Made by a program: the position numbers and the translations under genes
NCBI GenBank assembly: GCA_017886205.1
Contig: JAFNEO010000053.1
Location: 64,126 to 128,125, forward strand
DNA length: 64,000 nucleotides
Source: Candidatus Aminicenantes bacterium
GTDB lineage: Bacteria > Acidobacteriota > Aminicenantia > Aminicenantales > UBA8522
Direction: 5' to 3'
The notes under the pieces: model-generated
What the model was told of the DNA's origin: nothing
What the model saw: the letters and a program-made list of their open reading frames with translations, nothing else
Database searches by the model: none
In this document: positions 1-64,000 of the stretch, piece by piece
Position numbering within the stretch: position 1 is the first letter of the stretch
Layout of the letters: every line of letters begins with the position of its first letter

Positions 1-2
1 AA

Positions 3-470
3 AACGCAGAAAAGGGATTTCGGCTTATTCCTGCGGCCGTTCTGGGGCTTGGCCCTTGGTCAGAACAGGGGAGGCCGCTCAGCGCTGGTGGAGTGAGCTA
101 TTCCAAGACCTTTGGCTTGAGCGCGCCCGACCCCAGGAAAGAGCGAATCATCGTCAGGCTTGGAGAATGGCGCGGATCGGTAGCCGAGGTCAAGGTCGGA
201 GGCAAAAGTGCCGGGTTTATTTTCAGAGCGCCCTTTGAGCTCGACATCACCGATTTTATAAGCACTGGCCAGAACACGGTGAGCATCACCGTCTTCGGGA
301 CGCTGAAGAATACCCTTGGGCCGCATCACAATAACCCGCCCCTGGGCATGGCCTGGCCGGGGATGTTCCAGAAGGGGCCGGAGGGGGGATATCCGCCCGG
401 CTCTGCCTACAGCACCGTCGGCTACGGTCTTTTCCAGGATTTCAAGCTCCTGTCCAGGACCCTCCAATAG
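3..470 (+). CDS. hypothetical protein, C-terminal fragment (5' end lies outside the window)
   Basis: Frame is open from nt 3 with no stop before the listed GTG at 93, so the gene is truncated by the window edge. The translation looks like a real protein but I do not recognise the family. Confidence 0.35.
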   Translation, partial: NAEKGFRLIPAAVLGLGPWSEQGRPLSAGGVSYSKTFGLSAPDPRKERIIVRLGEWRGSVAEVKVGGKSAGFIFRAPFELDITDFISTGQNTVSITVFGTLKNTLGPHHNNPPLGMAWPGMFQKGPEGGYPPGSAYSTVGYGLFQDFKLLSRTLQ

Positions 471-529
471 CTCGATCTTTAATTGTGAAGATGAGGACAG
501 ACAAATAGAAGGGCGTGGGTAACTAGGGG

Positions 530-1165
530 ATGGAACTAGACGCATGGCTGGCCGTGCTTGTGATCTCCATCTCGGCGGCCTTTGCAATCTCGGGGAAATA
601 TCAGAAGTCGAAGTTTATCCATTATGCCTTCAAGCCTCTCACCATGATCATGGTTATTTCCCTGGCCTGGGAACGGGTAACAATTCTTCCATCGGTCTAT
701 GGATACCTCATCCTGTCCGGCCTTTGCCTTTCTCTCGTGGGGGATGTCTTTCTGATGCTGCCGGCCAAGTATTTCCGGCCCGGCCTTCTGGCCTTCCTGG
801 CCGCTCAGGCCCTTTATATTCTGGCTTTTGGCCGCGGGCTTAAGGCCTTTGCCCTTTTTCCGTTTCTTGTTATCCTTGGTTACACCGGGCTAGTATTTTT
901 ATTTCTATACCGGAGCCTCGGCAAGTACCGATGGCCTGTTTTGGGTTACATCCTGGCCATCTCGGGCATGGCCTGGCTCGCGGTCAGCCGGCATCTGGGA
1001 CTTCTCGATCAGAGCAGCCTGCTGGCTATGGTCGGCGCGCTTCTCTTCCTGTTCTCCGATTCTGTCAATGCCGTCAACCGTTTCAAGAAGCCCTTTTGGC
1101 TGGCCCAAATCCTGATCCTGGGGACATATTTTGCGGCCCAGCTTCTATTTGCCTTATCAATCTAG
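530..1165 (+). CDS. YhhN-family integral membrane protein (lysoplasmalogenase-like)
   Basis: ATG start. ~211 aa, about seven hydrophobic helices, with the size and helix pattern typical of YhhN/TMEM86. Confidence 0.5.
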   Translation: MELDAWLAVLVISISAAFAISGKYQKSKFIHYAFKPLTMIMVISLAWERVTILPSVYGYLILSGLCLSLVGDVFLMLPAKYFRPGLLAFLAAQALYILAFGRGLKAFALFPFLVILGYTGLVFLFLYRSLGKYRWPVLGYILAISGMAWLAVSRHLGLLDQSSLLAMVGALLFLFSDSVNAVNRFKKPFWLAQILILGTYFAAQLLFALSI

Positions 1166-1881
1166 GTCCCTGAAACGCCAATCGGCCTCTCGGCGAGAGT
1201 AGACAGCCAGCGGTGAAGGGGCGCCAAAGGCTTGAACTTTTCGAAACAGTAATCCACGAGGCCGGGGGTAAAGAGCTCGTCAGGGACGGTCGTCTCCCAT
1301 CCGGCGTGCAGGCCGTTGTGGAGGAGTAGGGGGGCGTTTGGATGGATAGGGTCGTATCCGGACGGCACTCGTTTGTAGTGTCTGCCACCGATCTCGAAAT
1401 CCGTTGTCCCGGCGATTTTCTTGAGGATGGAGGCCAGCTCCTTTCCGTACTTGGGATGCAGAACAGCCGTTCTGTAGCGCTCCAGCAGCCAGTCCGGGAA
1501 CATGTAGTATCCCCCGCCGAGCAGGAAGGTCGGCGGCTCGAGGTGGACATAGAAGCCGGGACTCTCCATCCGGGAGCGGGGCCCTTCCCAAAAATAGATG
1601 CCCAGGTTGGCCTTATACGGAGACTTGTCGAGGCTGAAGCGGGTATCGCGGTTAAGGCGAAAGATGGATTTATTGACCTTGGGAGCGGCCACGATGTTCG
1701 GGGAAATTTTTTTGAGCCGCTGGCCCAAGGCCACGACAAAGGCTTTCTCCGGCTCCAGGACGTGCTTCTCGTAGATTTCTCTGTGTGACTCAAACCAGTC
1801 CCTGCTATTGTTCCTCTTAAGCCCCCGGAAGAACGCGACCGTCTCTTTGCTGAATCCCCGGAAGTCGGACACCTCTGACAT
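1162..1881 (-). CDS. DUF2461 (TIGR02453) family protein
   Basis: ATG at 1881 preceded by AAAGGAGAAG. The N-terminal FSKETVAFFRGLKRNNSRDWFESHREIYEKHV segment is characteristic of the TIGR02453 family. A 4-nt overlap with the preceding gene's end is coincidental, since the two are convergent. Confidence 0.7.
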   Translation of the reverse strand: MSEVSDFRGFSKETVAFFRGLKRNNSRDWFESHREIYEKHVLEPEKAFVVALGQRLKKISPNIVAAPKVNKSIFRLNRDTRFSLDKSPYKANLGIYFWEGPRSRMESPGFYVHLEPPTFLLGGGYYMFPDWLLERYRTAVLHPKYGKELASILKKIAGTTDFEIGGRHYKRVPSGYDPIHPNAPLLLHNGLHAGWETTVPDELFTPGLVDYCFEKFKPLAPLHRWLSTLAERPIGVSGT

Positions 1882-2111
1882 AGGCTTCTCCTTTCTCCGC
1901 TATCATACATATTTCCTGTATCCCCCGCACCCACTCATAATCTTTTTTTGCCAGAGACAAAGGCCCACTGGTGATAAATCCGTTTGAGAGTGAAGCGGGA
2001 AGGGATTCTTTTTTTTAGTTATTAAGGCAAGGGGGAGTGCATACGAAAGCCCTCCGCAGCGCAGCGGGCACGGTTCTGCTATATTACCCGAGCCTCCCCC
2101 GAGCCTCTCGA

Positions 2112-2146
2112 GTTGACAGGACTGGCGGCATTCGATATAAGTCTTT
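2112..2146 (+). promoter_or_regulatory. sigma70-like promoter (TTGACA-N17-TATAAG) upstream of the DUF1846 gene
   Basis: Read directly: ttgacaggactggcggcattcgatataag, then a GGATGAGG RBS, then ATG at 2167. Confidence 0.4.
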
Positions 2147-2166
2147 TAGCTGGATGAGGCGATGAT

Positions 2167-3684
2167 ATGACGGGAAAGACCGGCTTCGATAACGAACGCT
2201 ACCTAGCGCTGCAGACAGACGCCATCCTGAAAAGGGTCGAGAAATACAACAATAAGCTCTACCTCGAGTTCGGGGGCAAGCTTCTCTACGATTATCACGC
2301 CGCCCGCGTCCTTCCCGGCTATGATCCGAACGTCAAGATGCGGCTGCTCCAGAAGCTCAGAGACCGGGCCGACGTCCTGCTGTGTATTTACGCGGGCGAT
2401 ATCGAGAAGAGGAAGCTCCGGGCGGATTTCGGCATCACCTACGATGTCGATGCCCTCAAGCTCATCGACGATTTGGCCGATTGGGGCGTCGGGGTGACCG
2501 GTGTCGTGATCACCCGTTTCGATGAACAGGCCTCGGCCAGGATCTTCAAGAACAAGCTGGAGCGCCGGGGGATACGTGTCTACACTCATCGCTTCACCCG
2601 GGGTTACCCCACCGACGTGGACCTCATCGTCAGCGATGAAGGCTACGGCGCCAACGAGCACATCGAGACCCTCCGGCCCTTGGTCATCGTCACGGGGCCT
2701 GGTCCGGGGAGCGGCAAGCTGGCCACCTGCCTCTCCCAGCTCTATCATGACCATAAGAAGGGACTCAAGTCCGGCTATGCCAAGTTTGAAACCTTTCCCA
2801 TCTGGAACCTGCCTCTCAAGCATCCGGTAAATGTCGCTTACGAAGCGGCCACGGCCGATATCGGGGACTTCAACTTGGTCGACCCGTTCCATCTCGAAGC
2901 CTACGGCCAGTTGTCGGTCAACTACAATCGCGATGTCGAGGTTTTCCCGGTGCTGAGGAGGATTCTAGAGAAGATCACCCACGAGCAGTCTATGTACAAA
3001 TCGCCGACAGATATGGGGGTCAACTGCGCCGGGTTTGCCATTACCGATGACCATCTGATCCGGGACGCGGCTAAGCAGGAGCTCGTCCGGCGGTATTTCC
3101 GCTACCGCTGCGAGTACGCCCTCGGGTTTGTCGATAAAGACACCGTCCAAAGGGCGGAGCTCCTGATGAAAGAGCTCGGTGTCGACGCGGAGAACCGCCT
3201 TGTGGTCACTCCCGCCAGGCAGGCGGCGGAGGAGGCCCGGGAGAGCGGCAAAGGGAACAATGGAGTCTTCTGCGGGGCGGCGATCGAGCTCCGCGACGGC
3301 TCCATCGCTACCGGGAAGAACTCCCCGCTCATGCACGCGGCCTCGAGCCTCATCCTGAACGCCATCAAGAAGCTGGCCGAAGTCCCAGACCGGATCCATC
3401 TCCTCTCGCCGGCCATCATCGACTCCATCCGGAACCTCAAGCAGAATATCCTGGGCGCTAAGGCGGTGAGCTTGGATGTCGAGGAAGTCTTGATCTGTCT
3501 CAGCATCAACGCTTCCACTAATCCGACCGCCCAGATTGCCCTGGAAAAACTGACCGAAATCCGGGGCTGCGAGGTCCATCTGACCCACATCCCGACTCCC
3601 GGCGACGAGATGGGGCTGCGGAGGCTCGGCGTCAACCTGACCAGCGACCCCACTTTCTCGAGCAAGAATCTGTTCGTCCATTGA
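2167..3684 (+). CDS. DUF1846 (UPF0371) family protein
   Basis: 505 aa. N-terminal ERYLALQ...KLYLEFGGKLLYDYHAARVLPGYDPN is typical of DUF1846 proteins. Confidence 0.6.
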   Translation: MTGKTGFDNERYLALQTDAILKRVEKYNNKLYLEFGGKLLYDYHAARVLPGYDPNVKMRLLQKLRDRADVLLCIYAGDIEKRKLRADFGITYDVDALKLIDDLADWGVGVTGVVITRFDEQASARIFKNKLERRGIRVYTHRFTRGYPTDVDLIVSDEGYGANEHIETLRPLVIVTGPGPGSGKLATCLSQLYHDHKKGLKSGYAKFETFPIWNLPLKHPVNVAYEAATADIGDFNLVDPFHLEAYGQLSVNYNRDVEVFPVLRRILEKITHEQSMYKSPTDMGVNCAGFAITDDHLIRDAAKQELVRRYFRYRCEYALGFVDKDTVQRAELLMKELGVDAENRLVVTPARQAAEEARESGKGNNGVFCGAAIELRDGSIATGKNSPLMHAASSLILNAIKKLAEVPDRIHLLSPAIIDSIRNLKQNILGAKAVSLDVEEVLICLSINASTNPTAQIALEKLTEIRGCEVHLTHIPTPGDEMGLRRLGVNLTSDPTFSSKNLFVH

Positions 3685-3786
3685 ATAAAGGAATGGAGTC
3701 AAGCCTCCGCTCTCACGATATCGACGAACGAGGTAGTCCGACTCGGGTGATTGACCAGATGCTTTGACGGAAGGAGAGGGGAAGTC

Positions 3787-5544
3787 ATGATCAGCCACAG
3801 AAAGAATGCCGTTATTTTCCTGGCTGTCCTGTGCATCATCAGCTTCGGAATCGGCGGCCGTTTGGCAACGGCCGAAAAGCCTGAATGCCGCCTCCGTTTC
3901 GGTGTCCAGTTTCCCGCTGAGCGGTCGAAAACACCGCTCGACGGCCGGATGCTACTCCTGGTTTCCTCAGATGAATCGGCCGAGCCCCGCTACCAAATCG
4001 GCGACGGGCCGAACACCCAGATGGCCTTCGGTCTTGACGTGGACGGACTCAAGCCCGGAGAGCCGGCCGTCTTTGACCGAACCGCATTCGGTTATCCGCT
4101 GAAAAGCCTGGCCGACCTCCCGGCCGGAGAATACTGGGTTCAAGCTGTGCTCAACCGGTACGAGACATTCCATCTGGCCAGCGGGCATACGGTCAAGCTC
4201 CCTCCCGATAAGGGAGAAGGACAGCGGTGGAGCGCCAAACCGGGAAATCTCTACAGCCAGCCGGTAAAGATGAGCCTGGACCCGGCGAGGGACGAGATCA
4301 TCCGGGTCGTCATAGACCAGGAGATCCCGCCCATCCCCGACGCGCCGGAGACGAAATATATCAAGCACATCAAGATCCAGAGCGAGCGTCTGACCAAGTT
4401 CTGGGGCCGGCCGATGTCCCTTGGCGCCAATGTCCTCGTCCCCGAGGGGTTCGACCAGCATCCGGAAGCCCGCTATCCGCTGATCATCAACCACGGTCAT
4501 TTTCCCTATACTTTCGAAGGTTTCCGCGAAACACCGCCCGATCCAGACCTCAAGCCGGACTATTCCCCCCGGTTCAGAATCACCGGCTACAACAAAATCC
4601 AGCAGGAATATGCCTACGAGTTCTATAAATACTGGATTGCCGGGGAGACACCTCGTTTCCTGATCGTCGAGATCCAGCACGCCAACCCCTACTACGATGA
4701 TTCCTACGCCGTAAACTCGGCTAATCTGGGCCCGTACGGAGACGCCATCACCACCGAGCTCATCCCGGCGATCGAGAAGAAGTTCCGCGGCATCGGCCAG
4801 GGCTGGGCCCGGTTCCTCTACGGCGGGTCCACGGGCGGGTGGGAAGCGCTCGGAGTCCAAGTCTTCTATCCCGATGAATACAACGGCTGCTGGGCGGCCT
4901 GCCCGGACCCGATCGACTTCAGGGCCTATACGATCGTCAACATCTACGAGCACAAGAACGCCTATTATGTGGACAGCCGTTGGAAGAAAACTCCGCGGCC
5001 GGGGCAGCGGAACTACCTGGGCGAAGTGAGCACGACGGTCGAGGACTCCAACCATCGCGAGCTCGTCATGGGAACGCATTCTCGGTCCGGCGACCAGTAT
5101 GACATCTGGGAGGCCGTCTTTTCACCGGTCGGCGAGGACGGCTACCCGAAGCGGATCTGGGACAAGATGACCGGCGAGATCGACCCGGCCGTCGCGCGGT
5201 ATTGGAAGGAGAACTACGACCTCCGCTACATCCTGGAACGCGACTGGAGGACGCTCGGGCCCAAACTCAAAGGAAAGATCCATATCTATTGCGGCGACAT
5301 GGACAATTACTACCTCAACAACGCCGTCTATCTGATGGAGGATTTCCTGAAGAAAACTCAGGACCCTTACTATGACGGAGAAGTCGACTACGGTGACCGG
5401 GCCGAGCACTGCTGGAATGGAGACCACACTCGGCCGAACGCCATCTCGCGGCTGCGCTACCACCAGATCCACATCCCCAAGATCATGGCCCGGATAGAGA
5501 AATCGGCGCCCCCGGGCGCAGACCTGACCAGCTGGAGGTATTGA
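3787..5544 (+). CDS. secreted alpha/beta-hydrolase (putative esterase family)
   Basis: I moved the start to the ATG at 3787 (GGAAGGAGAGGGG RBS), which gives an N-terminal signal peptide MISHRKNAVIFLAVLCIISFGIGGRLATA. A GGSTGG (GxSxGG) nucleophile-elbow motif is present. Confidence 0.6.
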   Translation: MISHRKNAVIFLAVLCIISFGIGGRLATAEKPECRLRFGVQFPAERSKTPLDGRMLLLVSSDESAEPRYQIGDGPNTQMAFGLDVDGLKPGEPAVFDRTAFGYPLKSLADLPAGEYWVQAVLNRYETFHLASGHTVKLPPDKGEGQRWSAKPGNLYSQPVKMSLDPARDEIIRVVIDQEIPPIPDAPETKYIKHIKIQSERLTKFWGRPMSLGANVLVPEGFDQHPEARYPLIINHGHFPYTFEGFRETPPDPDLKPDYSPRFRITGYNKIQQEYAYEFYKYWIAGETPRFLIVEIQHANPYYDDSYAVNSANLGPYGDAITTELIPAIEKKFRGIGQGWARFLYGGSTGGWEALGVQVFYPDEYNGCWAACPDPIDFRAYTIVNIYEHKNAYYVDSRWKKTPRPGQRNYLGEVSTTVEDSNHRELVMGTHSRSGDQYDIWEAVFSPVGEDGYPKRIWDKMTGEIDPAVARYWKENYDLRYILERDWRTLGPKLKGKIHIYCGDMDNYYLNNAVYLMEDFLKKTQDPYYDGEVDYGDRAEHCWNGDHTRPNAISRLRYHQIHIPKIMARIEKSAPPGADLTSWRY

Positions 5545-5546
5545 CG

Positions 5547-6035
5547 ATGACGGACGGACACCGCGCTTATTACCGTTCTCCGATCGGAGTCATCGAAATA
5601 GTCGGGACCGAGGAGGGCGTCACGGCGGTGAATTTTGTTCGCCACAAGCCGTGCGGTGCGACCCGGCCGGACCATGCATTAAGGGCGGCGGTCGCGCAGC
5701 TCAACGAATACTTCCGGGGAAAGAGGAAGGAATTTTCGTTGGACCTGCTCCTTGAGGGGACAGAGTTTCAGAAAAAAGCTTGGCGGGAGCTGGTCCGGAT
5801 CCCGTATGGGGAGACTGCCTCTTATGGGCAAGTGGCGAGGGCGGTGGGAAGACCAAAGGCCGGGCGGGCCGTCGGCCAGGCCAACCACAGGAATCCCATT
5901 TCCATCATCATTCCCTGCCACCGAGTTATCGGCGGCGACGGCCGGCTGGTCGGGTATGGAGGCGGTCTCTGGCGGAAAGAATGGCTTCTCGCCCACGAAC
6001 GAAAGTCCGTTTTTCGGGCGAGAGTGGTACGCTAG
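5547..6035 (+). CDS. ogt: methylated-DNA--protein-cysteine methyltransferase
   Basis: PCHRVIG active-site motif and helix-turn-helix region (IPYGETASYGQVARAVG). The ORF track starts at a TTG (5541); the ATG at 5547 with a GGAGG RBS is preferred. Confidence 0.9.
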   Translation: MTDGHRAYYRSPIGVIEIVGTEEGVTAVNFVRHKPCGATRPDHALRAAVAQLNEYFRGKRKEFSLDLLLEGTEFQKKAWRELVRIPYGETASYGQVARAVGRPKAGRAVGQANHRNPISIIIPCHRVIGGDGRLVGYGGGLWRKEWLLAHERKSVFRARVVR

Positions 6036-6051
6036 GAAGGAGGGGAGGAAC

Positions 6052-6573
6052 ATGAAACTGAGAATCTTAGTGATCCTCGTCTGCGTCCTGATCGCGGGAC
6101 TGATGATGTCCTGTTCCAGGCCGTCGGCCAAAGACGTTGTGATCAAGAAATATTCCGGCGATAGCCTGGACGGCATTATTCAGCTTTCGGGCATCGAAAT
6201 CGACGCCCGGGTGAAAAGCGAGGGGAAGGGGTCCTTGAAGATCAGCCTGACCGAGCCTTCGGTCATCTGCCTGTTTGAAACGGGGGACCTGGATATCGAG
6301 GAGGCCACTCTCGTCTATCAGGCCAAGCTGCGGACAGAGGGGATACAGGGCAGGGTCTACTTGGAGATGTGGTGCCATTTTGAGGGCAAGGGAGAGTTCT
6401 TCTCCCGCGGCCTCGATTCTGCCCTTAGCGGGACGAATAATTGGACTTCGATGGAGATCCCGTCTTTCCTGAAGGCCGGAGAAAACCCAGATAATGTGAA
6501 ACTGAACGTCGTCGGCGAGGGCACCGGCACCGTTTGGGTGGACGGCATCCGCTTGCTGAAGAGACCGTTATAA
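6052..6573 (+). CDS. putative lipoprotein or secreted protein
   Basis: Internal ATG at 6052 preceded by AGGAAGGAGGGGAGG. Signal peptide MKLRILVILVCVLIAGLMMSC with a Cys that could be lipidated. The longer track ORF (5752) overlaps ogt and is rejected. Confidence 0.5.
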   Translation: MKLRILVILVCVLIAGLMMSCSRPSAKDVVIKKYSGDSLDGIIQLSGIEIDARVKSEGKGSLKISLTEPSVICLFETGDLDIEEATLVYQAKLRTEGIQGRVYLEMWCHFEGKGEFFSRGLDSALSGTNNWTSMEIPSFLKAGENPDNVKLNVVGEGTGTVWVDGIRLLKRPL

Positions 6574-6603
6574 GGAGGTTCCCCTATCCTCAAGTCCAAT
6601 CCC

Positions 6604-7578
6604 TTGCCCTGGCTCCTCGAAACGGACAACTCCTCGGTTCGCTACATTGTCCTGAACGAGCTCATGGGTCTCCCGGCTTCCCATCCCGAGGCCGCCGAAG
6701 CGAAAGCGGACATCATGAAAAAGGGTCCAGTCCCCAAGATTCTGGCGAGCCAAAGGAAAAAGAGGTATTGGGGGACGAAAGAGGATTTCTACGTCCGGGC
6801 CAAGTATAGGGGGACGGTCTGGCAGGTCATCATCCTGGCCGAGCTGGGTGCCGATGGAAACGATGACCGGATCAGAAAAGCTTGTGAGTTTATAATCGAT
6901 ATCAGCCAGGACCGGCAGAGCGGCGGATTCTGCTATCGCGGGAACCAGATAAGCGGTGGCTTCCACAGCTGCGTTTTGCCCTGTCTCACGGGTAACATGG
7001 TTTGGAGCCTCCTGCGCTTTGGTTATTTTGGTGATTCCCGGGTTCAGCGGGGGATCGACTGGATAACTTCCTATCAGCGCTTTGATGACGGAGAGGACGG
7101 CGCTCCAAAAGGCTGGCCCTACGAGAAAAGAGAAGCCTGCTGGGGTAAGCACACCTGCTTGATGGGTGTTGTCAAGACCCTTAGGGCTTTGGCCGAGATC
7201 CCTGAAAAGGGGCGGTCATTCGAGGTCACGCTAGCGATCGAACAGGGATCAGAATATCTCCTCCGGCACCATCTCTACAAAAGGAGCCATGACCTGTCCA
7301 AGGCGGCCAAGCCCAAATGGCTGAAGTTCGGTTTTCCCACCATTTGGGACAGCGACGCTCTGGAAGTCCTGATGTTATTGACCCGGCTGGGATACAGGGA
7401 TCCCCGAATGGAAGAGGCGGTCGAACTCGTCCTGACGAAGCAGAACGACCAGGGACAATGGATGCTGGAAAACACGTTTAATGGCCGGGTGCAGGTGAAT
7501 ATTGAGAAGAAGGGGAAACCCAGCAAGTGGGTCACTCTGAACGCGCTGCGAGCCCTGACGGCTTATTTCGGATCATGA
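6604..7578 (+). CDS. hypothetical protein with a QW-type motif (prenyltransferase/terpene-cyclase-like alpha/alpha-toroid repeat suspected)
   Basis: 324 aa. QNDQGQW (QxxxGxW) motif. The start is uncertain: TTG at 6604 with no nearby SD, and the ORF sits in the same frame as the upstream lipoprotein gene, separated by one TAA. Confidence 0.4.
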   Translation: MPWLLETDNSSVRYIVLNELMGLPASHPEAAEAKADIMKKGPVPKILASQRKKRYWGTKEDFYVRAKYRGTVWQVIILAELGADGNDDRIRKACEFIIDISQDRQSGGFCYRGNQISGGFHSCVLPCLTGNMVWSLLRFGYFGDSRVQRGIDWITSYQRFDDGEDGAPKGWPYEKREACWGKHTCLMGVVKTLRALAEIPEKGRSFEVTLAIEQGSEYLLRHHLYKRSHDLSKAAKPKWLKFGFPTIWDSDALEVLMLLTRLGYRDPRMEEAVELVLTKQNDQGQWMLENTFNGRVQVNIEKKGKPSKWVTLNALRALTAYFGS

Positions 7579-7591
7579 AAACGGACTGACC

Positions 7592-8512
7592 ATGACCCAA
7601 CACGATCTGTGCCTGGCCTGGAACTGGGAATACGACGCCGATTTCGTGGCCATCCTGGAGGCCGCCTGTTCGACTCGAGGCCTCGGCCTCTGGCAGGTCA
7701 CTCCGGCCAACCTCTCCGCAGCCCTCGATGCACTCTCTGCGGCCGGGTCGACGTTCTCTGTATTCCTGGACAGGGCATCGGAGTCCGATCCCTGTTTCGT
7801 CCCCCTGGTCGAATGGGCGGCCGAACATGAGATCTTCGAGATAAACGCCCACAAACGGGCCGCCCATGCCGTCAACAAGGCCTCGATGCACCTGGAATTC
7901 ATTACCGCCGGGATTCACACTCCTTACACCATCATCCTGCCCCCCCACAGCCGACAGCCCGATGTTTCCCCTTTGGACCTCAGCCCTTTGGGCGAGAAAT
8001 TCATCGTCAAACCGGCCCACGGAGGAGGGGGCGAAGGTGTCGTCCTCGAGGTCTCAACCTTCGGCCAGGTCCTCGAGGTGCGGCAAGCCCATCCTCAGGA
8101 CTATTATCTGCTCCAAACCCATATCACGCCCGTCCAAATGGCCGGCCGGCCGGCCTGGTTTCGGGTGCTCTTCTGTGGAGGTAGGGTCTATCCCTTCTGG
8201 TGGGATATGGCGACACATGTCTATGTGCCGGTCAGAGAGGAAGACGATAGGCGATTCGGTCTAGAGCCGGTCGCGTCCACGACTCTGACCATCGCCCGGA
8301 TCTGCGGCCTGGACCTTTTCTCCACAGAGATAGCCTTGACCGCGTCCGGCCTCTTCGTGGTCGTGGATTACGTCAACAACCCGATCGATCTGCGGCCTCA
8401 ATCTGCGGCCAGTGACGGTGTGCCCGACGAGATCGTGCGTGACATCGCCGCTAGGCTGGCCGACTTCGTGCTTCAGCATCGTCTAGGAAAGGCCCCGGCT
8501 GAAGGCCCATAG
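7592..8512 (+). CDS. ATP-grasp domain protein (RimK/glutathione-synthetase-like fold)
   Basis: KPAHGGGGEGVVL glycine-rich ATP-binding loop and overall ATP-grasp organisation. ATG start. Confidence 0.6.
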   Translation: MTQHDLCLAWNWEYDADFVAILEAACSTRGLGLWQVTPANLSAALDALSAAGSTFSVFLDRASESDPCFVPLVEWAAEHEIFEINAHKRAAHAVNKASMHLEFITAGIHTPYTIILPPHSRQPDVSPLDLSPLGEKFIVKPAHGGGGEGVVLEVSTFGQVLEVRQAHPQDYYLLQTHITPVQMAGRPAWFRVLFCGGRVYPFWWDMATHVYVPVREEDDRRFGLEPVASTTLTIARICGLDLFSTEIALTASGLFVVVDYVNNPIDLRPQSAASDGVPDEIVRDIAARLADFVLQHRLGKAPAEGP

Positions 8513-9526
8513 GCAATCGATGACGTCCCTATGGCTGAGAGCTGTCCCATCCTGGGGCGAGTCGATGATCCGGTAGTTGAAGAAAGGGCAATTGCCTTCG
8601 TACCAGCGGTGGACTAAGGGTTTGCCTTCAGCCTCTCGTTCTTGGGCTTCTTTTTGATTGAGGAGTCCGCCCAAACCACGGAGGTTAACGCCCATTTCCG
8701 GGTCGACGCCGAGGATGTATCTCGGGCCGCCGAAACTTGTGACCAGAAGAGAGAAGCCCTTCCTCTGGGCCGATTGGTTCAGGTCACGCCGGGACCATTC
8801 CTTGAGGAGGAAGCTCGTGGGATTCCGGACGATCAGGCCGTCCACCCGCCGTCGTCCTGTTTGGTCCGAGAGGGGAAGGTCCACGACGATTTTTTCCGCC
8901 CGGCCAAGGTCATCGAGGTATTGAAAATAATCGTTCTCGACCTTGCGCATCGCCCGCTCGTAGCGGTCGATCCCCGAGAATAGGCGGCGGTTCTCCTCGA
9001 TCTCATAGCCTTCTTCAGATTTGGCATAAAGAAAGCGCATGAATCTCAGGCCCTCGGCCAGGCGTTCTCGGTTGATCTCGGCCTCCTCTTTCCTAACCCC
9101 GGAGAAGAGGGCGCGCAGGATGGAATAGGGTGTTGACGACAGTTCGATCTCTTTGGGTAGGGATGCCGAATCGACCATCCGTGTGTAGCGGGCGATCCTT
9201 TCAAGCGAAGGGTCGATCCTCCGCGTCTCCAGGAGTTTTAGGGTCATGAAGATCGAGGCGAGAGAGTCGAAATCAGGCAACCGATGGGTGATGACGCGGA
9301 GGGGAGGTAAGGAGCCCTCCTGCGCGGACGCTCGAAACAAGCGGAGATGGTCGAGGACGAGCTCCGGATGCTTTAAGATTAGAGAAGCCGTACATTCGGG
9401 TTCGGCTTCCGGATGGTGGTGGTCGATGACTCCGGGGACCGTTTTCATGCCCACGTCCAAGACGATCGTCGCCGGCTGCGGCTCGAACCGTTCTCCGTAT
9501 GGGACGAACTCATAGATGATGTCCAT
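8483..9526 (-). CDS. hypothetical protein
   Basis: The track start is a TTG at 9535 overlapping the mutY stop. The ATG at 9526 (MDIIYEF...) is preferred. No family recognised. Confidence 0.4.
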   Translation of the reverse strand: MDIIYEFVPYGERFEPQPATIVLDVGMKTVPGVIDHHHPEAEPECTASLILKHPELVLDHLRLFRASAQEGSLPPLRVITHRLPDFDSLASIFMTLKLLETRRIDPSLERIARYTRMVDSASLPKEIELSSTPYSILRALFSGVRKEEAEINRERLAEGLRFMRFLYAKSEEGYEIEENRRLFSGIDRYERAMRKVENDYFQYLDDLGRAEKIVVDLPLSDQTGRRRVDGLIVRNPTSFLLKEWSRRDLNQSAQRKGFSLLVTSFGGPRYILGVDPEMGVNLRGLGGLLNQKEAQEREAEGKPLVHRWYEGNCPFFNYRIIDSPQDGTALSHRDVIDCLWAFSRGLS

Positions 9527-9531
9527 TCTCT

Positions 9532-10629
9532 TCAACCCATCAATCGCCTGTGGTCTCTTTGACTATCGTGGTCCTCCAGAAAACGGACGATCCTGGCGCT
9601 TCCGGAAGGAAATGGATAGCTCTTCATTGCCCTGACAGACACCCAGCGATGGCTCCCTCTCTTGAGTTTGGGTGGGGCGGTGAGCTCGGATTCGAAGGCA
9701 AAAAGCGTCACTTGGAACCGGGTGTAGGAATGGCGGACCCTGAGGAGCTGCCGCCCAATTTTCACTTCTGCGGCGAGCTCTTCTTGGAGTTCCCGGTGCA
9801 GAGCGCCGCGAAGGGTTTCTCCCCTTTCCCTCTTTCCGCCCGGGAATTCCCAGAGACCGGCCAACAGGCCTTGGGGAGGTCTCTTCTGGATCAGGTAGCG
9901 CCTTCCGTCCCTGATGATGCCCACGACGGTCTCGATCTTCTGGCCATTCCTCCTGTTGGGAGTGGGAATGACTTCCTGCTCGCCCCGCTCAAAGGCCAGA
10001 CAGAATCGCTGGACCGGACAGAGAAGGCAGCTCGGGTTCCTGGGCCTGCAGACCAGCGCTCCGAGTTCCATCATGGCCTGATTGAAATCGCCGCTGTTTC
10101 GCTCCGGGAAGATGGCCTTGATCCATGGGAGGAGGATTTTGTCAATCTGCGGGCTGAGCTTGCTGTGAATCCCGGCTAGCCGCATCACGACCCGCCGGAC
10201 ATTGGCGTCCAGAACGGGAAAGGGCTGTCCGTAGGCAATGCTGAGAACGGCCGCCGTAATGTAGGGACCAAAGCCGGGAAGAGCGATGAGATCTCCGTAG
10301 CTGTCCGGGACAATACAGCCGTTCTCCCGGCACATCATCCGGGCCGCTCGATACAAGTTTCTGGCGCGCTGGTAGTATCCGAGTCCTGCCCAGGCTTTAA
10401 GGACCTTTTGACTTGAAGCCTGGGCCAGGGCTTGCATGTTGGGAAAGAGGTTGAGCCATTTTTCATAATAGGGGAGCACGGTGGAGGTCGTGGTCTGCTG
10501 GAGCATGACCTCTGAAATCCAGATCTTGTAAGGATCTTTGGTCTTTCGCCAGGGGAGCTTTCGATGATGGACTCTATACCAACGGAGGAGCGCTTTTCTC
10601 AACGCTCCATCCTCTTCTTTTCTATGCAT
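9532..10629 (-). CDS. mutY: A/G-specific adenine DNA glycosylase
   Basis: HhH-GPD fold (ISEVMLQQT, GLGYY) with a four-Cys FeS loop (CRPRNPSCLLCPVQRFC) and a C-terminal NUDIX-like domain. ATG at 10629. Confidence 0.9.
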   Translation of the reverse strand: MHRKEEDGALRKALLRWYRVHHRKLPWRKTKDPYKIWISEVMLQQTTTSTVLPYYEKWLNLFPNMQALAQASSQKVLKAWAGLGYYQRARNLYRAARMMCRENGCIVPDSYGDLIALPGFGPYITAAVLSIAYGQPFPVLDANVRRVVMRLAGIHSKLSPQIDKILLPWIKAIFPERNSGDFNQAMMELGALVCRPRNPSCLLCPVQRFCLAFERGEQEVIPTPNRRNGQKIETVVGIIRDGRRYLIQKRPPQGLLAGLWEFPGGKRERGETLRGALHRELQEELAAEVKIGRQLLRVRHSYTRFQVTLFAFESELTAPPKLKRGSHRWVSVRAMKSYPFPSGSARIVRFLEDHDSQRDHRRLMG

Positions 10630-10732
10630 CTCTATCTTTCAAGAGCCGGCCGGCCCAAACGTCGTCCCCTCCCATCCAGTTGCAGTGCAGCGTCAACCCC
10701 CAGCTGGGTGCGCCGCCAGATGAAGATTGGGC

Positions 10733-12112
10733 TTACTGTTTGACTTCTTTTTTCTTTTCAGGAGCGGCCGGCTTCCAGTCCTTGCCTTCTTTGGGGAATT
10801 CGGCCAAAAAGGCGGAGTCGACGCGGAACAGGTAATCGAGGTTGGGATTCTTCAGGACGACCTGCTTTTTTTCCGGATCTTCTGTCCCAACCAGGACTCG
10901 GAATTCCTTCTCTGTCTCTCCGTCCTTGGTCCAGACGGTCACCTCGGCCTGAGGCGGGGCCAGACCATAGGTTTGGAGCTCGGCCGGCGAGTCGATGAAC
11001 TCCACCGCCTCCAGGCTCTCTATCTTCCGGAGGAAGGTTTCCACCCGGGAACCGTCCGCTTCCTCTTTGGCGGCTCCTTCAAATTGCCACTTGTTATCCT
11101 TGTCTTTGCCGACCGTCAGCGTGAGATCGCCCTTCTTGACGCTGACCTTGCTGGCCTCCCAGCTGTTGAAAACGACGACCTGCTTTTCCCGGAGATCTTC
11201 GACCTTCTTTTCGATATCGGTCAGCACCTGTCCTTCGGAGGTGACGATTTTGGTTGAGATCGAAGTCGTCGCATAGACGGTCTCGTCCTGTTTGTGGAGG
11301 GAGAATATGACCTCCTGGTTCTTGGCCGGGATGCTCAAAGTGACGGAATAGTCCGGCTCCTTGAGGCCGAATTTCGCAACTTCGGCCTCCTGTTTTTGTT
11401 CGGCGACGAACTCCTTGGCCCGCAGGTTGGAGAGTGCCCTGAGCACGTCTTCGACACGACTCTTCTTGGCCAGCGCTTTCACTGGACTGTCCAGGAACCA
11501 TTCGGCCTCTTTTTTCTGGGCTTGCCAGGAGATATCTTTGGCCTTGAGCTTGATGGACCCGACATCTTCCGGCTCGAACTTAAAGATGTCCTTCTGTCGG
11601 AAATCGAACATTTTCTTTTCCAGGTTGCTTTTGAGGAAGCCGGCCAGGAGGACAATCCTTTTGTCGTCTTCCCGCTTGGCGAAGAGCGTGTTGTCGAGGG
11701 GATTCTCCATGCCGATAAGAAGCTTTACGGGTTGCGCTTGTCCTTTAAACCAGAGGGTGAGCTCCTTCTTAGGGATCTCGTACTTGGCCGGGTCGCCTCC
11801 TTCGGCTTCGATGACGCGCTCGAATTTGAGGCTGGAGAAGTCCTCGGCCAGGCGGCTGACTTCACTGGAATCCGCCTTGGCTTCGAGCGGCTCAATGATC
11901 AGCCATTCGCCCTTGTCATCCTTTTTAAAGGTGATGGTCCCGTCCTCATTTTTTAGGGTGATCTTCTCGACGTCCGCCGAAGCCAGGTCGACGAGCTTTT
12001 TCCCCTTTTCTTCCGTCTCCTTGCGGGCCTTGCTCCTGGATTCAAAGAGGAGGACGGCCGCAAGGAGGACCGCGAATATGATCAAGAGGATGAGGGTTGT
12101 CTTGGGTTTCAT
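10733..12112 (-). CDS. DUF4340 domain protein (fourth gene of the GldAFG-like ABC operon)
   Basis: Start re-set to the ATG at 12112 (MKPKTTLILLIIFAVLLAA signal/anchor), which overlaps the GldG stop as ATGA. Lys/Glu-rich repeated beta-rich domains. Confidence 0.6.
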   Translation of the reverse strand: MKPKTTLILLIIFAVLLAAVLLFESRSKARKETEEKGKKLVDLASADVEKITLKNEDGTITFKKDDKGEWLIIEPLEAKADSSEVSRLAEDFSSLKFERVIEAEGGDPAKYEIPKKELTLWFKGQAQPVKLLIGMENPLDNTLFAKREDDKRIVLLAGFLKSNLEKKMFDFRQKDIFKFEPEDVGSIKLKAKDISWQAQKKEAEWFLDSPVKALAKKSRVEDVLRALSNLRAKEFVAEQKQEAEVAKFGLKEPDYSVTLSIPAKNQEVIFSLHKQDETVYATTSISTKIVTSEGQVLTDIEKKVEDLREKQVVVFNSWEASKVSVKKGDLTLTVGKDKDNKWQFEGAAKEEADGSRVETFLRKIESLEAVEFIDSPAELQTYGLAPPQAEVTVWTKDGETEKEFRVLVGTEDPEKKQVVLKNPNLDYLFRVDSAFLAEFPKEGKDWKPAAPEKKKEVKQ

Positions 12113-13755
12113 AAGGACCTTCTCCTTAGCCAGACGGAAATCCCGAGGATGAGGATGGCGAGGGGGAGGATGACGACCGAGACGAAGAAGATCAACCGGC
12201 CCTGGGAGGGCGTGAACTGTACGGTCCGGGGGGATGATGTCTTTGGCTGGATGGAGATTAGGTCGGATTCCTCGGTCAGCCAATTGACGGCGTTGAGGAA
12301 GAGGTTCCCGTTGCCGGAAAGGCCATAGTACCTGTTACTGGCAAAATCGGAATCGCCGAAGACGGCCAGTCGGCCCTCCTTCTTGGGCTCTGGGACCGGC
12401 ATTTCATCCAGACTATTCTCTTCGCTCTTCTTCTCATCTGCCTTTTTCTGTTCGGCGGGCTTCTGCGGCTCGGCCTTTTCACCGACCGCTTCCTGAGTTT
12501 CCGCTTTCTTTTCCTCGGGTTTAACCTGGATGGTCGCCACAACGGCCAGGGGGATAGGCCCCTGTTTGTCTTTCTCCTTATCGAAAGTCACCTGCTTCTG
12601 GTCGAGTTGTCTTTCCGACCAGGAATTGGGGCTGGTCTTGCCCAGAAGCGACGTCGTGATGCCCTCCGGCTTTGGATCGACCGGTTCGACGGACCGGGCA
12701 TAAGGGAAGAAAGTCGCGTACCGGAAGTTACGGGTGATCTCGTGGGCTTCATAGTCGGTGATGACCGGCATGAAATAGTCCCCTCCGAAGAGGCGGGAGA
12801 TCGTATCCACGACGACATCGTTCTCGAGTTTTATGCCGAGCCCGCCGAGGTAGGGGACGAGGCCGGGAGCGACCTCCGGGTCGGCCATGAAGAAAACGCG
12901 TCCGCCCTTGTAGATGTAGCCCTGGATGGTCTCGAGCTCGTTGGGCAGGAGGTCCTTCTGGGGACCGGGGATGACGAGGAGAGCGCAGTCCTGAGGGAAG
13001 GTCTCGGAGAGCGCCAGGGTCAACTTTTTAGCTTCGTAGCCAAGCTTCTGGAGCTCGTCCTTGGCGAATGAATAGCCGACCTCCTCGGTCTGCTCGATGC
13101 TGTGCTCGCCGTGGCCCTCCAGGAAATAGATGACCTTCTTGCTCTCCCGGGTCGCCTTGATCAGGGCGTTGGTGAGGTCTTCTTCGGTCGAGGTCGTGAT
13201 CCGGTTCTCCTTGCCGCTCGCCTCCAGGATGGTCGTTCCGTCCTGGGTGATGCCGTAGGCCTTGACAAGGCCGGGGTTTTTATCGGGGTCGATGAACTCG
13301 TACTTGATCTTCTTAGAGTAATAACCGTAGTTCTTGAGCAGGTCTTCCAGCTTGGAGCGGCCGTAGTTGCCCTCCCGGAAAAACCCCTTAATCTGGACAT
13401 CCTTCTTCAAGTTCTTCAGGACCTGGATGGACTGGTCGGAGAGGCTGTGGAGCTTGGCCTCGGTGAAATCGAGCCGGAAGTTGTGCCGAGAAAGAAAAAA
13501 ATTCAGCAGGACAAGGATAGCCAGGACAAGGACGATGACGAGCAGAAGGTTGCTCGAATAGAGGAAGGACTTGCGGCTGACGCTCCTTTTAAGCGAGGAC
13601 AAGTTGAGCGCTACGTAGACGGCGATGGCCGCTACCCCGAGTAGGGCCATGACCAGGAAGATGGTCTTTCGGTGCGGCCAGATCTGCATGCCTATTATGG
13701 CCAGGACGGCGAGCGCCAGGCCGATGGTGTTGAGGTTTTTCTTGATCGTTTCCAT
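12109..13755 (-). CDS. ABC-type uncharacterised transport system auxiliary protein, GldG-like
   Basis: N- and C-terminal transmembrane anchors, a large periplasmic domain and a KE/P-rich linker. ATG at 13755. Confidence 0.7.
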   Translation of the reverse strand: METIKKNLNTIGLALAVLAIIGMQIWPHRKTIFLVMALLGVAAIAVYVALNLSSLKRSVSRKSFLYSSNLLLVIVLVLAILVLLNFFLSRHNFRLDFTEAKLHSLSDQSIQVLKNLKKDVQIKGFFREGNYGRSKLEDLLKNYGYYSKKIKYEFIDPDKNPGLVKAYGITQDGTTILEASGKENRITTSTEEDLTNALIKATRESKKVIYFLEGHGEHSIEQTEEVGYSFAKDELQKLGYEAKKLTLALSETFPQDCALLVIPGPQKDLLPNELETIQGYIYKGGRVFFMADPEVAPGLVPYLGGLGIKLENDVVVDTISRLFGGDYFMPVITDYEAHEITRNFRYATFFPYARSVEPVDPKPEGITTSLLGKTSPNSWSERQLDQKQVTFDKEKDKQGPIPLAVVATIQVKPEEKKAETQEAVGEKAEPQKPAEQKKADEKKSEENSLDEMPVPEPKKEGRLAVFGDSDFASNRYYGLSGNGNLFLNAVNWLTEESDLISIQPKTSSPRTVQFTPSQGRLIFFVSVVILPLAILILGISVWLRRRSL

Positions 13756-13758
13756 GGC

Positions 13759-14526
13759 TTATCTCCAACGTCTGGACTGGATCACGGAATGGGTCAGGAA
13801 GAGTCCGAAGAAGGCGAAGCTGACGTAATAGACGACATCCTTGGTGTCCAGGATTCCCCGGGTCATGTCGTCGAAGTGCTGGAAGACGGAGAGGTAGTTG
13901 AGGACGTCCTTCCACATCCCGGAGGCCGAATAAGCTGCCCAGTTCAGGATCCAGAACAGAAGCAGGGCGCCGAAGGTCAGGATGGCTGAGACGATCTGGT
14001 TCTCGGTGAGCGAGGAAAAGAACACTCCCGCTGCGATAAACGCCGCCCCCATGAGTAAAAGCCCGAGATATCCGTTCAAAATTTGGGGCACCTCCGGATT
14101 GCCGTAGGCGAAGGTAAACACAGAGAGGAGGCCGGTCAACCCCAGCATCGCGGCCAGGACCACGAGCGCCGCCAGGTACTTGCCCAGGATGATCTGGCCG
14201 ACGTTGACCGGGGAAGTGAACAGCAGCTCGTCCGTCCCGGTCTTCTTTTCCTCGCTGAAGAGCCTCATGGTCAGCAGGGGAAGCATAAGCAGCAGGATGA
14301 TGCTCATGTTGTGGAAGAGGGGAGTGTAGACCATCTGGTTGATGTTTATCTGCTGGGCATAGTAGGGATTCTGAGCCATCTGGATCGCCTGGGAATTGAA
14401 CCACGAGAGAGCGCTATAGAAGAAGAAACCCACCAAGACCAGGAAAACGGCAATGACCACATAGGCGATGGGGGAGGTGAAATAAGTCTTGATCTCTTTT
14501 TTGGCGATAGTCCAGATGTTTCTCAT
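13759..14526 (-). CDS. ABC-2 type transporter permease, GldF-like
   Basis: Start re-set to the ATG at 14526 (MRNIWTIAKKEIK...), overlapping the ATPase stop as ATGA. Six transmembrane helices. Confidence 0.75.
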   Translation of the reverse strand: MRNIWTIAKKEIKTYFTSPIAYVVIAVFLVLVGFFFYSALSWFNSQAIQMAQNPYYAQQININQMVYTPLFHNMSIILLLMLPLLTMRLFSEEKKTGTDELLFTSPVNVGQIILGKYLAALVVLAAMLGLTGLLSVFTFAYGNPEVPQILNGYLGLLLMGAAFIAAGVFFSSLTENQIVSAILTFGALLLFWILNWAAYSASGMWKDVLNYLSVFQHFDDMTRGILDTKDVVYYVSFAFFGLFLTHSVIQSRRWR

Positions 14527-15449
14527 GGCTCGCCTCCTCCCGAAACGACGCGCAGATAGAGGTCCTCGATGTTCATGGCCGCTGTCCTCAACTCCAGAAG
14601 TCCCCATTCCTTTTCCACCGCCATCCTGGACACATTTTCCCGGAGGTCCTTTCCCGGATTCCATTCGACGGCCAGCTCGCCGTTATGGCGGGTGACTTTC
14701 TCGACACCCGGGATGGTCCTCAGGGCCGTCAAAGCGTCCTCGTGTCCTCTCCGGAGTCTGAGAATGACTCTATCCTTCTCGCGGAAAGAAGCCGTCAATT
14801 CCTCGAGCGAGCCAGACGCCATCAGGCCACCTTCATTGATGATGACCACACCGTCGCAGGTCTGGGTTACCTCGGCCAGGTGGTGCGTTGAGAGGATGAT
14901 GGTGTGCTCCCCCTTGAGCGACTTGATCAACTCGCGGATCTCTTTGATCTGGGCCGGGTCGAGGCCGATGGTCGGCTCATCGAGCACCAGGACATCGGGG
15001 TTGTGGATAAGGGATTGGGCGATCCCGACCCGCTGCTTAAACCCTCGAGAGATGTTCTTGATGAGCCGGCCTTTGACCGAGGCCAGATTGCTGACCGAGA
15101 TCGCCCGCTCCAGCGCCGGCTTGCGTTTGGCGGCGGGGACCTGCTTAAGGGCGGCGACAAAGCTCAGATAATCGGAAACGGTCATCTCGGGGTAAAGCGG
15201 GACGACCTCAGGCAAATAACCGATTACCCTTTTGACCTCGTTCGGCTGTGCGAAGACGTCGAACCCGGCAACCGTTGCCTTCCCTTCTGTGGCCGGGAGA
15301 TAGCCGGTCAAGACCCTCATGGTCGTGGTTTTGCCGGCGGCATTGGGCCCCAGAAGCCCCCAGATCTTGCCTTTGGCGACCTTGAAACTGAGGTCGCGCA
15401 CGGCGATGAGGTCGCCATATTTCTTGGTGAGATGTTCGACTTCGATCAT
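14523..15449 (-). CDS. ABC transporter ATP-binding protein, GldA-like
   Basis: Walker A GPNAAGKTT, ABC signature ISRGFKQR and Walker B VLVLDEP. ATG at 15449 with an AAAGGAGG RBS. Confidence 0.9.
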   Translation of the reverse strand: MIEVEHLTKKYGDLIAVRDLSFKVAKGKIWGLLGPNAAGKTTTMRVLTGYLPATEGKATVAGFDVFAQPNEVKRVIGYLPEVVPLYPEMTVSDYLSFVAALKQVPAAKRKPALERAISVSNLASVKGRLIKNISRGFKQRVGIAQSLIHNPDVLVLDEPTIGLDPAQIKEIRELIKSLKGEHTIILSTHHLAEVTQTCDGVVIINEGGLMASGSLEELTASFREKDRVILRLRRGHEDALTALRTIPGVEKVTRHNGELAVEWNPGKDLRENVSRMAVEKEWGLLELRTAAMNIEDLYLRVVSGGGEP

Positions 15450-15507
15450 GTGTTGGCCTCCTTTCTGTTATAACGGTCCGCTGAGTCCGTTAGATTCTCC
15501 GCTTGGC

Positions 15508-17445
15508 TCACATCTTTTCGGGCAGTGGGATGCCCATAAGAGAGAGCGCGGTCCTGAGGATCTCACGGATATAGAAAACGGTCATGATCCGGATATTCCT
15601 GAGTTCCAGGTCGCCCTCGCCGAGGATGGAGTACAGATGATAATAGGCGTTCGTCTTCTGGCAGAGGTTGAAGGCGAACTTGGCGAGGTGCGAGAACTCC
15701 AGCGAATAGGCCGAGTGCAGGACATGTTCTTCGAACTGGGCCGCGTAGAGGATGAGGTCCCAAAAATCGTGGCCCTCGTTTTCCGGAAGCCGATCCAAGA
15801 GGATGGGGACTTCCCGGAGGAGTTTTTCCAGCTCGGCGTTCCCGAACCCGGCCCGGTCCGAGAGCTTCCGGAAGATGCTGTTCAACCTGACGAACGTGTA
15901 CTGGAGGTAGGGACCCGTCTCTCCCTCGAAGCTGAGGGCCTCTTCGAAGTCGAAGACGATCAGGGAGTTCCGGGCGAACTTGAGCATGAAATAGCGGAGC
16001 GCACCGCAGGCGATCGCGCGGGAGATTGAAGCTCGGAGGTCTGCAGAGAGCTCGGGGTTGCGTCTTTCGACCTCGGCCAGGGCCTTGGCCTCGAGTCGGT
16101 CAAGCAGGTCGTCGGCCTTGACTCCCAGGCCTTTTCGTCCTGAGACTTCGAGGAAGCTGCGGTCTTTCTCGCTTTCAGAGACCTTGTAGTTGAGTTCCTT
16201 CAGGCTCCGTGGCGAAAGGGCGACCATCTCGTAAGAGAAATGGATGGAATTGGCCGCCTGGACCTCATAACCCAGAACTCTCAGCCCCTGGGCGACGATC
16301 TTTTGGAGATAGGCCTGGCGAGAGTCGATGACGTTATAGACCCGGCTGGCACTCCCGAAAGCCGGGGCCTCCGGCGCGGGATTCGTCGTCGTGATCCAAA
16401 GAGTTTTAACTCCCTCCTGTTCGAACGGCTCGTAGAAGAAGTCGCGGCCAAGCAGGCCGAACTTCCAGAGCTGGTAGGCGATGTCTTTCCCGACATAGGT
16501 CACCGTTCCGTCCGAGCGAACGATGATCTTCTCTTTCTCCTCGGCCTCGGCCAGCCTCATCACCCAGCAGCCGGCGTTCTCGCCCTCTTTGGACAGATGG
16601 ATGGCGTCCTTTTCCTTGAGTAGGGCAAACGCTTTTTCCCAGAACTTAAGGCCGAGGATGCTGCTCTCGCAGGGCAAGAGCTCGTAGCCGACATCGATTC
16701 TCTTCATGGTGTCGAGATGGGCCCGGAGGATTCGGCGGGAGACGGCACGAGCCATTCCGGCTTCGGGGTCTTGGCCATGTTCGATATGCTTGAGGATTTC
16801 GCTCTTGCGCTCCTGGGATTCGGGATGGGCTTCGAGATAGGCGGAGGTCCGGGCATAGAGGTCCCAGCAGTAATAGTCGAACTTCTGGCCGCCGGATTCG
16901 AGGTCGGCCAGCGTTTTTCTCTCCAGGTCCATGAGGCCGAAAACGACATCCACCACCTGGACCCCGGTGTCATCGATATAGTTTTGAACCTCGACCTTTT
17001 CGCCCTTATATCTCAGACAGCGGGCCAGCGTATCGCCCAGACAGGCGTTGCGGAGATGACCGATGTGTGCGGCCTTGTTCGGGTTGATGTTGGTGTGCTC
17101 GATGATGATCTTGTCGTGCTCCGGAGAAAGGGAGGTTCGGCCGAGCGAATGCAGCGCCGTCCGGAAGAACGCATTTCGGTCGAGGAAGAGGTTGATGTAG
17201 CCGGGCCCGGCGACTTCGGCTTTCTTTACTCCCTCAAGGCCGGAAAACAAAGGAAGCAGGTCCTGGGCGACCTGCCGGGGATTGGCCTTGAGCTTCTTGG
17301 CCAGCTTGAAGGGAAAGGGCAGGCTCAGGTCCCCAAAGCTCTGCTGGGGGGTAGTGGTGATCTCGATCTCGGCCTCTTCCAGGTCGTATTTCTCCCTGAC
17401 CCTGGCCAAAATGTCTTTTTTCAGCGCGTCTTTGAGTTTGATCAT
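15508..17445 (-). CDS. argS: arginine--tRNA ligase
   Basis: Class I HIGH motif (PNKAAHIGHLRN). About 645 aa. The ATG at 17445 with a GGGGA RBS is preferred over the TTG at 17457. Confidence 0.95.
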   Translation of the reverse strand: MIKLKDALKKDILARVREKYDLEEAEIEITTTPQQSFGDLSLPFPFKLAKKLKANPRQVAQDLLPLFSGLEGVKKAEVAGPGYINLFLDRNAFFRTALHSLGRTSLSPEHDKIIIEHTNINPNKAAHIGHLRNACLGDTLARCLRYKGEKVEVQNYIDDTGVQVVDVVFGLMDLERKTLADLESGGQKFDYYCWDLYARTSAYLEAHPESQERKSEILKHIEHGQDPEAGMARAVSRRILRAHLDTMKRIDVGYELLPCESSILGLKFWEKAFALLKEKDAIHLSKEGENAGCWVMRLAEAEEKEKIIVRSDGTVTYVGKDIAYQLWKFGLLGRDFFYEPFEQEGVKTLWITTTNPAPEAPAFGSASRVYNVIDSRQAYLQKIVAQGLRVLGYEVQAANSIHFSYEMVALSPRSLKELNYKVSESEKDRSFLEVSGRKGLGVKADDLLDRLEAKALAEVERRNPELSADLRASISRAIACGALRYFMLKFARNSLIVFDFEEALSFEGETGPYLQYTFVRLNSIFRKLSDRAGFGNAELEKLLREVPILLDRLPENEGHDFWDLILYAAQFEEHVLHSAYSLEFSHLAKFAFNLCQKTNAYYHLYSILGEGDLELRNIRIMTVFYIREILRTALSLMGIPLPEKM

Positions 17446-17552
17446 CGGAGTCCCCAATTATAACAAAATTTCGTCATTCGACAAGTGACCCGGCTTGCGA
17501 AGCCGGTTGGATTGTGATAATTAGATAGTCTTTCCTAGCGAGGTGAACGTCT

Positions 17553-18644
17553 ATGAAAAAAACGCGCTTCTATGAATGCCATAAGGCGCTGGGCGGCCGG
17601 ATGATCGAATTCTTCAGCTGGGAGATGCCGGTCGAGTTCAAAGGGATCATCGAGGAGCATATGGCCGTCCGCACCGCGGCCGGACTCTTCGACGTTAGCC
17701 ACATGGGCGAGATCATGGTCCGGGGCAAAGATGCGCTGGCCTTTATCCAGCATCTGACTCCGAACGACGCCGGCCGGCTGGCCCTCAATCAAGCCCAATA
17801 CACGGCCCTGACGACGCCGCAGGGGACTTTTGTAGACGACATGCTGGTCTACTGCCTCTCGCTCGAGGAATACCTCCTGGTCGTCAACGCCGCCAATACA
17901 GACAAGGACTTCGGCTGGGTTGCCGCCCATCAGGCCGGGTTCGCTGTCTCGGTCGAGAACGTCAGCGACGGATATTCGCAGCTCGCACTCCAGGGTCCCA
18001 AGGCCCAGGAGATACTCCAAACCCTGACCAGCATCAACCTGGCTGGGATGAAATCGTTTTGGGCGGAGCACGGAAAGGTGGCCGGCATCGATGCTTTGGT
18101 CTCGCGGACAGGCTACACTGGAGAAGACGGGTTCGAGATCTACACGACTTCGGCGCAACCCGCCGCCATCCTGGAAGAGATTATGAAGGTCGGACAGCCT
18201 TTCGGCCTTCTTCCCATCGGACTCGGCGCCCGTGATACTCTTCGGCTCGAGGCCAAATTGATGCTCTACGGGAACGATATCGACGACACGACGACAGTGC
18301 TCGAGGCCGACCTCAAGTGGATCATCAAATTCAAGAAGGGCGATTTTTTGGGACGTGATGTCCTGGAAAAGCAGCTCACCGAAGGGATCAAGCGGAAGAT
18401 CGTGGGTTTCGAGCTCATCGAGAAGGGCATCCCGCGGCCCCATTACCCGGTCTTTGCGGCTGGACAGAAGGCAGGCCAGGTGTGCTCAGGGACCTTCTCG
18501 CCATTCCTTAAGAAAAGCATCGGCCTTGTCTATCTTCCAGTTGAGCTCACCGGGATCGGTACCGAAGTCGAAGTTGGCATCAGGGACAGACAGGTGAAGG
18601 CGAAGGTGGTTTCCACCCCGTTCTATAAACGGGGCGGAAAATAG
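17553..18644 (+). CDS. gcvT: glycine cleavage system aminomethyltransferase T
   Basis: 363 aa. Typical GcvT N-terminus (H..LGG.M..F.GW.MP). GAGGTGA RBS. Confidence 0.95.
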   Translation: MKKTRFYECHKALGGRMIEFFSWEMPVEFKGIIEEHMAVRTAAGLFDVSHMGEIMVRGKDALAFIQHLTPNDAGRLALNQAQYTALTTPQGTFVDDMLVYCLSLEEYLLVVNAANTDKDFGWVAAHQAGFAVSVENVSDGYSQLALQGPKAQEILQTLTSINLAGMKSFWAEHGKVAGIDALVSRTGYTGEDGFEIYTTSAQPAAILEEIMKVGQPFGLLPIGLGARDTLRLEAKLMLYGNDIDDTTTVLEADLKWIIKFKKGDFLGRDVLEKQLTEGIKRKIVGFELIEKGIPRPHYPVFAAGQKAGQVCSGTFSPFLKKSIGLVYLPVELTGIGTEVEVGIRDRQVKAKVVSTPFYKRGGK

Positions 18645-18872
18645 CTGTGTTCGCGGGTTGCAATCGCAGCTTTTGCAGCCGCAAGCCCTGTCATCACGAT
18701 ATTCGCCTGTGCAAAAAGAGAGAGGCTGGCCGGAGGATATCGCTCCCCGGGAATTCACTACCACAAAGGCCCAGTTTAATGTAAAATAGACAGCCCCAAC
18801 CTTGGAGTTGCCCAAGCCGGGGGGTGGCTATTTTCGGCTTCCGCAGCCATATTATAAGAGAGGAGGCAGACG

Positions 18873-19259
18873 ATGTATCCAAAAGAATATCGCTTCACCA
18901 AGGATCATGAATGGGTCAAGGTTGAAGGGGACACGGCCACCATCGGAATCACCGATTTTGCCCAGAAACAGCTGGGGGATGTCGTCTATGTCGAGCTTCC
19001 CGCCGTCGGGAAGACCCTCGACGTCCACCAGACTATCGGTGTCGTCGAATCGGTCAAGGCCGTCTCCGACGTCTATTCACCTTTATCCGGAGAGGTCATC
19101 GCCATCAACGAGGACCTCAACAATTCCCCCGAAACGCTCAACCATGACCCCCACGGCAAGGGCTGGATCATCCGCCTGCGCCTCAAGAACAAGTCGGATT
19201 TGGACCAGTTGATGACGGTCGGCGACTACGAGAAATTCCTGGAGGGGCCGGCCTCATGA
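18873..19259 (+). CDS. gcvH: glycine cleavage system H protein
   Basis: 128 aa. Lipoyl-lysine motif ESVKAVSD. AGAGGAGG RBS. Confidence 0.95.
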   Translation: MYPKEYRFTKDHEWVKVEGDTATIGITDFAQKQLGDVVYVELPAVGKTLDVHQTIGVVESVKAVSDVYSPLSGEVIAINEDLNNSPETLNHDPHGKGWIIRLRLKNKSDLDQLMTVGDYEKFLEGPAS

Positions 19260-20602
19260 GCTATATCTCGCTCAGCGATCAGGACAAGAAGGAGATGCTG
19301 GACCGGATCGGTGTCTCCTCACTGGACGACCTCTTCTGCTGCATTCCCGATGAAATCCGGCTGAAAAGGGAGCTCCGCCTTCCGCCGCCGCTCACCGAGC
19401 CCGAGCTCGTCCGCCATTTTGAAACCATCGGCGGCAAGAACAAGGAGCATATCCATCTCTCTTTCCTTGGCGCCGGCGCCTACCGTCATCACATCCCCTC
19501 GATCGTGGACTATCTGAGCTCGAGAGGAGAGTTCATCAGCCCTTATACGCCCTATCAACCCGAAGTCAGCCAAGGGACTCTCCAGGTCATCTTCGAATAC
19601 CAGACGCTCGTCTGTCAGCTGACGGGCTTGGAGATTTCCAATGCCTCCCTGTATGAAGGGGCTTCAGCGGCCGCCGAAGCGGTTCTCATGGCCGAGCGGA
19701 TCAAGGGCCGGTCGAGAATACAGGTCGCCGGATCCGTCCACCCTCAGTACCGGGAAGTTATCCGCACGTATGTCAAGAACCTGGCTATCCAGGTTGAGGA
19801 GGTGGGGTACGACGATAAAGGACAGGTCGATATCGAGAGCCTGAAGCGGCAGATCGACAACGGGACCAGCGCTGTAGTCTGCCAGTCGCCCAACTTCCTG
19901 GGTGTCGTTGAAAACCTGGATCGACTCTCCGAGGTCGCTCACCAAAACCAGGCGCTTTTTGTCGCGGTCGTGGCCGAGGCTGCATCCCTTGGTTTACTCC
20001 AGCCGCCGGGCGCCGCCGGAGCCGATATCGTGGCCGGAGAAGGACAGTCCCTAGGGCTTCCCTTGAGCTTTGGCGGTCCCTATCTCGGGTTCATGGCCTG
20101 CCGCAAGGAATTCCTCCGCCAGTTTCCCGGGCGCATTGCCGGCGAGACCAAAGACGTCGAGGGAAAAAGAGGTTTTGTCCTCACCCTCTCAACACGAGAG
20201 CAGCATATCCGTCGAGAGAAGGCCACCTCCAACATATGCACAAACCAGGCCTGGTGCGCGCTCCGGGCGACGATTTTCCTGGAAACTCTGGGCCAGGAGG
20301 GGATGCGCGAGCTGGCCTATCAGAATTTCCAGAAAGCCAACTATGCCCTGGGCAGCCTCAGTGCCATAAAGGGTGTCAAAAGGAAGTTCGGGGGGCCCGT
20401 TTTCAACGAGTTTGTCCTAGAATTCGAGGGCGGCTATAAGAAGGTCGCGGACCATCTCCTGAGCAACGGAGTCCTCGGCGGGCTGGATCTCGGGCCTTTT
20501 TATCCGGCGCTCAAGGACTGCGCGTTGTTCTGCGTGACCGAAGTCCACAGCAAGGCTGACATCGACCGGCTGGCCGGCCTGGTCGAGGAGGTCGTCCGAT
20601 GA
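19256..20602 (+). CDS. gcvPA: glycine dehydrogenase (decarboxylating) subunit 1
   Basis: 448 aa. ATGA overlap with gcvH. Confidence 0.95.
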   Translation: MSYISLSDQDKKEMLDRIGVSSLDDLFCCIPDEIRLKRELRLPPPLTEPELVRHFETIGGKNKEHIHLSFLGAGAYRHHIPSIVDYLSSRGEFISPYTPYQPEVSQGTLQVIFEYQTLVCQLTGLEISNASLYEGASAAAEAVLMAERIKGRSRIQVAGSVHPQYREVIRTYVKNLAIQVEEVGYDDKGQVDIESLKRQIDNGTSAVVCQSPNFLGVVENLDRLSEVAHQNQALFVAVVAEAASLGLLQPPGAAGADIVAGEGQSLGLPLSFGGPYLGFMACRKEFLRQFPGRIAGETKDVEGKRGFVLTLSTREQHIRREKATSNICTNQAWCALRATIFLETLGQEGMRELAYQNFQKANYALGSLSAIKGVKRKFGGPVFNEFVLEFEGGYKKVADHLLSNGVLGGLDLGPFYPALKDCALFCVTEVHSKADIDRLAGLVEEVVR

Positions 20603-22050
20603 GCCGCGAACCCTTGATCTTCGAGATCAGTGCCGCGACGAAAAAAGGCTTCGCCCTTCCCCAACTGGATGTGCCGGAAAAAAAGGACGCCTTGGCAGGT
20701 CTTCCTGTCCGCGCCGCTATGCCCGGTTTCCCGCAGGTTTCCGAGGTCGAAGTCGTCCGCCATTTCACGCGACTGTCACAGGCGAATTTCTGTATCGATA
20801 CTTCTTTCTATCCGCTCGGCTCCTGCACCATGAAGTACAATCCCAAGATCAATGAGAGGATCGCCGCCCTGCCGGATTTTCAGGGCTCCCATCCCTATGC
20901 ACCACAGGACCTGATCCAGGGGAACCTCGAGGTCCTGAAGACCCTGGAGGATTGCCTGACCGAGATCACCGGCATGGATGCCATTACGCTGCAGCCGAGC
21001 GCCGGGGCGCATGGGGAGCTGGTGGGGATGATGCTCATCCGCGCTTGTCTCGAGGACCGCGGCGATCCCCGGCAGATCGTCCTCATACCCGATTCGGCCC
21101 ACGGGACCAACCCGTCGAGCGCTCATACCTGCGGCTACAGGGTCCGGGAGGTCAAGTCGAACTCGAATGGGACAATCGACCTGGACGCGCTCAGCCGGGA
21201 GATGACCGGAGAGGCAGCCGCGTTGATGGTCACCAACCCGAACACGCTGGGTGTCTTTGAGTGGGATATTCTGAAGATTTGCGAGATCGTCCATGCCAAA
21301 GGGGGCCTTGTCTACATGGACGGCGCCAACATGAATGCCCTGGTCGGGAAGTTCCGGCCAGGGGACATGGGCATAGACGTCATCCACCTCAACCTTCACA
21401 AAACCTTCTCTACTCCACACGGGGGAGGCGGCCCGGGGTCCGGACCCGTCGGAGTCAAAAAGCACCTCGAGCCGTTTCTGCCGGTACCGATCGTGGAAAG
21501 AGGGGCGGCCGGCTACAGGCTGGACTTCAGTCGCCCCAAGAGCATCGGTCGGGTCCGAAGCTTCTATGGGAATTTTCTGGTCATGCTCAAGGCACTGGCC
21601 TACATCCATTCTCTAGGCGCCGCCGGGTTGAAGGAGGTGGCGGAGATCGCTGTCCTCAATTCCAACTACATTCGCAAGAGTCTGGAGGGCGTCTATCATC
21701 TCAAATATGCCTCGCCCACGCTCCACGAATGTGTCTTCTCGGACAAGTTGCAGAAAGAGCGCGGAATCCTGAACATCGACATCGCCAAACGGCTGATCGA
21801 CTACGGTATCCATCCGCCAACGATGTCCTTTCCGCTGATCGTCCCTGGCGCCTTGATGATTGAGCCCACCGAGACGGAGAGCCGGCGCGACCTCGACCAG
21901 TTCATCGAAGCGATGAAGGCGATCGCCCGGGAGGCCGTCGAGACGCCCGAGGTCCTCAAGTCCGCGCCTCATGTTGCTCCGGTGAGGCGATTGGACGAGA
22001 CCGCGGCCGCCCGCAATCCGGTGCTCAGATGGGAGGGGCCGAAAGAGTAA
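20599..22050 (+). CDS. gcvPB: glycine dehydrogenase (decarboxylating) subunit 2
   Basis: 483 aa. PLP-lysine region HLNLHKTFSTPHGGGGPG. ATGA overlap with gcvPA. Confidence 0.95.
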   Translation: MSREPLIFEISAATKKGFALPQLDVPEKKDALAGLPVRAAMPGFPQVSEVEVVRHFTRLSQANFCIDTSFYPLGSCTMKYNPKINERIAALPDFQGSHPYAPQDLIQGNLEVLKTLEDCLTEITGMDAITLQPSAGAHGELVGMMLIRACLEDRGDPRQIVLIPDSAHGTNPSSAHTCGYRVREVKSNSNGTIDLDALSREMTGEAAALMVTNPNTLGVFEWDILKICEIVHAKGGLVYMDGANMNALVGKFRPGDMGIDVIHLNLHKTFSTPHGGGGPGSGPVGVKKHLEPFLPVPIVERGAAGYRLDFSRPKSIGRVRSFYGNFLVMLKALAYIHSLGAAGLKEVAEIAVLNSNYIRKSLEGVYHLKYASPTLHECVFSDKLQKERGILNIDIAKRLIDYGIHPPTMSFPLIVPGALMIEPTETESRRDLDQFIEAMKAIAREAVETPEVLKSAPHVAPVRRLDETAAARNPVLRWEGPKE

Positions 22051-22054
22051 GACG

Positions 22055-22903
22055 ATGTCGCTCCAAAACCTGATCATGAACTTGCAGAAATATTGGTCCG
22101 ATCAGGGATGCTATCTGGCCCAGCCGTACGACCTGGAGGTGGGTGCGGGAACCATGACGCCGGATACTTTCTTCCGCGTCCTCGACCGCAGGCCCTGGCG
22201 GGTGAGCTATGTCCAGCCGTCGCGCCGGCCGAATGACGGCCGGTTCGGCGAGAACCCGCATCGCGTCCAGAAACACCACCAGTATCAGGTCATCATCAAG
22301 CCATCCCCCTCGGATATCCAGAAGATCTACATCGACAGCCTGGTCAACCTGGGGATCGACCTCTCTGTGCATGACCTTCGATTTGACGAGGATGACTGGG
22401 AGTCGCCGACCATCGGGGCCTGGGGGGTTGGCTGGCAGGTCGTCCTTGACGGACTCGAGATCACCCAGTTTACCTACTTCCAACAGGCCGGAGGAGTTGA
22501 GCTCTTTCCCGTCCCCGTCGAGATCACCTATGGGCTGGAGCGGCTGGAGATGTTCCTCGAGGGAAAGGACAACATGTTTGACCTCGACTGGTCCGGGGAT
22601 GTTTCATATCGGGATTTGAGGCTGCGAGAAGAAAAGGAGTTCTCCGAGTACAATTTCAACCTCGCCGATATCGACAGGCTCCGGAAATCGTTTGCCCTGG
22701 CCGAGGCCGAAGCGACAATGCTCATAGACAAAGGCCTCCTGCTCCCGGCTTATGACATGTGCCTCAAATGCTCCCACCTGTTCAACCTCCTGGACGCCCG
22801 GGGCGCAGTGAGCGTCACCGAGCGGGTCAAAACGATCGGCCAGATCAGGAGCCTGGTCGTCCGGATCGCCCAGAAGTATTGCGCCGAGCAGGGGAGGACG
22901 TGA
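22055..22903 (+). CDS. glyQ: glycine--tRNA ligase alpha subunit
   Basis: 282 aa, strongly conserved GlyQ sequence. Starts 4 nt after the gcvPB stop. Confidence 0.95.
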   Translation: MSLQNLIMNLQKYWSDQGCYLAQPYDLEVGAGTMTPDTFFRVLDRRPWRVSYVQPSRRPNDGRFGENPHRVQKHHQYQVIIKPSPSDIQKIYIDSLVNLGIDLSVHDLRFDEDDWESPTIGAWGVGWQVVLDGLEITQFTYFQQAGGVELFPVPVEITYGLERLEMFLEGKDNMFDLDWSGDVSYRDLRLREEKEFSEYNFNLADIDRLRKSFALAEAEATMLIDKGLLLPAYDMCLKCSHLFNLLDARGAVSVTERVKTIGQIRSLVVRIAQKYCAEQGRT

Positions 22904-24987
22904 TGGAATTCCTCCTCGAGATCAACACCGAAGAGATGCCGGCCTCCCATATTAAAGCGGGCCTGTTCCAGCTCAAGGGGAAAATCGAGAAAGAACTCCA
23001 GGCCAACCATATCACGTGTCTCTCTCTTGAAACCTACGGAACCTGTCGGCGGCTGGTAGTTGTCGGCGACTTTGCCCCCCAGCAGGAGGATAGGGAGGAG
23101 GTCATCATCGGTCCGCCCAAAGCCGTGGCCTTCGCCGCCGACGGCTCGCCCGCCCAGGCGGCCCTTGGCTTTGCCAGGTCACAACACACCGAGGTCGGTA
23201 GGCTCCTGGTTATCCCGACTCCGCGGGGAGAATATGTCGGTCTGAAGAAGATCACGAAAGGCCGGCCGACGGACGGGATACTGTGCGGGGCGCTCCCCGG
23301 CATCATCACCTCCCTCTCCTTTCCGAAGATGATGAAATGGGACGAGGTCAACCTTCGGTTTTCGCGGCCGATCAAGAGAATCCTCTGCCTCTGGGGCGGA
23401 AAGGTTCTGACCTTCTCAATCGAGGGCCTCAAAACCAATGGGCTGACGTCGGGCCACAAGCTCCACTCTCCCCAGCCGTTTAAGGTAATTTCCTTCCGCG
23501 AATACAGGGCCGGTCTGAAGAAAAACAAGGTCATCCTCTCGGCGGAAGAGAGAAAGTCCATGATCCTCACTCAGATCGAGAAACGCCTGGCGCCGCTCGA
23601 GGCGCAGCTCTATCCGGACGAGGAACTCCTCGAAAAGCTGACCTATGACGTTGAATATCCCTATGTCTTTCTGGGGGAATTCCCCCAAGAATACCTCCGT
23701 CTTCCCCTGGAGGTGCTCAGTGTGGCCATGAGAGAGGGTCAGAAGCTCTTTTCGGTAATCAGGGAAGGCCGGCAGCTGCCCTTCTTTCTGGGAGTCGCCG
23801 ACGCCCTGAGAGACCGAAAATCGCTGATCCGCAGGGGTAATGAGCGTGTCCTCAGGGCGAGGCTCGAAGATGCCCGGTTTTTCTGGGAGCAGGACCTCAA
23901 GGTCCCCCTGGCCCAGAGGGCGGCGGGGCTGAGACAGGTCATGTTTCAGGAAAAGCTGGGCCATTATGAAGATAAGTCTGCGCGCCTTAAGCAGCTCGTT
24001 GCCTACCTCTGCGACAGGCTCGATGAGAAGAAGCTTAAGAAAGACGCTGTCCAGGCGGCCGAGTTATGTAAAGTGGACCTGCTCACTGAGATGGTCCGGG
24101 AGTTTCCCTCTCTTCAGGGAAAGGTGGGCGGGCTCTATGCCAGGGAAGAGGGATATCCTTCGACAGTCTCCCAGGCCATCTATGAGCATTACCAGCCGGC
24201 CGGTCTCGAAGATCTTCCGCCGTCTTCACACGCGGGTGCGCTCCTCTCCCTCGCCGACAGGGTCGATTCCATCGTCGGGGTCGTCGGAATCGGCGTCCAG
24301 GTCACGGGCTCTAGCGATCCGTTCGGCCTGCGTCGGCATGCCGGCGGGATCTGCAGGATCGTGCTGGACAGGAAGCTTCTCCTCTCATTCGACCATCTCC
24401 TGGAGAAGGCGTTCTCCGCCTATGGTGACGGCCTGGAAAAATCGAAAAAGGAGATTATCGAGTACTGTCGGGCATTCCTTGGCCAGCGGCTCCGGTTTAT
24501 CTATGAAGGCCAGGGGTATCGCTATGACCTGGTCGAAGCCGCGCTCGGCGCGGGGTTGGATCCGATCTACTTTTCTTATCTCCGGCTCATGGCCCTCGCT
24601 TCTCTCCAGAAAAGCCCGCATTTCGAGCCGTTTATCCTGATGGCCAAGCGGGTCAACAACATCCTCCGGGGGTTGCCGCCCTATGCCGTAAATCCCGACC
24701 TGTTTGCGGAGAAAGAGGAGCAGGAGCTTTGGTCATCATTCTCCATCATCAGGGACAACGCACTTCCTTTGATAGCGGCCGGGGAATTCGTCAAAGCCCA
24801 GAACATGATCTTCAAGCTGGAGGCTCCTCTGAGCGCTTTCTTCGATCAGGTCCTGGTCATGGCTGAGGACAGGCGGGTCAGGCAGAACCGGCTGGCTCTG
24901 CTTCAGGCGATCAGCGGTCTCCTCCTCGAGATGGCGGACTTCTCTCAGGTTGTTGTCGAGGGGGAGAAAAAAGAGAGAGCGTCCTAG
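22903..24987 (+). CDS. glyS: glycine--tRNA ligase beta subunit
   Basis: Start re-set to the ATG at 22903 (MEFLLEINTEEMPASHIKAG...), a TGATG overlap with glyQ. 695 aa. Confidence 0.9.
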   Translation: MEFLLEINTEEMPASHIKAGLFQLKGKIEKELQANHITCLSLETYGTCRRLVVVGDFAPQQEDREEVIIGPPKAVAFAADGSPAQAALGFARSQHTEVGRLLVIPTPRGEYVGLKKITKGRPTDGILCGALPGIITSLSFPKMMKWDEVNLRFSRPIKRILCLWGGKVLTFSIEGLKTNGLTSGHKLHSPQPFKVISFREYRAGLKKNKVILSAEERKSMILTQIEKRLAPLEAQLYPDEELLEKLTYDVEYPYVFLGEFPQEYLRLPLEVLSVAMREGQKLFSVIREGRQLPFFLGVADALRDRKSLIRRGNERVLRARLEDARFFWEQDLKVPLAQRAAGLRQVMFQEKLGHYEDKSARLKQLVAYLCDRLDEKKLKKDAVQAAELCKVDLLTEMVREFPSLQGKVGGLYAREEGYPSTVSQAIYEHYQPAGLEDLPPSSHAGALLSLADRVDSIVGVVGIGVQVTGSSDPFGLRRHAGGICRIVLDRKLLLSFDHLLEKAFSAYGDGLEKSKKEIIEYCRAFLGQRLRFIYEGQGYRYDLVEAALGAGLDPIYFSYLRLMALASLQKSPHFEPFILMAKRVNNILRGLPPYAVNPDLFAEKEEQELWSSFSIIRDNALPLIAAGEFVKAQNMIFKLEAPLSAFFDQVLVMAEDRRVRQNRLALLQAISGLLLEMADFSQVVVEGEKKERAS

Positions 24988-25424
24988 ATCTGGAACTCGT
25001 CCTCATCCGGGCCGGAAGGCTCCTCGCCCGGTTTCGCTTTGTCGGCGAATTTCTGTTCGAGAGCCATGATCTTGACCATGGCCTGAGGCAGGTTCTGGTC
25101 TTTGTCCATCCCATAGGGATTGAATTGCACCCCGACCTGGAATTGATAACTCTTCCCTTCGCTGGGGGACGACCATTTGACGACGCCCTTCATGCTGAAA
25201 GGAATGCGCTCTCCGGGGACGGAGATCCGCAGCGTAACCTCGGTGTCGGGCTTGAGCACTTTCTGGGTGAGAAAGCGGATACCGCCCCGGCTGATGTCCA
25301 GGACGGGGCAGAACTCCTCCATGAAACCCGGCCTTGGGAGGAGCGACTTTCTCTGGTAATTGACGGTGGCACCGGGGATCTTGAAGCGGATGCAGGTCCG
25401 TTTTTCGATCTCGTTTTCGCCCAT
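24984..25424 (-). CDS. PilZ domain protein (c-di-GMP receptor)
   Basis: RKSLLPRPGF (RxxxR) and DISRGGIRF (DxSxxG) motifs. The ATG at 25424 with a GAAGAGGG RBS is preferred. Confidence 0.6.
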   Translation of the reverse strand: MGENEIEKRTCIRFKIPGATVNYQRKSLLPRPGFMEEFCPVLDISRGGIRFLTQKVLKPDTEVTLRISVPGERIPFSMKGVVKWSSPSEGKSYQFQVGVQFNPYGMDKDQNLPQAMVKIMALEQKFADKAKPGEEPSGPDEDEFQI

Positions 25425-25522
25425 TGATGCCCTCTTCTTTCGAGACTCACCATTCTTATATAACAAATCGAGCCAAAAAGTCAAAATATTCTTCCAGTTA
25501 CGGTTACAGAATCAGTTTGGCG

Positions 25523-25552
25523 TTGACAAAGAATCCGGTTTTTTCTTAGAAT
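25523..25552 (+). promoter_or_regulatory. sigma70-like promoter (TTGACA-N18-TAGAAT) for the BNR-repeat gene
   Basis: Read directly. Flanked by several gaatc/ggttac short repeats that could be regulator sites. Confidence 0.35.
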
Positions 25553-25632
25553 CGGTTACCAGGCTGGGGAATCGACAAATCACATAAAGATGTTCCCTCA
25601 GTCGAATTCACTGGATTATTGAAAGGAGGAAT

Positions 25633-28056
25633 ATGCTTAGCCGACGCCATTTGAGTATCAGGGTTCATTGTAAAGTTATTTTCGGGCTTCTGCTCCTAGC
25701 GGGTCTCTCTTTATCCGGAGGGCTTCTGGGCCAGAAAGCGACCAAGCCGTTGCGGGTTCAGTCCACCGACCCGGCCCTACGGCTCAATGGCTTTGAAACC
25801 TATCTGGATATGGTCAAAGGATCGCCGTTCAAAGCCTTGAATTGGAGCCATATCGGTCCGACCAACGTCAGCGGGCGGTGTACGGATATCGCCGTAGTTT
25901 CGCCCAGAGGCAAGAGCTATACGATCTACGTGGCCACGGCGTCGGGGGGCGTATGGAAGACAGTCAACGAGGGAACCACATGGGAACCGGTTTTTGAGAG
26001 GGCGGCCTCGACGGCCATCGGAGATATCGCCATCGCACCGACCAACCCCGATACCCTTTGGGTCGGAACCGGCGAAGCCAACATCTTCCGCAGTTCACAG
26101 GCGGGATGCGGGATCTACAAATCTACAGACGGCGGGAAAACTTGGGCGCATATGGGACTCGCGGACACCTACACCATCGCCCGGATCATCGTCCATCCCC
26201 AGAATCCGGATGTCGTCTATGTGGCCGGGTCCGGCCACGAGTGGACGGATAACGCCGAACGCGGCGTTTTTAAAACCGTCGACGGCGGGAAAACCTGGGA
26301 GAAAGTCCTGTTCGTCAACGAGCGGACGGGCGCGATTGATTTGGTTATGGACCCTTCGGACAACAATACCCTCTATGCGTCCACCTGGCAGAGAGTGCGG
26401 CTCAGATGGAACGACCCGCGCAACTTCCAGGGCTACTCGGCCGGCGGCATCTTTAAAACGGCCGACGGCGGCAAGACCTGGAAGCCCATCAACAGCGGCC
26501 TGCCGGATGGGCCATACAGAGGCCGGATCGGAATCGATGTCTGCCTAAAAAAACCCAATGTGCTTTATGCCTTTGTCGATAACTATGAGATCGCGCGCCA
26601 GCCGTCTGCAGAGGAGGGAAGAGACTCCTACGGTCGTCCCTCGAGCGGTATCATAAAGGGCGCGACCCTTTTTCGTTCGGACGACAAGGGCGAGACCTGG
26701 ACGCTGGTCTGCCCGACTACCGACGAGATGAAAAAATACATGGAGCGCCACTCCGGGACCTACGGCTGGGTCTTCGGCCAGGTCCGGGTCGACCCTAATG
26801 ACGAGAACACCGTCTATACGATGGGCCTGGCGCTGAACATCTCCCATGAAGGCGGCAAGACGTTCAAGGGGACCTATGGCACTCACGTGGATCATCATGG
26901 CCTCTGGATCGACCCGGATAACTCCAATTATCTGGTCAACGTCAACGATGGGGGACTCGGCATCTCCTATGATGGTGGAAAGACTTGGCGTGGTTTCACG
27001 GATAACCTCCCGGTCTGTCAGTTCTTCAACATCGCCTATGATATGGCAACCCCCTTCCGCGTCTACGGGTCGATGCAGGACCATGGGAGTTATCGCGGAC
27101 AAGTCCTCCAGAAGAAGGACAGAAGGACCGGGAAGGTCCTGGAAGGCTACCAAGCCGTAGCCTTTGAACAGGCACCGGGCGGAGAAGGCTGCAGCCACGC
27201 CGTCGACCCGGCCAATCCCGACATCGTCTACTCAGCCGAGTTCTACGGCCGGATCACGCGGTCGGATATGAGATTACCGGAGCGGGAGCGGACCAAGAAT
27301 TTGCTTCCCGCCACCTATCCGGACGAGCCGCCCCTCCGCGGCCAGTGGGTGGCGCCGTTCATCGTTTCGCCGCACAACAACGAGACGATCTATCACGGCA
27401 CACAGTACCTCTTCCGGTCGTTCAATAGAGGCGATGTCTGGGAGCGGGTCAGCCCCGACTTGACCTACAATACGGCCGCCGAGATGGGCGACATCTCCTA
27501 TCATACGCTCTTCGCCATTTCCGAATCCCCGCTACGGGCCGGGTTGATCTACGCCGGAACGGACGACGGCAAGGTCCAGGTTACCCGCGACGGTGGCAAG
27601 ACCTGGAGCGAAATCATGTCCGGTCTCCCGTACCAAAAATGGGTTTCGCGCATCGTCGCCTCGGCTTTTGAGTTGGGGACGGTCTACATGACCCAGAACG
27701 GCAAGCGTGATGACGATTTCACTCCCTATGTTTGGAAATCGACCGATTTCGGAAAGACGTGGGTCAGCATCGCCGGAAACATCCCCTTCGGTCCTGTGAA
27801 CGTGATCCGTGAGGATCCCGTCGACAAGAATATCCTTTATGTAGGGACCGACGGAGGTGTTTATGTAACCAAGGACGGGGGTAAGGCCTGGAACGTCTTG
27901 GGTGGCAACCTTCCGATGGCCTACGTGCTTGACCTTATTATCCACCCCCGAGACAACATCATCGTCATCGCTACACACGGCCGCGGCATGTGGGCGATCG
28001 ACGTAGAACCTATTAACGAGAAGTCCAAGCGACGGCCCTGGTGGTGGGAGGATTAA
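25633..28056 (+). CDS. secreted BNR/Asp-box repeat protein (GH74/sortilin-VPS10-like double beta-propeller)
   Basis: Signal peptide. Multiple S/TxDGGKTW Asp-box repeats (STDGGKTW, TVDGGKTW, TADGGKTW, SDDKGETW, SYDGGKTW, TRDGGKTW, TKDGGKAW). Confidence 0.7.
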   Translation: MLSRRHLSIRVHCKVIFGLLLLAGLSLSGGLLGQKATKPLRVQSTDPALRLNGFETYLDMVKGSPFKALNWSHIGPTNVSGRCTDIAVVSPRGKSYTIYVATASGGVWKTVNEGTTWEPVFERAASTAIGDIAIAPTNPDTLWVGTGEANIFRSSQAGCGIYKSTDGGKTWAHMGLADTYTIARIIVHPQNPDVVYVAGSGHEWTDNAERGVFKTVDGGKTWEKVLFVNERTGAIDLVMDPSDNNTLYASTWQRVRLRWNDPRNFQGYSAGGIFKTADGGKTWKPINSGLPDGPYRGRIGIDVCLKKPNVLYAFVDNYEIARQPSAEEGRDSYGRPSSGIIKGATLFRSDDKGETWTLVCPTTDEMKKYMERHSGTYGWVFGQVRVDPNDENTVYTMGLALNISHEGGKTFKGTYGTHVDHHGLWIDPDNSNYLVNVNDGGLGISYDGGKTWRGFTDNLPVCQFFNIAYDMATPFRVYGSMQDHGSYRGQVLQKKDRRTGKVLEGYQAVAFEQAPGGEGCSHAVDPANPDIVYSAEFYGRITRSDMRLPERERTKNLLPATYPDEPPLRGQWVAPFIVSPHNNETIYHGTQYLFRSFNRGDVWERVSPDLTYNTAAEMGDISYHTLFAISESPLRAGLIYAGTDDGKVQVTRDGGKTWSEIMSGLPYQKWVSRIVASAFELGTVYMTQNGKRDDDFTPYVWKSTDFGKTWVSIAGNIPFGPVNVIREDPVDKNILYVGTDGGVYVTKDGGKAWNVLGGNLPMAYVLDLIIHPRDNIIVIATHGRGMWAIDVEPINEKSKRRPWWWED

Positions 28057-28124
28057 AACGGACAGCTTTTGTCGAACAGCCTGACAGCCGCTTTCTTGCT
28101 TCTAGGTGTCGCCCCGAACCACGC

Positions 28125-29792
28125 CTACCGCAGCGTGCCTTCGTAGTGGGCGGTCAGCTGGCGCTTCCGCACGTCCTCGGGGGTGTAAGAGGGGAGCAGC
28201 ACCGGAGCCATACGGTCCGTCTTGATCCGGGCCTTCTTCAGTTCATTCTCATAGGCAGTGATGTGCTTGAGGGACAGCTTGTCCAGCTTCACGTGTTTTG
28301 TGTATTCCGCCGCGTATTTGCCGGCCCTGCGTCCGAAGACGTTATAGTCGAGGACTGAATTTCCCATCAGCCGGTTCCGGCCGTGAACACCGCCCGATGC
28401 TTCGCCGGCGACATACAGGCCGGGGATGTTCGACTCGCACTTGGCGTTGATCTCGACTCCGCCGTTCTGGTAGTGGAGCGAGGGATAGACGAGCATCGGC
28501 TCTTTGGTGATGTCGATCTGGTAGCGGATAAACTGCCGGACCATAGCCGGAAAGTTCTTGTAAAGGTAGCCGGCGCCCTGGATGATGTCGATGAGCGGGG
28601 AGTCCAGCCAGACACCCCACCGGCCGCTCGGAGTCTGAATCCCATTGTGCCTCTCCAAGCATTCCCGGATAAAGGCGGCGCTCTCGACGTCACGGGGTTC
28701 ACGCGGAAAGACAAACAGTTCACCGTGCCTATTGAGCGGCTGTCCCCCGGCGCCCCGGATCTTCTCCGTGATAAGGAAGCCGGCGATCTGCTCGGGAAAG
28801 CTGGCGCCTGTCGGATGATACTGCACCGAGTCCATGTACATGAGCTTGGCTCCGGCCCGGTAGGCCATGATCAGCCCATCGCCCGTCGCACCGTAGTGGT
28901 TCGTTGTGTCGAAACCGCGAATGTGCAGCCGGCCATAGCCGCCCGTAGCGATGATCGTGGCCTTCGCCCTGACCATGAAATATTCTTCAGTTTCCATGTT
29001 GTAGAGGACACCGCCGGCGCAGTGTCCTTTTTTGTCCATGATGAGCTCGACCGTGGGCATGAACTCGAGGACGGTGATCTCGTCGGGATGGTTGCGGACT
29101 TCGTCCATGAGTGTCCGCATGATTATGGCGCCGGTGTAATCCCGGCAGGAATGCATGCGCTTGCGGGAAGTGCCTCCGCCGTGGAGGACGTACATGGAAT
29201 GATCGGGATTTTTGTCCCAGACGACACCCAGGTCTTCCAGCCACTTGACCACTTCGGGACCATCCTCGGTCATGGCGCGGACGAGGTCCGGCTTGTTGTC
29301 GAAGTGCCCGCCCCCCATCGCATCGAGATAATGACGGGTGGGAGAGTCCTTCGCGGGAACGGCCGCCTGCATCCCTCCCTGCGACATCATCGAGTTGGCG
29401 TCGCCCATCCGGAGCTTGGTGGAAATGATGCTCTTGGCGCCGTTCTGCATGGCGATGATGGCCGCGGCGCATCCGGCGCCTCCGCCGCCGACGATCAGGA
29501 TATCGGTTTCGTAATCGGGTTTGTCGAGGTTGAAGAGCTCCGCTCTGATCCGGCTGTGAGACTCCAGGATATCGGCCACCTCGGTCGTGATTTCTTCGCC
29601 CTTATTGGGCCCGATATGGACAACGCGCCGCGATTCTTTCTTGTAATCGGGATGGAACTTGTTCAGGACGTCATCCCGCTCTTCGGCGGTCATCGGCGCA
29701 AAAACGGGTTTCCCGGATTTTTCGAGCTCGAGCCTTTTCTGCCGGGTTTCGTCTACCAGCTTCAATGAATCTCTCATATATTCTGGATACAT
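28125..29792 (-). CDS. fumarate reductase/succinate dehydrogenase-family FAD flavoprotein (SdhA/FrdA/AprA superfamily, soluble)
   Basis: Start re-set to the ATG at 29792 (AAGGAGAG RBS). GGGGAGCAAA dinucleotide-binding motif and a QYHPTG active-site region. No His at the covalent-FAD position. Confidence 0.75.
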   Translation of the reverse strand: MYPEYMRDSLKLVDETRQKRLELEKSGKPVFAPMTAEERDDVLNKFHPDYKKESRRVVHIGPNKGEEITTEVADILESHSRIRAELFNLDKPDYETDILIVGGGGAGCAAAIIAMQNGAKSIISTKLRMGDANSMMSQGGMQAAVPAKDSPTRHYLDAMGGGHFDNKPDLVRAMTEDGPEVVKWLEDLGVVWDKNPDHSMYVLHGGGTSRKRMHSCRDYTGAIIMRTLMDEVRNHPDEITVLEFMPTVELIMDKKGHCAGGVLYNMETEEYFMVRAKATIIATGGYGRLHIRGFDTTNHYGATGDGLIMAYRAGAKLMYMDSVQYHPTGASFPEQIAGFLITEKIRGAGGQPLNRHGELFVFPREPRDVESAAFIRECLERHNGIQTPSGRWGVWLDSPLIDIIQGAGYLYKNFPAMVRQFIRYQIDITKEPMLVYPSLHYQNGGVEINAKCESNIPGLYVAGEASGGVHGRNRLMGNSVLDYNVFGRRAGKYAAEYTKHVKLDKLSLKHITAYENELKKARIKTDRMAPVLLPSYTPEDVRKRQLTAHYEGTLR

Positions 29793-29803
29793 CGGGCTCT
29801 CCT

Positions 29804-30559
29804 TTACTCCGTATCGCGGGCATAGTATCTCTTCTTCAGCACATCCCGCTTCGCACTCATCAGCTCTTTGTATTCCTTGTCGTATTTTTTCTGCTGGATT
29901 TCTTTCAACCTGGCCTCGAGCTCGGGGCTCTTGGGGGCCAGATAGCGTCCGTAGAGCCTTCGGCCAAGTATTCCGACGTTGTAATGGACGATCTCGGCCG
30001 GACAGCGGATGGCGCAAAGCCCGCAGCTCAGGCAGTCGAAGGAGAGGTCCATGACCTTTTCGATGTCACCCCGGATGGCCGCTTGGATGTAGTCCATGAC
30101 CTCAAGGCTCTGGGGACAGGCTTTGGTGCAGGTGTTGCAGGCCACGCAGCGGAAAATCTCCGGGTAGAGGACCTGGAAGGCGGCAACGTTGGGCTCAAGC
30201 TTCTTGATGTCATAGACCGGCTTTTGGGCGGGAATGACGGGCAGCTGGGACAGCCACATCCCCTCCTGGACGAGGGTCGTGCAGGCCAGACCGGTATAGA
30301 TCTTGTAATCGCCGGGCAAGCGGTAGACCGTCGCGCAGGCGCCGCAAAACCCCTCCCGGCAGCCCGCCCCGCGCTTGATCTGGTAGCCGGCGTATTCGAT
30401 GGCGCCCATGATCGTCGCATCGGCGGGGACGCGGTGGGCCTTGCCCATGATATAGACCATGACCATCTCTTTGGGGGGCTCCTGGGGCTTGGTCTTGACC
30501 GGCCGAGGCTTAGCCGGTGCCGCCTTCTTCTTGGCGGGTGCTTTTTTGTTGGCCATCAT
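29804..30559 (-). CDS. SdhB/FrdB-like iron-sulfur subunit ([2Fe-2S] plus two Cys clusters) with a Lys/Pro-rich N-terminal tail
   Basis: CREGFCGACA plant-type [2Fe-2S] motif, CVACNTCTKACP and CLSCGLCAIRCP. ATGATG start with a GGAGAAGGAGA RBS. N-terminal tail ANKKAPAKKKAAPAKPRPVKTKPQEPPKE. Confidence 0.7.
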   Translation of the reverse strand: MMANKKAPAKKKAAPAKPRPVKTKPQEPPKEMVMVYIMGKAHRVPADATIMGAIEYAGYQIKRGAGCREGFCGACATVYRLPGDYKIYTGLACTTLVQEGMWLSQLPVIPAQKPVYDIKKLEPNVAAFQVLYPEIFRCVACNTCTKACPQSLEVMDYIQAAIRGDIEKVMDLSFDCLSCGLCAIRCPAEIVHYNVGILGRRLYGRYLAPKSPELEARLKEIQQKKYDKEYKELMSAKRDVLKKRYYARDTE

Positions 30560-30590
30560 CTCATCTCCTTCTCCATGGTACCGTCTTCTC

Positions 30591-31415
30591 TCAATACTCT
30601 TGCGGGAGTTTCTTGAGGTCCGCCCAGGAATACACGGGGCCGTCCTTGCAGACATAGTGGAAACCGATGTTGCAGCGGCCGCATTTCCCGATCCCGCACT
30701 TCATCTTGTTTTCGACGGTGGTGTAGATTTGTTCGTCCTCGAACTTGAGGTCTTTAAGATTCTTGATGACGAATTTGATCATGATCGGCGGTCCGCAGGT
30801 AATGGCGATCGTGTTGGCGGGGGAGGGCTTCTTTTCCAGGACGTTGGTCGGCACGAACCCGACGAACTCCTTCCAGTCCGGCTCGGCCACGTCGATCGAC
30901 AGGTGAACCGGCATCTGACCCTTCAGGTCCGCGAGCTCGTCTTTGAAGACGATGTCCTTGGACGTTCGGGCTCCATAGATCAGGCTGAGAGCTCCGAATT
31001 CGCTTTTCCGGAGGAGCGCCGTCTGGACGACCGACCAGAGCGGCGCGAGCCCGATCCCGCCGCCGATGAAGACCAGGTTTTTGCCTTGCCATGCATCCAT
31101 CGGGAACCCGTTGCCGTAGGGGCCTCTGACCCCGATGAGGTCGCCGACCTCCATATCGTGCAGGGCGGCTGTGACCCGGCCCGTCCGGAGGATGCTGAAC
31201 TGCAGATAGTCCTTGATGAGCGGGGAAGAGGAGATCGAGATCATCGCTTCCCCTTTGCCGAAGACCGAGAGCATGGCGCACTGCCCGCAGCGGTAGTCGA
31301 AGCGGGCGCCGTTCGCGAACTCGGTGCGGAAGGTCTTGATCGCCCGGGCGCCGACGACCTCATCCTTGGTCTGAACGATCTTGGCCAGCTGAGGAGTATA
31401 AACATTAAGCTCCAT
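30591..31415 (-). CDS. FAD/NAD(P)-binding oxidoreductase with a C-terminal [2Fe-2S] (PyrK/AsrB/FlxA-like)
   Basis: FNR-like fold with a C-terminal CGIGKCGRCNIGFHYVC cluster motif. AAGGTGAG RBS. Confidence 0.7.
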   Translation of the reverse strand: MELNVYTPQLAKIVQTKDEVVGARAIKTFRTEFANGARFDYRCGQCAMLSVFGKGEAMISISSSPLIKDYLQFSILRTGRVTAALHDMEVGDLIGVRGPYGNGFPMDAWQGKNLVFIGGGIGLAPLWSVVQTALLRKSEFGALSLIYGARTSKDIVFKDELADLKGQMPVHLSIDVAEPDWKEFVGFVPTNVLEKKPSPANTIAITCGPPIMIKFVIKNLKDLKFEDEQIYTTVENKMKCGIGKCGRCNIGFHYVCKDGPVYSWADLKKLPQEY

Positions 31416-32454
31416 GGTCTCTCACCTTGTCCAGGACTTTGATGATGTCGATCCCGACCGGACACAGCGTGATGCAGCGGCCGCAGCCGACACACATGAA
31501 CTTGTCATAGACCTGGATGAAATACTGGAATTTATGCAGCAAACGCTGGCGCAGCCGCGAGGCCTTGTCGGGCCGGGGGTTGTGACCAGAGGAATGCATG
31601 GTGAAATCAGGGAACTGGCAGGTGTCCCAGGTCCGGACTCTTTGACCCTTGAGTGGGGAGGGGGATTCGACCTCATCGCCGATATCAAAGCAATGACAGG
31701 ACGGACAAAGATAGGTGCAGATGCCGCAGCGGAGGCAGCTCATCGACTCCTCATCCCAGAGCGGCGAATCGAACATTCCTTTGAGCTTTTGGGCGATTGG
31801 CCGGGCGTCCTTGAGCTGGCGTCTGATCTTCTTTTCCGACTCGGCGTGGGCGGCTTTGACTTGTTTCTTGGCCTCAGGCTTCGGCTCCTCGAAGAGCGCC
31901 TTGGCGGCGGAGATGAGCTTCTCTCCTTTAGCGGTCATCGACTGGACGTAATACCGGTCGCCGAGGTCGGTCAACAGGAGGTCCAATCCCTCTTCGGAAT
32001 GCGGCGAACCTTCCACCGACGTGCAGAAGCAGTTTTCTGAGGGAGGGGTGGTGCAGGCGAACCCGACCAGAGTGGTCTGGTCCCTGCGTTTCCAGTAATA
32101 GACATCCTTGAATTCGCCTCCGAACACTTCGTCTAGCATCCAGGCGGCCCTGGCCTCGCAAGGCCGGGCTCCGATGATGACTGTGGGTTTGACCTCGGGC
32201 AGGACTTCTTTGATCTCCAGGGTTTCCCGGTTACCCGCCAGAGTCTTGGCGAACTCGAGGAAGACCTCCCGCTGGGGGAAAAGGATCTTTTTGGGGGGGA
32301 GGGTGGTCTGGAGGACATCGAGACTGACCTCTCCGCCGTCGGCCTCGAAATAGTTCCAGCGGCCCTCCTCATCTTTTCGGGGGATGTAGACCCTCCAGGA
32401 GTCCAGCTTCTTGACCCATTGGGGAAAGGACTTTTTGGCGAGTATCTTTTCCAT
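31405..32454 (-). CDS. 4Fe-4S dicluster protein (AsrA/HydB/FlxB-like)
   Basis: CLRCGICTYLCPSC and CVGCGRCITLCP motifs. Size and architecture match anaerobic sulfite reductase subunit A-like proteins. Confidence 0.6.
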   Translation of the reverse strand: MEKILAKKSFPQWVKKLDSWRVYIPRKDEEGRWNYFEADGGEVSLDVLQTTLPPKKILFPQREVFLEFAKTLAGNRETLEIKEVLPEVKPTVIIGARPCEARAAWMLDEVFGGEFKDVYYWKRRDQTTLVGFACTTPPSENCFCTSVEGSPHSEEGLDLLLTDLGDRYYVQSMTAKGEKLISAAKALFEEPKPEAKKQVKAAHAESEKKIRRQLKDARPIAQKLKGMFDSPLWDEESMSCLRCGICTYLCPSCHCFDIGDEVESPSPLKGQRVRTWDTCQFPDFTMHSSGHNPRPDKASRLRQRLLHKFQYFIQVYDKFMCVGCGRCITLCPVGIDIIKVLDKVRDHGA

Positions 32455-32458
32455 CGTC

Positions 32459-33490
32459 TTACCTGATGAAATCTTGAGGATCTTCGTCCCGGAAACAGGA
32501 GATGAGGGCCGGAAGGGCGGGGTCGAACCCGACCTCGTAGCCGAAGAGCTCTTTGGCCTCCTTCTCCAGCTTCTTGTTCAGAAACCGCAGGGGGATGTCG
32601 AGCGGGCAGGCCCTTTCGCATTCGCCGCAGTCGATGCAGCGGCCGGCGAGGTGGATGGCCCGGACGAGGTGGTAGACCAGGTTCTCGGAGGACTCCGCCG
32701 ACCTCTGGATCCAGTGGATCCGCTGGGCTTTCTCATCCGCCGTCGTATCGGCGGTCACGGCCAGGTTGATGCTGTCCACTACGCACTCATCGCAGTAGCA
32801 CATCGGGCAGGCCGAGCGGCAGGCGTAGCAGCGGATGCATCTGTCGAGCTGTTCTTTCCAGAAACTCGAGCGATCGGCGGCCGAGAGGGACTCGATCTTT
32901 TCCAGGGAGCCGAAGGGCTTGTCTAGAGGCCTCTTGGTTTTCTCACCGCTCAGGAGGTCATAGATCACCGGGAAATTGGCTTTGCACTCAAGGCATCTCT
33001 CGGCCAGGAGCTCTTCCGCGGCCATCTCGATCTTCCCGTCCTCGGTGGTGACGACGAAACGGTCCTGGGCGTCGACTTCAACCCTCTTAGCCTTTTTCCC
33101 CGCCAGCTTCTTGGCCAGCTTGGCATCATCGACAACGCCCATCTTTTCGCAGGACACGCCCAGGATGTAGACATCACTGCGGTCGATAAACTTTTCCTGC
33201 AGGAGGACGACGACGGCCCGGCTGTCGCATCCCTTGACCATGATTCCCACCGGCCGCTTGTCGGGCTGCTTCTGTCTCGCTTTCCGTCTCTTCTCATCGA
33301 CCAGGAAGCGGACGAGGTTGTGGACGCAGGTGGGGTCCCAGACGAGCTTGTCCACGTCCTCGGGTTTCTTGATGAAGAGGGGAGCGGCCAGCCAGCCATT
33401 GCTGCCGGCGCCGTAGCCGATGATGTATTTGACCTTGCCTTCGCGGAGCAGTTTTTTAGCTTCCTCTTTGAGGTCCTCGATCTTAGCCAT
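32459..33490 (-). CDS. 4Fe-4S dicluster protein (FlxC/HydB-like)
   Basis: Start re-set to the ATG at 33490 (MAKIEDLKEE...), overlapping the MvhD-like stop as TAATG. CIRCYACRSACP and CIDCGECERACP motifs. Confidence 0.55.
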   Translation of the reverse strand: MAKIEDLKEEAKKLLREGKVKYIIGYGAGSNGWLAAPLFIKKPEDVDKLVWDPTCVHNLVRFLVDEKRRKARQKQPDKRPVGIMVKGCDSRAVVVLLQEKFIDRSDVYILGVSCEKMGVVDDAKLAKKLAGKKAKRVEVDAQDRFVVTTEDGKIEMAAEELLAERCLECKANFPVIYDLLSGEKTKRPLDKPFGSLEKIESLSAADRSSFWKEQLDRCIRCYACRSACPMCYCDECVVDSINLAVTADTTADEKAQRIHWIQRSAESSENLVYHLVRAIHLAGRCIDCGECERACPLDIPLRFLNKKLEKEAKELFGYEVGFDPALPALISCFRDEDPQDFIR

Positions 33491-33912
33491 TAGGGATTTC
33501 TCCTCAGCTTGGTTTGAGGCCCGAGGGGTTTCAGTTCCTTGACGAAATCCTTGATGATTTGGGTGAACTTGGTCCCTTCGGCCGCCGAAACCCAGGACAT
33601 TTGGAACCTCTGAGTTTCGAGGCCGACGTATTCCAGGAGCTTTTTGACGAGGTTCAGCCGACGCCTGGCGTAATAATTCCCCTTGATATAGTGGCAGTCG
33701 CCCGGATGACAGCCGGAGACGAGAACCCCGTCGGCGCCCTTGTTGAAGGCCGAGAAAATGTAGAGCGGGGATACGCTGCCGGAGCACATGACTTGGATGG
33801 GGACAACGTTGGGAGGGTATTCCATCCGGGAAACGCCGGCCAGGTCGCTCCCGGCCGAGGAACACCATTTGCACAGAAAGGCGACGATCCGCGGTTCGTA
33901 ATCCTCCGCCAT
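33490..33912 (-). CDS. mvhD: methyl-viologen-reducing hydrogenase delta subunit-like protein (MvhD/FlxD)
   Basis: About 141 aa. Cys pattern CKWCSSAG...CSGSVSP...SGCHPGDCHY is typical of MvhD. The ATG at 33912 lies 2 nt after the hdrA stop. Confidence 0.8.
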   Translation of the reverse strand: MAEDYEPRIVAFLCKWCSSAGSDLAGVSRMEYPPNVVPIQVMCSGSVSPLYIFSAFNKGADGVLVSGCHPGDCHYIKGNYYARRRLNLVKKLLEYVGLETQRFQMSWVSAAEGTKFTQIIKDFVKELKPLGPQTKLRRNP

Positions 33913-33914
33913 GA

Positions 33915-35864
33915 TTAGCCTCCGAGACACGCGTTGATCATTTCGGCAACCTGCTGCTGAGTCAGGTTTTTGACCTGGATGGCCGAGCGCAGGCAGGTGG
34001 CCGTGCAGGTGCCGCAGCCCTCGCAGAGGACCTCGTTGACTTCGACCTTCCCGTCCTTCAGAGTAAGGGCATCATAGGGGCAGACGGCGACACACATCCC
34101 GCATCCCGTGCACAGGTTGCTGATAACCTTGGCTACGGTCGGCGAATGGAACAGCCTATCTTGAGAAAGGATGGCCACGGCCTTGGCCGCGGCGCCGCTG
34201 GCCTGGGCGACGGCTTCAGGTATATCTTTGGGGGCCTGGGCGGCTCCGGCTAAAAACATCCCCGCTGTCACGCTCTCGACCGGCCGCAACTTGGGATGGG
34301 CCTCGGCCAGAAAGCCGTCCTTGTCCAGGGCCAGCTTGAGCTTCTTGGCCAGTTCCTGGGCGCCCGTGGAAGGCCGCATGGCCTGAGCCAGGACGACCAT
34401 ATCGGCGGCGATCTCGATACTCCTGCCGGTTAGGGTGTCGACTCCCCAGACCATGATCTTGCCCTTTTCCTCGAAGACCTTGGAGACCTTGCCGCGGAGG
34501 TAGACGACCCCGTCCTCTTCCACTGCCCGCTGGACGAACTCCTCGTATCCCTTGCCGCCCGAGCGGATGTCGATGTAGAAGATGTAGGCCTGGCCGTCGT
34601 GGACATGGTGTTTGTAGAGCATGGCATGTTTGGCCGTGTACATGCAGCAGATCTTCGAACAGTAGGCGCAATGGTTCTCGGGGTCGCGCGACCCTGAGCA
34701 CTGGATGAAGACGACCTCTTTGGGCTCCTTGTGGTCGGACGGCCGCAGGATCTGACCCATGGTGGGGCCGGAGGCCGAGCATAGTCGCTCGAACTGGAGA
34801 CCGTCGAGGACGTCGGCGTACTTGCCGAACCCGTACTCGGCCATGTTCTCCTTGTCGTAGAGGTCATAGCCGGTGGCCACGATTATGACGCCCACTTCCG
34901 CTTCGATGATCTCAGGCTTCTGGTCGAAGTCGATGGCTTTTGGGTTGCAGACGTCGGCGCACTTGCCGCAGGCGATGGTCGTGAACGGGTCGGGACAGTT
35001 CTTGTCGTCGAGTGTGTAGGATGCCGGGATGGCCTGAGGGAAGGGGATATAGATCGCCCGCCGTCCGGTCAAACCGAGGTCGAACTCGTTGGGCACAACG
35101 ATCGGGCAGACCTTGGTGCATTCATCGCAGAGGGTGCATTTTGCCGGGTCGACATAGGTGGGCTTCTTCAGGATCTTGACCTTGAAGTTGCCGACGTAAC
35201 CGCTGACGTCCTGGACTTCACTGTATGTCATCAGCTTGATCTTGGGGTGCTTGGAAACCTCCACCATCTTTGGCGTCAGGATACATTGCGAGCAGTCCAG
35301 GGTGGGGAAAGTTTCCGACAGCTGGATCATGTGGCCCCCGACAGAGGGGTTCCTCTCTACCAATATCACTTCGAACCCGGTGTTGGCGATGTCGAGCGCG
35401 GCCTGGAGCCCGGATATACCGCCTCCGACGACGAGGGCCCGCCGGGTCACCGGTACGCTCAGAGCGTCCAAGGACTCGTTCTGGCGGACTTTCTCCACTG
35501 CGGACCGCGCAATCTTGGTCGCTTTTTGCGTGGCCTTAGGCTTGTCCTTATGGACCCAGCTGCACTGCTCGCGGATGTTGGCGATTTCGCAGCGGAAGCT
35601 GTTGAGACCGGCGCGCTTGGCGGCATTACGGAAGGTCGTCTCGTGGAGGTTGGGCGAGCAGCAGGCGACAACGACGCCGTCCAGCTTTTTCTCCCTGATG
35701 GCCTGCTCGATCAGGTTTTGACCCGGATCGGAGCACATATAGACATAGTCCTCGGCGTGAACCACACTGGGGTGCTTGGCTAGCTCCTCGGCGACTTTCT
35801 TGACGTCCACCGTGCCGGCAATGTTGATGCCGCAGTGGCAGATAAAGACTCCAGTCCGTTTCAT
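33915..35864 (-). CDS. hdrA: heterodisulfide reductase subunit A (FAD, multi-FeS)
   Basis: N-terminal VFICHCGINIAG, GGGISG FAD motif, an internal four-Cys insertion and a C-terminal 2x[4Fe-4S] ferredoxin domain. 649 aa. ATGA overlap with the upstream kor gamma gene. Confidence 0.9.
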   Translation of the reverse strand: MKRTGVFICHCGINIAGTVDVKKVAEELAKHPSVVHAEDYVYMCSDPGQNLIEQAIREKKLDGVVVACCSPNLHETTFRNAAKRAGLNSFRCEIANIREQCSWVHKDKPKATQKATKIARSAVEKVRQNESLDALSVPVTRRALVVGGGISGLQAALDIANTGFEVILVERNPSVGGHMIQLSETFPTLDCSQCILTPKMVEVSKHPKIKLMTYSEVQDVSGYVGNFKVKILKKPTYVDPAKCTLCDECTKVCPIVVPNEFDLGLTGRRAIYIPFPQAIPASYTLDDKNCPDPFTTIACGKCADVCNPKAIDFDQKPEIIEAEVGVIIVATGYDLYDKENMAEYGFGKYADVLDGLQFERLCSASGPTMGQILRPSDHKEPKEVVFIQCSGSRDPENHCAYCSKICCMYTAKHAMLYKHHVHDGQAYIFYIDIRSGGKGYEEFVQRAVEEDGVVYLRGKVSKVFEEKGKIMVWGVDTLTGRSIEIAADMVVLAQAMRPSTGAQELAKKLKLALDKDGFLAEAHPKLRPVESVTAGMFLAGAAQAPKDIPEAVAQASGAAAKAVAILSQDRLFHSPTVAKVISNLCTGCGMCVAVCPYDALTLKDGKVEVNEVLCEGCGTCTATCLRSAIQVKNLTQQQVAEMINACLGG

Positions 35865-36493
35865 TGTTTTGCCTTTCGCGGCGGATTTTTCTTGATATCA
35901 GGCAGCGGCTGATTTTTCAGGGGCTTCAGCTCTTTTTGGGGCTTTTCTTTTTCTTTGGCCAAGAGCTCGACCCCGTAGTCATAGCCTTTCTCGAACGCTC
36001 GGATGTTGAGCTCTAAGAATCTCTTGGGGACCAGGCCGGGCAGAGCTTTTTTCATGGCCTCGGGGGAGACCACCCGGCTGATGCCGGTGAAAAACCCGAG
36101 CATGACCAGGTTGGCGAAGATGCGGTTCCCCATCTCCTCGGCGAACCGGGTTGAGGGGACGCCGTAGGATTTGATCTGGCCGCGCGCCGGCTTCAGCCGA
36201 ACTAGGTCCGTATCATAAATCAGGATCCCGTCCGCACGGAGATCCGGCTCGTATTTCTCGTAGGCGTCCTGGGACATGGAGACGAGGATTTCCGGACGCG
36301 TGATGTACGGATAGAGGACGCGGTCTTCTGAGATCACGACCTGGGAGCTGCAGGCGCTTCCGCGGGCTTCCGGGCCGAAGCTCTGGGTCATGGTCCCGAA
36401 TTTATTATCAAAGAGCGAAACGGCCTTGCCGGTGATCAAACCGCAGCGGATGATCCCCTGGCCGCCATAGCCGGAAAAACGGATCTCGTTCAT
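35861..36493 (-). CDS. korC: 2-oxoacid:ferredoxin oxidoreductase gamma subunit
   Basis: GYGGQGI motif typical of POR/KOR/VOR gamma subunits. ATGA overlap with the beta subunit. Confidence 0.8.
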   Translation of the reverse strand: MNEIRFSGYGGQGIIRCGLITGKAVSLFDNKFGTMTQSFGPEARGSACSSQVVISEDRVLYPYITRPEILVSMSQDAYEKYEPDLRADGILIYDTDLVRLKPARGQIKSYGVPSTRFAEEMGNRIFANLVMLGFFTGISRVVSPEAMKKALPGLVPKRFLELNIRAFEKGYDYGVELLAKEKEKPQKELKPLKNQPLPDIKKNPPRKAKQ

Positions 36494-37359
36494 GGTTTCA
36501 CTCCATAGGGCACGTATTTATCGCCCAGGGTCTTCTGGAGATGAGTGTTCATGCATTCGAGGTAGGTAGGCTTGTCCCTGTCCACGAACTTGCCGACGAT
36601 GATCTTTCCCTGGAAATCGATGGGCACAGTGCGCGTGTCGGCACCGTGCCTCATCTCGGATTTGTCATAGTAATATTTGAGCAGGTTTAATCCGTCGCCC
36701 AGCCTGTTCCGTCGGGCGTAGAGAGTGACGCAGGGTGTGATGACCTCGATAAAGGAGAACCCTCTCTTGACCAGCGCCTCTTGGATGGACTTGGTGACCC
36801 GGCGGATATGGAGGGAGGTCCAACGGGCGACATAACTTGCGCCGCAGGCGTCGGCGAGGTAGGCCAGGTTGAATGGGTATTCAAAGTTCCCATAGGGCGC
36901 CGTCGAAAGGTTGGCCGTAAGCGGGGTCGTGGGTGCCACCTGACCTCCCGTCATGGCGTAATTGAAATTGTTGACGCAGATGACCAGGATGTCCATATTC
37001 CGGCGGGCGGCATGGATGAGATGGTTGCCGCCGATGCCGGCGATATCCCCGTCGCCGCTGAAGACGACCACCTTGAGCTCGGGGTTGGCCAGCTTGAGCC
37101 CTGTGGCAAAGGGAATGGCGCGGCCGTGGGTGCTGTGGAACGAATCGAACTTGACGTATCCGGCCACGCGTCCCGTGCATCCGATGCCGGAGACGACAGC
37201 GAGCTTGTTGAGGTCGAGCTCGCTCTTCTTCAGCGCCTCGACGAACGAGGTGACCACTGTCCCTATGCCGCAGCCGGGGCACCAGATGTGGGGGATGCGG
37301 TCCATCCGGAGGAAATCCTCCATCGGGTTTCTTTCTTCTGGGCGTTCCTCTTCTTTCAT
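36490..37359 (-). CDS. korB: 2-oxoacid:ferredoxin oxidoreductase beta subunit (TPP-binding)
   Basis: WCPGCG motif and the GDGD..IGGNH thiamine-diphosphate-binding region. Confidence 0.9.
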   Translation of the reverse strand: MKEEERPEERNPMEDFLRMDRIPHIWCPGCGIGTVVTSFVEALKKSELDLNKLAVVSGIGCTGRVAGYVKFDSFHSTHGRAIPFATGLKLANPELKVVVFSGDGDIAGIGGNHLIHAARRNMDILVICVNNFNYAMTGGQVAPTTPLTANLSTAPYGNFEYPFNLAYLADACGASYVARWTSLHIRRVTKSIQEALVKRGFSFIEVITPCVTLYARRNRLGDGLNLLKYYYDKSEMRHGADTRTVPIDFQGKIIVGKFVDRDKPTYLECMNTHLQKTLGDKYVPYGVKP

Positions 37360-38522
37360 CGGGCTGCCTCCTTGATGGCTTTCAGGATGTCGTCGGGATC
37401 GTGGACCCAGCCGCCGCAGTGGGGGACGCCGATGGCCGGGGCCCGGCCGAAGGCGCAGCGCTCGACCTCGCGCCGGATCTGTCCCAGGTTGATCTCGGGC
37501 ACAACAAAGGCCTTGACTTTCTTGGCCAGTTCTTTGATCCGGTCTTCGGGAAAAGGCCAGACCGTGACCAGCCGGAGGGTCCCCACTTTGATGCCGGCTT
37601 TGCGGGCCTCCTGGACGGCCTTGACCGAAACACGTGAAGTGATCCCGTAGGAGATGACCACAATCTCGGCGTTGTCGGTCTGGTCCTCCCGGTAGTCGAT
37701 GATTTTAGGAGCGTTCTTGGTGATTTTATCGACGAGATGGTGGACGCACCAGTCCTGGGCTTCGGCGTTTATCGCCGGGTAGCCGCGCTCATCATGAGTC
37801 AGGCCGGTCGTGTGGAAACGGTAGCCGTCGCCCGCCTTGACCATGAAAGGGACCAGGTCTTTGTCGGGCTTGTAGGGGAGGTATTTTTGTCTGGGTCCCA
37901 CGTACCATTTTCGCTCGACCACTTCGATCTGGTCGGCGGGCGGGATGACCACTTTTTCGTGCATGTGGCCCACACATTCGTCGGTCATGATGAAGACGGG
38001 AACCCGGTAGGTCTCCGCCAGATTAAAGGCTTTGATGGTCAGGTCGAAGCACTCCTGCGGTGAATCAGGGGAGAGGGCGATGATCTCATAGTCGCCATGC
38101 GAGCCGAATTTGACCTGCAACATGTCCGCCTGCCCGACCAGCGTCGGGAGCCCGGTGGACGGGCCGCCCCTCTGGACGTTGGCGATGACGAGCGGCGTCT
38201 CCATCATGGCCGCGAGGCCGATGTTCTCCATCATCAAGGAGAACCCCGGTCCGGAGGTGACCGTCATCGACTTTTGCCCGCCCCAGGAAGCACCGATCAG
38301 GGCCGTGATCGAGGCGATTTCGTCCTCCATCTGAATAAAGATTCCCCCGACGAAGGGGATGCGCTCGGCGAAGCGTTCGGCGGTCTCTGTAGAGGGCGTG
38401 ATCGGATATCCGGCGAAAAATCGGCAACCGGCCGCCAGACTGCCCTCGGCGATGGCGAAGTCGCCGTCGAGGTAGTGAGCTCCGGTCAGGACTCCTTTAG
38501 GGTCTGCTTTCAGTTTTCTCAC
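37356..38522 (-). CDS. korA: 2-oxoacid:ferredoxin oxidoreductase alpha subunit
   Basis: GYPITPS..E motif. GTG start at 38522 with a strong AAGAGGAGGAAG RBS; it overlaps the delta gene by 26 nt. Confidence 0.9.
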
Positions 38523-38775
38523 CTTCTTCCTCCTCTTTTTTGAGAGTGACGAATATGGCGAATTCCGGGCAGATGGCTTCGCAGAGCTGGCAATAGATGC
38601 ACTCTTCCTCTTTTACGACCCGGGGCGCATGGTAGCCTTTTTTGTTGTACTCCTCGGAGAGCTCGAGGACGTCGCGGGGGCAGTACTCGACACAAAAGCC
38701 GCAGCCTTTGCATCTCTGCTTGTTGATGTGGATATCGCCCTTTTTTGCCTTGAGATTGCCGAAGTGGATGGTCAT
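38497..38775 (-). CDS. korD: 2-oxoacid:ferredoxin oxidoreductase delta subunit (2x[4Fe-4S] ferredoxin)
   Basis: [12 protein letters not shown] and [12 protein letters not shown] motifs. 92 aa. Confidence 0.8.
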
Positions 38776-38782
38776 GGTTCCC

Positions 38783-39661
38783 TCAGATCAGTCCCTTCTG
38801 CCGCAGGAGCGGTTGGGGGTCGACATAGTGGAGATCAAGACGCAGGGACTCTTCTCCGCAGCCCATGGCGATGGCCAAGAGCTGGGTGAAATAGAGGATC
38901 GGGATCTTTTTGAACTCGGAGTACTTCTTGGCCGTTTCCTTCTGCCGGTGGTCGAGGTTGAAGGCGCAGAGCGGACAGCTGACGGAGACGACCTCCGCTC
39001 CCCGGCCGCGGGCCGAAGTCAGGATGCTGAATGTCCGGTCGGCGACGGTCTCCGGCTTGTCCACCGTCAGGTAGGCGCCGCAGCACTCCGTCTTATAGGG
39101 AAAGTCGACGGGGTTTGCCCCGAGGACGGCCATCAGGTCATCGAGGACGGTCGGGTTCTCCATGTCGTCGAGGCCGATCTCTTTGGGCCGGACAAGTAGG
39201 CAGCCGTAATAGCTGGCCACTTTAAGGTTGTGGAGAGGCTTTTTAACCTTCTTGCCGATCGCCTCGAACTTGACGTCCTCCCGGAGCAACTCCAGCAGGT
39301 GCCGGACTTTAACGTCTCCCCGGTAGGCGATCTTCTCCTCGTCCATGAACTTGTGGATCTTCTGCAGGCTGTCCGGGTCAGCCTTGATCCTTTCGTTGAC
39401 CCGTTTGAGGGTGTTGTAACACATCGCGCAGAGGGTCATGACCGAATCCGCCTGCTCTTCCTTCACCCGGATCAGGTTGCGGACTGAAGCCAGATGGTGC
39501 ATCAGGTCGTCGGTGGTCAGGGAGTAGACGGTCCCGCAGCAGTTCCAGCGCCGGAGCTCTTGGACGTCGACCCCGAGCTCGCGCAGCGCGCAGAGAGCGG
39601 AGTCCTCGAAGTTCTTGGCGTTGCTCTTCAGTGTACAACCCGGATAGTAGCTAACTTTCAT
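38783..39661 (-). CDS. hdrB: heterodisulfide reductase subunit B (two CCG domains)
   Basis: Two cysteine-rich CCG repeats (CxnCCGxmCxxC: YPGC...CCGTVYSL...CAMC and YYGC...CCGAY...CPLC). Confidence 0.9.
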
Positions 39662-39720
39662 GGGGATTCATTCTCCGGATGAAGTCGGATGATCGTCGCA
39701 TTTGGTATGATCAACGAAAA

Positions 39721-40128
39721 TCACGAGGTGAATTTTCGAAAGCTGCTGATCAGAGCGATGGCCGGGACGCTAGCCTTATCCTCGGCGCTGAGCTTGGGAA
39801 CTTCAACATGATCCTTCCTCTTGCGCAGCAGGACCTGGCGCACGGCCTCCATCACTTCGGCTATCTTTATCCCCTTGGGGCAGCGGACGTTGCAGGTGTA
39901 GCACGAGGCACAAATCCAAACCGACTTTGCTTCGAGCAACTCCTCCTTGAAACCGAGCTGGGCATAGCGGATGACCTGGTTGGGAAGGATGTCCATCTCA
40001 GCGACTGCCGGACAGCCGGCCGAGCATTTACCGCACTGATAGCAGGCCAGCAGCTTCTGGCCGCTGATCTCCTCGATCTTCCTCACAAAGTCGTCCCTGA
40101 TCTTCTTCTTGGAGAGGATGGTTCTCAT
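39721..40128 (-). CDS. hdrC: heterodisulfide reductase subunit C (2x[4Fe-4S])
   Basis: CYQCGKCSAGCP and CASCYTCNVRCP motifs. AAAGGA RBS. Confidence 0.85.
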   Translation of the reverse strand: MRTILSKKKIRDDFVRKIEEISGQKLLACYQCGKCSAGCPAVAEMDILPNQVIRYAQLGFKEELLEAKSVWICASCYTCNVRCPKGIKIAEVMEAVRQVLLRKRKDHVEVPKLSAEDKASVPAIALISSFRKFTS

Positions 40129-40205
40129 TTTTTCCTTTTCTCTTTCCGGCTTGAAAGGATCGATACCCGATATAAAGATGATATTCTAGGCCAAAATGAC
40201 CCTTC

Positions 40206-40234
40206 AGTAAATCACAATTTTTTTTTCCTGTCAA
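40206..40234 (-). promoter_or_regulatory. candidate promoter of the hdr-kor-flx-sdh operon (TTGACA-N17-TTTACT)
   Basis: A -35 TTGACA (reverse complement of tgtcaa at 40229-40234) overlaps the stop of the upstream hydrolase gene. The -10 is weak (4/6 match). Confidence 0.25.
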
Positions 40235-41016
40235 GAAATCGAAGTCGGAGAACGCTCGCCGAAAAAGACGATGATATCATGGATGTCTTCTTGGGCAAAT
40301 CGGCTCTGGAAATAGTCTTGGCTGACCTCCAGCGGGTAGTGGTCGAAGCCGGCCCGGACGACCTTCAGACGGTCGATCTTTTTCTCGAAGAGCTCCAGCA
40401 AAGGGCCGTTTTTAATGGTCCTGTCGAAATGACTGAGGATGAGGACATAGGGCAGGTTTTGGAAGCGGCAGGGTTGACGGTGGGTAAGGATGATGCGAGC
40501 GGTTTCAAAAAAAGTCCGCCCCTCCATCTCGTTCAAGAGAGTTTCGATTCGGTCGGCCGGATAATCGCTGTACCAGTGAAAGACCCGGTGAAACAAACGA
40601 TGATTCCAGATCTTCAAGGGCAGGTCGAAAGCGAGGGTCAATCGAACAAGAAAAGAGTAGGTGGACTTCTTGACCAGACCTAAGTTGAGCCAACGAGAGT
40701 CCAGGAAGGGCGTGATGGCCACCACTCCCTTGCATCGTTCGCCAGGGTCCAGGTGGCTGATGACGGCGAACCCGAAAGAGATGCCGCCCAGGAGATAGCT
40801 GTTCAGGTCCAGGTCATCGATCCGGCGCCGAACATAGGCCGCGTAGTTCTCAAGAGTGACCTCGGAAAGCGGCGGGATATCACGGACGAACCCGGGGAGG
40901 TCGATGAAATGGACGCGGAAGAAGTTGCCCAGGTAATCGATCAGGCCCCGGAGGACCAGGCTGTTCGTTAAGAACGCGTTGACGAGCACCAAGTTCTCTT
41001 TGCGAATCGAGGTCAC
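40231..41016 (-). CDS. alpha/beta hydrolase fold protein
   Basis: GGISFG (GxSxG) nucleophile elbow. GTG start (no ATG available). Confidence 0.5.
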   Translation of the reverse strand: MTSIRKENLVLVNAFLTNSLVLRGLIDYLGNFFRVHFIDLPGFVRDIPPLSEVTLENYAAYVRRRIDDLDLNSYLLGGISFGFAVISHLDPGERCKGVVAITPFLDSRWLNLGLVKKSTYSFLVRLTLAFDLPLKIWNHRLFHRVFHWYSDYPADRIETLLNEMEGRTFFETARIILTHRQPCRFQNLPYVLILSHFDRTIKNGPLLELFEKKIDRLKVVRAGFDHYPLEVSQDYFQSRFAQEDIHDIIVFFGERSPTSIS

Positions 41017-41065
41017 AGGTCGGCTCCAGAAAAGCCCTCTCTTTTAGCACAGCGGGAAAGGGAAG

Positions 41066-43210
41066 TCAATCTGAGGCCGGACGGTGTTTCGGCCGGGTGA
41101 GGAGAAAAAGAAGCCCTATGGCATTGAGGAGGATGACCGAATCGATGACCCGGGACAATCCGGCCAGAGGGATGAGGAGAGAGGACGTCACGAGTGCTCC
41201 GATAAAAGACCCGACGAGGTCGAGGCCATAGCCGCGCCCATAGTCCGCACGGACGCGGAGATAAAGCCGATTGGAGACAACAAACAAGCCTCCGCCGAGG
41301 ATTCCTAAGAAAAACAAGATGAGAAAAGCGAGGACCTCGGGGAGTCTTGCCGGAAGAGCCATCCGGAAAAGACCGAGAAGAAGCATAAACCCGATTTGGA
41401 TGGCCGCCAGCCATCTGTAAGTCGGGCGGCTGATCCGGGTGCCCAAGAGGGCGCCCAGAAACAGCCCGAGCATGAAGGTGGACAGCAGCAAGGCGATTCG
41501 CCCATAGAGAAAGCCATAGAGCGCCTGGAACCAGATGAGGAGGACGATCTCCGCCACGATCGTCGTCAGACCCATTACGGCTAGGGGAAGCAAGCTGTAT
41601 ATGGCCTCTCCTTTTCTAGCGCGCAGGACCGGGAGGAGCAAGACGAAGAGAAAGAGAGGCAGCCCGAGAAGCCAAGACACGGGAACCCTAGAAAAAAAGT
41701 GCAGGATCGCTGCCCCGGGTCCCCGAAATTGAGTGCTCCAGAGAGAGGCGTTCAGAAAGAAACTCACTGGGGCAAAGTCCGAATTGAGCCGAGGCGAGCC
41801 CGAGGCCAGCATGCCTTCGAGATACCGGACACGCAGCGCATGGAGGCGAGACTGAAGAGACCGGGCCCCGAGGTATCGGGTTGACAAGGCGAGAGAGGCG
41901 ATCCGGCGGCTGAGCTCTTGGGGGTCAAGCGTCAATGGCGCAGTAGAAGCTAAAAAAATACTCCGATCTCCGGGCACAACCCGAACCTCCGGGAATACTC
42001 TGGATAGAGTGTAGTATAGAGAGGAGAGGAACTGCTGGAGCTCCGGGCCGATGACAGTCTCCGAAGAAGGGATGGGAAAGGACAGGATGCCGTCAGAGCT
42101 GAGGTGACGCTGGGCCAGGAGGAAAAACTCAAGGGTATAATACCTGTTGACCTGGGCTGTGGCGGGCTCGGGAAGGTTGAGGAGCATGACTTGGTATTTT
42201 TCCTCGGTCCGCTGGAGGAATGTTCGTCCGTCCTGAAAGATGATGCGGACTCGGGCGGCGGCTAGGTTAGCCTTATCCTCATCTCCCAAGAAAACCCGGG
42301 ATAGGTTGATGATCTCAGGGTCGAGCTCGACGTAATCGATCTTCGCCCCGGGGTATTTGAGCAGCTCTCCGAGAGCACCGCCCGGCCCTCCGCCGATGAG
42401 GAGGATTCGGCGGGCTTCTGGATTTTGGAGCATAGCGAAATGAACGGATTCCTCGGCCGCTGCCGGATCGGGCACGGAATAGACGGGCGAGTTGTTGCTG
42501 TAAAGGGAGAGTTGTTCCTTGGCCCGGATGAGTTGAAGTCGACCATAGCGGGTATCGCGTGTGATGAGGAGCTGGAACGGTTTCCAGTAAGCCCTTTGGC
42601 TGGGAAGGTCGGCCAACCAGAATCCGCAAAGAAGGATCATGATGCCCAGCGCCCAAATAAGAGAAGGCTTTTCGTGGTCCGTCCAAAAGATCAAAAGCGC
42701 GATTGTCCCGGCGATGACCGTGGCCGTGGCCCAGGACGAGGAGGAAAGCGTCATCAATAGATAGATGAGAGGGCCGGCCGCCACGGCGCCCAAGGATTCC
42801 AGGATATAAACCCGGCTGATATCCCCTGCCTGCCGGCTCACATTGATGACGAACAAGGCTCCCAGGGGAAAGCCGATCAGGAGACAGAGCCCAAAGGACA
42901 TAATGATGATCGGGGACAGCCCCACAATTTCGCCGGGCAAGACATGGAATAGGAAGCGTGAGAACCTAACCGCGAGGAGGGCGAAGGGGAACAGGAAAAT
43001 GACAACGAGATAGAGAGAAGTCTGGTTGGGAAAGGACTTCGCTTTCCCGGCCGCCAGGCTTCCCAACCCCACCCAGAGGAGCCAGGAAGCGAGGATGATG
43101 CCCAGCGTCAGCTCGTTCCCTGAAAAATAGGCAGCGAATTCCCGGAGCAGTAAGATTTGGAAGGAAGTCGCCAGCAACCCGAGAAGAAAGGCGGGGAGGT
43201 CTTTTCTCAA
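41066..43210 (-). CDS. polytopic membrane protein fused to a spermidine/spermine synthase-like (aminopropyltransferase, class I SAM-MTase fold) domain
   Basis: N-terminal half is a multi-TM domain. The C-terminal half carries LLIGGGPGGA...VDYVELDPEIINLSRVF...LLNLPEP, typical of spermidine synthase. The start is uncertain: TTG at 43210 (TTGA coupling to the radical SAM stop) or TTG at 43249. Confidence 0.55.
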   Translation of the reverse strand: MRKDLPAFLLGLLATSFQILLLREFAAYFSGNELTLGIILASWLLWVGLGSLAAGKAKSFPNQTSLYLVVIFLFPFALLAVRFSRFLFHVLPGEIVGLSPIIIMSFGLCLLIGFPLGALFVINVSRQAGDISRVYILESLGAVAAGPLIYLLMTLSSSSWATATVIAGTIALLIFWTDHEKPSLIWALGIMILLCGFWLADLPSQRAYWKPFQLLITRDTRYGRLQLIRAKEQLSLYSNNSPVYSVPDPAAAEESVHFAMLQNPEARRILLIGGGPGGALGELLKYPGAKIDYVELDPEIINLSRVFLGDEDKANLAAARVRIIFQDGRTFLQRTEEKYQVMLLNLPEPATAQVNRYYTLEFFLLAQRHLSSDGILSFPIPSSETVIGPELQQFLSSLYYTLSRVFPEVRVVPGDRSIFLASTAPLTLDPQELSRRIASLALSTRYLGARSLQSRLHALRVRYLEGMLASGSPRLNSDFAPVSFFLNASLWSTQFRGPGAAILHFFSRVPVSWLLGLPLFLFVLLLPVLRARKGEAIYSLLPLAVMGLTTIVAEIVLLIWFQALYGFLYGRIALLLSTFMLGLFLGALLGTRISRPTYRWLAAIQIGFMLLLGLFRMALPARLPEVLAFLILFFLGILGGGLFVVSNRLYLRVRADYGRGYGLDLVGSFIGALVTSSLLIPLAGLSRVIDSVILLNAIGLLFLLTRPKHRPASD

Positions 43211-44328
43211 GCCCAGATCCCGGGAATGGGGTATTGGCAGGATCTGCAAGCTCCCTTATTCATGGCCACCGCTTTGACTTGCATCCCGAATCGTTCGATG
43301 ACCATGTTCCGGCAACGGGGGCAGTAGGTGTTTTCGGCGCTGTGGCCGGGGACATTGCCCACATAGACGTAATGCATCCCTTCCTCGATGGCTATATCGC
43401 GCAAGGATTCGAGCGTGGAGATCGGGGTGGGGGGCAGGTTCTTGACGAGGTACATCGGCTGAAACCGGGTGAAATGAAGGGGGATGTCGCGACCAACCTC
43501 CTTGGCCATCCAGCGGCACATGCTCCTGATGTCTTCCTCGCGGTCGTTAAGCGTCGGGATAACGAGATAGACGATCTCGAGCCAGACCTTGCTCTGGCTC
43601 ACCGTCCGGATGGATTCGAGAACCGGCTGAAGGTCACCCCGGACATACTCTTTATAAAAATCCTGACGGAAGGCCTTGAGATCGATCTTAGCGGCATCGA
43701 CTACCTTGAGAAGGTCCTGGAGCGGCTCCGGCTGGATGTGTCCGGCCGTCACCACGCAATTCCTCAGCCCTTTCCTCCTCGCCTCAACCGCGGAATCGTA
43801 CATGTACTCGAAAAAAACGGTGGGCTCGGTGTAGGTGTAGGCTATAGAGCGGCACTTATTTCGTTCGGCAGCGGCCGCCACTTCCGCGGGCGGAAGGTCG
43901 AAATGCGGCACCTGCTCCGGCCGCACCTGGGAGATCTGCCAATTCTGGCAGAACTTGCAGTTCAAGTTGCAGCCTGCTGTGGCTATGGAAAAGGCGTCCG
44001 TGCCGGGCAGGAAATGGAAGAACGGCTTCTTCTCGATCGGGTCCACGTTGGCCGAACAGGCCTTGCCGTAGACAAGCGTATAGTACGTGCCGCCGTCGTT
44101 CTGCCGGACTCCACAATAGCCGCGTTCCTTATCGCCGAGCTTGCAGAGGCGCGGGCAGAGGAGGCACTCGATTTCCCGGTCGGGATGCTTTTTGTAGTAG
44201 CGGGCTTCGACATGGGAAAGGTTGGCGGTGTCCTCGAAATTCCAGACCCGGGTCAGAGCCCCCGCCGCGCCGGTTCCCAACAGGAAGCCCGTCCCCGCCA
44301 GGGTTTCGCAGAACCTCCGCCTTTTCAT
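43207..44328 (-). CDS. radical SAM enzyme (AmmeMemoRadiSam / PflA-like family) with a twin-arginine signal
   Basis: CNLNCKFCQNW CxxxCxxC radical SAM motif, an EKKPFFHFLPG region and C-terminal CPRC...CRSC. N-terminal MKRRRFCETLAGTGFLLGTGAAG is Tat-like. Confidence 0.65.
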   Translation of the reverse strand: MKRRRFCETLAGTGFLLGTGAAGALTRVWNFEDTANLSHVEARYYKKHPDREIECLLCPRLCKLGDKERGYCGVRQNDGGTYYTLVYGKACSANVDPIEKKPFFHFLPGTDAFSIATAGCNLNCKFCQNWQISQVRPEQVPHFDLPPAEVAAAAERNKCRSIAYTYTEPTVFFEYMYDSAVEARRKGLRNCVVTAGHIQPEPLQDLLKVVDAAKIDLKAFRQDFYKEYVRGDLQPVLESIRTVSQSKVWLEIVYLVIPTLNDREEDIRSMCRWMAKEVGRDIPLHFTRFQPMYLVKNLPPTPISTLESLRDIAIEEGMHYVYVGNVPGHSAENTYCPRCRNMVIERFGMQVKAVAMNKGACRSCQYPIPGIWA

Positions 44329-44352
44329 GATCTTCTCGATTTCTCGTACGTA

Positions 44353-45249
44353 CTATATCTCATCTTCGATGACCTCTATGGAATCGCTGCCGGCCCGGCC
44401 GAGGCCCAACTTTTCAGCCGTGCCCAGATAGACCGGTTCCCGGTCTTCTTCCTTGAGGGAGGGCAACCCCTTTCTTGAGCGCAGCGTTTCGATCAGCCGC
44501 CATCCCACCGCGTCAGCGGCCACAGGATCCAGGCTGAAGATGAGCGCTCCGCTCCGTTCCGCCCATTGGGTATGATAAGAAGGGCCCCGGTGGTATTGCA
44601 CGACAAGGGCGTCGAGGAGAGTGAGCCTATGCTTGTCTTTGATGGGCTTGGACTCGAAAAGCTCGGCGATGAAGGGATCGCAGTGTGAATCGTGGTACTT
44701 GTTCGGGTTATGGATGGCTCCGAAGTAGTTCTTCATCCCCGCCGTGACCCCCGCCAGGCCATGGTCCTTGAGTATGGCCAGGCTGATGGAGGCGGTCACA
44801 AAATTGGTCTGAATAGTCGAGAAAAGGCTGCCGATATTGCGGTGGGCGATGATCTCCGTTTCGTACCCGGCGCCGGCCGTATCAGTGGCAAAAACCTTGA
44901 GACCGTTGGGGCGGTCGGATAGGCTATAGCCCGCCTCCCGGAGCTCCCGGTTGGTGCGGTCCCAGATGACGATGTTCCTGTCCGGCTGTCCGTTTTTGAT
45001 CAGGAGTTCGGCAAGGGAAAGGGAAAGCTCGGGCCGGGTCGAGATCTTGCGGCCGCCGATGGTGTTGACTTTGATCCCGATGCGGTCGCCTCGGGCAAAA
45101 AGTCGGGCCAAGCCCTCTCCCGTTTCCCGGGCCCCGGTGAGATGCCTGAACCCGAGGGACAACATTTCTGCGATCTTTACCCGGTCCATATCACCGCCGG
45201 CTCCCAACACGCCCTTTCCTTTGATCACTACGACCTTGGACCTGTTCAT
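44353..45249 (-). CDS. DUF362 domain protein
   Basis: KVNTIGG...TRP and KDHGLAGVTAGMKNYFG regions are characteristic of DUF362. The ATG at 45249 is preferred over the TTG at 45267. Confidence 0.5.
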   Translation of the reverse strand: MNRSKVVVIKGKGVLGAGGDMDRVKIAEMLSLGFRHLTGARETGEGLARLFARGDRIGIKVNTIGGRKISTRPELSLSLAELLIKNGQPDRNIVIWDRTNRELREAGYSLSDRPNGLKVFATDTAGAGYETEIIAHRNIGSLFSTIQTNFVTASISLAILKDHGLAGVTAGMKNYFGAIHNPNKYHDSHCDPFIAELFESKPIKDKHRLTLLDALVVQYHRGPSYHTQWAERSGALIFSLDPVAADAVGWRLIETLRSRKGLPSLKEEDREPVYLGTAEKLGLGRAGSDSIEVIEDEI

Positions 45250-45359
45250 CCTGATATCAAGGTACAATTCTCTTCACAACCTGTCAACTTCAGGACGCAG
45301 CGATCCGCTGGCGAATTTGATAAACGGGTCGTTTTGTATTAAATTAATCGGGAAGAAAG

Positions 45360-46283
45360 ATGAGAAAGCGGAGTCCCATGATACAGGCAAGAAGAGCGAG
45401 GCCGGCCCTCCTACTAAGCGTTTATTTTTTCTTTGTATCCTTGGCTCTTGGCCAGGATGCTTCTGAGTCCTCCCTCCGGTCTCTCCTGCCCGGACTGCCC
45501 GCCTGGACTCTCACCGAAGCCCCCTCCGTCTACCTTCCGGGGACTCTCTTCGAGTACATCGATGGGGCGGCCGAGAACTATCTGAGCTATGGCTTCCGTG
45601 AGCTCGTTGTGGGCAATTACAAAGAAGAGAAGTCGGCGGCGACGCTGACGGTCGAGATTTATGACATGGGAGACGAGGTCAGGGCCTTCGGGGTTTACAG
45701 CTCTGAGAGGTACCCGGAGAGTCACTTCTTCAAGGTCGGCTCCCAGGGCTATTGGGAAGAGGGGGCGCTCAATTTCATCGCTGGCTCCTACTATGTCAAG
45801 CTTTTGTGCTTCGATTGCGGCGGAGGTGCCGAGCCGACTCTGGTGTCTATCGCCCGGGACATCGAGAAGAAAGTCCCGAACAATAGTAAGCTCCCGCCTC
45901 GGCTCGGTCTTTTTCCTAGAGATGGGCTCATCGCCAACAGCGAAAAGTTCATCCTGCAGAACGTTCTTGGGTACGGCTTCCTTCACCACGGATATCTAGC
46001 GAGCTACAGGGTTCAGGATCAGGAGTTCGACCTTTTCATAATCCAGGGAACGGACACTCAGGATGCTCAAAATATGGTGACCCAATATTTAAACATCCAA
46101 CGAGAGAGCAGTCAAACCGCGCAGCCGACGAACCTGGGCTTCCATGTCCGGGACCGCTATGCGAATAACATCTATTTCACTCAATCCGGGAACCTGATCC
46201 TCGGCGTCATGAGGATCAAGGACGGGTTCGAAGAAATGGGCAAAAAATACCTCGGGCTCCTGGTGCAGGCGGCGAAAAGCTAG
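45360..46283 (+). CDS. secreted hypothetical protein
   Basis: Signal peptide (RRARPALLLSVYFFFVSLALGQ). No family recognised. Confidence 0.45.
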   Translation: MRKRSPMIQARRARPALLLSVYFFFVSLALGQDASESSLRSLLPGLPAWTLTEAPSVYLPGTLFEYIDGAAENYLSYGFRELVVGNYKEEKSAATLTVEIYDMGDEVRAFGVYSSERYPESHFFKVGSQGYWEEGALNFIAGSYYVKLLCFDCGGGAEPTLVSIARDIEKKVPNNSKLPPRLGLFPRDGLIANSEKFILQNVLGYGFLHHGYLASYRVQDQEFDLFIIQGTDTQDAQNMVTQYLNIQRESSQTAQPTNLGFHVRDRYANNIYFTQSGNLILGVMRIKDGFEEMGKKYLGLLVQAAKS

Positions 46284-46311
46284 GCCGCTGGTTCCGGCCA
46301 GAGAGCTGCGC

Positions 46312-46686
46312 TCAGACGAACTTGCCGGGCGGGTTTCCCTCAAGAAAAGCTTTGAGTGTCTGGACCTCTGTATCAAGGGAACGGGCCGCTTCCTGAGCGA
46401 GCTGGAGCTGTCTCTCCCGGCCGGCCGTTTCGAGGGCAAAGGCGACTTTTTGCAGGCGGACAAGGCTGAGGTTCGCTGATGCGCCCTTGAGGCTGTGGCC
46501 GAGCTCACAGACCTGCGTGAAGTCTTCCCGGGTGATGGCCTGTTCGAGGAGACGCTTTTTTTCAGCGTATTCCTGGAAATAAATGTTCAGGAGTTCCTTG
46601 AGAAATGAGGTGTCTCCGCCGATCCTGTCAAGGACATCACAAAAATCGATCGGGCGAAGCTTGTCCAGGTTGGCTGAGTCAGACAT
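46312..46686 (-). CDS. Hpt (histidine phosphotransfer) domain protein
   Basis: HSLKGASANL phospho-His motif. ATG at 46686; 8-nt overlap with the upstream GGDEF gene. Confidence 0.7.
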   Translation of the reverse strand: MSDSANLDKLRPIDFCDVLDRIGGDTSFLKELLNIYFQEYAEKKRLLEQAITREDFTQVCELGHSLKGASANLSLVRLQKVAFALETAGRERQLQLAQEAARSLDTEVQTLKAFLEGNPPGKFV

Positions 46687-47620
46687 TGATTTGCTCCCTT
46701 GCCATCTGCCGGTCTTGTCCGGCCACAACCACACAATTGCGTCCTTGCCCTTTGGCTTTGAGAAGCGCACCGTCAGCGACCCTAATGAGTTTGTCGGTGC
46801 TCGCCGTCCCCGGAAGTTCCGAGGTGGCACACCCGGCGGACACGGTCACCTGGACGCTATCCAGCTCGGTCTTGAGGCCCCTCTTGCCCACGGCCAGGCG
46901 AAGCCGGTCTCCAATCCTCTTGATCTCCGTCAGCCCGCAATTCGGCAGGATGATGATGATCTCGTCCCCGCCGTACCTTCCGATCTTGTCCGATTTGCGT
47001 ATCTTTCTTTTGAGGCGAGAAACCACTTGGAGGAGAGCTTGATCGCCGATCGAATGGCCATAGAAATCGTTGATCTTCTTGAAATGGTCCACATCCAGCA
47101 GGACCACGCCCGTCGGTTTCTTTTCCCTTTGTCCCCGCTCCAATTCCTCATTGAGGAACTTGGAGATCTCGGAGCGGTTCCAGATCTTGGTCAGGCTGTC
47201 CCGGCTGGCGATGTCTTTGAGTTGATTCTGGATGACCAGAAGCTTGTCTTCGAGGTCGATGATGCGCTTCCCTGTCTGCAGTCGGGCCCTCAACTCCAGG
47301 AAATTGACGGGCTTGGTCATGTAATCGTCGGCGCCGGAGGAGAGACCGGCGATGATGTCCTGCTTGCGGTCCTTAGCACTCAGCAGGATGATGTAGGTGT
47401 ATTTATATTTCTTGCGGCGACGGATCTTGCGGCAGACCTCGATGCCGTCCATCCCCGGCATCATCCAGTCCAGGATGGCCAGGCGTAGGTCTTCGTCCTG
47501 GAGGGCCTGCCAGGCGCCCTCGCCGCTGCGCGCCAGGACTGTTTCATAGCCCCAGTTCTCGATATTCTTTTGCAGGATCCTTGAGCTGATCAGGTCATCC
47601 TCGGCTATCAGTATCTTCAT
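46679..47620 (-). CDS. response regulator receiver-GGDEF diguanylate cyclase
   Basis: REC domain with phospho-acceptor Asp (LAILDWMMPGMDG). GGDEF domain with a GGDEI active site and an RxxD I-site-like motif. Confidence 0.85.
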   Translation of the reverse strand: MKILIAEDDLISSRILQKNIENWGYETVLARSGEGAWQALQDEDLRLAILDWMMPGMDGIEVCRKIRRRKKYKYTYIILLSAKDRKQDIIAGLSSGADDYMTKPVNFLELRARLQTGKRIIDLEDKLLVIQNQLKDIASRDSLTKIWNRSEISKFLNEELERGQREKKPTGVVLLDVDHFKKINDFYGHSIGDQALLQVVSRLKRKIRKSDKIGRYGGDEIIIILPNCGLTEIKRIGDRLRLAVGKRGLKTELDSVQVTVSAGCATSELPGTASTDKLIRVADGALLKAKGQGRNCVVVAGQDRQMAREQINV

Positions 47621-47658
47621 CGGCTAACCCGTCCGGTCATCTCTGCTGCCCCCCCTGC

Positions 47659-50600
47659 CTAGGCCTTCTTCGTCGGCCGACCGGCATCCTCTCCTGCCGC
47701 GGGAAGCAGACTCATGACCCGGGCTATGGTCTCGGAGAGCTGCTTGACGTTGAGGGGTTTGGCGATGTAGTCATCCATACCCATCGCCAGGCATTTCTCC
47801 CGGTCTCCTTTCATGGCGTGAGCCGTCATGGCGATGATGGGGAGATGGAAGCCGGTTTCCTTTTCCTTGTCACGAATCAGCCGGGTCGCCTGGAAACCGT
47901 CCATCTTGGGCATTTGGATGTCCATCAAGATGAGCTCGAAATTTTCCTTCTCCAGGGCGGCCAGGGCTTCCTCTCCGTTCATGGCGCCTGTCACTTGGTG
48001 CCCCTGCTTCTCGAGCATGTAGATGGCCACTCTCTGGTTGACGAGGTTGTCCTCGGCGATCAAGATGCGGTAGGCATGGCGGACGGGAAGGGCCCCCGGC
48101 TCCAGTCCCTGGACGATTGGTTCCAGAGGCTTGGGGGCTAGACCGAGGACATTGAGAATGCTGTTTTTGAGCTCGGACGGCTTGATCGGCTTGCCCAGGT
48201 GGGCGGAGATTCCGACCTTGAGCCATGGTGATGCATCGACGCGGTTGCTCGAAGGGCTCATCATCATGATAATGGACCTGGCCAGCTCCGGGTTGTCCTT
48301 GATGTAGTCCAGGATGACGAAGCTGTCATGGCCGGGGAGGTTGGCGTCTAGAAGGATGATCTGGAAGGGTTTATTCCTTTCTTTGGCGTCGTCCAGGATA
48401 ATGATGGCTTGGTCGGCACTCTCGGCTTCTCTGACTTTAAGCCCCCAGAATGCTCCCCACTCGCTGATAACGCGCCGGGAGCTGGCGCTGTCTTCGATCA
48501 AGAGAAGGGGCAGGTCGGCGAAGAGCATTTTAGGCCGCAGGCTGGGCGTTTGGTCTTCCCTTTGGGGGATCATGAACCGGGCGGTGAAATGGAACTGGCT
48601 GCCCCTGCGCACCGCGCTCTCCACCCAGATGCGTCCGCCCAGAAGGTCCACGAGTTGAGAGGAGATGGCCAGACCCAGCCCGGTCCCTCCGTATTTTCGG
48701 GTCATGGAGCTGTCCGCCTGGGCAAAGACATCAAAAATGATCTTCTGCTTGTCTTCCGGGATGCCGATGCCGGTGTCGGCGATGGCAAAGTGCAGCAGGA
48801 TGGTGTCTCCTCCTCTGGTTTCTTCCTCCACCGATACCACGACCTCGCCCTTTTCCGTGAACTTGACGGCATTGCCGACGAGGTTGATCAGGATCTGCCG
48901 CAGCCGGCCGGGGTCGCCGATGATGTCCGCGTCAAGACGGGGAGGGATGGCGCAGACAAGGTCAAGCTTGTTCCTGTGGGCCTGGATGGCCAGCGGAGCC
49001 AGAGTTTCAAAGATGAGGTCTTCCAAATTGAATGGAGTCTTTTCGATCTCCAGCTTGCGGGCTTCGATCTTGGAGAAATCGAGGATGTCGTTGATCAGAG
49101 TCATCAAGGATTCGGCCGAAGATTTGATCCCCCGCAGGTACTCCCGCTGCTCGGGCGTCAGGTTGCTGTCGAGGGCGAGCTCCGTCATCCCCAGAATCCC
49201 GTTCATCGGGGTCCGGATCTCGTGGCTGATGTTGGTCAGGAAATCGGTCTTGGCCTTGCTTGCAGCCAGGGCCTCCTGACGGACCCGGACGAGCTCGGAC
49301 ACGTCCGCCAGGTTGAGGATCAAACCCCCGTACTCGCCGTTGACGTAAGTGGGCTTGATCCGGAACATGACCTCCATGTCGGCTAGAGTCCTCTGGACCT
49401 CTACGGGAGGAGAGTTGATCGTCTTCCGGAACGTCTCGATATACGCCTTCAAAGTGTCGAGGACCTCCCCGAGATGGACGTCCCAGAGGGTCTGTCCAAG
49501 AAGCTGGCTCTTCTCCTTCTTCAAGACGCGGAGAAAATAGTCGTTGACCTCGACGATCCGGTCCGCCGTGTCGGCGTAGACGACACCCTCCTCAATTCCG
49601 GAAATGATGGCCGTTAGCTTGCTCGTTTCTTTCTTAATGGCTTCTTCGGCCCGTTTCCGGTCATGGGCTTCGACAAAGGCGGTGGCCAGCGCCTCAACGG
49701 CCTTCTGGTCATCCCGATCGTATCCGCCGTCTTTGTTGGCCAGCGCCAGTACCCCGGTCGGCTTGTCGGCATGTTTCAAGGGAACGACGAGGAGGTTGTG
49801 GACTTCGGGATGACCGATGGGAATGCCGACCCGGGCCGGGTGAGTTGCCGGGCTGTTGATCAGGTGGGCTTTTCCATCTTTGAGCGCCTCCGCCCAGAGG
49901 CCCCTAAGTTTCATGTTATTGATCAGTATCGGAGCGTTGGATTTGGGGATCCGGCAAGCCTTCCATCCTGGATCGCTCATCGAGATCGTGTCCAGGCGGT
50001 CTCTAGCGTTGACTTCGCCTATAAACCCGAACTTGCTGTCGGTGAGGCTTTCGGCGAGGTGGAGGCAGAAGGCCGCCAGGTCGGAGTCGCTCTCGTCGCT
50101 GATGGACTTCTGGAGGAGCTTGTTGATAGCCTCGAGGAGCATGTTCTGCTTCAGGATCTGGGTCTCGGAGTAGCGCCGTTCGGTGATGTCCTTGTCCATG
50201 CCGCGGTAGCCGACAAGCCCGTTTTTGTCGTCCAGTATGGGCACAGCATTGGTCTGCAGGCAGACCAGACGGCCGTTCTTACTCAGGTTCCAGTTCACCA
50301 GGTCAATAAAGGGTTGCCTTTCCGCCATCAGTTGGTTATAGATCTGGCGGACGCGGGCGGCTTCATTCTTGGGCATGAGGTCGAACGGTGTTTTCCCGAG
50401 GATCTCTTCACTTTCGTATCCCAAGATCTGTTTGACCTTACCCGAGGCAAAAGTGAAGATCCCGTTCGTGTCAACCTCCCAGATCCAGTCCGCCGAGCTC
50501 AGGGCGATGTCCTGGAACCTCTTTTCGGATTTCCTCAGTTCCTCCAGGATCCTTTTTTGGTCCGATATATCCCGGTAGATTCCGAATACGGCCTCGAGTT

Positions 50601-50991
50601 CTCCCCCCGCGAAGATGGGGGAGGCGATGACGGAAACGGGGATGGTCCGGCCGTCCTTACGTCGGCGGACCGTTTCGATGGCGACCTTCTCGCCGCGGAT
50701 GACCCTTTGCGTGATCGAGACGGCCGCTTCCATCTGGTCTTGAGGCACGATCAATTCATCAAGAGCCCGACCGAAGATTTCCTCGGCGGCGTAACCAAAG
50801 ATCCTTTGGAATTCGTCGTTGGCTCTAAGGACTCGGCCTTCTTTGTCGGCGATGATGATGCCCTCCATGGCGGACTCGACCAGGTTCTCAAAATAGGCCT
50901 TTCCCCGGAGAAGGCGTTCTTTATGGCCGTCCTGAATTCCGGAGGTGCCGGCCGTTTCGCCGGTCGCGACCTTGCCTTCAGTAATAGTCAT
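47659..50991 (-). CDS. hybrid sensor histidine kinase (multiple PAS, HisKA, HATPase_c, two REC domains)
   Basis: H-box HEIRTPMNGI, G-boxes, and two receiver domains (DANLPGHDS, LMDIQMPKMDG). The ATG at 50991 is preferred. Confidence 0.85.
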   Translation of the reverse strand: MTITEGKVATGETAGTSGIQDGHKERLLRGKAYFENLVESAMEGIIIADKEGRVLRANDEFQRIFGYAAEEIFGRALDELIVPQDQMEAAVSITQRVIRGEKVAIETVRRRKDGRTIPVSVIASPIFAGGELEAVFGIYRDISDQKRILEELRKSEKRFQDIALSSADWIWEVDTNGIFTFASGKVKQILGYESEEILGKTPFDLMPKNEAARVRQIYNQLMAERQPFIDLVNWNLSKNGRLVCLQTNAVPILDDKNGLVGYRGMDKDITERRYSETQILKQNMLLEAINKLLQKSISDESDSDLAAFCLHLAESLTDSKFGFIGEVNARDRLDTISMSDPGWKACRIPKSNAPILINNMKLRGLWAEALKDGKAHLINSPATHPARVGIPIGHPEVHNLLVVPLKHADKPTGVLALANKDGGYDRDDQKAVEALATAFVEAHDRKRAEEAIKKETSKLTAIISGIEEGVVYADTADRIVEVNDYFLRVLKKEKSQLLGQTLWDVHLGEVLDTLKAYIETFRKTINSPPVEVQRTLADMEVMFRIKPTYVNGEYGGLILNLADVSELVRVRQEALAASKAKTDFLTNISHEIRTPMNGILGMTELALDSNLTPEQREYLRGIKSSAESLMTLINDILDFSKIEARKLEIEKTPFNLEDLIFETLAPLAIQAHRNKLDLVCAIPPRLDADIIGDPGRLRQILINLVGNAVKFTEKGEVVVSVEEETRGGDTILLHFAIADTGIGIPEDKQKIIFDVFAQADSSMTRKYGGTGLGLAISSQLVDLLGGRIWVESAVRRGSQFHFTARFMIPQREDQTPSLRPKMLFADLPLLLIEDSASSRRVISEWGAFWGLKVREAESADQAIIILDDAKERNKPFQIILLDANLPGHDSFVILDYIKDNPELARSIIMMMSPSSNRVDASPWLKVGISAHLGKPIKPSELKNSILNVLGLAPKPLEPIVQGLEPGALPVRHAYRILIAEDNLVNQRVAIYMLEKQGHQVTGAMNGEEALAALEKENFELILMDIQMPKMDGFQATRLIRDKEKETGFHLPIIAMTAHAMKGDREKCLAMGMDDYIAKPLNVKQLSETIARVMSLLPAAGEDAGRPTKKA

Positions 50992-51206
50992 GTGCAGTCC
51001 TTGGGCTCTACATAAAACGCAAGTTGATTTTAGCCTCCCTGGAGAAAGGGTCAATCGCCTTTCCAGGTGAAAGCCGAGGTGAAATTCGTTTACCATCCCT
51101 CACTGGCGGCGATGAGGAGGCCGTCATCTCGAGATGAGGAAAAACGCGCGGACCTCCTCCCGGAGCCTGGTCGGATAGCTGTTGTTAATCGTTAAAAACA
51201 GGTATA

Positions 51207-52241
51207 ATGATCAACGATTGCATGGAAGACCATAAACTCAGCCTGGTCTCATCGTCCCTCCTCCTGGTTTTCCTTGTCGGTCTCCTTCTCCGCCTCGCCA
51301 AGCCCGTTTTTTTCCCTTTCTTTCTTGCGATCTTCTTTTACTTTATCCTCTCCCCGGTTCTGGATGTCCTGGTGCGCCTGAAGATCCCCAAGGCTTTAGC
51401 CGTTGCCCTCATCATTGTGACTGCGTTCTTTCTCTTCTATCTTCTGGGCGTCCTCTTCTACACCAGCGGCCGGGCCTTCGCGGCTTCCTTGCCTGATTAC
51501 GCTCAGAGGATGAATTCGGTTTTGAGTTCCATGGCCGAAAAGTTCCATCTGTCCAAGTTTGACTGGGATCCCTGGCTCTGGAGCAAGACCCTGGATACCG
51601 GCAAAGTGGCCGCCTTCTTTCTTCGTTCGATGAATCAGGTCTTCTCGTTTTTCTCGACGTTCATTTTGATATTTATATTCCTTGTCTTCATGCTGTCGGG
51701 CCGAGGAAAACTCAAGACCAAGGTCGAGGGAGCCTTCAGCCATCAGCGGGCGACAAAGATCAACCAGATCATTGACAAGATCGATCGCCAGGTCCAGAAG
51801 TACCTGATCATCAAGACGGGGATCAGTTTCCTCTCAGGGACCGTGACCATGGTCGTCCTGTTGGCCTTCGGAGTGGATTTCGCCGTGCTTTTCGGTTTTC
51901 TGACGTTCCTATTGAACTTCATACCCACCCTGGGCTCCATCACTAGCATCGGTCTGGCCTCGATCATCGCCGCCTTCCAATTCGGCAGCATTCTTCCCGC
52001 GCTGTGGATCCTCCTCATACTGGCCGGCCTGGACGTTGTCATTTCCAGCGTCCTGGAGCCGAAGTTGATGGGACGGGGACTCGGGCTGAGCCCGCTGGTC
52101 GTCCTCTTCTCTCTATTCTTCTGGGGGTGGCTTTGGGGGATCCCGGGCATGATCCTGGCCGTGCCGGTCATGGCCGTCATCAAGATCGTCTGCGCCAACG
52201 TTCCCCCCCTAATCCCGGTCGCTGAGATGATGAGCGAGTAG
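51207..52241 (+). CDS. AI-2E family transporter (UPF0118/PerM-like)
   Basis: Eight transmembrane helices with a conserved C-terminal GWLWGIPGMILAVP motif. The start may instead be the ATG at 51222, because a TATAAT box overlaps 51207. Confidence 0.7.
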   Translation: MINDCMEDHKLSLVSSSLLLVFLVGLLLRLAKPVFFPFFLAIFFYFILSPVLDVLVRLKIPKALAVALIIVTAFFLFYLLGVLFYTSGRAFAASLPDYAQRMNSVLSSMAEKFHLSKFDWDPWLWSKTLDTGKVAAFFLRSMNQVFSFFSTFILIFIFLVFMLSGRGKLKTKVEGAFSHQRATKINQIIDKIDRQVQKYLIIKTGISFLSGTVTMVVLLAFGVDFAVLFGFLTFLLNFIPTLGSITSIGLASIIAAFQFGSILPALWILLILAGLDVVISSVLEPKLMGRGLGLSPLVVLFSLFFWGWLWGIPGMILAVPVMAVIKIVCANVPPLIPVAEMMSE

Positions 52242-52250
52242 GAGAGACGA

Positions 52251-52898
52251 TCAAGGCCGGGTGATGATCTTTTTCTGGTCCGAGAATTTCTTGAGCCTGG
52301 CTAATCGACGAGCCAGGTCCTGAAGATAGGTTCGGCCGGCCAAGCTGCCGTGGGCGAGAAACTTGACTCCCAGGATGACATTCTCCAGGCATTTGAGCTT
52401 CTCTTCAGTACTGTACCTTTCCACATCCTGAAGCAAAATGATCTTTCTCTGAAATCGGCATTGCTCGAGGCTCAAGAGAATCGCCTCGCCGACATCGTTC
52501 CTGACCCGGCCCCCGTCTTGGGAAAGGAGCACCCGGAAGCGGTTTTTTTCAACTTGATCCTTGGCGTACTCGAGCGCCAGAATGGCGTCTCTGTCTGTAA
52601 AGGCGGGATTCCGCTCGGCATATTCCTGCAGCGGGGCTTCGATATTCAGGGCTAACCAGTTCAGTCGTTCATCCTGCAGCACTTCGTTAGAAAACGTCCT
52701 CTTTTTCTGGATGATCTTGTTTTCTTGATAGGGTTTATGCTGAGTGAGAAAGGGGCATCCGGGCGGGCAGTGCAGCTCTTTTTCCCGAAGACATCCGCAG
52801 CAGAGCGGGCAGAGGTCCAACCCAAGGGCGGGACACTGTCTCTTGGCTTTCCTCTGCCTGCAGTGGGAGCATCGGGCTATGGTCCGGGCGTCCTTCAT
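52251..52898 (-). CDS. hypothetical protein with a Cys-rich N-terminal (zinc-ribbon-like) region
   Basis: CSHC...C...CPLCCGC...HCPPGC in the first 50 aa. Confidence 0.4.
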   Translation of the reverse strand: MKDARTIARCSHCRQRKAKRQCPALGLDLCPLCCGCLREKELHCPPGCPFLTQHKPYQENKIIQKKRTFSNEVLQDERLNWLALNIEAPLQEYAERNPAFTDRDAILALEYAKDQVEKNRFRVLLSQDGGRVRNDVGEAILLSLEQCRFQRKIILLQDVERYSTEEKLKCLENVILGVKFLAHGSLAGRTYLQDLARRLARLKKFSDQKKIITRP

Positions 52899-52914
52899 CA
52901 GGTGCAGTGTTCGA

Positions 52915-53655
52915 TCATTTCTTGAGCACGAACATCTCGGCCCTGAGGCCTTTCATCTTCGGGCCGAGAAGGCTCTTCAGGGCCTTCTGGGCCGCCTTTT
53001 GTTCGGCGTTCTTCTTGGAATAGCCCTTAGCTTTGGCAAGGGGATAATGACCCTGGTAGACTTCCACAAAAAAAGTCTTGCTGTGGTCGGGCCCGATCGA
53101 GGTCACTGTCCGGTAGGAAGGTGCCGGCAGGCTCTCCTTCTGGAAATATTCCTGAAGAGCGGACTTGTAGTTGTTGATCAGGAGCTCATGGGGGTCGGTT
53201 TTACAGAATGATTTTTTCAGCAAAGGCAGGAGAAACCCCCTGGCCGCTTCGTAGCCGTTGTCCAGATAGACAGCGCCCACCAAGGCTTCGAAAGTCCCGG
53301 CCAGGATGGTCTTCTTTTTGCGACCGCCGCTTCTCTCTTCCCCCTTGCCCAGGAAAACGTACTTGTGGAGCTTTATCTCCCGGGCGAACTCGGAGAGGGT
53401 CTCGGTGTTGGCGGCGGCTGACTTGTATTTGGATAAGTCGCCCTCCTTAAGACCTGCAAAGGCGGCACAGAAAAAATCCGCCGTGACCAGTCCAACGACG
53501 GAGTCGCCCAGGAACTCCAGGACCTCATTATCGGACGGCCTGTTTTCGAGGTGTTCAAAGGCGTATGAAGAGTGGGTTAGCGCCTGGCGGAGAAGGTCCT
53601 TGTTGGAGAAGTCGATGCCGATGGCCTTCTCGAGCTGGGACAGGGTGGTCTTCAT
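52915..53655 (-). CDS. rnc: ribonuclease III
   Basis: ERLEFLGDS-type signature (NEVLEFLGDSV) and a C-terminal dsRBD. Confidence 0.9.
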   Translation of the reverse strand: MKTTLSQLEKAIGIDFSNKDLLRQALTHSSYAFEHLENRPSDNEVLEFLGDSVVGLVTADFFCAAFAGLKEGDLSKYKSAAANTETLSEFAREIKLHKYVFLGKGEERSGGRKKKTILAGTFEALVGAVYLDNGYEAARGFLLPLLKKSFCKTDPHELLINNYKSALQEYFQKESLPAPSYRTVTSIGPDHSKTFFVEVYQGHYPLAKAKGYSKKNAEQKAAQKALKSLLGPKMKGLRAEMFVLKK

Positions 53656-54947
53656 GTCTGTGTGGAATAGTTAAACGGATAGACGACGCGACCGCCCCGG
53701 ATGGTCATCTGAGGGACTCCTTTGAGTTTCCAGCCGTCGAAAGGGTTGTTCCGGCTCTTGGAGACCAGACTCCGGACGTCGACGGTGACTTCCTGATGAA
53801 GATTGAGGATCGTCAAGTCGGCGTCGGCGCCCGAGGAAATCCGGCCTTTGCCGCGGAGTCCCAGGATTTGTGCGGGCCGCGTTGAGAACATCTCGACCAG
53901 CCGCATCAGCGGGATAACCTGTCTCGAAACGAGCCTATCCAGGAGTAGAGAGACGGCGGTTTCCAGCCCGTCAATTCCAAAGAGAGCCTGGGCAAACCCG
54001 ACTTCTTTCTGCTCGGGGGAATGGGGGGCATGGTCGGTGGCGAAGGCATCGACAACGCCCTCTTTTATAGCTTCGTGTAGAGCGCGGACGTCTTCAGCGC
54101 TTCGCACCGGAGGATTGACCTTGAGGTTAGGGTCGCGCTTTTCGAGGGCGCTCTCCGACAGGACGAGATGGTGAGGAGTAACCTCGGCGGTGACCTGGAT
54201 TTTTCTCCGCTTGGCCTCTCGGACGAGGTCAACGGCTCCCCGGGTGCTGAGGTGAGCGATATGCACACGGGCGCCCGCAGCGCCGGCGAGTATGATGTCC
54301 CGGGAAACCATGATATCCTCGGCCGCAGCGGGCATACCCGGGAGGCCCAAAAGGAAAGAAGTCGGGCCTTCATTCATCACCCCACCCTGGCTGAGGCTGG
54401 AGTCCTCGCAGTGGTCGATGACCAGAGCATTCAACCTCTTGGCTTGGTCCAAAGCCTGCTTCATGATCCGGCTATTCTGGACGCCGCGGCCGTCGTCAGA
54501 GAAGGCGACGGCTCCGGCGGCCGCAAGATCGGCCATGTCGGTGAGTTCCTCTCCGTCCAGCCCTTTTGTGATAGCGGCGATGGGGAGGATGTTGATAATC
54601 GCCCTTTTCCTGGATTCGGCGATGATGTACTCTGTCACTCTGCGGCTGTCGTTGACGGGGTTTGTGTTGGGCATAGCGCAGATGGTCGTAAAACCTCCCT
54701 TCGCCGCCGCCCGTGAGGCCGATGAGATGTCCTCCTTTTTTTCATGGCCGGGCTCTCTGACGTGGGTGTGCATGTCGATGAAACCGGGGGCCACTACGAG
54801 CCGAGAGGCGTCGATCGTGGGAGCATCGGCGCCCTCAATCCGGGCTTCGACCGAGACGATTTTCCCGTCAGCGATCAGGATATCCAGGGTCTCGTCAGTT
54901 CCGGAGGCAGGGTCGATGACCCGGCCGTTCTTAATCAGGAGTCTCAC
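53652..54947 (-). CDS. pyrC: dihydroorotase
   Basis: DMHTHVREPG metal-binding motif. GTG start at 54947 overlapping pyrR by 17 nt. ATGA overlap with rnc. Confidence 0.9.
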   Translation of the reverse strand: MRLLIKNGRVIDPASGTDETLDILIADGKIVSVEARIEGADAPTIDASRLVVAPGFIDMHTHVREPGHEKKEDISSASRAAAKGGFTTICAMPNTNPVNDSRRVTEYIIAESRKRAIINILPIAAITKGLDGEELTDMADLAAAGAVAFSDDGRGVQNSRIMKQALDQAKRLNALVIDHCEDSSLSQGGVMNEGPTSFLLGLPGMPAAAEDIMVSRDIILAGAAGARVHIAHLSTRGAVDLVREAKRRKIQVTAEVTPHHLVLSESALEKRDPNLKVNPPVRSAEDVRALHEAIKEGVVDAFATDHAPHSPEQKEVGFAQALFGIDGLETAVSLLLDRLVSRQVIPLMRLVEMFSTRPAQILGLRGKGRISSGADADLTILNLHQEVTVDVRSLVSKSRNNPFDGWKLKGVPQMTIRGGRVVYPFNYSTQT

Positions 54948-55527
54948 GTTCTTTTCCTCTCGTCCGCCGCTCTGCTTTCAAGAGGGCCGGCTCGATGATG
55001 AGGACTTCATCGCACTCGTCCACTTCACTAAGCCTGACTTGGACGAGCTCTCGCTTAGAAGTCGGAAGAACCTTGCCCACATAATCCGCCCGGATCGGGA
55101 GCTCGCGGTGGCCGCGGTCGATCAGGACGAGGAGCTGGATCGTCTGCGGTCTTCCCAGGTCGAAGAGCCCTCCCATGGCCGCCCGGATCGTCCGGCCGGT
55201 GTTGAGGACATCGTCGACCAACAGCACGTCCCTTTTGGCGATCGAGAAATCGATCTCCGTTTTTTGGACCATGGGTGACGCCCCGGTCTCGGTCACATCG
55301 TCTCGGTACGGAGTTATATCCAGCGTCCCGACCGGCACGTCCACCTTTTCGAGCTCCTTGATCAATTGGGAGATGCGCTTGCCGATATAGATCCCCCGCG
55401 TCCGGATGCCGATGATCACCAGGTTCTTGAGGCTGCGGTTGCGCTCCAGGATCTCGGTGGTCATCCGGATGAGGGCCCTCTTGATCTTGCTGGCGTCCAT
55501 GACTCTGGCCTTAATCTTTTCTTGCAT
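54931..55527 (-). CDS. pyrR: bifunctional pyrimidine operon regulator / uracil phosphoribosyltransferase
   Basis: PRPP-binding motif VLLVDDVLNTGRT. Carries a C-terminal extension of about 20 aa. Confidence 0.9.
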   Translation of the reverse strand: MQEKIKARVMDASKIKRALIRMTTEILERNRSLKNLVIIGIRTRGIYIGKRISQLIKELEKVDVPVGTLDITPYRDDVTETGASPMVQKTEIDFSIAKRDVLLVDDVLNTGRTIRAAMGGLFDLGRPQTIQLLVLIDRGHRELPIRADYVGKVLPTSKRELVQVRLSEVDECDEVLIIEPALLKAERRTRGKERETPD

Positions 55528-55587
55528 GATCCAACTCCTGGAGTAGCGGGCCTTCTTGAAAATGCCTTAAGAAGAGGAAAAAGTCAA

Positions 55588-56544
55588 TCATCTGCGTCCG
55601 GGAGCCGCCGCTGTGATATTTGTGCCTCTCTTTTCTAAATAGGCCTGGGCGGCAGCGATGTCTTTTTGAACCTGACGGATGAGTCCTTCCGGGCTGGCAT
55701 ACTTTTTTTCTACCCTGAGCTTGCGGAGAAAGCGGAGGCCGATCCGCCGGCGATAGAGCATTCCTTGGAAAGCAAAAATGTGCGTTTCGACCTGCAGACA
55801 GCCGCCGCCGAAAGTGGGACGGCGTCCGATATTCGTGAGAGAGGGATGAGAGAAGCCGAGGAAATCGGCCGCGGTAAGGTAAACACCCCGCGGGAGGATC
55901 TCATTGGGCGTTTGGATATTGGCCGTGCGAAAGCCGAGCTCACGGCCGCGGCCGGAGCCACGGACAACCCGGCCCTCGATCTCGTAAGGACGCCCCAATA
56001 ATGTATTGGCCTCGTTGATCCTGCCTTCATCAAGCAGTCGACGGATCAAGCTGGAGCTGACGACTTGTCCTCCCCTGATAGCCGACGGAATAGGATTCAC
56101 GGCAAACCCCAGGTTTCGTCCGAAACGTCTGAGGTCATCGACATCCCCTTGACGGGACCGTCCGAACCGGAAATTTTCCCCGATCACGACTTCCTTCGCC
56201 TTCAGGCTGGAGACGACGATGCGATTGACGAACTCGGCGGAGGTCAGGCCGGCGAAGGCCCGATCGAAGGAGGCCAAAAGGACAGCGTGGACCCCGGCGG
56301 ACCGGATCCCTGCCAGCCTCTGCTCCAGGGTCTGGATCATGGCGATTCGGCCGCCCTCAAGGACCCTCTCCGGATGCGGCGAAAATGTCAGGACGAGGGA
56401 GACCAGTTCGTTTTCCCGGGCCTTCTCGACAAGGCAGCCTAAAATTTTTTGATGCCCGAGGTGGAGGCCATCGAAGTTGCCTATAGCGACGACGGTTCCC
56501 CCCCGGAAAGCCGGGCGCTCGTGGAGCCCGCGCAGCACCTTCAT
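55588..56544 (-). CDS. ribF: bifunctional riboflavin kinase / FMN adenylyltransferase
   Basis: GNFDGLHLGHQ nucleotidyltransferase motif and a C-terminal riboflavin kinase domain. Confidence 0.9.
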   Translation of the reverse strand: MKVLRGLHERPAFRGGTVVAIGNFDGLHLGHQKILGCLVEKARENELVSLVLTFSPHPERVLEGGRIAMIQTLEQRLAGIRSAGVHAVLLASFDRAFAGLTSAEFVNRIVVSSLKAKEVVIGENFRFGRSRQGDVDDLRRFGRNLGFAVNPIPSAIRGGQVVSSSLIRRLLDEGRINEANTLLGRPYEIEGRVVRGSGRGRELGFRTANIQTPNEILPRGVYLTAADFLGFSHPSLTNIGRRPTFGGGCLQVETHIFAFQGMLYRRRIGLRFLRKLRVEKKYASPEGLIRQVQKDIAAAQAYLEKRGTNITAAAPGRR

Positions 56545-56548
56545 GGGA

Positions 56549-56875
56549 TCAGACGGTGATGACCTTGGATTTCTCTAGGTAGCGCATCCTGAGCTGCTGG
56601 AGGCAGGAATCGAGGGATCTTTCCTCATCCGCCTGCAAGTTTCCTCTGGTCCGGTTCTTGAGGAGGTCAAGGATATCGATGAGCCTCCGGGCCAAGTCCA
56701 GGTTCACTTCAGGCTCAGACTTGTCCGCGTCGCCCAGGAGGCCGAGCTTGAGAAGGGCTTGGGAATAAAAGGGAAAAACGATGGAGCTGAAATCAAGGGG
56801 AGGCAGGAACTCCTGCCCGCTCCGCTCGCTCCGTGATTCGGAGCGTTCCGGGTCGCGAGAGTTCTTTTCTGTCAT
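56549..56875 (-). CDS. DUF1844 domain protein
   Basis: FSSIVFPFYSQALLKLGLLGD...NLDLARRLIDILDLLKNRTRGNL matches the DUF1844 pattern. ATG at 56875 with an AAGAGGA RBS. Confidence 0.6.
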   Translation of the reverse strand: MTEKNSRDPERSESRSERSGQEFLPPLDFSSIVFPFYSQALLKLGLLGDADKSEPEVNLDLARRLIDILDLLKNRTRGNLQADEERSLDSCLQQLRMRYLEKSKVITV

Positions 56876-57107
56876 CGTCGTCCTCTTGTGGAGATCGCCA
56901 TCTCCCGGGAATGGGAATTGATATTTATCGCCGCCCGGGCTATCGTTCTGAAGATTCATGCTACAATTTTTCTCAGGATAATTCAAGGGAGTCAGAGGCC
57001 TGGAAAGGGAGAGTACGACCGGACGACCCTTTGAACGGCGGGTCGAGACCCTGGCGGTCCTGCAGAGCGAGCAGGGACAGCCCTGGGACCGGGTTAAACG
57101 AGGAGGC

Positions 57108-58245
57108 CTATGATGCCGGCGCCGCCTTTTTCCTCAGTACCAAACTGGCTTTAACGAATTCATCCAGGTCGCCGTCCAGGACCTTTTCGACATCTCCAGT
57201 TTCCACCCGCGTCCGCAGGTCCTTGATCAGCCGGTAGGGGTGGAGAACATAGGACCGGATCTGGTTTCCCCAGGCGATGTCGGATTTCGATTCTTCCATC
57301 TTTTCGAATTTTTCCAGTTGTTTTTTCTTTTTCATCTCGTACAGGCGCGCTTTCAGGACCTTCATGGCGGACGCTTTATTCTTGTGCTGGGACCTCTCGT
57401 TCTGGCATTGGACGACGATCCCGGTGGGGAGGTGGGTGATGCGAACGGCCGAATCGGTGACGTTGACGTGCTGACCGCCCTTGCCGCCGGCGCGGTAGGT
57501 ATCGATCTTAAGGTCGTCCGGGCTGATGTCCACTTCGATGTCCTCCTCGACCTCAGGAAAGACGAAGACGGCAGCGAAAGAGGTGTGCCGCCGTTTATTC
57601 GAGTCGAAGGGTGAGATCCGCACAAGTCGATGGACGCCGGATTCCTGGCTGAGATGGCCAAAGGCATAATCGCCTTCGACCCGAACAGTGACGCTTTTGA
57701 TCCCGGCTTCTTCCCCCGGCATGGAATCGAGAACCTCTGTCTTATAGCCCTTGCGCTCGGCATACCTCAGGTACATGCGAAGGAGCATCTGCGCCCAATC
57801 CTGAGACTCGGTCCCGCCAGCGCCCGGATGGATAGTAAATAGGGCGGTGCGGCCGTCGTCTTCTTCGAAGAATAGACTCTGCAGCTCGGCCTCTTCGAGG
57901 CTCTTGGCCAGAGCGGACAGGGAGCGATCGAGCTCTTCGCCGACGTCTTCTCCTTCTGCAGCCAGCTCGGCTAAGACCTCGACCTCTTCCTTCTTTTCCT
58001 CCAGGCGGGAGAAGGCGGCGACATCGCGCTCGAGTCTTTTTCTTTTCTGCTGGAGGAGCTGAGACTTCTTCTGGTCCTGCCAGGTCTCCGGCGCTGAGAG
58101 TTCAGCGGTGACGGCGGCGAGCTCGATTTGTTTTCTCTCTAGGTCAAAGAAAACCTCGGATCTCTTCGAACTTCAGGAGATGTTCCTTGATCCGGGCTTG
58201 AAGCTCAGTCAGCCTGTCCACGGGGATGGGATTTTTTTCGCTCAT
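57108..58245 (-). CDS. prfB: peptide chain release factor 2 (programmed +1 frameshift)
   Basis: ORF0 MSEKNPIPVDRLTELQARIKEHLLKFEEIRGFL ends at CTT TGA C. The +1 frame continues DLERKQ...FTIHPGAGGTESQDW...SPFDS..RRHTSF...GGQHVN. A GTG at 58221 gives a 25-codon ORF0, the same length as in E. coli. Confidence 0.85.
58143..58149 (-). other. prfB +1 programmed frameshift site CUU UGA C with an upstream SD-like GAGG
   Basis: Read directly on the minus strand: GAGGTTTTCTTTGAC. Confidence 0.85.
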
Positions 58246-59746
58246 TCTTTCTCTTAATCAGGGCCAGGATAATGAAGAGGCCGCTCAAAGTCAAGCTGAG
58301 GTAGGGGAGGATGTCTCCGTGTCGGGCATAGAAAGAGAGCTTTTCAATCGGCCTGATCCTCCCGCTGAGATAGGTTTCGGTCATTAGTCTGGTTCGGGCC
58401 AGGACACGGCCGTAAGGGTCGACGATGCCGCTGATCCCGGTCGTGGCCGCCCGAAGCAGATAACGCCTGTTCTCGACGGCCCGGAAGACCGCGATCAGGA
58501 AGTGCTGCTGGGGCGAAGCGCTCTCTCCGTACCAGCCGTCGTTGGTGATGGTCACCAGGAATTGGGCGCCCTTTTTGGTGAACTTGCGGACCAGCCCAGG
58601 AAAGATGATCTCGTAGCAGATGGGAGTACCGAACTTCTTGCCTTCATAGGAATGCAGGACTTGAGACCTGCCGGGAGTGACCGCGCCGATGGCGTGGGTC
58701 ACCTTCTCGATAAAAGAAAAGACCTTCTTGTACGGCGTGTATTCACCGAAAGGGACCAGGTGCATCTTATGGTACTGGGTCATAGACAAGTCGGGGTGAA
58801 GACACAGTGCCGTGTTGAGATAGAGGGAGTCTCCCTTTTCGACGACCGTCTCGTTGGTTCCGAGGAGGAGAGTCCGGCCGGTCATCCGGACAAAATCGCA
58901 AAGGATTTCCTTGAGATAGATATACAGCGGCTCAGTGCAACTGAAACACAGAGGGACGGAGAACTCGGGCCAGATGATCAGTCCGGCGCCGTCGGCGGCA
59001 GCCCGGCGGCTGAGTTTGAGATGACGGTCGAACAGCTTCCCGATCTCTTCACTGGAGATCCGGTCCCAATAGATGTCCGAGGAGACGTTTCCCTGGATGA
59101 CGGCGACCGGAAACGGCTCTCCCGACGGGAGGGGTGCTTTCAGGCTCATGAGCCCGGCGGCATGGAGGAACAGCACGACCGACAGGCCGAAGAAGAAGGG
59201 CGGCCGTTTTCGAGCGACGATGGAGAGCACAAACAGGCTCTGCAAGAGGACAAGGGCAAAAGACAGTCCGTAGACCCCAGTCACCGAGGCCAGCTGGAGA
59301 AAGGGCAAGTTTCTTACCTGGCTGTAGCCCAGAAGCCCCCAGGGAAAGCCGGTAAATAGGTAAGTGAAGATATATTCCCAGGAGATCCAGATCAGGGGCG
59401 CCGCAACGAGCGCTCCACGAGGAAAGGAAATCCCGACCCGGCCCAACACATAGGCGAAACCTGCCCAGGAAAGCGCCATGAATGCGACCAGGACGAGGTA
59501 GATAAGTCCGCTGAGAACGGGAGAAAGGCCGCCGTAATGCGCGGGAACATAAGGGATCCAATAGAGGAGGACGGCGTAATAAACGAACCCGCCAACGAAT
59601 CCGATGCGGAAGGCCTGTCCCGGGGTTTTCTTGAGGAGAGAGAACAGGAGTGGGATCAGACAAATCCAGGCCAGAAAGAAGAGGTCGAATTTGGGAAAGC
59701 AAAGGGCGGTGAGAACGCCGCTTACAATGGCCAGAAGGAAGGACAT
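58205..59746 (-). CDS. lnt: apolipoprotein N-acyltransferase
   Basis: N-terminal multi-TM domain plus a CN-hydrolase domain (WPE...E/K/C triad region). 513 aa. Confidence 0.85.
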   Translation of the reverse strand: MSFLLAIVSGVLTALCFPKFDLFFLAWICLIPLLFSLLKKTPGQAFRIGFVGGFVYYAVLLYWIPYVPAHYGGLSPVLSGLIYLVLVAFMALSWAGFAYVLGRVGISFPRGALVAAPLIWISWEYIFTYLFTGFPWGLLGYSQVRNLPFLQLASVTGVYGLSFALVLLQSLFVLSIVARKRPPFFFGLSVVLFLHAAGLMSLKAPLPSGEPFPVAVIQGNVSSDIYWDRISSEEIGKLFDRHLKLSRRAAADGAGLIIWPEFSVPLCFSCTEPLYIYLKEILCDFVRMTGRTLLLGTNETVVEKGDSLYLNTALCLHPDLSMTQYHKMHLVPFGEYTPYKKVFSFIEKVTHAIGAVTPGRSQVLHSYEGKKFGTPICYEIIFPGLVRKFTKKGAQFLVTITNDGWYGESASPQQHFLIAVFRAVENRRYLLRAATTGISGIVDPYGRVLARTRLMTETYLSGRIRPIEKLSFYARHGDILPYLSLTLSGLFIILALIKRKNERKKSHPRGQAD

Positions 59747-59760
59747 CTCAGCAGCGCTCG

Positions 59761-60390
59761 TCAGTCTCGGACGATAAAATAATCAGTCCTCTTGCCCGCC
59801 GCAGAGGACAGCTTCGCCCTGGCTTCCTCCGCTTTATCCCTGGTCAGGAAACCTCCAACCCTGACCCGGAAAACAGGCTTCTTATCCGTCGTCTGGGGCT
59901 CCAGGACCGCGACTGGATAGCCCATCTTGCGGAACCTCTGGGCCGATTCCTGGGCGGCCTGCCTCTCAGCCAGGGCTCCGACTTGCACGTAAAAGAGGTT
60001 TTCCTTTTCGACGGTTGCCTGCTGGTCGACTTTGACCTGAGCCTTGGGCTCTGCCGGCTGAGGTTCGACCTTTGGCTTTTCTTCGCGTTTCTCCGGGATG
60101 ATGTCCTTCTTCACCGGAGTGGCGTCTGTTTGAGCTGCAGCCGGCTTTTCGGCCGGCTCACGGGCAGGCTCCTGGTCCGGCTTCCTTTGGGGCAGCGAAA
60201 CGATCTTTTCCTTGACCTGCTCCGGTTCTTTTTGGGCGATGACATTGGCTTTCTGGGCCACCTGGGCATGTTTTTTACCGACCGAAACCCCCAAGAGAAA
60301 GATCACCACCCCGATGACCAGGATGCCTAAGAATATGATGGCCAGCTGAGTGCTGGAGACCTGGATCTCTCTGAACTCTCGATTTTTCAT
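59761..60390 (-). CDS. SPOR domain protein (cell-division / septal peptidoglycan binding)
   Basis: N-terminal TM segment, a Pro/Glu/Lys-rich linker and a C-terminal SPOR-like FYVQVGAL...FRVRVGGF. The ATG at 60390 is preferred over the GTG at 60393. Confidence 0.6.
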   Translation of the reverse strand: MKNREFREIQVSSTQLAIIFLGILVIGVVIFLLGVSVGKKHAQVAQKANVIAQKEPEQVKEKIVSLPQRKPDQEPAREPAEKPAAAQTDATPVKKDIIPEKREEKPKVEPQPAEPKAQVKVDQQATVEKENLFYVQVGALAERQAAQESAQRFRKMGYPVAVLEPQTTDKKPVFRVRVGGFLTRDKAEEARAKLSSAAGKRTDYFIVRD

Positions 60391-61154
60391 CACGATTTAT
60401 CCGCCCTCGGCTTTTCGAAGGAAAACGATCGCAGCAACTCCATCGGCAGAGGAAAGATGATAGTCGAATTCTTTTCCGTGGCGATCTCGGTCAGGGTTTG
60501 CAGGAAACGCAATTGCAGGGCCTGAGGGTTCTGGGAGATGATATCAGCGGCTTCGGTCAGCTTGCCGGCCGCCTGAAATTCGCCGTCGGCATGGATGACT
60601 TTGGCCCGGCGCTCGCGTTCTGCTTCCGCCTGTTTGGCGATCGCCCGGACCATCGTTTCAGGCAGGTCCACATGTTTCGTTTCCACGAGTTGGACCTTGA
60701 TCCCCCAGGGGTCGGTGTGCTTGTCCAGGATCTCCTGCAGCTGGGCGTTCAGCTTCTCCCGTTTGGAGAGGAGGTCGTCGAGCTCGACCTCACCCAGCAC
60801 GCTGCGCAAGGTCGTCTGGGCCAGCTGAGAGGTGGCATAAAGATAGTCCTGAACCTCGATGATCGCCTTGAGGGGTTCCATGACTCGGAAAAAGACGACG
60901 GCGTTGACCTTGGCCGAAACGTTGTCCTTGGTGATGACGTCCTGGGGAGGGATGTCCAGAGTGACCAGCCTCAGGCTTACCCGGAGCATGCGGTCGATCG
61001 GGGCGAAGACAAAGATCAAGCCGGGTCCTTTGGGTTGAGGGAGGACGCGCCCCAAGCGGAAGATGACGCCGCGCTCGTATTCACGGAGGACCTTGATGCA
61101 ATTCAGAAGATAAAGAACGATGATCCCGACGATGATGATCGGAACAGAGATCAT
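60390..61154 (-). CDS. SPFH/band-7 (stomatin-like) protein
   Basis: N-terminal TM segment plus an SPFH domain. By my count the start codon sits at 61151-61153; the track says 61154, a 1-nt discrepancy I could not resolve. Confidence 0.85.
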
Positions 61155-61221
61155 GGAAACCTCCTTGTTCTCTATTCATCCCGACTTGCCGGCGCCGAGA
61201 GCGGGCCGGTCAGATCTGAGT

Positions 61222-62499
61222 TCACAGCTTGTCAACGCGAATCTTGAGAGAATCCAAAACCTGGGTTACCTTCACCTTGCTCCCCTTGGCGATGGGTTCT
61301 GCGGCCTCAGCGTTCCAGATCTCGCCGTGGACGAAGACCTTGCCTTCGGGGCTGAGGTCGGTTTGGGCGGTACCGATCTCCCCGACGAGCCCTTCCTTCC
61401 CGGTGGTGGCTTTTCTGGAATGGGCCCGGACCACGAGAAACAGGAGGAATAAAAAGATCAGGGAAAGACCGACGGCCAGAGGGATGATTATTTTCAGGCT
61501 CGGTTGGAGCTCGGGAATCGGGGAATCGATGAGCATGACGGAACCGATGACCATGGCGATGATTCCTCCTACGGCGAGTATTCCAAAACTTTGAACCTTG
61601 ACCTCGAGGAAGAATAGCCCGATGGCGAGAAGGATCAGAAGCAACGCCACATAGTTGATGGGCAGGATCTGGAACGAGAACATGGCCAGGAGAAGGCTGA
61701 TCCCTCCGAGTACCCCGGGGAGGATAGCGCCGGGGTGGGCGAATTCGAAATACAGCCCGAGGAGGCCGAGCATCAGAAGGATGTAGGCGAGGTTGGGGTT
61801 GGAGATTGTGAGTAGGAATTTCTGCCGGGCCGTCATCGGAATGTCGACGACCGCTTCACCCCTGAGCCGCAGCACGACCGTTTCTCCGTTGAACCTCTTC
61901 AGGGTTTGACCATCGAAATGGGCGATGATCTCGTCCTCGCTGCCGGCCACCAGGTCGATCAGGCCTTTCTCCAGAGCTTCCTTTTCGGTATAGGACAGGC
62001 TCTTGCGAACCGCATCTTCGGCCGCCTGGACATTGCGACCGCGCTTCTCAGCCAGGGTCTTGATGTAGGAGGCCGCGTCGTGGGTGACCTTCTCCTCCAT
62101 GGTTTTGTCCATGGCCTGTCCGGTGATGGAGATGCCCACCGGATGGGCGGCCCCCGTGTTCGTGCCCGGCGCCATGACGAAGAGGTCGGAGGCGATCCCG
62201 ATGTAGAATCCGGCCGAAGCCGCCCGAGCGCCGCCGGGACCGACATAGGTCATGACTGGGACGGGCGAGGCCAGTATCTTGGCGATGATCTCGCGCATGG
62301 CCGAGTCGAGTCCGCCGGGTGTGTTCAGGACGATAATCAGCAGGCTGGCGTTGTCCCTTCCGGCTTTCTCGATCGATCGCGTGATGTACTCGGAGGAGAT
62401 GGGATGCACGGGCGCATCGACTGTGATTCTGTAGATCGCGGCCGTGCTCGGGAGCGTGAGGAGGAAGAGAAATGCGGCCAGGCGAAGCGCTCGTTTCAT
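61222..62499 (-). CDS. NfeD-family membrane protease (ClpP-class serine protease domain plus OB-fold)
   Basis: I prefer the ATG at 62499, which gives the signal peptide MKRALRLAAFLFLLTLPSTAA. ClpP-like domain with GxSxG-type active-site region, TM helices and a C-terminal beta-barrel. Partner of the adjacent SPFH gene. Confidence 0.75.
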   Translation of the reverse strand: MKRALRLAAFLFLLTLPSTAAIYRITVDAPVHPISSEYITRSIEKAGRDNASLLIIVLNTPGGLDSAMREIIAKILASPVPVMTYVGPGGARAASAGFYIGIASDLFVMAPGTNTGAAHPVGISITGQAMDKTMEEKVTHDAASYIKTLAEKRGRNVQAAEDAVRKSLSYTEKEALEKGLIDLVAGSEDEIIAHFDGQTLKRFNGETVVLRLRGEAVVDIPMTARQKFLLTISNPNLAYILLMLGLLGLYFEFAHPGAILPGVLGGISLLLAMFSFQILPINYVALLLILLAIGLFFLEVKVQSFGILAVGGIIAMVIGSVMLIDSPIPELQPSLKIIIPLAVGLSLIFLFLLFLVVRAHSRKATTGKEGLVGEIGTAQTDLSPEGKVFVHGEIWNAEAAEPIAKGSKVKVTQVLDSLKIRVDKL

Positions 62500-62546
62500 A
62501 TTGATTTCATTATAAGTGCTGGGGGAAATCAAGTCAATAATGCGTC

Positions 62547-62575
62547 TTGACATTTTGGAGTTGATCCATTAATTA
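62547..62575 (+). promoter_or_regulatory. sigma70-like promoter (TTGACA-N17-TAATTA) for the HU/IHF gene
   Basis: Read directly. Confidence 0.35.
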
Positions 62576-62610
62576 TTATCTATCGTCCATCCGGACCGAA
62601 GGAGATTCAG

Positions 62611-62889
62611 ATGATCAAGAACGATCTCGCCCTTGCCATCGAGAAGAACTCGGAGTTCAATAGGGCTAAATCGCTGCGCATCGTTGAATCGATATTGAAA
62701 TCCTTGAAAGGGGCGCTGGAGAAGAACCAGAAGGTTGAAATCCGGGGGTTCGGAAGCTTCAGAGTGGTCGATAAGAAAACCGGGTATGGACGAGACATCC
62801 GGCGGAAAAAGCAGATCAAAATAGAAAAAGGAAAGCGGATCAAATTCCGCTCCGGCCAGGAATTGAAAAACACACTGGTCAGGAAATAG
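62611..62889 (+). CDS. HU/IHF family DNA-binding protein
   Basis: 92 aa. GFGSF..R....GRNP-like arm (GFGSFRVVDKKTGYGRDIRRKK). GAAGGAGA RBS. Confidence 0.85.
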   Translation: MIKNDLALAIEKNSEFNRAKSLRIVESILKSLKGALEKNQKVEIRGFGSFRVVDKKTGYGRDIRRKKQIKIEKGKRIKFRSGQELKNTLVRK

Positions 62890-62896
62890 ACGGGCG

Positions 62897-63895
62897 ATGC
62901 GAAAAGCTCAGACCTTTCGCCCGCGCCCCGCTCCGGGCGATCGATGGAGCGCCCGGACATCGTCGTTATCCCCATCATCGGGCCTGCGGACATACTCCCT
63001 CCTCTCCCGTCAGAGCAAGGTGACTGTCGGCGATTTTGCCAGGCCCTTCCAGCCGGAAAGCGGCCTAACCGGGTTCATCGACAGCCTTCCGGACATCCTG
63101 GCGGGAAAAGAGTTCAAGGATTTTCTCGTCCTTCTGGGGAAGGCCCGTGCGAAGAAGAAGCCTATTCTTTTTGGCTTGGGAGCCCATGTCATCAAGGTGG
63201 GATTAAATCCCGTCCTCATCCGCCTGATGAAGGACGGCTGGGTCAGCGGATTTGCCCTGAACGGCGCCGGCATCATCCACGATTTTGAGATCGCCTTCTG
63301 CGGTCGGACATCCGAGGATGTCGCCGTACAGATTCAGACCGGGAAGTTCGGGATGGCCCGGGAAACGGGCGAGATGTTGAATGCGGCCATCCTGAGCGGA
63401 GCCAGGCGGGGATGCGGGCTGGGCGCAGCGGTGGGAGGAATGATCGCCCGCTCCCGGCTTCCCTTCAAGGAACTCAGCCTGCTGGCATCCGCCCAAGAAC
63501 TCGGGATTCCGGTCAGCGTTCACGTGGCTATCGGGACGGATACAATCCACTTCCATCCTCGGTCAAGCGGTGAGGCCCTGGGCAAGACATCGCTGGCCGA
63601 TTTTTTCCTTTTTTGTTCGCTCGTGCAGAAGCTCGAGGGTGGTGGTGTCTATGTCAATATCGGTTCGGCCGTCGTCCTGCCCGAGGTCTTCCTAAAAGCC
63701 GTGAGCTACGTCCGGAACAGGGGAACGCGGCTCGAACGTTTTTCTACGGCCGTGTTCGATTTCCTTCATCACTACCGTCCGGAGCAGAACGTCGTCCGTC
63801 GTGTCGTAGGAAAAAAGGGGAGGGGCTTCTACTTCATCGGGCACCACGAGATCATGGTCCCGCTCTTGGCCGCTGCGCTCGGGACCGGTCGCTAG
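62897..63895 (+). CDS. deoxyhypusine synthase-like (DHS-like NAD-binding) family protein
   Basis: Alignable by eye to eukaryotic DHS: [14 protein letters not shown] ~ [28 protein letters not shown] ~ [30 protein letters not shown] ~ ILGGGVVKH. The N-terminal 40 aa look non-native, so the true start may be downstream. Confidence 0.5.
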   Translation: [332 protein letters not shown]

Positions 63896-64000
63896 ACCGG
63901 CCCTTCTTTTCCCGCGCTTGCTTTTTCCGGAAATCGGCCAGGAGACTGCGGTACAATCGTTCTGCCTGGGCTGCGGTCTCGGCAGGAGTGCCGGATGTGT

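What the first reader, a model, noticed from the sequence alone, without database searches (positions are those of the whole stretch)
28125..40234. 13-gene operon fusing HdrABC, MvhD/Flx-like subunits, a 4-subunit 2-oxoacid:ferredoxin oxidoreductase and a soluble SdhAB-like pair
On the minus strand, in order: hdrC, hdrB, korD, korA, korB, korC, hdrA, mvhD/flxD-like, two 4Fe-4S dicluster proteins (FlxC/FlxB/AsrA-like), a PyrK/FlxA/AsrB-like FAD-NAD(P) protein, an SdhB-like FeS protein and an SdhA/FrdA-like flavoprotein. Most junctions are ATGA, TAATG or 2-12 nt apart, so the genes are one translationally coupled unit. Known Flx-Hdr clusters in sulfate reducers are arranged flxABCD-hdrABC and contain no 2-oxoacid oxidoreductase. 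Here the order is inverted, kor sits between hdrB and hdrA, and a membrane-anchor-less fumarate-reductase-like module is added. Flx-Hdr is known from sulfate reducers; a ferredoxin-reducing Kor, an NAD(P)H module, a bifurcating HdrA and an SdhAB-like terminal module in one coupled unit suggests a soluble electron bifurcating/confurcating complex of undescribed substrate logic, for example 2-oxoacid + NAD(P)H-linked reduction of fumarate or a disulfide.
Basis: partly seen in the sequence, partly recalled or inferred. Interest (0 to 1): 0.88.

Follow-up and report, generated by a model that had tools for sequence, protein, structure and literature searches.

The report
Known rTCA electron-bifurcation operon, Aminicenantes copy
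This is a real 13-gene operon in an uncultured Aminicenantes bacterium that joins an NAD(P)H-fed electron-splitting Hdr/Flx module to a soluble fumarate reductase and a 2-oxoglutarate:ferredoxin oxidoreductase; the same gene arrangement has already been described, but never tested biochemically, in tubeworm symbionts and purple sulfur bacteria.

Summary
Thirteen tightly packed minus-strand genes (28125-40128) encode HdrC, HdrB, KorDABC, HdrA, MvhD/FlxD, FlxC/B/A-like proteins, an SdhB/TfrB-like FeS protein and a TfrA-like flavoprotein. The organism is an Aminicenantes bacterium, and other Aminicenantes genomes have the same order.

The "undescribed" claim does not hold. Rubin-Blum 2019 and Mitchell 2024 describe korABCD sitting between hdrBC and hdrA, with flx and tfrAB, in Endoriftia and Chromatiaceae rTCA clusters. 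They report operon-like co-expression and propose bifurcation to fumarate reductase and OGOR. A Thiodictyon locus differs from the window only by moving tfrBA to the front and adding a rubrerythrin gene.

Across the 81 related loci, tfrBA nearly always sits beside hdrCB. Flx and a [NiFe] hydrogenase never occur together, which suggests alternative donor modules. Fumarase, sucCD and kor are frequent neighbours.

Most likely mechanism (inferred): NAD(P)H feeds FlxABC, MvhD and then the HdrA flavin. High-potential electrons run through HdrC/HdrB and TfrB' to TfrA and fumarate. Low-potential electrons supply Kor for 2-oxoglutarate synthesis. No biochemical test exists for any member. Verdict: new member of a known, uncharacterised kind; moderate interest.

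The parts
40129..40230 (-). 102-nt leader between the upstream alpha/beta-hydrolase gene and hdrC; holds a sigma-70-like hexamer pair (40211-40183, TTTACT-17-TAGAAT)
   Evidence: The promoter-like count in the region is no higher than in shuffles (4 found versus 3.6 expected), so this is only a candidate. No Rfam family matches.
39721..40128 (-). hdrC: 135-aa protein with two 4Fe-4S motifs
   Evidence: Pfam Fer4_8/Fer4_17. NCBIfam CoB_CoM_SS_C 83.7 bits and QmoC N-terminus, both below cutoff. It matches positions 118-241 of the TfrB profile PRK06259. Homologues in related loci are 135-139 aa.
38783..39661 (-). hdrB: 292-aa protein with two CCG domains (sites for non-cubane 4Fe-4S clusters)
   Evidence: Pfam CCG, 2 stretches. 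NCBIfam HdrB 185.5 bits and MFR anchor SdhE 160.8 bits, both below cutoff. It matches TfrB profile positions 262-479. Full-length match to solved HdrB chains 8rvu_b and 5odc_B.
38497..38775 (-). korD: 92-aa 2x[4Fe-4S] ferredoxin-like delta subunit
   Evidence: Pfam Fer4/Fer4_7. The best NCBIfam hits are OGOR_delta (79 bits) and OorD (66 bits), below cutoff.
37356..38522 (-). korA: 388-aa 2-oxoacid:ferredoxin oxidoreductase alpha subunit (GTG start, 26-nt overlap with korD)
   Evidence: Pfam POR_N + PFOR_II. NCBIfam NF006412 scores 557 bits, above its cutoff of 411; the 2-oxoglutarate synthase alpha model scores 385 bits; Por/Vor models score about 100 bits or less. Closest solved chains are 1yd7_A and the 2-oxoglutarate synthase 8ys5_A.
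36490..37359 (-). korB: 289-aa TPP-binding beta subunit
   Evidence: Pfam TPP_enzyme_C. The best NCBIfam hit is the OGOR beta subunit, 236 bits. ATGA overlap with korA.
35861..36493 (-). korC: 210-aa gamma subunit
   Evidence: Pfam POR. NCBIfam 2-oxoacid:ferredoxin oxidoreductase gamma, 191 bits. ATGA overlaps on both sides.
33915..35864 (-). hdrA: 649-aa FAD and multi-FeS subunit, the presumed bifurcating flavoprotein
   Evidence: NCBIfam HdrA2 830 bits and HdrA 655 bits. Collinear full-length match to the solved methanogen HdrA 5odc_A: 733 bits, residues 3-638 versus 5-641. 32 Cys.
33490..33912 (-). mvhD/flxD: 140-aa MvhD-family 2Fe-2S adaptor
   Evidence: Pfam FlpD 179.9 bits, full length. 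It matches the C-terminal MvhD part of the HdrA2 profile. Natural mvhD::flxC and hdrA::mvhD fusions occur in related loci.
32459..33490 (-). flxC-like: 343-aa FeS protein (TAATG junction with mvhD)
   Evidence: Pfam Fer4 dicluster motifs only. No NCBIfam family. 17 Cys. It is conserved next to mvhD in all flx-type loci.
31405..32454 (-). flxB-like: 349-aa FeS protein resembling AsrA and sulfhydrogenase beta
   Evidence: Pfam Fer4_22 115.8 bits. NCBIfam HydB 195 bits, ShyB 191 bits, AsrA 142 bits, all below cutoff.
30591..31415 (-). flxA-like: 274-aa NAD(P)H/FAD-binding protein with a 2Fe-2S cluster (resembles AsrB, PyrK and sulfhydrogenase gamma)
   Evidence: Pfam NAD_binding_1 + DHODB_Fe-S_bind. 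NCBIfam PRK08345 241 bits, HydG 197 bits, AsrB 185 bits, below cutoff.
29804..30559 (-). tfrB'/sdhB-like: 251-aa FeS protein with a Lys/Pro/Ala-rich N-terminal tail, then 2Fe-2S and 2x[4Fe-4S] motifs; no CCG domain
   Evidence: Pfam Fer4 dicluster only. Weak match to TfrB profile positions 22-88 and to SdhB chains (1yq3_B, E 4e-5). Twelve Cys are conserved (eight invariant, four nearly invariant because one row, L001, is a truncated gene call) across 10 homologues from 6 or more phyla. A natural TfrB'::TfrA fusion exists (P0122).
28125..29792 (-). tfrA-like flavoprotein: 555 aa, with an extra N-terminal segment of about 95 aa, an FrdA/SdhA-type FAD and capping domains, and a short C-terminus
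   Evidence: Pfam FAD_binding_2 256.7 bits (residues 97-480), with no Succ_DH_flav_C. The best NCBIfam hit is TfrA, 334.8 bits, below its cutoff of 718. Residues matching E. coli FrdA H232/R287/H355/R390 are H326/R346/H440/R474 and are invariant. The covalent-FAD His44 position is an invariant Asn133.

Best explanation
The 13 genes are one operon for a soluble flavin-based electron-bifurcating system that serves two redox steps of the reductive TCA branch.

Proposed path (inferred from homology and context, not shown):
1. NAD(P)H is oxidised by the FlxA-like FAD/2Fe-2S protein.
2. Electrons pass through the FlxB/FlxC-like FeS proteins and MvhD to the FAD of HdrA.
3. The HdrA flavin splits each electron pair.
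4. High-potential electrons go through HdrC and the CCG protein HdrB to the SdhB-like FeS protein, and then to the non-covalent FAD of the TfrA-like flavoprotein, which reduces fumarate to succinate. HdrC + HdrB + TfrB' together correspond to a split version of archaeal TfrB.
5. Low-potential electrons leave through the ferredoxin domains of HdrA. They supply the four-subunit Kor, either through free ferredoxin or directly through KorD, for reductive carboxylation of succinyl-CoA to 2-oxoglutarate.

Net reaction: 2 NAD(P)H + fumarate + succinyl-CoA + CO2 -> 2 NAD(P)+ + succinate + 2-oxoglutarate + CoA. This is about -30 kJ/mol by my own calculation from textbook potentials (+33, -320 and about -520 mV).
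For: Shown here:
- All 13 products carry the expected domains.
- HdrA is full-length and collinear with structurally characterised bifurcating HdrA. HdrB has both CCG domains.
- The flavoprotein keeps all four fumarate-binding and catalytic His/Arg residues and lacks the His needed for covalent FAD. From prior knowledge of E. coli FrdA H44 mutants, this favours fumarate reduction over succinate oxidation.
- TfrB' has no thiol-oxidising CCG domain and no donor module of its own. The TfrB profile is tiled by TfrB' (positions 22-88), HdrC (118-241) and HdrB (262-479).

Context in 81 related loci from more than 15 phyla:
- tfrB-tfrA are adjacent in 79 loci.
- Of the 30 loci with full 10-kb flanks, 26 have hdrCB, 23 hdrA, 21 mvhD, 19 kor and 14 flx.
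- Flx (25 loci) and [NiFe] hydrogenase mvhGA (10 loci) never co-occur. This suggests exchangeable donors on an HdrA-MvhD hub.
- Class I fumarase is a neighbour in 18 loci, sucCD in about 13 and malic enzyme in about 10. L034 reads fumAB-hdrCB-hdrA-mvhD-flxCBA-tfrBA-sucCD-korABC (a korD match, seen in the sister loci L048 and L070, fell below my threshold there). Gallionella L011 has PFOR and PPDK directly upstream.

Fusions: TfrB'::TfrA, mvhD::flxC and hdrA::mvhD.

Literature:
- The same arrangement in Endoriftia is co-expressed, including the intergenic regions (PMC11636981).
- The same model was proposed in PMC6315080.
- The kor-less version lies in the succinate operon of a succinate producer (PMC7282089).
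Against: - No member of this cluster type has been purified or assayed. Every electron-transfer step is inferred.
- None of the subunits except KorA reaches its NCBIfam curated cutoff.
- Kor sits at different positions in different phyla: before hdrC, between hdrB and hdrA, or after tfrA. No Kor-Hdr fusion was found in the 81 loci. Physical integration of Kor is therefore unsupported beyond gene order.
- In Endoriftia, tfrAB did not follow the differential-expression pattern of the rest of the cluster.
- The window has no other TCA genes. Published metagenomic reconstructions describe the Aminicenantes populations they studied as fermentative heterotrophs, so the physiological role here (biosynthetic reductive branch, electron sink or CO2 fixation) is open.
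- NADH versus NADPH specificity is undetermined.
- The promoter/terminator scan is uninformative.
Confidence: 0.6

Rival explanations
1. Three separate enzymes that are only co-regulated: a Flx-HdrABC complex reducing ferredoxin plus an unknown disulfide, a free-standing Kor, and a soluble fumarate reductase fed by some other donor. The operon would reflect pathway co-expression, not a shared electron path.
For: Each module occurs without the others in some loci, and the position of kor varies between phyla. There are no Kor-Hdr fusions. Four-subunit Kor enzymes normally work with free ferredoxin (general knowledge). tfrAB departs from the expression pattern of the other cluster genes in Endoriftia.
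Against: TfrA/TfrB' have no donor module or anchor of their own. They sit next to hdrCB in 26 of 30 complete loci, often as a bare hdrC-hdrB-tfrB-tfrA unit. HdrC, HdrB and TfrB' tile the single TfrB profile. No candidate disulfide carrier such as DsrC is encoded in the operon.
Confidence: 0.17
2. A thiol-mediated two-enzyme relay, the first variant offered by Rubin-Blum et al. Flx-HdrABC reduces a heterodisulfide or a DsrC-like protein, and a true thiol:fumarate reductase re-oxidises that thiol while reducing fumarate.
For: The flavoprotein's best named relative is TfrA. HdrB keeps both CCG domains, which form the disulfide-reducing site in methanogen Hdr. The idea is stated in PMC6315080 Text S1 and PMC11636981.
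Against: The TfrB-like protein lacks the CCG domains that carry out thiol oxidation in archaeal TfrB. Only one CCG protein is encoded, so it cannot serve both as reductase and as oxidase in two separate enzymes. No carrier gene is present in the operon or conserved in the 81 loci.
Confidence: 0.1
3. The system runs oxidatively as a confurcating machine. Low-potential electrons from 2-oxoglutarate oxidation and high-potential electrons from succinate oxidation are merged on HdrA to reduce NAD(P)+. This would allow an oxidative TCA segment without quinones in a fermentative heterotroph.
For: Published metagenomic reconstructions describe the Aminicenantes populations they studied as heterotrophic fermenters. 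Kor enzymes are reversible (general knowledge). Hdr-type bifurcation is reversible in principle.
Against: The flavoprotein has Asn in place of the His that carries covalent FAD. By prior knowledge, non-covalent flavin enzymes of this family reduce fumarate but oxidise succinate poorly. The reverse reaction is about +30 kJ/mol under standard conditions (own calculation). Neighbours such as PFOR + PPDK, and the ACL genes in the published proteobacterial rTCA clusters, point to the reductive direction.
Confidence: 0.07
4. The flavoprotein is not a fumarate reductase. It would act on another substrate, such as L-aspartate or another enoate or unsaturated acid, and the operon would serve a different pathway.
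For: It scores below the cutoff of every named family (TfrA 335 bits against a cutoff of 718). It has a unique N-terminal segment of about 95 aa and lacks the usual C-terminal domain. The catalytic residues are shared with L-aspartate oxidase (and prior knowledge).
Against: It is obligately paired, and sometimes fused, with an SdhB-like FeS subunit. Fumarase, sucCD, malic enzyme and kor recur as neighbours. The kor-less version is the only annotated fumarate reductase in the 'succinate operon' of a succinate-producing Clostridium relative (sequence homology to that protein was not checked here).
Confidence: 0.06

Closest known systems
rTCA gene cluster of tubeworm symbionts (Ca. Endoriftia), Thioflavicoccus mobilis and related Chromatiaceae: tfrAB-rbr-hdrCB-korDABC-hdrA-flxDCBA (Rubin-Blum 2019, PMC6315080; Mitchell 2024, PMC11636981)
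   Same: The same 13 protein families are present. The block hdrC-hdrB-korD-korA-korB-korC-hdrA-mvhD-flxC-flxB-flxA is in identical order; I verified this on a Thiodictyon locus. The Gallionellales versions show 74% TfrA, about 69% HdrA and about 68% KorA identity to the window. In NJ trees of TfrA, HdrA and KorA the proteobacterial clade is sister to the Aminicenantes clade.
   Different: In the window, tfrBA lies at the 3' end instead of the 5' end, a cyclic permutation. There is no rubrerythrin gene. The operon is not embedded among aclAB, acn, idh, mdh, pntAB or rnf genes; its flanks are housekeeping genes. The host is an uncultured, presumably heterotrophic Aminicenantes bacterium rather than a sulfur-oxidising autotroph. 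The T. mobilis and Endoriftia sequences themselves were not retrieved.
'Succinate operon' of Pseudoclostridium thermosuccinogenes: fumarate hydratase, 7-gene Flx-Hdr, 2-gene fumarate reductase (PMC7282089 and the preprint cited there)
   Same: It has a 7+2 layout of Hdr/Flx genes followed by a two-subunit soluble fumarate reductase. The same layout is seen here in Sporomusa rhizae L078 and Clostridium L061, whose TfrA is 55% identical to the window's. It was likewise proposed to couple NADH:fumarate reduction to ferredoxin reduction.
   Different: It has no kor genes, and hdrB precedes hdrC. Homology of the P. thermosuccinogenes proteins to the window's was inferred from layout only, not from sequence.
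FlxABCD-HdrABC of Desulfovibrio vulgaris (Ramos et al. 2015; known to me through citations)
   Same: The same seven protein families are present: an NAD(P)H-binding FlxA, FeS proteins FlxB and FlxC, the MvhD-like FlxD, and HdrA/B/C. It is likewise proposed to bifurcate from NADH.
   Different: The order in Desulfovibrio is flxABCD-hdrABC, contiguous and next to an alcohol dehydrogenase gene, and the proposed high-potential acceptor is DsrC. Here the order is reversed and split by kor, and a fumarate reductase pair replaces any disulfide carrier.
MvhAGD-HdrABC of methanogens (solved structures 5odc, 8rvu, 7bkb)
   Same: HdrA (733 bits, full length), HdrB (about 137-158 bits) and MvhD are clear homologues. 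In 10 related loci the Flx genes are replaced by mvhG/mvhA hydrogenase genes, as in methanogens.
   Different: The donor here is an NAD(P)H module rather than a hydrogenase. The acceptor is probably fumarate through an extra FeS/flavoprotein pair rather than CoM-S-S-CoB. HdrC is short, at 135 aa.
Thiol:fumarate reductase TfrAB of Methanothermobacter (Heim et al. 1998, cited)
   Same: TfrA is the best-scoring named family for the flavoprotein. The TfrB profile is covered piecewise by TfrB', HdrC and HdrB. Both are soluble and lack a membrane anchor.
   Different: TfrB is one polypeptide with CCG domains, whereas here it is split over three genes. The flavoprotein has an extra N-terminal segment and a truncated C-terminus. 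Scores fall far below the equivalog cutoffs. The electron source is probably HdrA rather than free thiols.
Five-subunit soluble NADH-dependent fumarate reductase of Hydrogenobacter thermophilus, and type E SdhABE / methylmenaquinol:fumarate reductase (both from my own memory; not tested here apart from the NCBIfam SdhE hit)
   Same: These are soluble or CCG-protein-associated fumarate reductases used in, or near, the rTCA cycle. The window's HdrB scores 160.8 bits against the SdhE 'anchor' model.
   Different: Neither has HdrA, MvhD or Kor as partners, and no bifurcation is proposed for them. No sequence comparison with the Hydrogenobacter enzyme was possible here.

Membership tests
Kor-Hdr-Flx-Tfr rTCA cluster (Rubin-Blum 2019 / Mitchell 2024) | korABCD located between hdrBC and hdrA, on the same strand | tested here: met
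   Window order is hdrC-hdrB-korD-korA-korB-korC-hdrA. [quoted passage not shown] The order is identical in the Thiodictyon locus.
Kor-Hdr-Flx-Tfr rTCA cluster (Rubin-Blum 2019 / Mitchell 2024) | flx (FlxDCBA-like) and tfrAB-like genes in the same co-directional cluster | tested here: met
   tfrBA is at the 3' end here and at the 5' end in Proteobacteria.
Kor-Hdr-Flx-Tfr rTCA cluster (Rubin-Blum 2019 / Mitchell 2024) | Proteins orthologous to the proteobacterial ones | tested here: met
   Identity to the Gallionellales loci is TfrA 74%, HdrA 67-69%, KorA 67-68% and MvhD 68-71%. Sister-clade placement in three NJ trees without bootstrap. The T. mobilis and Endoriftia sequences themselves were not retrieved.
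Kor-Hdr-Flx-Tfr rTCA cluster (Rubin-Blum 2019 / Mitchell 2024) | Embedded among other rTCA genes (aclAB, acn, idh, mdh) | tested here: not met
   No TCA or ACL genes lie in the 64-kb window. The flanks are a BNR-repeat protein, a hydrolase, tRNA synthetases, glycine cleavage genes and similar. The rest of the genome could not be examined.
FlxABCD-HdrABC NADH dehydrogenase/heterodisulfide reductase | FlxA with an NAD(P)H/FAD-binding fold and a 2Fe-2S cluster; FlxB and FlxC as FeS proteins; FlxD as an MvhD homologue | tested here: met
   NAD_binding_1 + DHODB_Fe-S_bind; Fer4_22; Fer4 motifs; FlpD at 180 bits. This is domain-level evidence only; no comparison with D. vulgaris sequences was made.
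FlxABCD-HdrABC NADH dehydrogenase/heterodisulfide reductase | Contiguous flxABCD-hdrABC order, with DsrC or another disulfide as acceptor | tested here: not met
   The order is reversed and interrupted by kor. No DsrC-like gene is present in the operon.
FlxABCD-HdrABC NADH dehydrogenase/heterodisulfide reductase | NADH-dependent, bifurcating reduction of ferredoxin | not testable with these tools
   Requires an enzyme assay.
Bifurcating HdrABC (methanogen type) | Full-length HdrA with FAD and ferredoxin domains; HdrB with two CCG motifs; HdrC with two 4Fe-4S clusters | tested here: met
   HdrA residues 3-638 align to 5odc_A residues 5-641 at 733 bits. HdrB has 2 CCG stretches and a full-length PDB match. 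HdrC has 8 Cys and Fer4_8. All scores fall below the NCBIfam equivalog cutoffs.
Thiol:fumarate reductase TfrAB | TfrB as a single subunit with C-terminal HdrB-like CCG domains (the thiol oxidation site) | tested here: not met
   The 251-aa FeS protein has a 2Fe-2S motif, 2x[4Fe-4S] motifs and no CCG domain. The CCG and HdrC-like parts are separate genes at the other end of the operon.
Thiol:fumarate reductase TfrAB | TfrA-type flavoprotein at equivalog level | tested here: not met
   NF004900 scores 334.8 bits against a cutoff of 718. There is an extra N-terminal segment of about 95 aa and no Succ_DH_flav_C domain.
SdhA/FrdA fumarate reductase flavoprotein superfamily | Catalytic His/Arg set (E. 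coli FrdA H232, R287, H355, R390) | tested here: met
   H326, R346, H440 and R474 align to these residues and are invariant in 10 diverse and 20 close homologues.
SdhA/FrdA fumarate reductase flavoprotein superfamily | His for covalent 8-alpha-FAD attachment (needed for succinate oxidation) | tested here: not met
   The position of FrdA His44 is Asn133, which is invariant.
[quoted passage not shown] | Alpha, beta, gamma and delta subunits of the Kor/Oor clade rather than Por/Vor/Ior | tested here: met
   KorA passes NF006412 (557 bits against a cutoff of 411). OGOR/Oor models are the next best for all four subunits, and Por/Vor/Ior models score far lower. PDB neighbours are 1yd7 and the 2-oxoglutarate synthase 8ys5. 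sucCD lies next to kor in several loci.
[quoted passage not shown] | 2-oxoglutarate specificity, and operation in the carboxylating direction | not testable with these tools
   The specific OGOR equivalog cutoffs are not reached. Needs an assay.

The most novel reading that the evidence does not exclude
All 13 products assemble into one soluble supercomplex in which Kor is wired directly, through KorD, to the low-potential exit of HdrA. Bifurcation of NAD(P)H electrons would then drive reductive carboxylation of succinyl-CoA without a free ferredoxin pool, paid for by fumarate reduction two steps earlier in the same pathway. This would be a stoichiometrically matched 'rTCA redox engine'. In Aminicenantes it could underlie unrecognised CO2 fixation or a reversed-oxidative TCA cycle. 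Aminicenantes-like bacteria would also be the likely source of the version acquired by sulfur-oxidising Proteobacteria.
Probability: 0.25. Interest if true: 0.8.

Novelty: new member of a known kind. Interest (0 to 1): 0.45.

Why it matters
Fumarate reduction without quinones, and the strongly uphill 2-oxoglutarate synthase step, are the two awkward redox reactions of the reductive TCA cycle. A bifurcating module that uses the first to pay for the second would change energy budgets for carbon fixation and for anaerobic fermentation.

This window adds three things:
- The arrangement is fixed and highly conserved in Aminicenantes, a widespread uncultured sediment and subsurface phylum usually described as fermentative.
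- The core unit (HdrCB-TfrBA, with HdrA-MvhD) is present in more than 15 phyla of Bacteria and Archaea. NAD(P)H and H2 donor modules appear interchangeable, and fumarase, sucCD and kor are frequent neighbours.
- The Aminicenantes and proteobacterial versions are each other's closest relatives, which points to transfer of the whole cluster between these lineages.

None of this replaces the missing biochemistry.

Tried and rejected
- AlphaFold2 model of the flavoprotein, built from a 20-sequence alignment: mean pLDDT 54, with the catalytic regions below 50. Too poor for a fold search, so the structure of the N-terminal segment remains unknown.
- Rfam scan of the whole window: no hits.
- Promoter/terminator scan: promoter-like sites are no more frequent than in shuffles, and the terminator-like hits on the operon strand all lie inside coding sequence, except a weak one just downstream of tfrA within the convergent gene. 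It therefore says nothing about transcript structure.
- Search for Kor-Hdr, Kor-Tfr or MvhD-TfrB gene fusions in 81 loci: none found; only mvhD::flxC, korB::korC and hdrA::mvhD.
- Attempt to retrieve the Thioflavicoccus or Endoriftia proteins by cluster look-up: this returned marine Rhodospirillaceae MAGs instead. A Thiodictyon (Chromatiaceae) locus was used as a proxy.
- Koendjbiharie and van Kranenburg preprint: not held in the library.
- Literature searches for this cluster in Aminicenantes: nothing relevant.
- hdrC extended to 40234, or read through its TGA stop: rejected. The reading frame is closed and homologues are 135-139 aa.
- The upstream alpha/beta-hydrolase gene as part of the operon: rejected. 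There is a 102-nt gap, and no such gene is called at that position in the related loci whose upstream ORFs were listed.

Full report
**Observation.** The minus strand between 28125 and 40128 carries thirteen consecutive ORFs. All have strong family matches:
- HdrC: two 4Fe-4S motifs.
- HdrB: two CCG domains.
- KorD, KorA, KorB, KorC. KorA passes the NCBIfam 2-oxoacid:acceptor oxidoreductase alpha model (557 bits against a cutoff of 411). OGOR/Oor models are the next best for all four subunits, and Por/Vor/Ior models score far lower.
- HdrA: 830 bits to the HdrA2 model.
- An MvhD-family protein: FlpD, 180 bits.
- A dicluster FeS protein with no named family (FlxC-like).
- An AsrA/sulfhydrogenase-beta-like FeS protein (FlxB-like).
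- An AsrB/PyrK/sulfhydrogenase-gamma-like NAD(P)H-binding protein with a 2Fe-2S motif (FlxA-like).
- A 251-aa FeS protein.
- A 555-aa FAD_binding_2 flavoprotein whose best named relative is TfrA (335 bits, cutoff 718).

Ten of the twelve junctions are overlaps or gaps of 11 nt or less. These include three ATGA overlaps and one TAATG. The other two gaps are 59 nt (hdrC/hdrB) and 31 nt (flxA/tfrB). hdrC starts at 40128; the stretch up to 40234 is an out-of-frame 68-aa ORF, and the upstream hydrolase gene ends at 40231. No product has a credible membrane helix, and no SdhC/D-like gene is adjacent.

**Whose genome, and is the unit conserved?** The flavoprotein has hundreds of near-identical relatives (85-100% identity). 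The sources name nearly all of them as Aminicenantes. A 4.28-Mb Aminicenantes contig (L001) and six further Aminicenantes loci (L002-L004, L006, L007, L079) carry the genes in the same order, with unrelated flanks. GC content is uniform across the window. The rest of the window encodes housekeeping and signalling genes and no other TCA-cycle enzymes.

**Already described.** A full-text search found Rubin-Blum et al. 2019 (PMC6315080). They report that korABCD and tfrAB are 'interspersed' with flxABCD-hdrABC in the rTCA clusters of tubeworm symbionts, Thioflavicoccus mobilis and an aquifer MAG. [quoted passage not shown] Mitchell et al. [quoted passage not shown] They show co-expression that includes the intergenic regions, except that tfrAB departs from the pattern of the rest. 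A 2023 preprint reports the cluster in Bipolaricaulia. A kor-less form (fumarase, seven Flx-Hdr genes, two fumarate reductase genes) is the 'succinate operon' of Pseudoclostridium thermosuccinogenes, which has been proposed to couple fumarate reduction to ferredoxin reduction.

I checked the correspondence directly on a Chromatiaceae (Thiodictyon) contig. Its order is tfrB-tfrA-rubrerythrin-hdrC-hdrB-korD-korA-korB-korC-hdrA-mvhD-flxC-flxB-flxA. The window differs only in having tfrBA at the other end and in lacking rubrerythrin. No paper in the library describes the cluster in Aminicenantes. None reports purification or an assay of any member.

**Distribution and context.** A profile of the flavoprotein subfamily, meaning those relatives that share the N-terminal segment, found at least 598 loci among species-representative genomes. 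I mapped the 13 window proteins onto the best 80 of these loci plus L001.
- tfrB-tfrA are adjacent in 79 of the 81 loci.
- Of the 30 loci with full 10-kb flanks, 26 have hdrCB, 23 hdrA, 21 mvhD, 19 kor and 14 flx. Eleven have all five modules.

The gene orders differ between groups:

| Group | Order |
|---|---|
| Gallionellales / Nitrosomonadales | as in Thiodictyon |
| Cloacimonadota | korDABC-hdrCB-hdrA-mvhD-tfrBA |
| Thermoplasmata | korDABC-hdrA-mvhD-(mvhGA)-hdrCB-tfrBA |
| Desulfobacterota | (fumAB)-hdrCB-hdrA-mvhD-flxCBA-tfrBA-sucCD-korDABC |
| Sporomusa / Clostridium | hdrBC-hdrA-mvhD-flxCBA-tfrBA |
| Bathyarchaeia and others | a bare hdrCB-tfrBA, or hdrCB-tfrBA followed by hdrA |

Pfam confirmed the following neighbours:
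- class I fumarase alpha and beta;
- succinyl-CoA synthetase beta and alpha;
- PFOR plus pyruvate phosphate dikinase (Gallionella);
- malic enzyme;
- [NiFe] hydrogenase small and large subunits.

Counted over all 81 loci, fumarase occurs in 18, sucCD in about 13, malic enzyme in about 10 and mvhGA in 10. None of the 10 hydrogenase-bearing loci has flx, and none of the 25 flx-bearing loci has mvhGA. Natural fusions are TfrB'::TfrA, mvhD::flxC and hdrA::mvhD. No Kor-Hdr fusion was found. The 80 loci are those most similar to the query, so these fractions are not unbiased frequencies.

**What the parts say about mechanism.**
- HdrA aligns end to end with the structurally characterised bifurcating HdrA of methanogens (733 bits). 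HdrB does likewise.
- In the flavoprotein, the residues aligned to E. coli FrdA H232, R287, H355 and R390 are invariant. The His that carries covalent FAD is an invariant Asn. By prior knowledge, non-covalent flavin in this family supports fumarate reduction but not efficient succinate oxidation.
- The flavoprotein has an extra N-terminal segment of about 95 aa with a conserved FHPDY...GxNxGE motif. It lacks the usual C-terminal domain.
- The FeS partner has twelve conserved Cys, arranged as 2Fe-2S plus 2x[4Fe-4S] motifs, and no CCG domain. It therefore lacks the thiol-oxidising site that defines archaeal TfrB.
- The NCBIfam TfrB profile is covered piecewise by this protein (positions 22-88), by HdrC (118-241) and by HdrB (262-479). 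HdrC + HdrB + TfrB' therefore look like a split TfrB. This fits the recurrent bare hdrC-hdrB-tfrB-tfrA unit.

**Best-supported mechanism.** This is inferred, not shown.
1. An exchangeable donor, either Flx with NAD(P)H or Mvh with H2, feeds MvhD and then the HdrA flavin.
2. The high-potential branch runs HdrC -> HdrB -> TfrB' -> TfrA-FAD -> fumarate.
3. The low-potential branch produces reduced ferredoxin, or reduces KorD directly, for 2-oxoglutarate synthesis.

With textbook potentials the overall reaction is about -30 kJ/mol (my own calculation). It consumes fumarate and succinyl-CoA 1:1, which matches flux through the reductive branch.

I put about 0.75 on HdrCB-TfrBA being one electron path. 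I put about 0.6 on the whole statement, and about 0.25-0.3 on Kor being physically part of the complex rather than linked through free ferredoxin.

**Rivals.**
- A merely co-regulated set of independent enzymes. For: the variable position of kor, the absence of fusions and the divergent tfrAB expression in Endoriftia. Against: TfrBA has no donor of its own.
- A thiol or DsrC relay. Against: there is only one CCG protein and no carrier gene.
- An oxidative, confurcating role. Against: the non-covalent FAD and the thermodynamics.
- A substrate other than fumarate. Against: the FeS partner and the fumarase/sucCD/kor neighbourhood.

**Evolution.** Neighbour-joining trees of TfrA, HdrA and KorA, without bootstrap, each place the proteobacterial clade as sister to the Aminicenantes clade. 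Cross-phylum identities are 67-74%, against 66% or less for other phyla in most cases. The two groups also share the block order. This suggests transfer of the whole cluster between an Aminicenantes-like lineage and Proteobacteria. It is consistent with, and more specific than, the 'distant bacterial clade' donor proposed in PMC6315080.

**Verdict.** The finding is real and well read at the gene level. It is a new (Aminicenantes) member of a cluster type already described and modelled in the literature, not an undescribed architecture. That cluster type is still biochemically uncharacterised, so it remains a worthwhile target. Cultured carriers are better entry points than this uncultured organism. 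Things that led nowhere (a poor AlphaFold model, an empty Rfam scan, an uninformative promoter/terminator scan, and failed retrieval of the T. mobilis sequences and of the 2019 preprint) are listed separately.

Noticed in passing
L079:1-21644 (MAG labelled 'uncultured Eubacteriales'): A mosaic operon. hdrB through flxA are Aminicenantes-type (65-87% identity to the window), but the tfrB-tfrA pair is only 57% and 53% identical. In the NJ tree the pair sits on a long branch outside the Aminicenantes clade, in the part of the tree holding the Anaerolineae and archaeal sequences. This suggests the terminal reductase pair was swapped as a module.
   Followed up: partly
L017, L018, L021, L022, L024, L026, L031, L054, L071, L077 versus all flx-bearing loci: [NiFe] hydrogenase genes (mvhG/mvhA-like) and flxCBA never co-occur next to the hdrA-mvhD-tfrBA core: 10 loci versus 25 loci, with no overlap. 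This looks like alternative H2 and NAD(P)H donor modules.
   Followed up: partly
window 29508-29792 (flavoprotein residues 1-95) and P0121-P0143: The flavoprotein subfamily has a conserved N-terminal segment of about 95 aa (motif FHPDY...GxNxGE) that is absent from SdhA, FrdA, NadB and TfrA. It also lacks the usual C-terminal helical domain. The function is unknown; it may be a docking element. The AlphaFold model was too poor to help.
   Followed up: partly
P0122 (727 aa, from the representative search): A natural fusion of the TfrB-like FeS protein to the N-terminus of the flavoprotein.
   Followed up: no
L009-L013 and L082 (between tfrA and hdrC): A rubrerythrin gene is inserted between tfrA and hdrC only in the proteobacterial versions of the cluster. 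It may be an oxygen-protection add-on in microaerobic hosts. It is absent from the window and from other anaerobe loci.
   Followed up: partly
window 29804-30559 (TfrB-like residues 1-38): A Lys/Pro/Ala-rich, low-complexity N-terminal tail precedes the 2Fe-2S domain. Its length and sequence vary between homologues, and it is missing in the Sporomusa and Clostridium versions.
   Followed up: no
window 41066-45267 (minus strand): Directly upstream on the same strand lie a 727-aa polytopic membrane protein with a spermidine-synthase domain, a radical SAM protein (373 aa) and a DUF362 protein (304 aa). A 730-aa ORF sits in the same upstream position in L020, but I did not test whether it is homologous.
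   Followed up: no
window 17553-22050 (plus strand): A glycine cleavage gene set: gcvT, a 136-aa ORF that was not scanned (possibly gcvH), and split gcvP subunits 1 and 2. It is flanked by the arginyl-tRNA synthetase gene (15508-17457) on one side and the glycyl-tRNA synthetase beta subunit gene (22759-24987) on the other.
   Followed up: no
window 46679-51096 (minus strand): A 1145-aa hybrid histidine kinase with multiple PAS domains, a GAF domain and two receiver domains, followed by a response regulator with a GGDEF domain.
   Followed up: no
L001:9215-9814: The tfrB homologue on the 4.28-Mb Aminicenantes contig is called as a truncated 199-aa product whose C-terminus goes out of frame. This is probably an assembly indel rather than a real pseudogene.
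   Followed up: no

What the first reader, a model, noticed from the sequence alone, without database searches (positions are those of the whole stretch)
28125..30559. Anchor-less SdhA/SdhB-like pair at the distal end of the Hdr operon; flavoprotein lacks the covalent-FAD histidine
The flavoprotein carries the GGGGAGCAAA and QYHPTG hallmarks. The position corresponding to the covalent-FAD His (RSHTVAAQGG in SdhA) reads ANSMMSQGG, as in soluble fumarate reductases, AprA and thiol:fumarate reductase TfrA. The partner FeS protein has the SdhB [2Fe-2S] and two further Cys clusters. No SdhC/D or SdhE-like anchor is encoded nearby, while HdrB (CCG domains, as in type E SQR SdhE and TfrB) is in the same operon. 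This suggests a thiol:fumarate-reductase-like or Hdr-coupled fumarate/succinate module.
Basis: partly seen in the sequence, partly recalled or inferred. Interest (0 to 1): 0.6.

Follow-up and report, generated by a model that had tools for sequence, protein, structure and literature searches.

The report
Hdr-coupled soluble fumarate reductase operon
The flagged genes are a membrane-anchor-less fumarate-reductase pair at the end of a 13-gene operon. The operon very probably lets an anaerobe reduce fumarate with NADH while also making the low-potential ferredoxin needed by the 2-oxoglutarate synthase encoded in the same operon; this arrangement has already been proposed for other bacteria but never tested biochemically.

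Summary
On the minus strand, 28125-29792 encodes a 555-aa SdhA/FrdA-fold flavoprotein. It has Asn in place of the covalent-FAD His, and all fumarate-binding and catalytic residues are intact. 29804-30559 encodes an SdhB-like protein with [2Fe-2S] plus two CxxCxxCxxxCP motifs. No membrane anchor is present.

The pair closes a tightly packed 13-gene operon: hdrC-hdrB-korDABC-hdrA-mvhD(flxD)-flxC-flxB-flxA-frdB-frdA. The flavoprotein belongs to a distinct clade (100% bootstrap) with a ~95-aa N-terminal extension and a truncated C-terminal domain. It is neither AprA nor NadB, and it is not a true TfrA equivalog.

In 80 related loci from more than 20 phyla, including archaea, frdB precedes frdA in 78. 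Among the 30 loci with at least 8 kb on both sides, Hdr genes are present in 26 and kor genes in 18. Fumarase or sucCD genes are often adjacent.

Exactly this arrangement (korABCD between hdrBC and hdrA, with flx and "tfrAB") was described in tubeworm symbionts and Thioflavicoccus (Rubin-Blum 2019). The Flx-Hdr-FR version was described in Pseudoclostridium thermosuccinogenes. Both were proposed to be electron-bifurcating NADH:fumarate/ferredoxin systems.

Verdict: this is a new (Aminicenantes) member of a known, biochemically unproven kind.

The parts
28125..29792 (-). frdA/tfrA-like flavoprotein (555 aa). It carries non-covalent-FAD-type Asn133, a ~95-aa N-terminal extension and a truncated C-terminal domain.
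   Evidence: Pfam FAD_binding_2 at 6e-76. NCBIfam TfrA 334.8 bits, below the 718 cut-off. Catalytic residues conserved. AF2 model pLDDT 87, with E. coli FrdA 1kf6_A as the top PDB match.
29804..30559 (-). frdB-like FeS subunit (251 aa) with a [2Fe-2S] motif and two CxxCxxCxxxCP motifs. It has no CCG domain and carries a ~60-aa C-terminal extension. The start codon is uncertain; an alternative Met lies at about 30466.
   Evidence: Alignment with E. coli FrdB/SdhB. Motif scan. Weak hits to the TfrB N-terminus and to dhsB.
30591..31415 (-). flxA-like NAD(P)H/FAD/[2Fe-2S] subunit (AsrB/HydG-like)
   Evidence: Pfam NAD_binding_1 plus DHODB_Fe-S_bind. NCBIfam PRK08345 at 240.8 bits.
31405..32454 (-). 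flxB-like FeS subunit (AsrA/HydB-like)
   Evidence: Pfam Fer4_22 at 1.7e-33. sulfhyd_HydB at 195 bits.
32459..33490 (-). flxC-like FeS protein (343 aa; true start at MAKIED)
   Evidence: Translation. Two 4Fe-4S motifs.
33490..33912 (-). mvhD/flxD
   Evidence: Pfam FlpD at 2.2e-53.
33915..35864 (-). hdrA (FAD and poly-[4Fe-4S]; the presumed bifurcating flavoprotein)
   Evidence: NCBIfam HdrA2 at 830 bits and HdrA at 655 bits.
35861..36493 (-). korC (2-oxoacid:ferredoxin oxidoreductase gamma subunit)
   Evidence: Pfam POR at 1.6e-30. NCBIfam PRK08537 at 191 bits.
36490..37359 (-). korB (TPP-binding beta subunit)
   Evidence: Pfam TPP_enzyme_C. 2-oxoglutarate Fd oxidoreductase beta model at 236 bits.
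37356..38522 (-). korA (alpha subunit; exact start uncertain)
   Evidence: NCBIfam PRK08659 at 557 bits, above its 411 cut-off.
38497..38775 (-). korD (2x[4Fe-4S] ferredoxin-like delta subunit)
   Evidence: Read from the sequence. Pfam Fer4 and Fer4_7.
38783..39661 (-). hdrB with two complete CCG motifs (ligands for two non-cubane [4Fe-4S] clusters)
   Evidence: Pfam CCG x2. NCBIfam HdrB at 185.5 bits; MFR SdhE at 160.8 bits, below its 500 cut-off. Regex check of both motifs.
39721..40128 (-). hdrC (2x[4Fe-4S]); first gene of the operon
   Evidence: Translation. Pfam Fer4_8.
40183..40211 (-). Promoter-like site (TTTACT-17-TAGAAT) about 55 nt upstream of hdrC. It is only a consensus match.
   Evidence: The number of sites found is not above the shuffled expectation.

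Best explanation
The two genes encode the catalytic (FrdA-like, non-covalent FAD) and electron-transfer (FrdB-like, [2Fe-2S] plus two [4Fe-4S]) subunits of a soluble, essentially one-way fumarate reductase. It has no quinol site. It is instead the high-potential terminal module of a cytoplasmic FlxABCD-HdrABC complex.

Proposed mechanism:
1. NADH enters at FlxA and passes through FlxB, FlxC and MvhD to the HdrA flavin.
2. At the HdrA flavin the electron pair is bifurcated.
3. One electron path runs downhill through HdrC and HdrB to the FrdB clusters, the FrdA FAD and fumarate (E0' about +30 mV).
4. The other path runs uphill to ferredoxin.
5. Net reaction: 2 NADH + fumarate + Fd(ox) -> 2 NAD+ + succinate + Fd(red).
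6. The co-encoded KorDABC then spends the reduced ferredoxin on succinyl-CoA + CO2 -> 2-oxoglutarate. This gives a reductive TCA branch that supplies its own low-potential reductant.

Shown here: gene content, motifs, conserved active site, absence of an anchor, fold, and conserved synteny with Hdr, Kor, Flx, fumarase and SucCD.

Inferred: physical complex formation, bifurcation, direction of the reaction, and direct (thiol-free) wiring.
For: Operon. Thirteen genes lie on one strand, with overlaps or gaps of at most 59 nt.

Flavoprotein.
- The fumarate-binding and proton-donor residues are conserved, and the covalent-FAD His is replaced by Asn in nearly every family member examined.
- The AF2 model (pLDDT 87) best matches E. 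coli FrdA and M. smegmatis SdhA.

FrdB. Its Cys ligands align with those of E. coli FrdB/SdhB.

Rosetta-stone evidence.
- P0122 is a natural FrdB-FrdA fusion.
- FrdB and HdrB together cover the N- and C-terminal halves of the TfrB model.

Synteny.
- frdB sits next to frdA in 78 of 80 loci.
- Among the 30 loci with at least 8 kb on both sides, Hdr is present in 26, Kor in 18 and Flx in 13.
- Class I fumarase lies nearby in 18 of 80 loci and SucCD in about 15 of 80. L033, for example, reads fum-hdrCBA-mvhD-flxCBA-frdBA-sucCD-korDABC, which is the order of the pathway steps.

Literature.
- The same arrangement and the same model were published for Endoriftia, Escarpia symbionts and Thioflavicoccus (PMC6315080).
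- Co-expression was shown in Endoriftia (PMC11636981) and summarised in PMC13147460.
- In P. thermosuccinogenes the Flx-Hdr-FR 'succinate operon' is co-regulated (PMC7282089).

Thermodynamics, my own calculation from standard potentials (NAD -320 mV, fumarate +33 mV, Fd about -480 mV): the bifurcating direction is about -37 kJ per reaction and the reverse is equally unfavourable.

Established knowledge, from memory: flavoproteins of this family with non-covalent FAD reduce fumarate but oxidise succinate poorly.
Against: - No biochemical assay exists for any member of this clade.
- tfrAB did not follow the expression pattern of the rest of the cluster in Endoriftia.
- The window contains no fumarase, sucCD or ATP-citrate lyase within 64 kb, so the pathway context in this organism is not shown.
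- HdrB keeps both intact CCG motifs. This is equally compatible with a real thiol/disulfide intermediate.
- 4 of the 30 loci with at least 8 kb on both sides have frdBA without any Hdr gene within 10 kb.
- Complex formation between FrdB and HdrBC could not be modelled with the tools available.
Confidence: 0.6

Rival explanations
1. Thiol-mediated coupling. Flx-HdrABC bifurcates NADH electrons to ferredoxin and to a diffusible or protein-bound disulfide (DsrC-like or an unknown cofactor). A split thiol:fumarate reductase (HdrB-type CCG site plus FrdB plus FrdA) then re-oxidises the thiol with fumarate, as Tfr does with CoM-SH and CoB-SH in methanogens.
For: The best-scoring model for the flavoprotein is TfrA. 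TfrB is a fusion of an FrdB-like half and an HdrB-like half, and both halves are present here as separate genes. HdrB retains both complete CCG motifs. The HdrC-HdrB-FrdB-FrdA four-gene core recurs in many archaea and bacteria. The literature lists a route via a DsrC-like protein as an alternative.
Against: The operon has only one HdrB, which would have to both reduce and oxidise the same carrier. FrdB itself has no CCG domain. I recognised no thiol-carrier or DsrC-like gene in the operon. Bacteria are not known to have CoM or CoB (from memory).
Confidence: 0.2
2. Co-location without bifurcation. FrdAB is a stand-alone soluble fumarate reductase that takes electrons directly from reduced ferredoxin or from the NADH-binding Flx module. 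Hdr and Kor are only co-regulated neighbours in a reductive-branch operon.
For: 4 of the 30 loci with at least 8 kb on both sides lack Hdr near frdBA. L037 and L049 show Flx-like genes near frdBA without Hdr. tfrAB expression is partly uncoupled in Endoriftia.
Against: Hdr is linked to frdBA in 26 of 30 such loci across phyla and domains, often as the only conserved neighbours. The gene spacing, with overlaps, is typical of a translationally coupled complex.
Confidence: 0.1
3. Reverse or different chemistry. Either the module oxidises succinate, confurcating with Kor-derived reduced ferredoxin to make NADH, or the flavoprotein acts on another substrate such as L-aspartate or another enoate or dicarboxylate.
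For: The NJ placement of the clade relative to NadB (53%) and Tfr/Sdh (45%) is unresolved. Asn at the His position also occurs in a true NadB, P0195. NadB shares the H/R/H/R substrate site. Aminicenantes are described as fermenters, in which Kor could run oxidatively.
Against: The NadB-specific Glu121 is Gly here. The NadB model scores 262, below its 452.75 cut-off and below TfrA and SdhA. NadB has no SdhB-like partner, whereas frdB is adjacent in 78 of 80 loci and fused in P0122. Fumarase and SucCD are neighbours. Succinate plus reduced ferredoxin to NADH is about +37 kJ under standard conditions (my calculation). Non-covalent FAD disfavours succinate oxidation (from memory).
Confidence: 0.08

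Closest known systems
flxABCD-hdrABC/korABCD/tfrAB rTCA cluster of tubeworm symbionts (Ca. Endoriftia, Escarpia symbiont) and Thioflavicoccus mobilis (Rubin-Blum et al. 2019, PMC6315080; Mitchell et al. 2024, PMC11636981)
   Same: The gene set is the same, and so is the peculiar order with four-subunit korABCD inserted between hdrBC and hdrA, plus flx and a two-gene anchor-less fumarate reductase. The proposed bifurcating mechanism is the same. Gallionella and Nitrosomonadales loci with a 74%-identical FrdA carry the same 13 genes.
   Different: The host is Aminicenantes rather than Gammaproteobacteria. In the window the operon stands alone, with no aclAB, acn, idh, mdh, pntAB or rnf nearby. 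I could not compare sequences directly because those genomes were not among the loci fetched.
Flx-Hdr-fumarate reductase 'succinate operon' of Pseudoclostridium thermosuccinogenes (Koendjbiharie & van Kranenburg 2019 preprint; PMC7282089)
   Same: A two-gene fumarate reductase sits at the distal end of a seven-gene Flx-Hdr cluster, with a proposed NADH-dependent, ferredoxin-reducing fumarate reductase. Firmicute loci L060 and L077 show this nine-gene form with FrdA 54-55% identical to the window protein.
   Different: That operon carries fumarate hydratase and no kor genes. It was interpreted as succinate fermentation rather than 2-oxoglutarate synthesis.
Thiol:fumarate reductase TfrAB of Methanothermobacter (Heim et al. 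1998)
   Same: It is soluble and has no anchor. TfrA is the best-scoring model for the flavoprotein. A true TfrA equivalog, P0194, also lacks the covalent-FAD His. The FeS subunit has a [2Fe-2S] and two all-Cys 4Fe-4S motifs. A CCG module is involved.
   Different: Scores are far below the equivalog cut-offs: 334.8 against 718 for TfrA and 28 against 385 for TfrB. The CCG domains are on a separate HdrB with an extra HdrC. The flavoprotein has a ~95-aa N-terminal extension and lacks most of the C-terminal domain. The clade is separate from the Tfr-like sequences. The electron donor is presumably Hdr/NADH rather than CoM-SH and CoB-SH.
Type E succinate:quinone reductase / methylmenaquinol:fumarate reductase (SdhABE; CCG-domain SdhE)
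   Same: An SdhAB-type pair works with a CCG-domain protein. The window HdrB also matches the MFR SdhE model at 160.8 bits.
   Different: The SdhE cut-off of 500 is not reached, and HdrB fits the HdrB model better. SdhE is adjacent to sdhAB and peripherally membrane-bound. Here the CCG protein is paired with HdrC and lies 8 kb away, at the other end of the operon. The flavoprotein lacks the covalent-FAD His.
Five-subunit soluble NADH-dependent fumarate reductase of Hydrogenobacter thermophilus (Miura et al. 2008)
   Same: It is a soluble, irreversible, NADH-linked fumarate reductase of a reductive TCA cycle, with FrdA and FrdB plus extra electron-input subunits.
   Different: The genes are dispersed in H. 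thermophilus, and no HdrA or bifurcation has been reported.

Membership tests
Classical complex II (quinone-linked SQR/QFR, types A-D) | Covalently bound FAD through a conserved His (E. coli FrdA H44 / SdhA H45) | tested here: not met
   The aligned residue is Asn133, and it is Asn in nearly all members of the clade examined.
Classical complex II (quinone-linked SQR/QFR, types A-D) | Membrane anchor subunit(s) SdhC/D or FrdC/D encoded with sdhAB | tested here: not met
   All 13 operon genes are assigned to soluble families. No protein has 2 or more TM segments, while the E. coli controls gave 3 each. There is no spare coding space in the operon.
Classical complex II (quinone-linked SQR/QFR, types A-D) | FeS subunit with [2Fe-2S], [4Fe-4S] and [3Fe-4S] (third motif lacking one Cys) | tested here: not met
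   The first two motifs are present. The third is CLSCGLCAIRCP with all four Cys, against CTFVGYCSEVCP in E. coli FrdB.
Classical complex II (quinone-linked SQR/QFR, types A-D) | Curated HMM cut-off (TIGR01812 sdhA_frdA_Gneg, 567.3 bits) | tested here: not met
   283.8 bits. Pfam Succ_DH_flav_C is not detected.
Thiol:fumarate reductase TfrAB | TfrA equivalog score (NF004900, cut-off 718 bits) | tested here: not met
   334.8 bits. It is the best of all models but reaches less than half the cut-off. A true equivalog, P0194, scores 765.
Thiol:fumarate reductase TfrAB | TfrB: one polypeptide with FeS motifs plus two C-terminal CCG motifs | tested here: not met
   FrdB is 251 aa with no CCG domain and scores 28 bits against a cut-off of 385. 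The CCG motifs are on the separate HdrB.
Thiol:fumarate reductase TfrAB | No covalent-FAD His; soluble; no anchor | tested here: met
   The TfrA equivalog P0194 also lacks the His.
Thiol:fumarate reductase TfrAB | Uses CoM-SH and CoB-SH as electron donors | not testable with these tools
   This needs an enzyme assay.
Flx-Hdr-associated anchor-less fumarate reductase (Rubin-Blum 2019; Koendjbiharie 2019) | Two-gene frdBA/tfrAB pair in one cluster with flxABCD and hdrABC | tested here: met
   The linkage is conserved in related loci.
Flx-Hdr-associated anchor-less fumarate reductase (Rubin-Blum 2019; Koendjbiharie 2019) | Four-subunit korABCD inserted between hdrBC and hdrA (tubeworm-symbiont type) | tested here: met
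   Window order hdrC-hdrB-korD-korA-korB-korC-hdrA compared with the description in PMC11636981.
Flx-Hdr-associated anchor-less fumarate reductase (Rubin-Blum 2019; Koendjbiharie 2019) | Sequence orthology to the published Endoriftia, T. mobilis and P. thermosuccinogenes proteins | not tested
   Those sequences were not retrievable. Proxies are Firmicute loci L060 and L077 and Gallionella loci L009-L011, which have the same architectures and fall in the same 100%-supported clade.
Flx-Hdr-associated anchor-less fumarate reductase (Rubin-Blum 2019; Koendjbiharie 2019) | NADH-dependent, fumarate-coupled ferredoxin reduction | not testable with these tools
   I found no report of this being demonstrated for any member.
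L-aspartate oxidase NadB | Equivalog cut-off (TIGR00551, 452.75 bits), the conserved Glu121, and no FeS partner | tested here: not met
   262.1 bits. Glu121 is Gly here. An SdhB-like partner is adjacent in 78 of 80 loci and fused in P0122. The NJ tree does not exclude a deep sister relationship.
Adenylylsulfate reductase AprAB | Significant full-length similarity to AprA; AprB partner with only two [4Fe-4S] | tested here: not met
   The PDB AprA hits have E = 3.5e-5 and 1.5e-4 and cover the N-terminal FAD part only. No AprA model is among the best 25 of 49 NCBIfam matches listed. The partner protein has a [2Fe-2S] motif.
Type E SQR / MFR (SdhABE) | SdhE equivalog (NF042965, cut-off 500 bits) next to sdhAB | tested here: not met
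   The CCG protein scores 160.8 bits. It fits HdrB better at 185.5 bits, is paired with HdrC and lies 8 kb from frdBA.

The most novel reading that the evidence does not exclude
The FrdAB-like pair represents a deep, separate class of soluble fumarate reductase, marked by the N-terminal extension, the lost C-terminal domain, Asn in place of the FAD His, and an all-Cys third cluster. This class occurs in more than 20 bacterial and archaeal phyla. In it the HdrB non-cubane clusters would act as an electron relay, not a disulfide reductase, so fumarate replaces heterodisulfide as the high-potential acceptor of HdrABC. KorDABC would dock to take the ferredoxin-level electrons directly. The whole would be a single 'fumarate-to-2-oxoglutarate' redox machine and a new type of flavin-based electron bifurcation.
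Probability: 0.35. Interest if true: 0.75.

Novelty: new member of a known kind. Interest (0 to 1): 0.45.

Why it matters
If the model is right, anaerobes and rTCA autotrophs solve a long-standing problem: where the very low-potential ferredoxin for 2-oxoglutarate synthase comes from. They would take it from the large free-energy drop of NADH-dependent fumarate reduction instead of wasting that energy or spending membrane potential. They would also conserve energy from fumarate reduction without quinones or a membrane complex.

The survey made here shows the frdBA-hdrCB core is far more widespread than the few lineages discussed in the papers I read. It occurs in Aminicenantes, Gallionella, Cloacimonadota, Marinimicrobia, Thermoplasmata, Bathyarchaeia, Firmicutes and others. 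It is also present in a cultured strain, Sporomusa rhizae DSM 16652, so the hypothesis can be tested directly.

The idea itself is already published, so the window adds a new host lineage and some family-level detail, not a new concept.

Tried and rejected
- AprA. The only PDB similarity is marginal, at E ~ 1e-5 over the FAD N-terminus. Rejected.
- NadB. Rejected on the HMM score, the missing Glu121 and the obligatory FeS partner. My NJ bootstrap cannot place the clade: 53% group it with NadB and 45% with Tfr/Sdh. No ML software was available.
- Hidden membrane anchor. The hydropathy scan of the 13 operon proteins and of all ORFs of at least 60 aa on both strands across 27-41 kb found none. 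The only two ORFs that passed are antisense shadow ORFs.
- The 471-aa ORF at 32459-33874 as a single gene. Rejected. Its N-terminal third is out-of-frame read-through of mvhD.
- TCA or rTCA partner genes in the window. tblastn with E. coli FumA, FumC, SucCD and Mdh, plus Pfam scans of about 30 further ORFs, found none.
- The Miura 2008 paper. It is not held.
- Literature search for a biochemical characterisation of the complex. None was found.
- Aminicenantes-specific reports of this cluster. None was found.
- Fumarase next to the Sporomusa rhizae operon. Absent.
- Promoter and terminator scan. It is not informative beyond one plausible -35/-10 pair upstream of hdrC.


Full report
**Observation**

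The flagged interval holds two minus-strand genes.

The flavoprotein is 28125-29792, 555 aa. Public annotations call the identical protein, P0001. The 630-aa TTG ORF is an over-extension.
- It matches Pfam FAD_binding_2 at 6e-76.
- It contains GGGGAGCAAA and QYHPTG.
- HMMER and MAFFT alignments with E. coli FrdA and SdhA put Asn133 (GDANSMMSQGG) at the position of the covalent-FAD His (RSHTVAAEGG).

The upstream gene, 29804-30559, encodes a 251-aa protein. Its cysteines align with the three cluster motifs of E. coli FrdB and SdhB. The third motif (CLSCGLCAIRCP) has the fourth Cys that [3Fe-4S] proteins lack.

**Anatomy of the locus**

The pair is the distal end of a 13-gene, tightly packed operon. 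Adjacent genes overlap by up to 26 nt (1-11 nt apart from the uncertain korA start) or are separated by gaps of at most 59 nt.

| Gene | Coordinates (minus strand) |
|---|---|
| hdrC | 39721-40128 |
| hdrB | 38783-39661 |
| korD | 38497-38775 |
| korA | 37356-38522 |
| korB | 36490-37359 |
| korC | 35861-36493 |
| hdrA | 33915-35864 |
| mvhD/flxD | 33490-33912 |
| flxC-like | 32459-33490 |
| flxB-like | 31405-32454 |
| flxA-like | 30591-31415 |
| frdB | 29804-30559 |
| frdA | 28125-29792 |

- The mechanical 471-aa ORF at 32459-33874 is a composite. mvhD lies in another frame, and flxC starts at MAKIED.
- HdrB has both complete CCG motifs.
- Upstream genes are unrelated: a hydrolase, a spermidine-synthase-like membrane protein, a radical SAM protein and a DUF362 protein.
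- Downstream lies a convergent secreted BNR/sortilin gene.
- None of the 13 proteins has 2 or more hydrophobic segments. E. coli FrdC, FrdD, SdhC and SdhD gave three each under the same scan. No anchor exists.

**What the flavoprotein is**

NCBIfam ranks the models TfrA (334.8 bits), then SdhA/FrdA (283.8), then NadB (262.1). All are below their cut-offs. AprA is only marginally detectable in the PDB search, at E = 3.5e-5.

A search of 1.8 billion representative proteins and alignment A1 define a subfamily. An alignment with labelled references followed: a true TfrA equivalog P0194, a true NadB P0195, and E. coli FrdA, SdhA and NadB. The subfamily has these features:
- Asn at the His position.
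- Conserved H326, E343/R346, R367 (the proton-donor position), H440 and R474.
- Gly instead of the NadB-specific Glu121.
- A conserved N-terminal extension of about 95-103 aa, with HPDY and GxNxGE motifs.
- Only about 70-85 residues after the NRLMGN motif, against 156-213 in classical enzymes. Most of the C-terminal domain is therefore missing.

A neighbour-joining tree gives this clade 100% bootstrap support. Its deeper placement is unresolved: 45% of replicates put it with Tfr/Sdh and 53% with NadB.

An AlphaFold2 model (pLDDT 87, pTM 0.88) is most similar to E. coli FrdA (1kf6) and M. smegmatis Sdh1 SdhA. NadB ranks 45th.

P0122 is a natural fusion of the FrdB-like and FrdA-like proteins.

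**Comparative context**

The best 80 come from many lineages:
- Bacteria: Aminicenantes, Gallionella/Nitrosomonadales, Rhodomicrobiaceae, Ignavibacteria, Cloacimonadota, Neomarinimicrobiota, Fibrobacterota, Thermodesulfobacteriota, Anaerolineae, Dehalococcoidia, Spirochaetota and Bacillota. The Bacillota include the cultured Sporomusa rhizae.
- Archaea: Thermoplasmata, Theionarchaea, Bathyarchaeia and Borrarchaeota.

tblastn with the 13 window proteins gave the following:
- frdB is immediately upstream of frdA in 78 of 80 loci.
- Among the 30 loci with at least 8 kb on both sides, 26 have Hdr genes, 18 have kor and 13 have flx.
- A recurring minimal core is hdrC-hdrB-frdB-frdA.
- Gallionella loci carry all 13 genes in the same internal order.
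- Firmicute loci carry hdrBC-hdrA-mvhD-flxCBA-frdBA.

Class I fumarase lies within 10 kb in 18 loci and sucCD in about 15. In L033 the genes follow the pathway order fumarase, Frd, SucCD, Kor. This is strong guilt-by-association evidence for fumarate and succinate as the substrate pair.

**Mechanism**

Shown: the parts list, the cofactor motifs, the intact fumarate site, the non-covalent-FAD signature, solubility and conserved linkage.

Inferred: NADH enters through FlxA and reaches the HdrA FAD through FlxB, FlxC and MvhD, where it is bifurcated. The exergonic branch goes via HdrC and HdrB to FrdB, FrdA and fumarate. The endergonic branch reduces ferredoxin, which KorDABC uses for reductive carboxylation of succinyl-CoA.

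With standard potentials the bifurcating direction is about -37 kJ and the reverse is correspondingly unfavourable (my calculation). Non-covalent FAD also argues for one-way fumarate reduction (established knowledge, from memory).

FrdB and HdrB together cover the two halves of the TfrB model. The system can therefore be seen as a split Tfr plugged into HdrA.

Whether electrons pass directly or through a thiol/disulfide carrier is open. One HdrB copy and a CCG-less FrdB favour direct wiring. Intact CCG motifs keep the thiol model alive.

**Comparison with what is known**

The same arrangement was published for tubeworm symbionts, T. mobilis and a groundwater gammaproteobacterium. It consists of flxABCD-hdrABC interspersed with korABCD and tfrAB, with kor between hdrA and hdrBC. 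The same electron-bifurcation proposal was made for it (PMC6315080), and co-expression was shown in Endoriftia (PMC11636981). A 2026 survey restates it (PMC13147460).

The kor-less Flx-Hdr-FR 'succinate operon' of P. thermosuccinogenes carries the same idea (PMC7282089). Cloacimonadota have an Mvh-Hdr variant (PMC8542988).

I found no biochemical proof and no description of the cluster in Aminicenantes.

The pair fails the membership tests for classical complex II, true TfrAB, NadB, AprAB and type E SQR. It fits the published Flx-Hdr-associated class.

**Verdict**

The finding is real and correctly interpreted, but it is not new in concept. It is a new member, in a new phylum, of a known and still unproven kind.

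It also identifies a cultured host for testing.

Interest 0.45.

Noticed in passing
window 32459-33930 (-): ORF-calling trap. The 471-aa ORF 32459-33874 is a composite. Its first ~128 codons are an out-of-frame read through mvhD (33490-33912, Pfam FlpD 2e-53). The real flxC-like gene starts at 33490 (MAKIED).
   Followed up: yes
window 29508-29792 (-), FrdA residues 1-95: The conserved N-terminal extension of the flavoprotein clade has near-invariant HPDY and GxNxGE motifs and no Pfam match. The AF2 model is confident there (pLDDT ~85-90). Its role is unknown; it may be an interface with Hdr/FrdB or a substitute for the missing C-terminal domain.
   Followed up: partly
window 29804-29990 (-), FrdB residues ~190-251: A conserved ~60-aa C-terminal tail (RRLYGRYL...YYARD) is present in the FrdB-like proteins of the clade and absent from E. 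coli FrdB/SdhB. In addition, a Lys/Ala/Pro-rich ~30-aa N-terminal tail is seen only in the window lineage, so the start codon is uncertain.
   Followed up: partly
P0122 (representative-library hit, 727 aa): A natural fusion of the FrdB-like FeS protein (N-terminal) with the FrdA-like flavoprotein.
   Followed up: partly
L078 1-11644: Mosaic operon. hdrB through flxA are 65-87% identical to the window proteins, but frdB and frdA are only 57% and 52% identical. This suggests that the frdBA module was replaced within an otherwise Aminicenantes-type operon.
   Followed up: no
L033, L047, L066, L069 (about 17200-20100 in each): Downstream of sucCD-korDABC these Thermodesulfobacteriota/Deltaproteobacteria loci carry a second, divergent FrdA-like gene (30-33% identity). 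In L033, L047 and L066 a second HdrB-like CCG gene (31-32% identity) follows it; none passed the filter in L069. These may form a separate type-E-like pair.
   Followed up: no
L040, L034, L035, L038, L050: These loci have duplicated hdrCB and/or hdrA copies around frdBA. In L040 one hdrCB pair flanks frdB on each side, and frdB is separated from frdA by hdrCB-hdrA.
   Followed up: no
L014 and L015, positions 1-9200: An FlxA-like fragment sits at the very start of each locus, followed by about 9 kb with no match to any operon protein before frdBA. I did not examine what occupies this stretch.
   Followed up: no
window 3751-9535: Four sizeable ORFs have no Pfam match at E <= 1e-5: 3751-5544 (+, 597 aa), 5752-6573 (+, 273 aa), 6604-7578 (+, 324 aa) and 8483-9535 (-, 350 aa). 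They lie next to a DUF1846 protein (2167-3684).
   Followed up: no
window 46679-51096 (-): A large hybrid sensor kinase (1145 aa, with PAS x2-3, GAF, HisKA, HATPase and two receiver domains) lies directly upstream of a receiver-GGDEF diguanylate cyclase. A PilZ protein sits at 24984-25484.
   Followed up: no
window 15508-24987: A housekeeping block: arginyl-tRNA synthetase, the two subunits of the glycine-cleavage P protein (19256-22050) and the glycyl-tRNA synthetase beta subunit (22759-24987). No TCA-cycle gene other than kor was recognised among the roughly 30 further ORFs scanned across the 64 kb.
   Followed up: partly

Follow-up and report, generated by a model that had tools for sequence, protein, structure and literature searches.

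A gene cluster of the form tfrAB-hdrCB-korDABC-hdrA-flxDCBA, linked to the rTCA cycle, has been described in tubeworm symbionts (Escarpia, Riftia) and in Thioflavicoccus mobilis (Rubin-Blum, Dubilier, Kleiner 2019, mSphere; PMC6315080), and its proteobacterial form appears also in Mitchell et al. 2024 (Nat Microbiol; PMC11636981). According to the published proposal, Flx-Hdr bifurcates electrons from NADH to a thiol:fumarate-reductase-like enzyme and to an oxoglutarate oxidoreductase (PMC6315080, PMC11636981). In the literature searched, we found no purified or assayed enzyme of this Flx-Hdr-Kor type from any organism. Here we report the occurrence of the arrangement in the phylum Aminicenantes. 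The 13-gene arrangement itself has been known from tubeworm symbionts since 2019, a prior description that the initial annotation of this DNA overlooked. The korDABC genes lying between hdrB and hdrA are a real feature and a member of this known, uncharacterised system.

The window, that is, the whole 64,000-nucleotide stretch of DNA analysed, belongs to Candidatus Aminicenantes bacterium. Minus-strand reading and the list of open reading frames place korD, korA, korB and korC between hdrB and hdrA, and the kor and hdr genes all lie on the minus strand. The initial annotation had recognised this kor block, but its coordinates covered only the kor genes and missed hdrC, mvhD, flxCBA and sdhBA. 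The operon reads hdrC-hdrB-korDABC-hdrA-mvhD(flxD)-flxC-flxB-flxA-sdhB-sdhA, 13 genes on one strand (window 40128..28125) with many overlaps and a largest gap of 59 nt, and korDABC is the central block of this one functional unit. A promoter-like site, TTTACT-17-TAGAAT (40183..40211, minus strand, as are all features below), lies in the 102-nt gap upstream of hdrC and is, by consensus match only, a candidate operon promoter. The first gene, hdrC-like (39721..40128; 135 aa), carries two CxxCxxCxxxCP motifs and is followed by an hdrB-like gene (38783..39661; 292 aa) with two CCG domains. From the hdrB stop a 7-nt gap leads to korD (38497..38775; OFOR delta subunit, 92 aa, two 4Fe-4S motifs), which overlaps korA by 26 nt. 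The korA gene (37356..38522; alpha subunit, 388 aa, POR_N and PFOR_II domains) starts with GTG, and the ribosome-binding site that had been proposed for it inside korD is indeed there: a Shine-Dalgarno-like AAGAGGAGGAAG (38526..38537) whose GGAGG core lies 6 nt before the GTG. The ATGA start/stop overlaps noted earlier are likewise seen on the minus strand, at korA/korB (37359-37356), korB/korC (36493-36490) and korC/hdrA (35864-35861), and join korB (36490..37359; beta subunit, 289 aa, TPP_enzyme_C, TPP motif GDGD..NN), korC (35861..36493; gamma subunit, 210 aa, POR domain) and hdrA (33915..35864; 649 aa, a full-length HdrA homologue). Two nucleotides past the hdrA stop begins mvhD/flxD (33490..33912; 140 aa, FlpD domain), which overlaps by 1 nt the gene for a flxC-like Fe-S protein (32459..33490; 343 aa). 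There follow a flxB-like Fe-S protein (31405..32454; 349 aa, Fer4_22, a homologue of sulfhydrogenase beta / AsrA), a flxA-like NAD(P)H-binding flavoprotein (30591..31415; 274 aa, NAD_binding_1 and a DHODB Fe-S domain), an sdhB/tfrB-N-like Fe-S subunit (29804..30559; 251 aa, 2Fe-2S and two CxxCxxCxxxCP motifs) and, as the last gene, an sdhA/tfrA-like fumarate-reductase flavoprotein (28125..29792; 555 aa). The cofactor motifs of the operon proteins are all intact.

The junctions recur in dozens of related genomes, and the recurrence of their spacings exceeds chance. Counted over the genome loci that carry each respective junction, the 7-nt hdrB-korD gap is found in 39/59, the 26-nt korD/korA overlap in 50/80, the GTG start of korA in 53/80 and the 4-nt korA/korB overlap in 69/80. 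The korB/korC overlap measures 8 nt in 29/76 loci and 4 nt in 19/76, and korC and hdrA overlap by 4 nt in 24/57, the remainder having mostly short gaps. The same 13-gene set is retained in about 40 related species-level MAGs. The recommended comparison of synteny in relatives showed about 55 species-level genomes with the order hdrB-korDABC-hdrA, which persists where the fumarate-reductase pair has moved and where flxCBA has been lost. The genes of the set stay together despite three rearrangements and are found in at least two phyla, and in a KorA plus KorB tree all loci with the hdrB-korDABC-hdrA order form one clade. Co-expression of the same cluster, intergenic regions included, is described for Endoriftia, the symbiont of Riftia (PMC11636981). 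Could kor nevertheless have landed between hdrB and hdrA by chance, without a functional tie? Operons can be mosaics, but nothing further favours such a passenger insertion; order and junction spacing conserved across phyla, the single clade, the co-expression in Endoriftia and the ties of kor genes to other Hdr-type modules in further phyla make it highly improbable. The initial annotation was therefore right to read the tight coupling as evidence against a passenger, and a fixed Kor:Hdr stoichiometry or a physical complex may underlie it. In the further phyla korDABC is paired with a different Hdr-type module, with no fumarate reductase, so that the Kor-Hdr link needs no fumarate.

Which 2-oxoacid does Kor use? 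We infer from similarity that it is a 2-oxoglutarate-type enzyme. For all four subunits the top-scoring models are of the 2-oxoglutarate or the generic 2-oxoacid type, and POR, VOR and IOR models score far lower than the 2-oxoglutarate models. Every equivalog-level 2-oxoglutarate model stays below its cut-off, however, and the only NCBIfam model above its own is the generic '2-oxoacid:acceptor oxidoreductase subunit alpha' (557 bits vs 411). The best PDB match, 1YD7, comes from P. furiosus and is described as a '2-keto acid' enzyme, with no substrate named in its entry. These last observations leave some room, though little in our estimate, for an OFOR acting on pyruvate, 2-oxoisovalerate or an aromatic 2-oxoacid, with the module serving another reductive carboxylation or a fermentation step. 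Against this stand the large margins over POR, VOR and IOR in four subunits and the fact that the nearest solved chains of defined substrate are OorA (287 bits) and OorB (205 bits) of Helicobacter pylori, a PFOR alpha chain reaching 55 bits; the partnership with a fumarate reductase, joined in relatives by ATP-citrate lyase, also fits 2-oxoglutarate. In the korB product, Cys 27, 30, 61 and 210 occupy what we take to be the expected positions of the proximal 4Fe-4S ligands. The korC product has a Lys/Pro-rich tail (~176-210) that is missing from the shorter korC ORFs (182-190 aa) of five related loci.

The partners of Kor suggest how it might be driven. HdrA is homologous to the flavoprotein that bifurcates electrons in methanogen HdrABC, matching PDB 5ODC with 733 bits over residues 3-638. 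All 10 Cys of the two non-cubane 4Fe-4S (disulfide-reducing) sites are present in HdrB, which is similar both to SdhE of methylmenaquinol:fumarate reductase and to the C-terminal half of TfrB from methanogens. The alignment of HdrB to TfrB covers positions 262-479 and that of the SdhB-like protein (2Fe-2S motif at C67, 72, 75 and 93) positions 22-88; judged by these alignments, each is homologous to one half of a single methanogen polypeptide. The SdhA-like flavoprotein keeps the fumarate-site residues (QYHPTG, PRD, HYxxGG, HGxNRL; catalytic His/Arg/His/Arg present), has a conserved 96-aa N-terminal extension and lacks the SdhA C-terminal domain. At the covalent-FAD His position (E. coli FrdA H44) it has Asn, and the same substitution is seen in 41/41 flavoprotein orthologues. 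Covalent FAD is required for succinate oxidation and not for fumarate reduction.

We propose that the hdrCB-korDABC-hdrA-mvhD-flxCBA-sdhBA unit is co-transcribed and bifurcates NADH electrons to fumarate and to KorABC, a model to which, taken whole, we give about an even chance. FlxA would oxidise NADH, and FlxB, FlxC and MvhD would relay the electrons to the FAD of HdrA, where each pair would be bifurcated. HdrC and HdrB would carry the high-potential electron to the SdhB-like and SdhA-like proteins, where fumarate would be reduced to succinate. The low-potential electron would cross HdrA's ferredoxin domains and reach KorD, with or without a ferredoxin in between, and power KorABC as a 2-oxoglutarate synthase that converts succinyl-CoA and CO2 to 2-oxoglutarate. 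Two NADH would thus yield one succinate and one 2-oxoglutarate, the 1:1 ratio that a linear path from fumarate to 2-oxoglutarate requires. Seven related loci are without flxCBA, so the donor encoded in cis is not NADH in every case. If the model is true, the module would serve Aminicenantes in the reductive branch of the TCA cycle or, should citrate cleavage be encoded elsewhere in the genome, in a full reverse cycle.

The standard potentials are -320 mV for NADH, ~+30 mV for fumarate/succinate and ~-500 to -520 mV for succinyl-CoA + CO2 / 2-oxoglutarate, so that the reductive reaction releases ~30 kJ per 2 NADH, which would have to be supplied for the reverse. These potentials, the absence of the covalent-FAD His and the match of HdrB and the SdhB-like protein to the halves of TfrB favour the reductive direction. 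The initial annotation had cast Kor as a direct, dedicated ferredoxin-reducing partner of Hdr. Such a flow from Kor to Hdr is probably the wrong way round: FlxABCD in the operon, the non-covalent FAD, the potentials and the published model argue that Hdr-Flx supplies Kor. An oxidative operation, in which Kor oxidises 2-oxoglutarate or another 2-oxoacid and HdrA either confurcates its electrons with those from succinate or a thiol, yielding NADH, or uses them to reduce a disulfide, seems improbable to us. OFORs can run in both directions, and published Aminicenantes genomes are described as those of anaerobic fermentative heterotrophs with peptidases (PMC7245137), which makes oxidation of glutamate-derived 2-oxoglutarate plausible; ATP-citrate lyase and other TCA genes were found neither in the 64-kb window nor in the 10 kb beyond. 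However, besides the energetic cost and the missing His, the closest rearranged relatives of the cluster adjoin ATP-citrate lyase, a marker of the reverse TCA cycle.

Does the chemistry require a supercomplex? Flx-Hdr might instead reduce free ferredoxin and a disulfide (a small thiol or a DsrC-like protein), with Kor and fumarate reductase drawing on diffusible carriers and the operon providing co-regulation and matched amounts. We consider this unlikely, though the most credible of the alternatives. Because HdrB keeps the 10 Cys of the clusters that reduce heterodisulfide in methanogens, the true high-potential acceptor may yet be a thiol/disulfide carrier; KorD is a delta subunit of the usual kind with two clusters, as in the free-standing H. 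pylori OorDABC (PMC12307629), a search for natural Kor-Hdr fusion proteins found no genuine one, and the authors of the 2019 model list the indirect route as an alternative (PMC6315080). On the other hand, the 13-gene operon contains no gene for a ferredoxin, a DsrC/TusE-like or a thioredoxin-like carrier, and the interleaved gene order is stricter than co-regulation alone needs. The SdhB-like protein also lacks the thiol-oxidising CCG domains of TfrB; hence no site for thiol oxidation is evident in it, unless HdrB provides one.

Several known systems are close to the Aminicenantes operon. The tubeworm-symbiont cluster has the same 13 gene families, with korDABC likewise between hdrB and hdrA (PMC6315080), but its host is a sulfur-oxidising autotroph, whereas Aminicenantes is described as fermentative. 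The fumarate-reductase pair lies upstream of hdrC there and in proteobacterial MAGs, and at the 3' end of the operon in Aminicenantes. The latter has no adjoining aclBA, idh or other TCA genes, whereas aclB follows flxA in L054, L071 and L082. The proteobacterial MAG loci L054, L059, L061, L068 and L071 are together sister to the Aminicenantes clade and are 71-76% (KorA), 64-70% (HdrA) and 67-73% (SdhA) identical to the window. The NADH dehydrogenase/heterodisulfide reductase FlxABCD-HdrABC of Desulfovibrio vulgaris (Ramos et al. 2015) comprises the same seven protein families (NAD(P)H-binding FlxA-like, FlxB/C-like, MvhD-like FlxD and HdrABC) and, like the Aminicenantes operon, is proposed to bifurcate NADH electrons; its operon has neither OFOR nor fumarate reductase, is linked to alcohol dehydrogenase and has free ferredoxin and DsrC as proposed acceptors. 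H. pylori OorDABC (PDB 8YS5), a four-subunit 2-oxoglutarate:acceptor oxidoreductase, shares the delta-alpha-beta-gamma set and gene order, with one cluster in beta and two in delta (PMC12307629), but it is free-standing outside any hdr operon and works oxidatively with flavodoxin or ferredoxin. TfrA of the Methanothermobacter thiol:fumarate reductase TfrAB (Heim et al. 1998) is the best NCBIfam match of our flavoprotein at 334 bits, below the equivalog cut-off, as all Tfr-model scores are by far; relative to the TfrA model, our protein is short of the final ~120 positions and carries the 96-aa N-terminal segment in addition. TfrB has its own C-terminal CCG domains, whereas the Aminicenantes operon has CCG on the separate HdrB. 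The cluster content reported for TfrB matches that of the SdhB-like protein (one 2Fe-2S and two 4Fe-4S motifs). Hydrogenobacter thermophilus is reported to have a soluble, NADH-linked fumarate reductase of five subunits (Miura et al. 2008) that serves the reverse TCA cycle, with extra Hdr-like or GltD-like subunits and genes scattered in the genome; it is not known to include an OFOR or to bifurcate electrons. In the methanogen Mvh-Hdr (PDB 5ODC) and Fdh-Hdr-Fmd (7BKB family) complexes, HdrA, HdrB, HdrC and MvhD are close homologues of ours, HdrB reaching 137-158 bits against the methanogen chains. Those complexes have been solved experimentally, whereas the Aminicenantes complex is hypothetical; their donor is H2 or formate, their high-potential acceptor CoM-S-S-CoB and the CO2-fixing partner formylmethanofuran dehydrogenase instead of an OFOR. 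The low-potential arm of Fdh-Hdr-Fmd is reportedly wired to this CO2-fixing enzyme, a precedent that follows the same logic as we propose for Kor.

The kor genes belong to a unit larger than the one first described, of which hdrC, mvhD/flxD, flxCBA and sdhBA are also part. Gene calls from the public contig L001, identical in sequence, agree with our own domain scans in delimiting 13 genes over 12 kb of a single strand (minus), the widest gap being the 59 nt from hdrC to hdrB. The order begins with hdrC (40128..39721; L001 call and domain scans) and continues with six open reading frames: hdrB (39661..38783; two CCG domains), korD (38775..38497; two-cluster ferredoxin-like delta subunit), korA (38522..37356; POR_N and PFOR_II domains), korB (37359..36490; TPP-binding beta subunit), korC (36493..35861; POR-domain gamma subunit) and a full-length hdrA (35864..33915). 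Pfam and NCBIfam bear out the identities that the initial annotation had given to korDABC, hdrB and hdrA, and the Cys and TPP motifs are intact. Six more genes follow, each called on L001 and matched by domain scan: mvhD/flxD (33912..33490) and the genes for a FlxC-like Fe-S protein (33490..32459), a FlxB-like protein (32454..31405), a FlxA-like NAD(P)H flavoprotein (31415..30591), an SdhB/TfrB-like Fe-S protein (30559..29804) and an SdhA/TfrA-like flavoprotein (29792..28125). A promoter-like site is present in the 102-nt gap 5' of hdrC, and a convergent gene lies beyond the last gene of the operon.

The kor block and its three ATGA overlaps, as minus-strand reading frames, are placed exactly as had been reported, and the GTG start ascribed to korA, with a ribosome-binding site inside korD, is preceded at 6 nt by GGAGG (AAGAGGAGGAAG, 38537..38526, minus strand); korA and korD overlap by 26 nt. 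At the hdrB-korD and korC-hdrA junctions a gap of 7 nt and an overlap of 4 nt leave no non-coding room, and the search for a terminator or promoter separating kor from hdr returned only weak consensus matches, all within coding sequence, which were not taken as evidence. Between 27000 and 42000 a simple scan for hairpins followed by T-runs gave 32 matches against 14.6 +/- 4.3 in shuffled sequence; nearly all are weak and inside coding sequence, and the excess is probably a composition effect. A plus-strand open reading frame at 39679..40683, which runs antisense to hdrC where the two overlap and matches no family, was discarded as spurious. The neighbours upstream (40231-45267, minus strand) encode a DUF362 protein, an AmmeMemoRadiSam-type radical SAM enzyme, a 727-aa spermidine-synthase-like protein and an alpha/beta hydrolase, with no evident tie to the operon. 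The remaining genes of the window are housekeeping genes (tRNA ligases, glycine cleavage, pyrimidine and FAD synthesis, a hybrid histidine kinase), and the 10 kb past its end are similar in content; TCA or citrate-lyase genes (aclBA, idh, acn, mdh) were found in neither.

The argument that kor is not a passenger between the hdr genes holds up in relatives, where the order is conserved. A KorA scan restricted to one genome per species yielded 80 loci, against which all 13 proteins were compared by tblastn. The closest are Candidatus Aminicenantes MAGs (75-89% KorA identity); on every contig of sufficient length the complete gene order recurs, which amounts to about 40 species, and junction spacings are conserved across related loci. 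In a rough, midpoint-rooted neighbour-joining tree of KorA and KorB, all loci of the hdrB-kor-hdrA type fall in a single clade, in which an Aminicenantes subclade has as its sister group a proteobacterial subclade, some of whose members carry ATP-citrate lyase downstream of flxA; Kor-only loci and those of variant C (see below) lie outside it, except for one truncated sequence. Many TPA_asm records titled 'uncultured Eubacteriales' or 'Clostridia' (L003-L005, L013-L016, L023-L024 and others) carry the operon with KorA at 75-89%, the other proteins at similarly high identity and the synteny of named Aminicenantes MAGs; judged by these sequences, the taxonomic labels are probably wrong.

Three natural variants were encountered. 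In variant A, represented by seven loci (L028, L032, L037, L044, L045, L048 and L053), flxCBA are missing, hdrCB-korDABC-hdrA(-mvhD)-sdhBA are kept and no donor is encoded in cis. L028, the sole locus of this group with annotated downstream ORFs, has a gene for a PilZ protein and glyS after the operon, so that no electron-donor module adjoins it there. In both L028 and L044, the ORFs 5' of the operon match the upstream neighbours seen in the window in size and order. Variant B, with the order sdhBA-hdrCB-korDABC-hdrA-mvhD-flxCBA, occurs in five MAGs, four labelled Proteobacteria and one, of the L061/L068 lineage, labelled Thiodictyon; a sixth locus, L079 (Rhodocyclaceae), has the same core and no match to sdhBA. 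The gene for the ATP-citrate lyase beta subunit (aclB) follows flxA in L054, L071 and contig L082. About 550 nt separate sdhA from hdrC in L059, L061, L068 and L071, a position at which the published gene list has no gene. Variant C, found in Zixibacteria, KSB1, WOR-3 and others (KorA 68-70%), has korDABC either by itself or upstream of a different Hdr-type module made of a GltD-like/Fer4/MvhD fusion, an HdrD-like protein and HdrA-MvhD. This variant shows that a Kor-Hdr link can occur without a fumarate reductase, and from such gene neighbourhoods the link appears more general than the published cluster. In L072 (KSB1; 12645-19431) korDABC is followed by genes for a GltD-like NAD(P)H oxidoreductase-Fer4-MvhD fusion, an HdrD-like protein with Fer4_8 and two CCG domains, and HdrA-MvhD; in L064 (Cytophagia; 12901-20047), by those for a 956-aa HdrA-like flavoprotein and an HdrD-like protein, together with separate hdrC- and hdrB-like genes. 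Neither Kor-Hdr set includes a fumarate reductase, and tblastn matches point to comparable sets in some of the Zixibacteria loci.

Which oxoacid does this Kor act upon? All four subunits have the anatomy of a 2-oxoacid:ferredoxin oxidoreductase (OFOR). KorA matches PF01855 (236 bits) and PF17147 (76 bits), the POR_N and PFOR_II domains of an alpha subunit, and NF006412 at 557 bits (cut-off 411); KorC, the gamma subunit, matches PF01558 (107 bits), and KorD has the two CxxCxxCxxxCP motifs of a delta subunit (Cys 22/25/28/32 and 59/62/65/69). KorB matches PF02775 (116 bits) and has the GDGD..NN TPP motif and Cys 27, 30, 61 and 210, which we take, on the general pattern of OFOR beta subunits and not from a structure-based alignment, to be the putative ligands of the proximal 4Fe-4S cluster. 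The substrate type, to be predicted from the alpha and beta sequences, came out in part: 2-oxoglutarate (OGOR) models are the best specific matches for all four subunits, with POR, VOR and IOR models far lower, but every OGOR score is below its equivalog cut-off (385 bits against 579 for alpha, 236 against 364 for beta, 79 against 216 for gamma, 79 against 125 for delta). The nearest solved chains of defined substrate to KorA and KorB are OorA and OorB of H. pylori. As the H. pylori OOR paper offers no usable residues contacting 2-oxoglutarate, the assignment derives from family scores; Kor is a predicted 2-oxoglutarate-type OFOR, whose preference for 2-oxoglutarate/succinyl-CoA is similarity-based only. 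The last 35 or so residues of KorC (35861-35965) make up a Lys/Pro-rich tail, which is probably dispensable, since korC in five related loci that were checked (ORFs of 182-190 aa) lacks it. Low-complexity charged stretches are also seen in the KorD tail (38497-38540; KKEEEEGEK) and at the SdhB N-terminus (30464-30559; about 32 aa rich in Lys, Ala and Pro).

The Hdr proteins are of the FlxABCD-HdrABC type: HdrA has FAD and multiple 4Fe-4S sites and aligns over its full length with the bifurcating Methanothermococcus enzyme (733 bits), HdrC has two 4Fe-4S motifs, and HdrB has two CCG domains. The Flx set encoded alongside comprises FlxA (NAD_binding_1 and DHODB_Fe-S_bind), FlxB (Fer4_22), FlxC (a Fer4 protein) and FlxD (FlpD, 180 bits), and the cofactor-binding anatomy is complete from NADH through FlxA, FlxB/C and MvhD to the FAD of HdrA. 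The flavoprotein at 28125..29792, whose best family match is TfrA, conserves the His, Arg, His and Arg that correspond to E. coli FrdA 232, 287, 355 and 390 at the fumarate site, and in 41 of 41 orthologues Asn replaces the FAD-linking His44. It lacks the usual C-terminal domain of SdhA/FrdA and has an N-terminal extension of 96 aa, conserved full length in orthologues. A circular permutation, in which the extension would be that domain relocated, was rejected: there is no Pfam match, and the best PDB sequence match has E = 0.19. One possibility is that the extension is a docking element. The SdhB-like protein (251 aa) carries motifs for one 2Fe-2S and two 4Fe-4S clusters and lacks a CCG domain; it aligns to the N-terminal part, and HdrB to the C-terminal part, of a single methanogen protein, TfrB.

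How might these proteins work together? HdrB and SdhB may be in contact like the two halves of TfrB, and because of such contact HdrC/HdrB would hand the high-potential electron to fumarate; HdrA would hand the low-potential electron to KorD, and Kor would work as a synthase. An output of succinate and 2-oxoglutarate of 1:1, expected from 2 NADH, would fit a flux from fumarate through succinate and succinyl-CoA to 2-oxoglutarate. This direction is the reverse of that in the initial annotation, which made Kor the ferredoxin-reducing partner of Hdr and probably had it the wrong way round. Three features argue for the reductive direction, namely non-covalent FAD, which suits fumarate reduction and not succinate oxidation, the presence of an NADH-input module, and the standard potentials, which give about -30 kJ per 2 NADH in the reductive sense and an equal amount uphill in reverse. 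The main rival to direct transfer is a thiol carrier between Hdr and the fumarate reductase, which is plausible because HdrB retains all ten Cys of the disulfide-reducing clusters. No genuine Kor-Hdr fusion, which would point to physical contact, turned up when 5.8 billion proteins were searched with a chimeric KorC+HdrA sequence; P0003, the single protein spanning both, is an assembly artefact of contig L082 (ENA contig_37606), whose genes are all frameshift-fragmented, and is a caution for inference from fusions. At 6700-20850 that contig carries a cluster of the proteobacterial type, with aclB and idh after flxA and nearly every gene in fragments.

Taking direct transfer to its full extent, we tentatively propose, at well below even chances, that all 13 proteins assemble into a single soluble particle of a new class of flavin-based bifurcating complexes, with NADH as donor, fumarate as high-potential acceptor and a hard-wired 2-oxoglutarate synthase as low-potential acceptor, with neither free ferredoxin nor a thiol carrier. 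In Aminicenantes it would support NADH-only CO2 fixation into 2-oxoglutarate, as a biosynthetic reductive branch or within a reverse-TCA capacity that has gone unrecognised, and the symbiont cluster would stem from a donor related to Aminicenantes-like bacteria. In an anaerobic heterotroph the role of the module may be no more than to provide 2-oxoglutarate for glutamate by way of the reductive branch. In the reverse TCA cycle the energetic bottleneck lies at the ferredoxin-dependent carboxylation of succinyl-CoA, which raises the question of how organisms without hydrogenase-level reductants make ferredoxin reducing enough for it. If the proposal is true, the complex would pay for the carboxylation by means of another step of that pathway, the strongly exergonic reduction of fumarate, with NADH as the only reductant, which would be an economical answer and a new acceptor pair for electron bifurcation. 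To our knowledge, NADH-dependent reduction of ferredoxin and disulfide by bifurcation has been deduced only from genetics even for Desulfovibrio FlxABCD-HdrABC. The underlying hypothesis is attractive and testable, and the variants without Flx or without fumarate reductase are possible guides to experiments.

A cluster of this kind was described in the Escarpia symbiont, in the order frdB-frdA-hdrC-hdrB-korD-korA-korB-korC-hdrA-flxD-flxC-flxB-flxA-aclB-aclA-idh, and in other tubeworm symbionts, Thioflavicoccus mobilis and an aquifer MAG (Rubin-Blum, Dubilier, Kleiner 2019, PMC6315080). In the Riftia symbiont its genes are co-expressed, intergenic regions included (Mitchell et al., PMC11636981), and it has been noted in Bipolaricaulia (2023 preprint). 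Our literature search found no paper noting it in Aminicenantes, a phylum regarded as fermentative (PMC7245137), and a search of the literature and the PDB found no biochemical or structural characterisation of such a complex, the Hdr complexes in the PDB being those of methanogens. The function of the cluster kind described in 2019 is still hypothetical, and the idea is neither new nor proven here. What the window adds is that the cluster is a conserved core operon across a whole, widespread, uncultured phylum and that it occurs without adjacent citrate-lyase genes. Novel here are the phylum, the place of the fumarate-reductase pair in the operon, its lack of rTCA neighbours and the existence of natural variants. 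In common with the 2019 cluster, korDABC stands between hdrB and hdrA, flxDCBA follows hdrA and a tfrAB-like pair is in the operon; that pair is downstream in the window and upstream in the published form, and the rTCA genes (aclBA, idh, acn, mdh) are absent around the window operon (64 kb and 10 kb beyond). In TfrAB the Fe-S subunit TfrB is fused to two thiol-oxidising CCG domains, whereas in the window the CCG domains reside on a separate HdrB.
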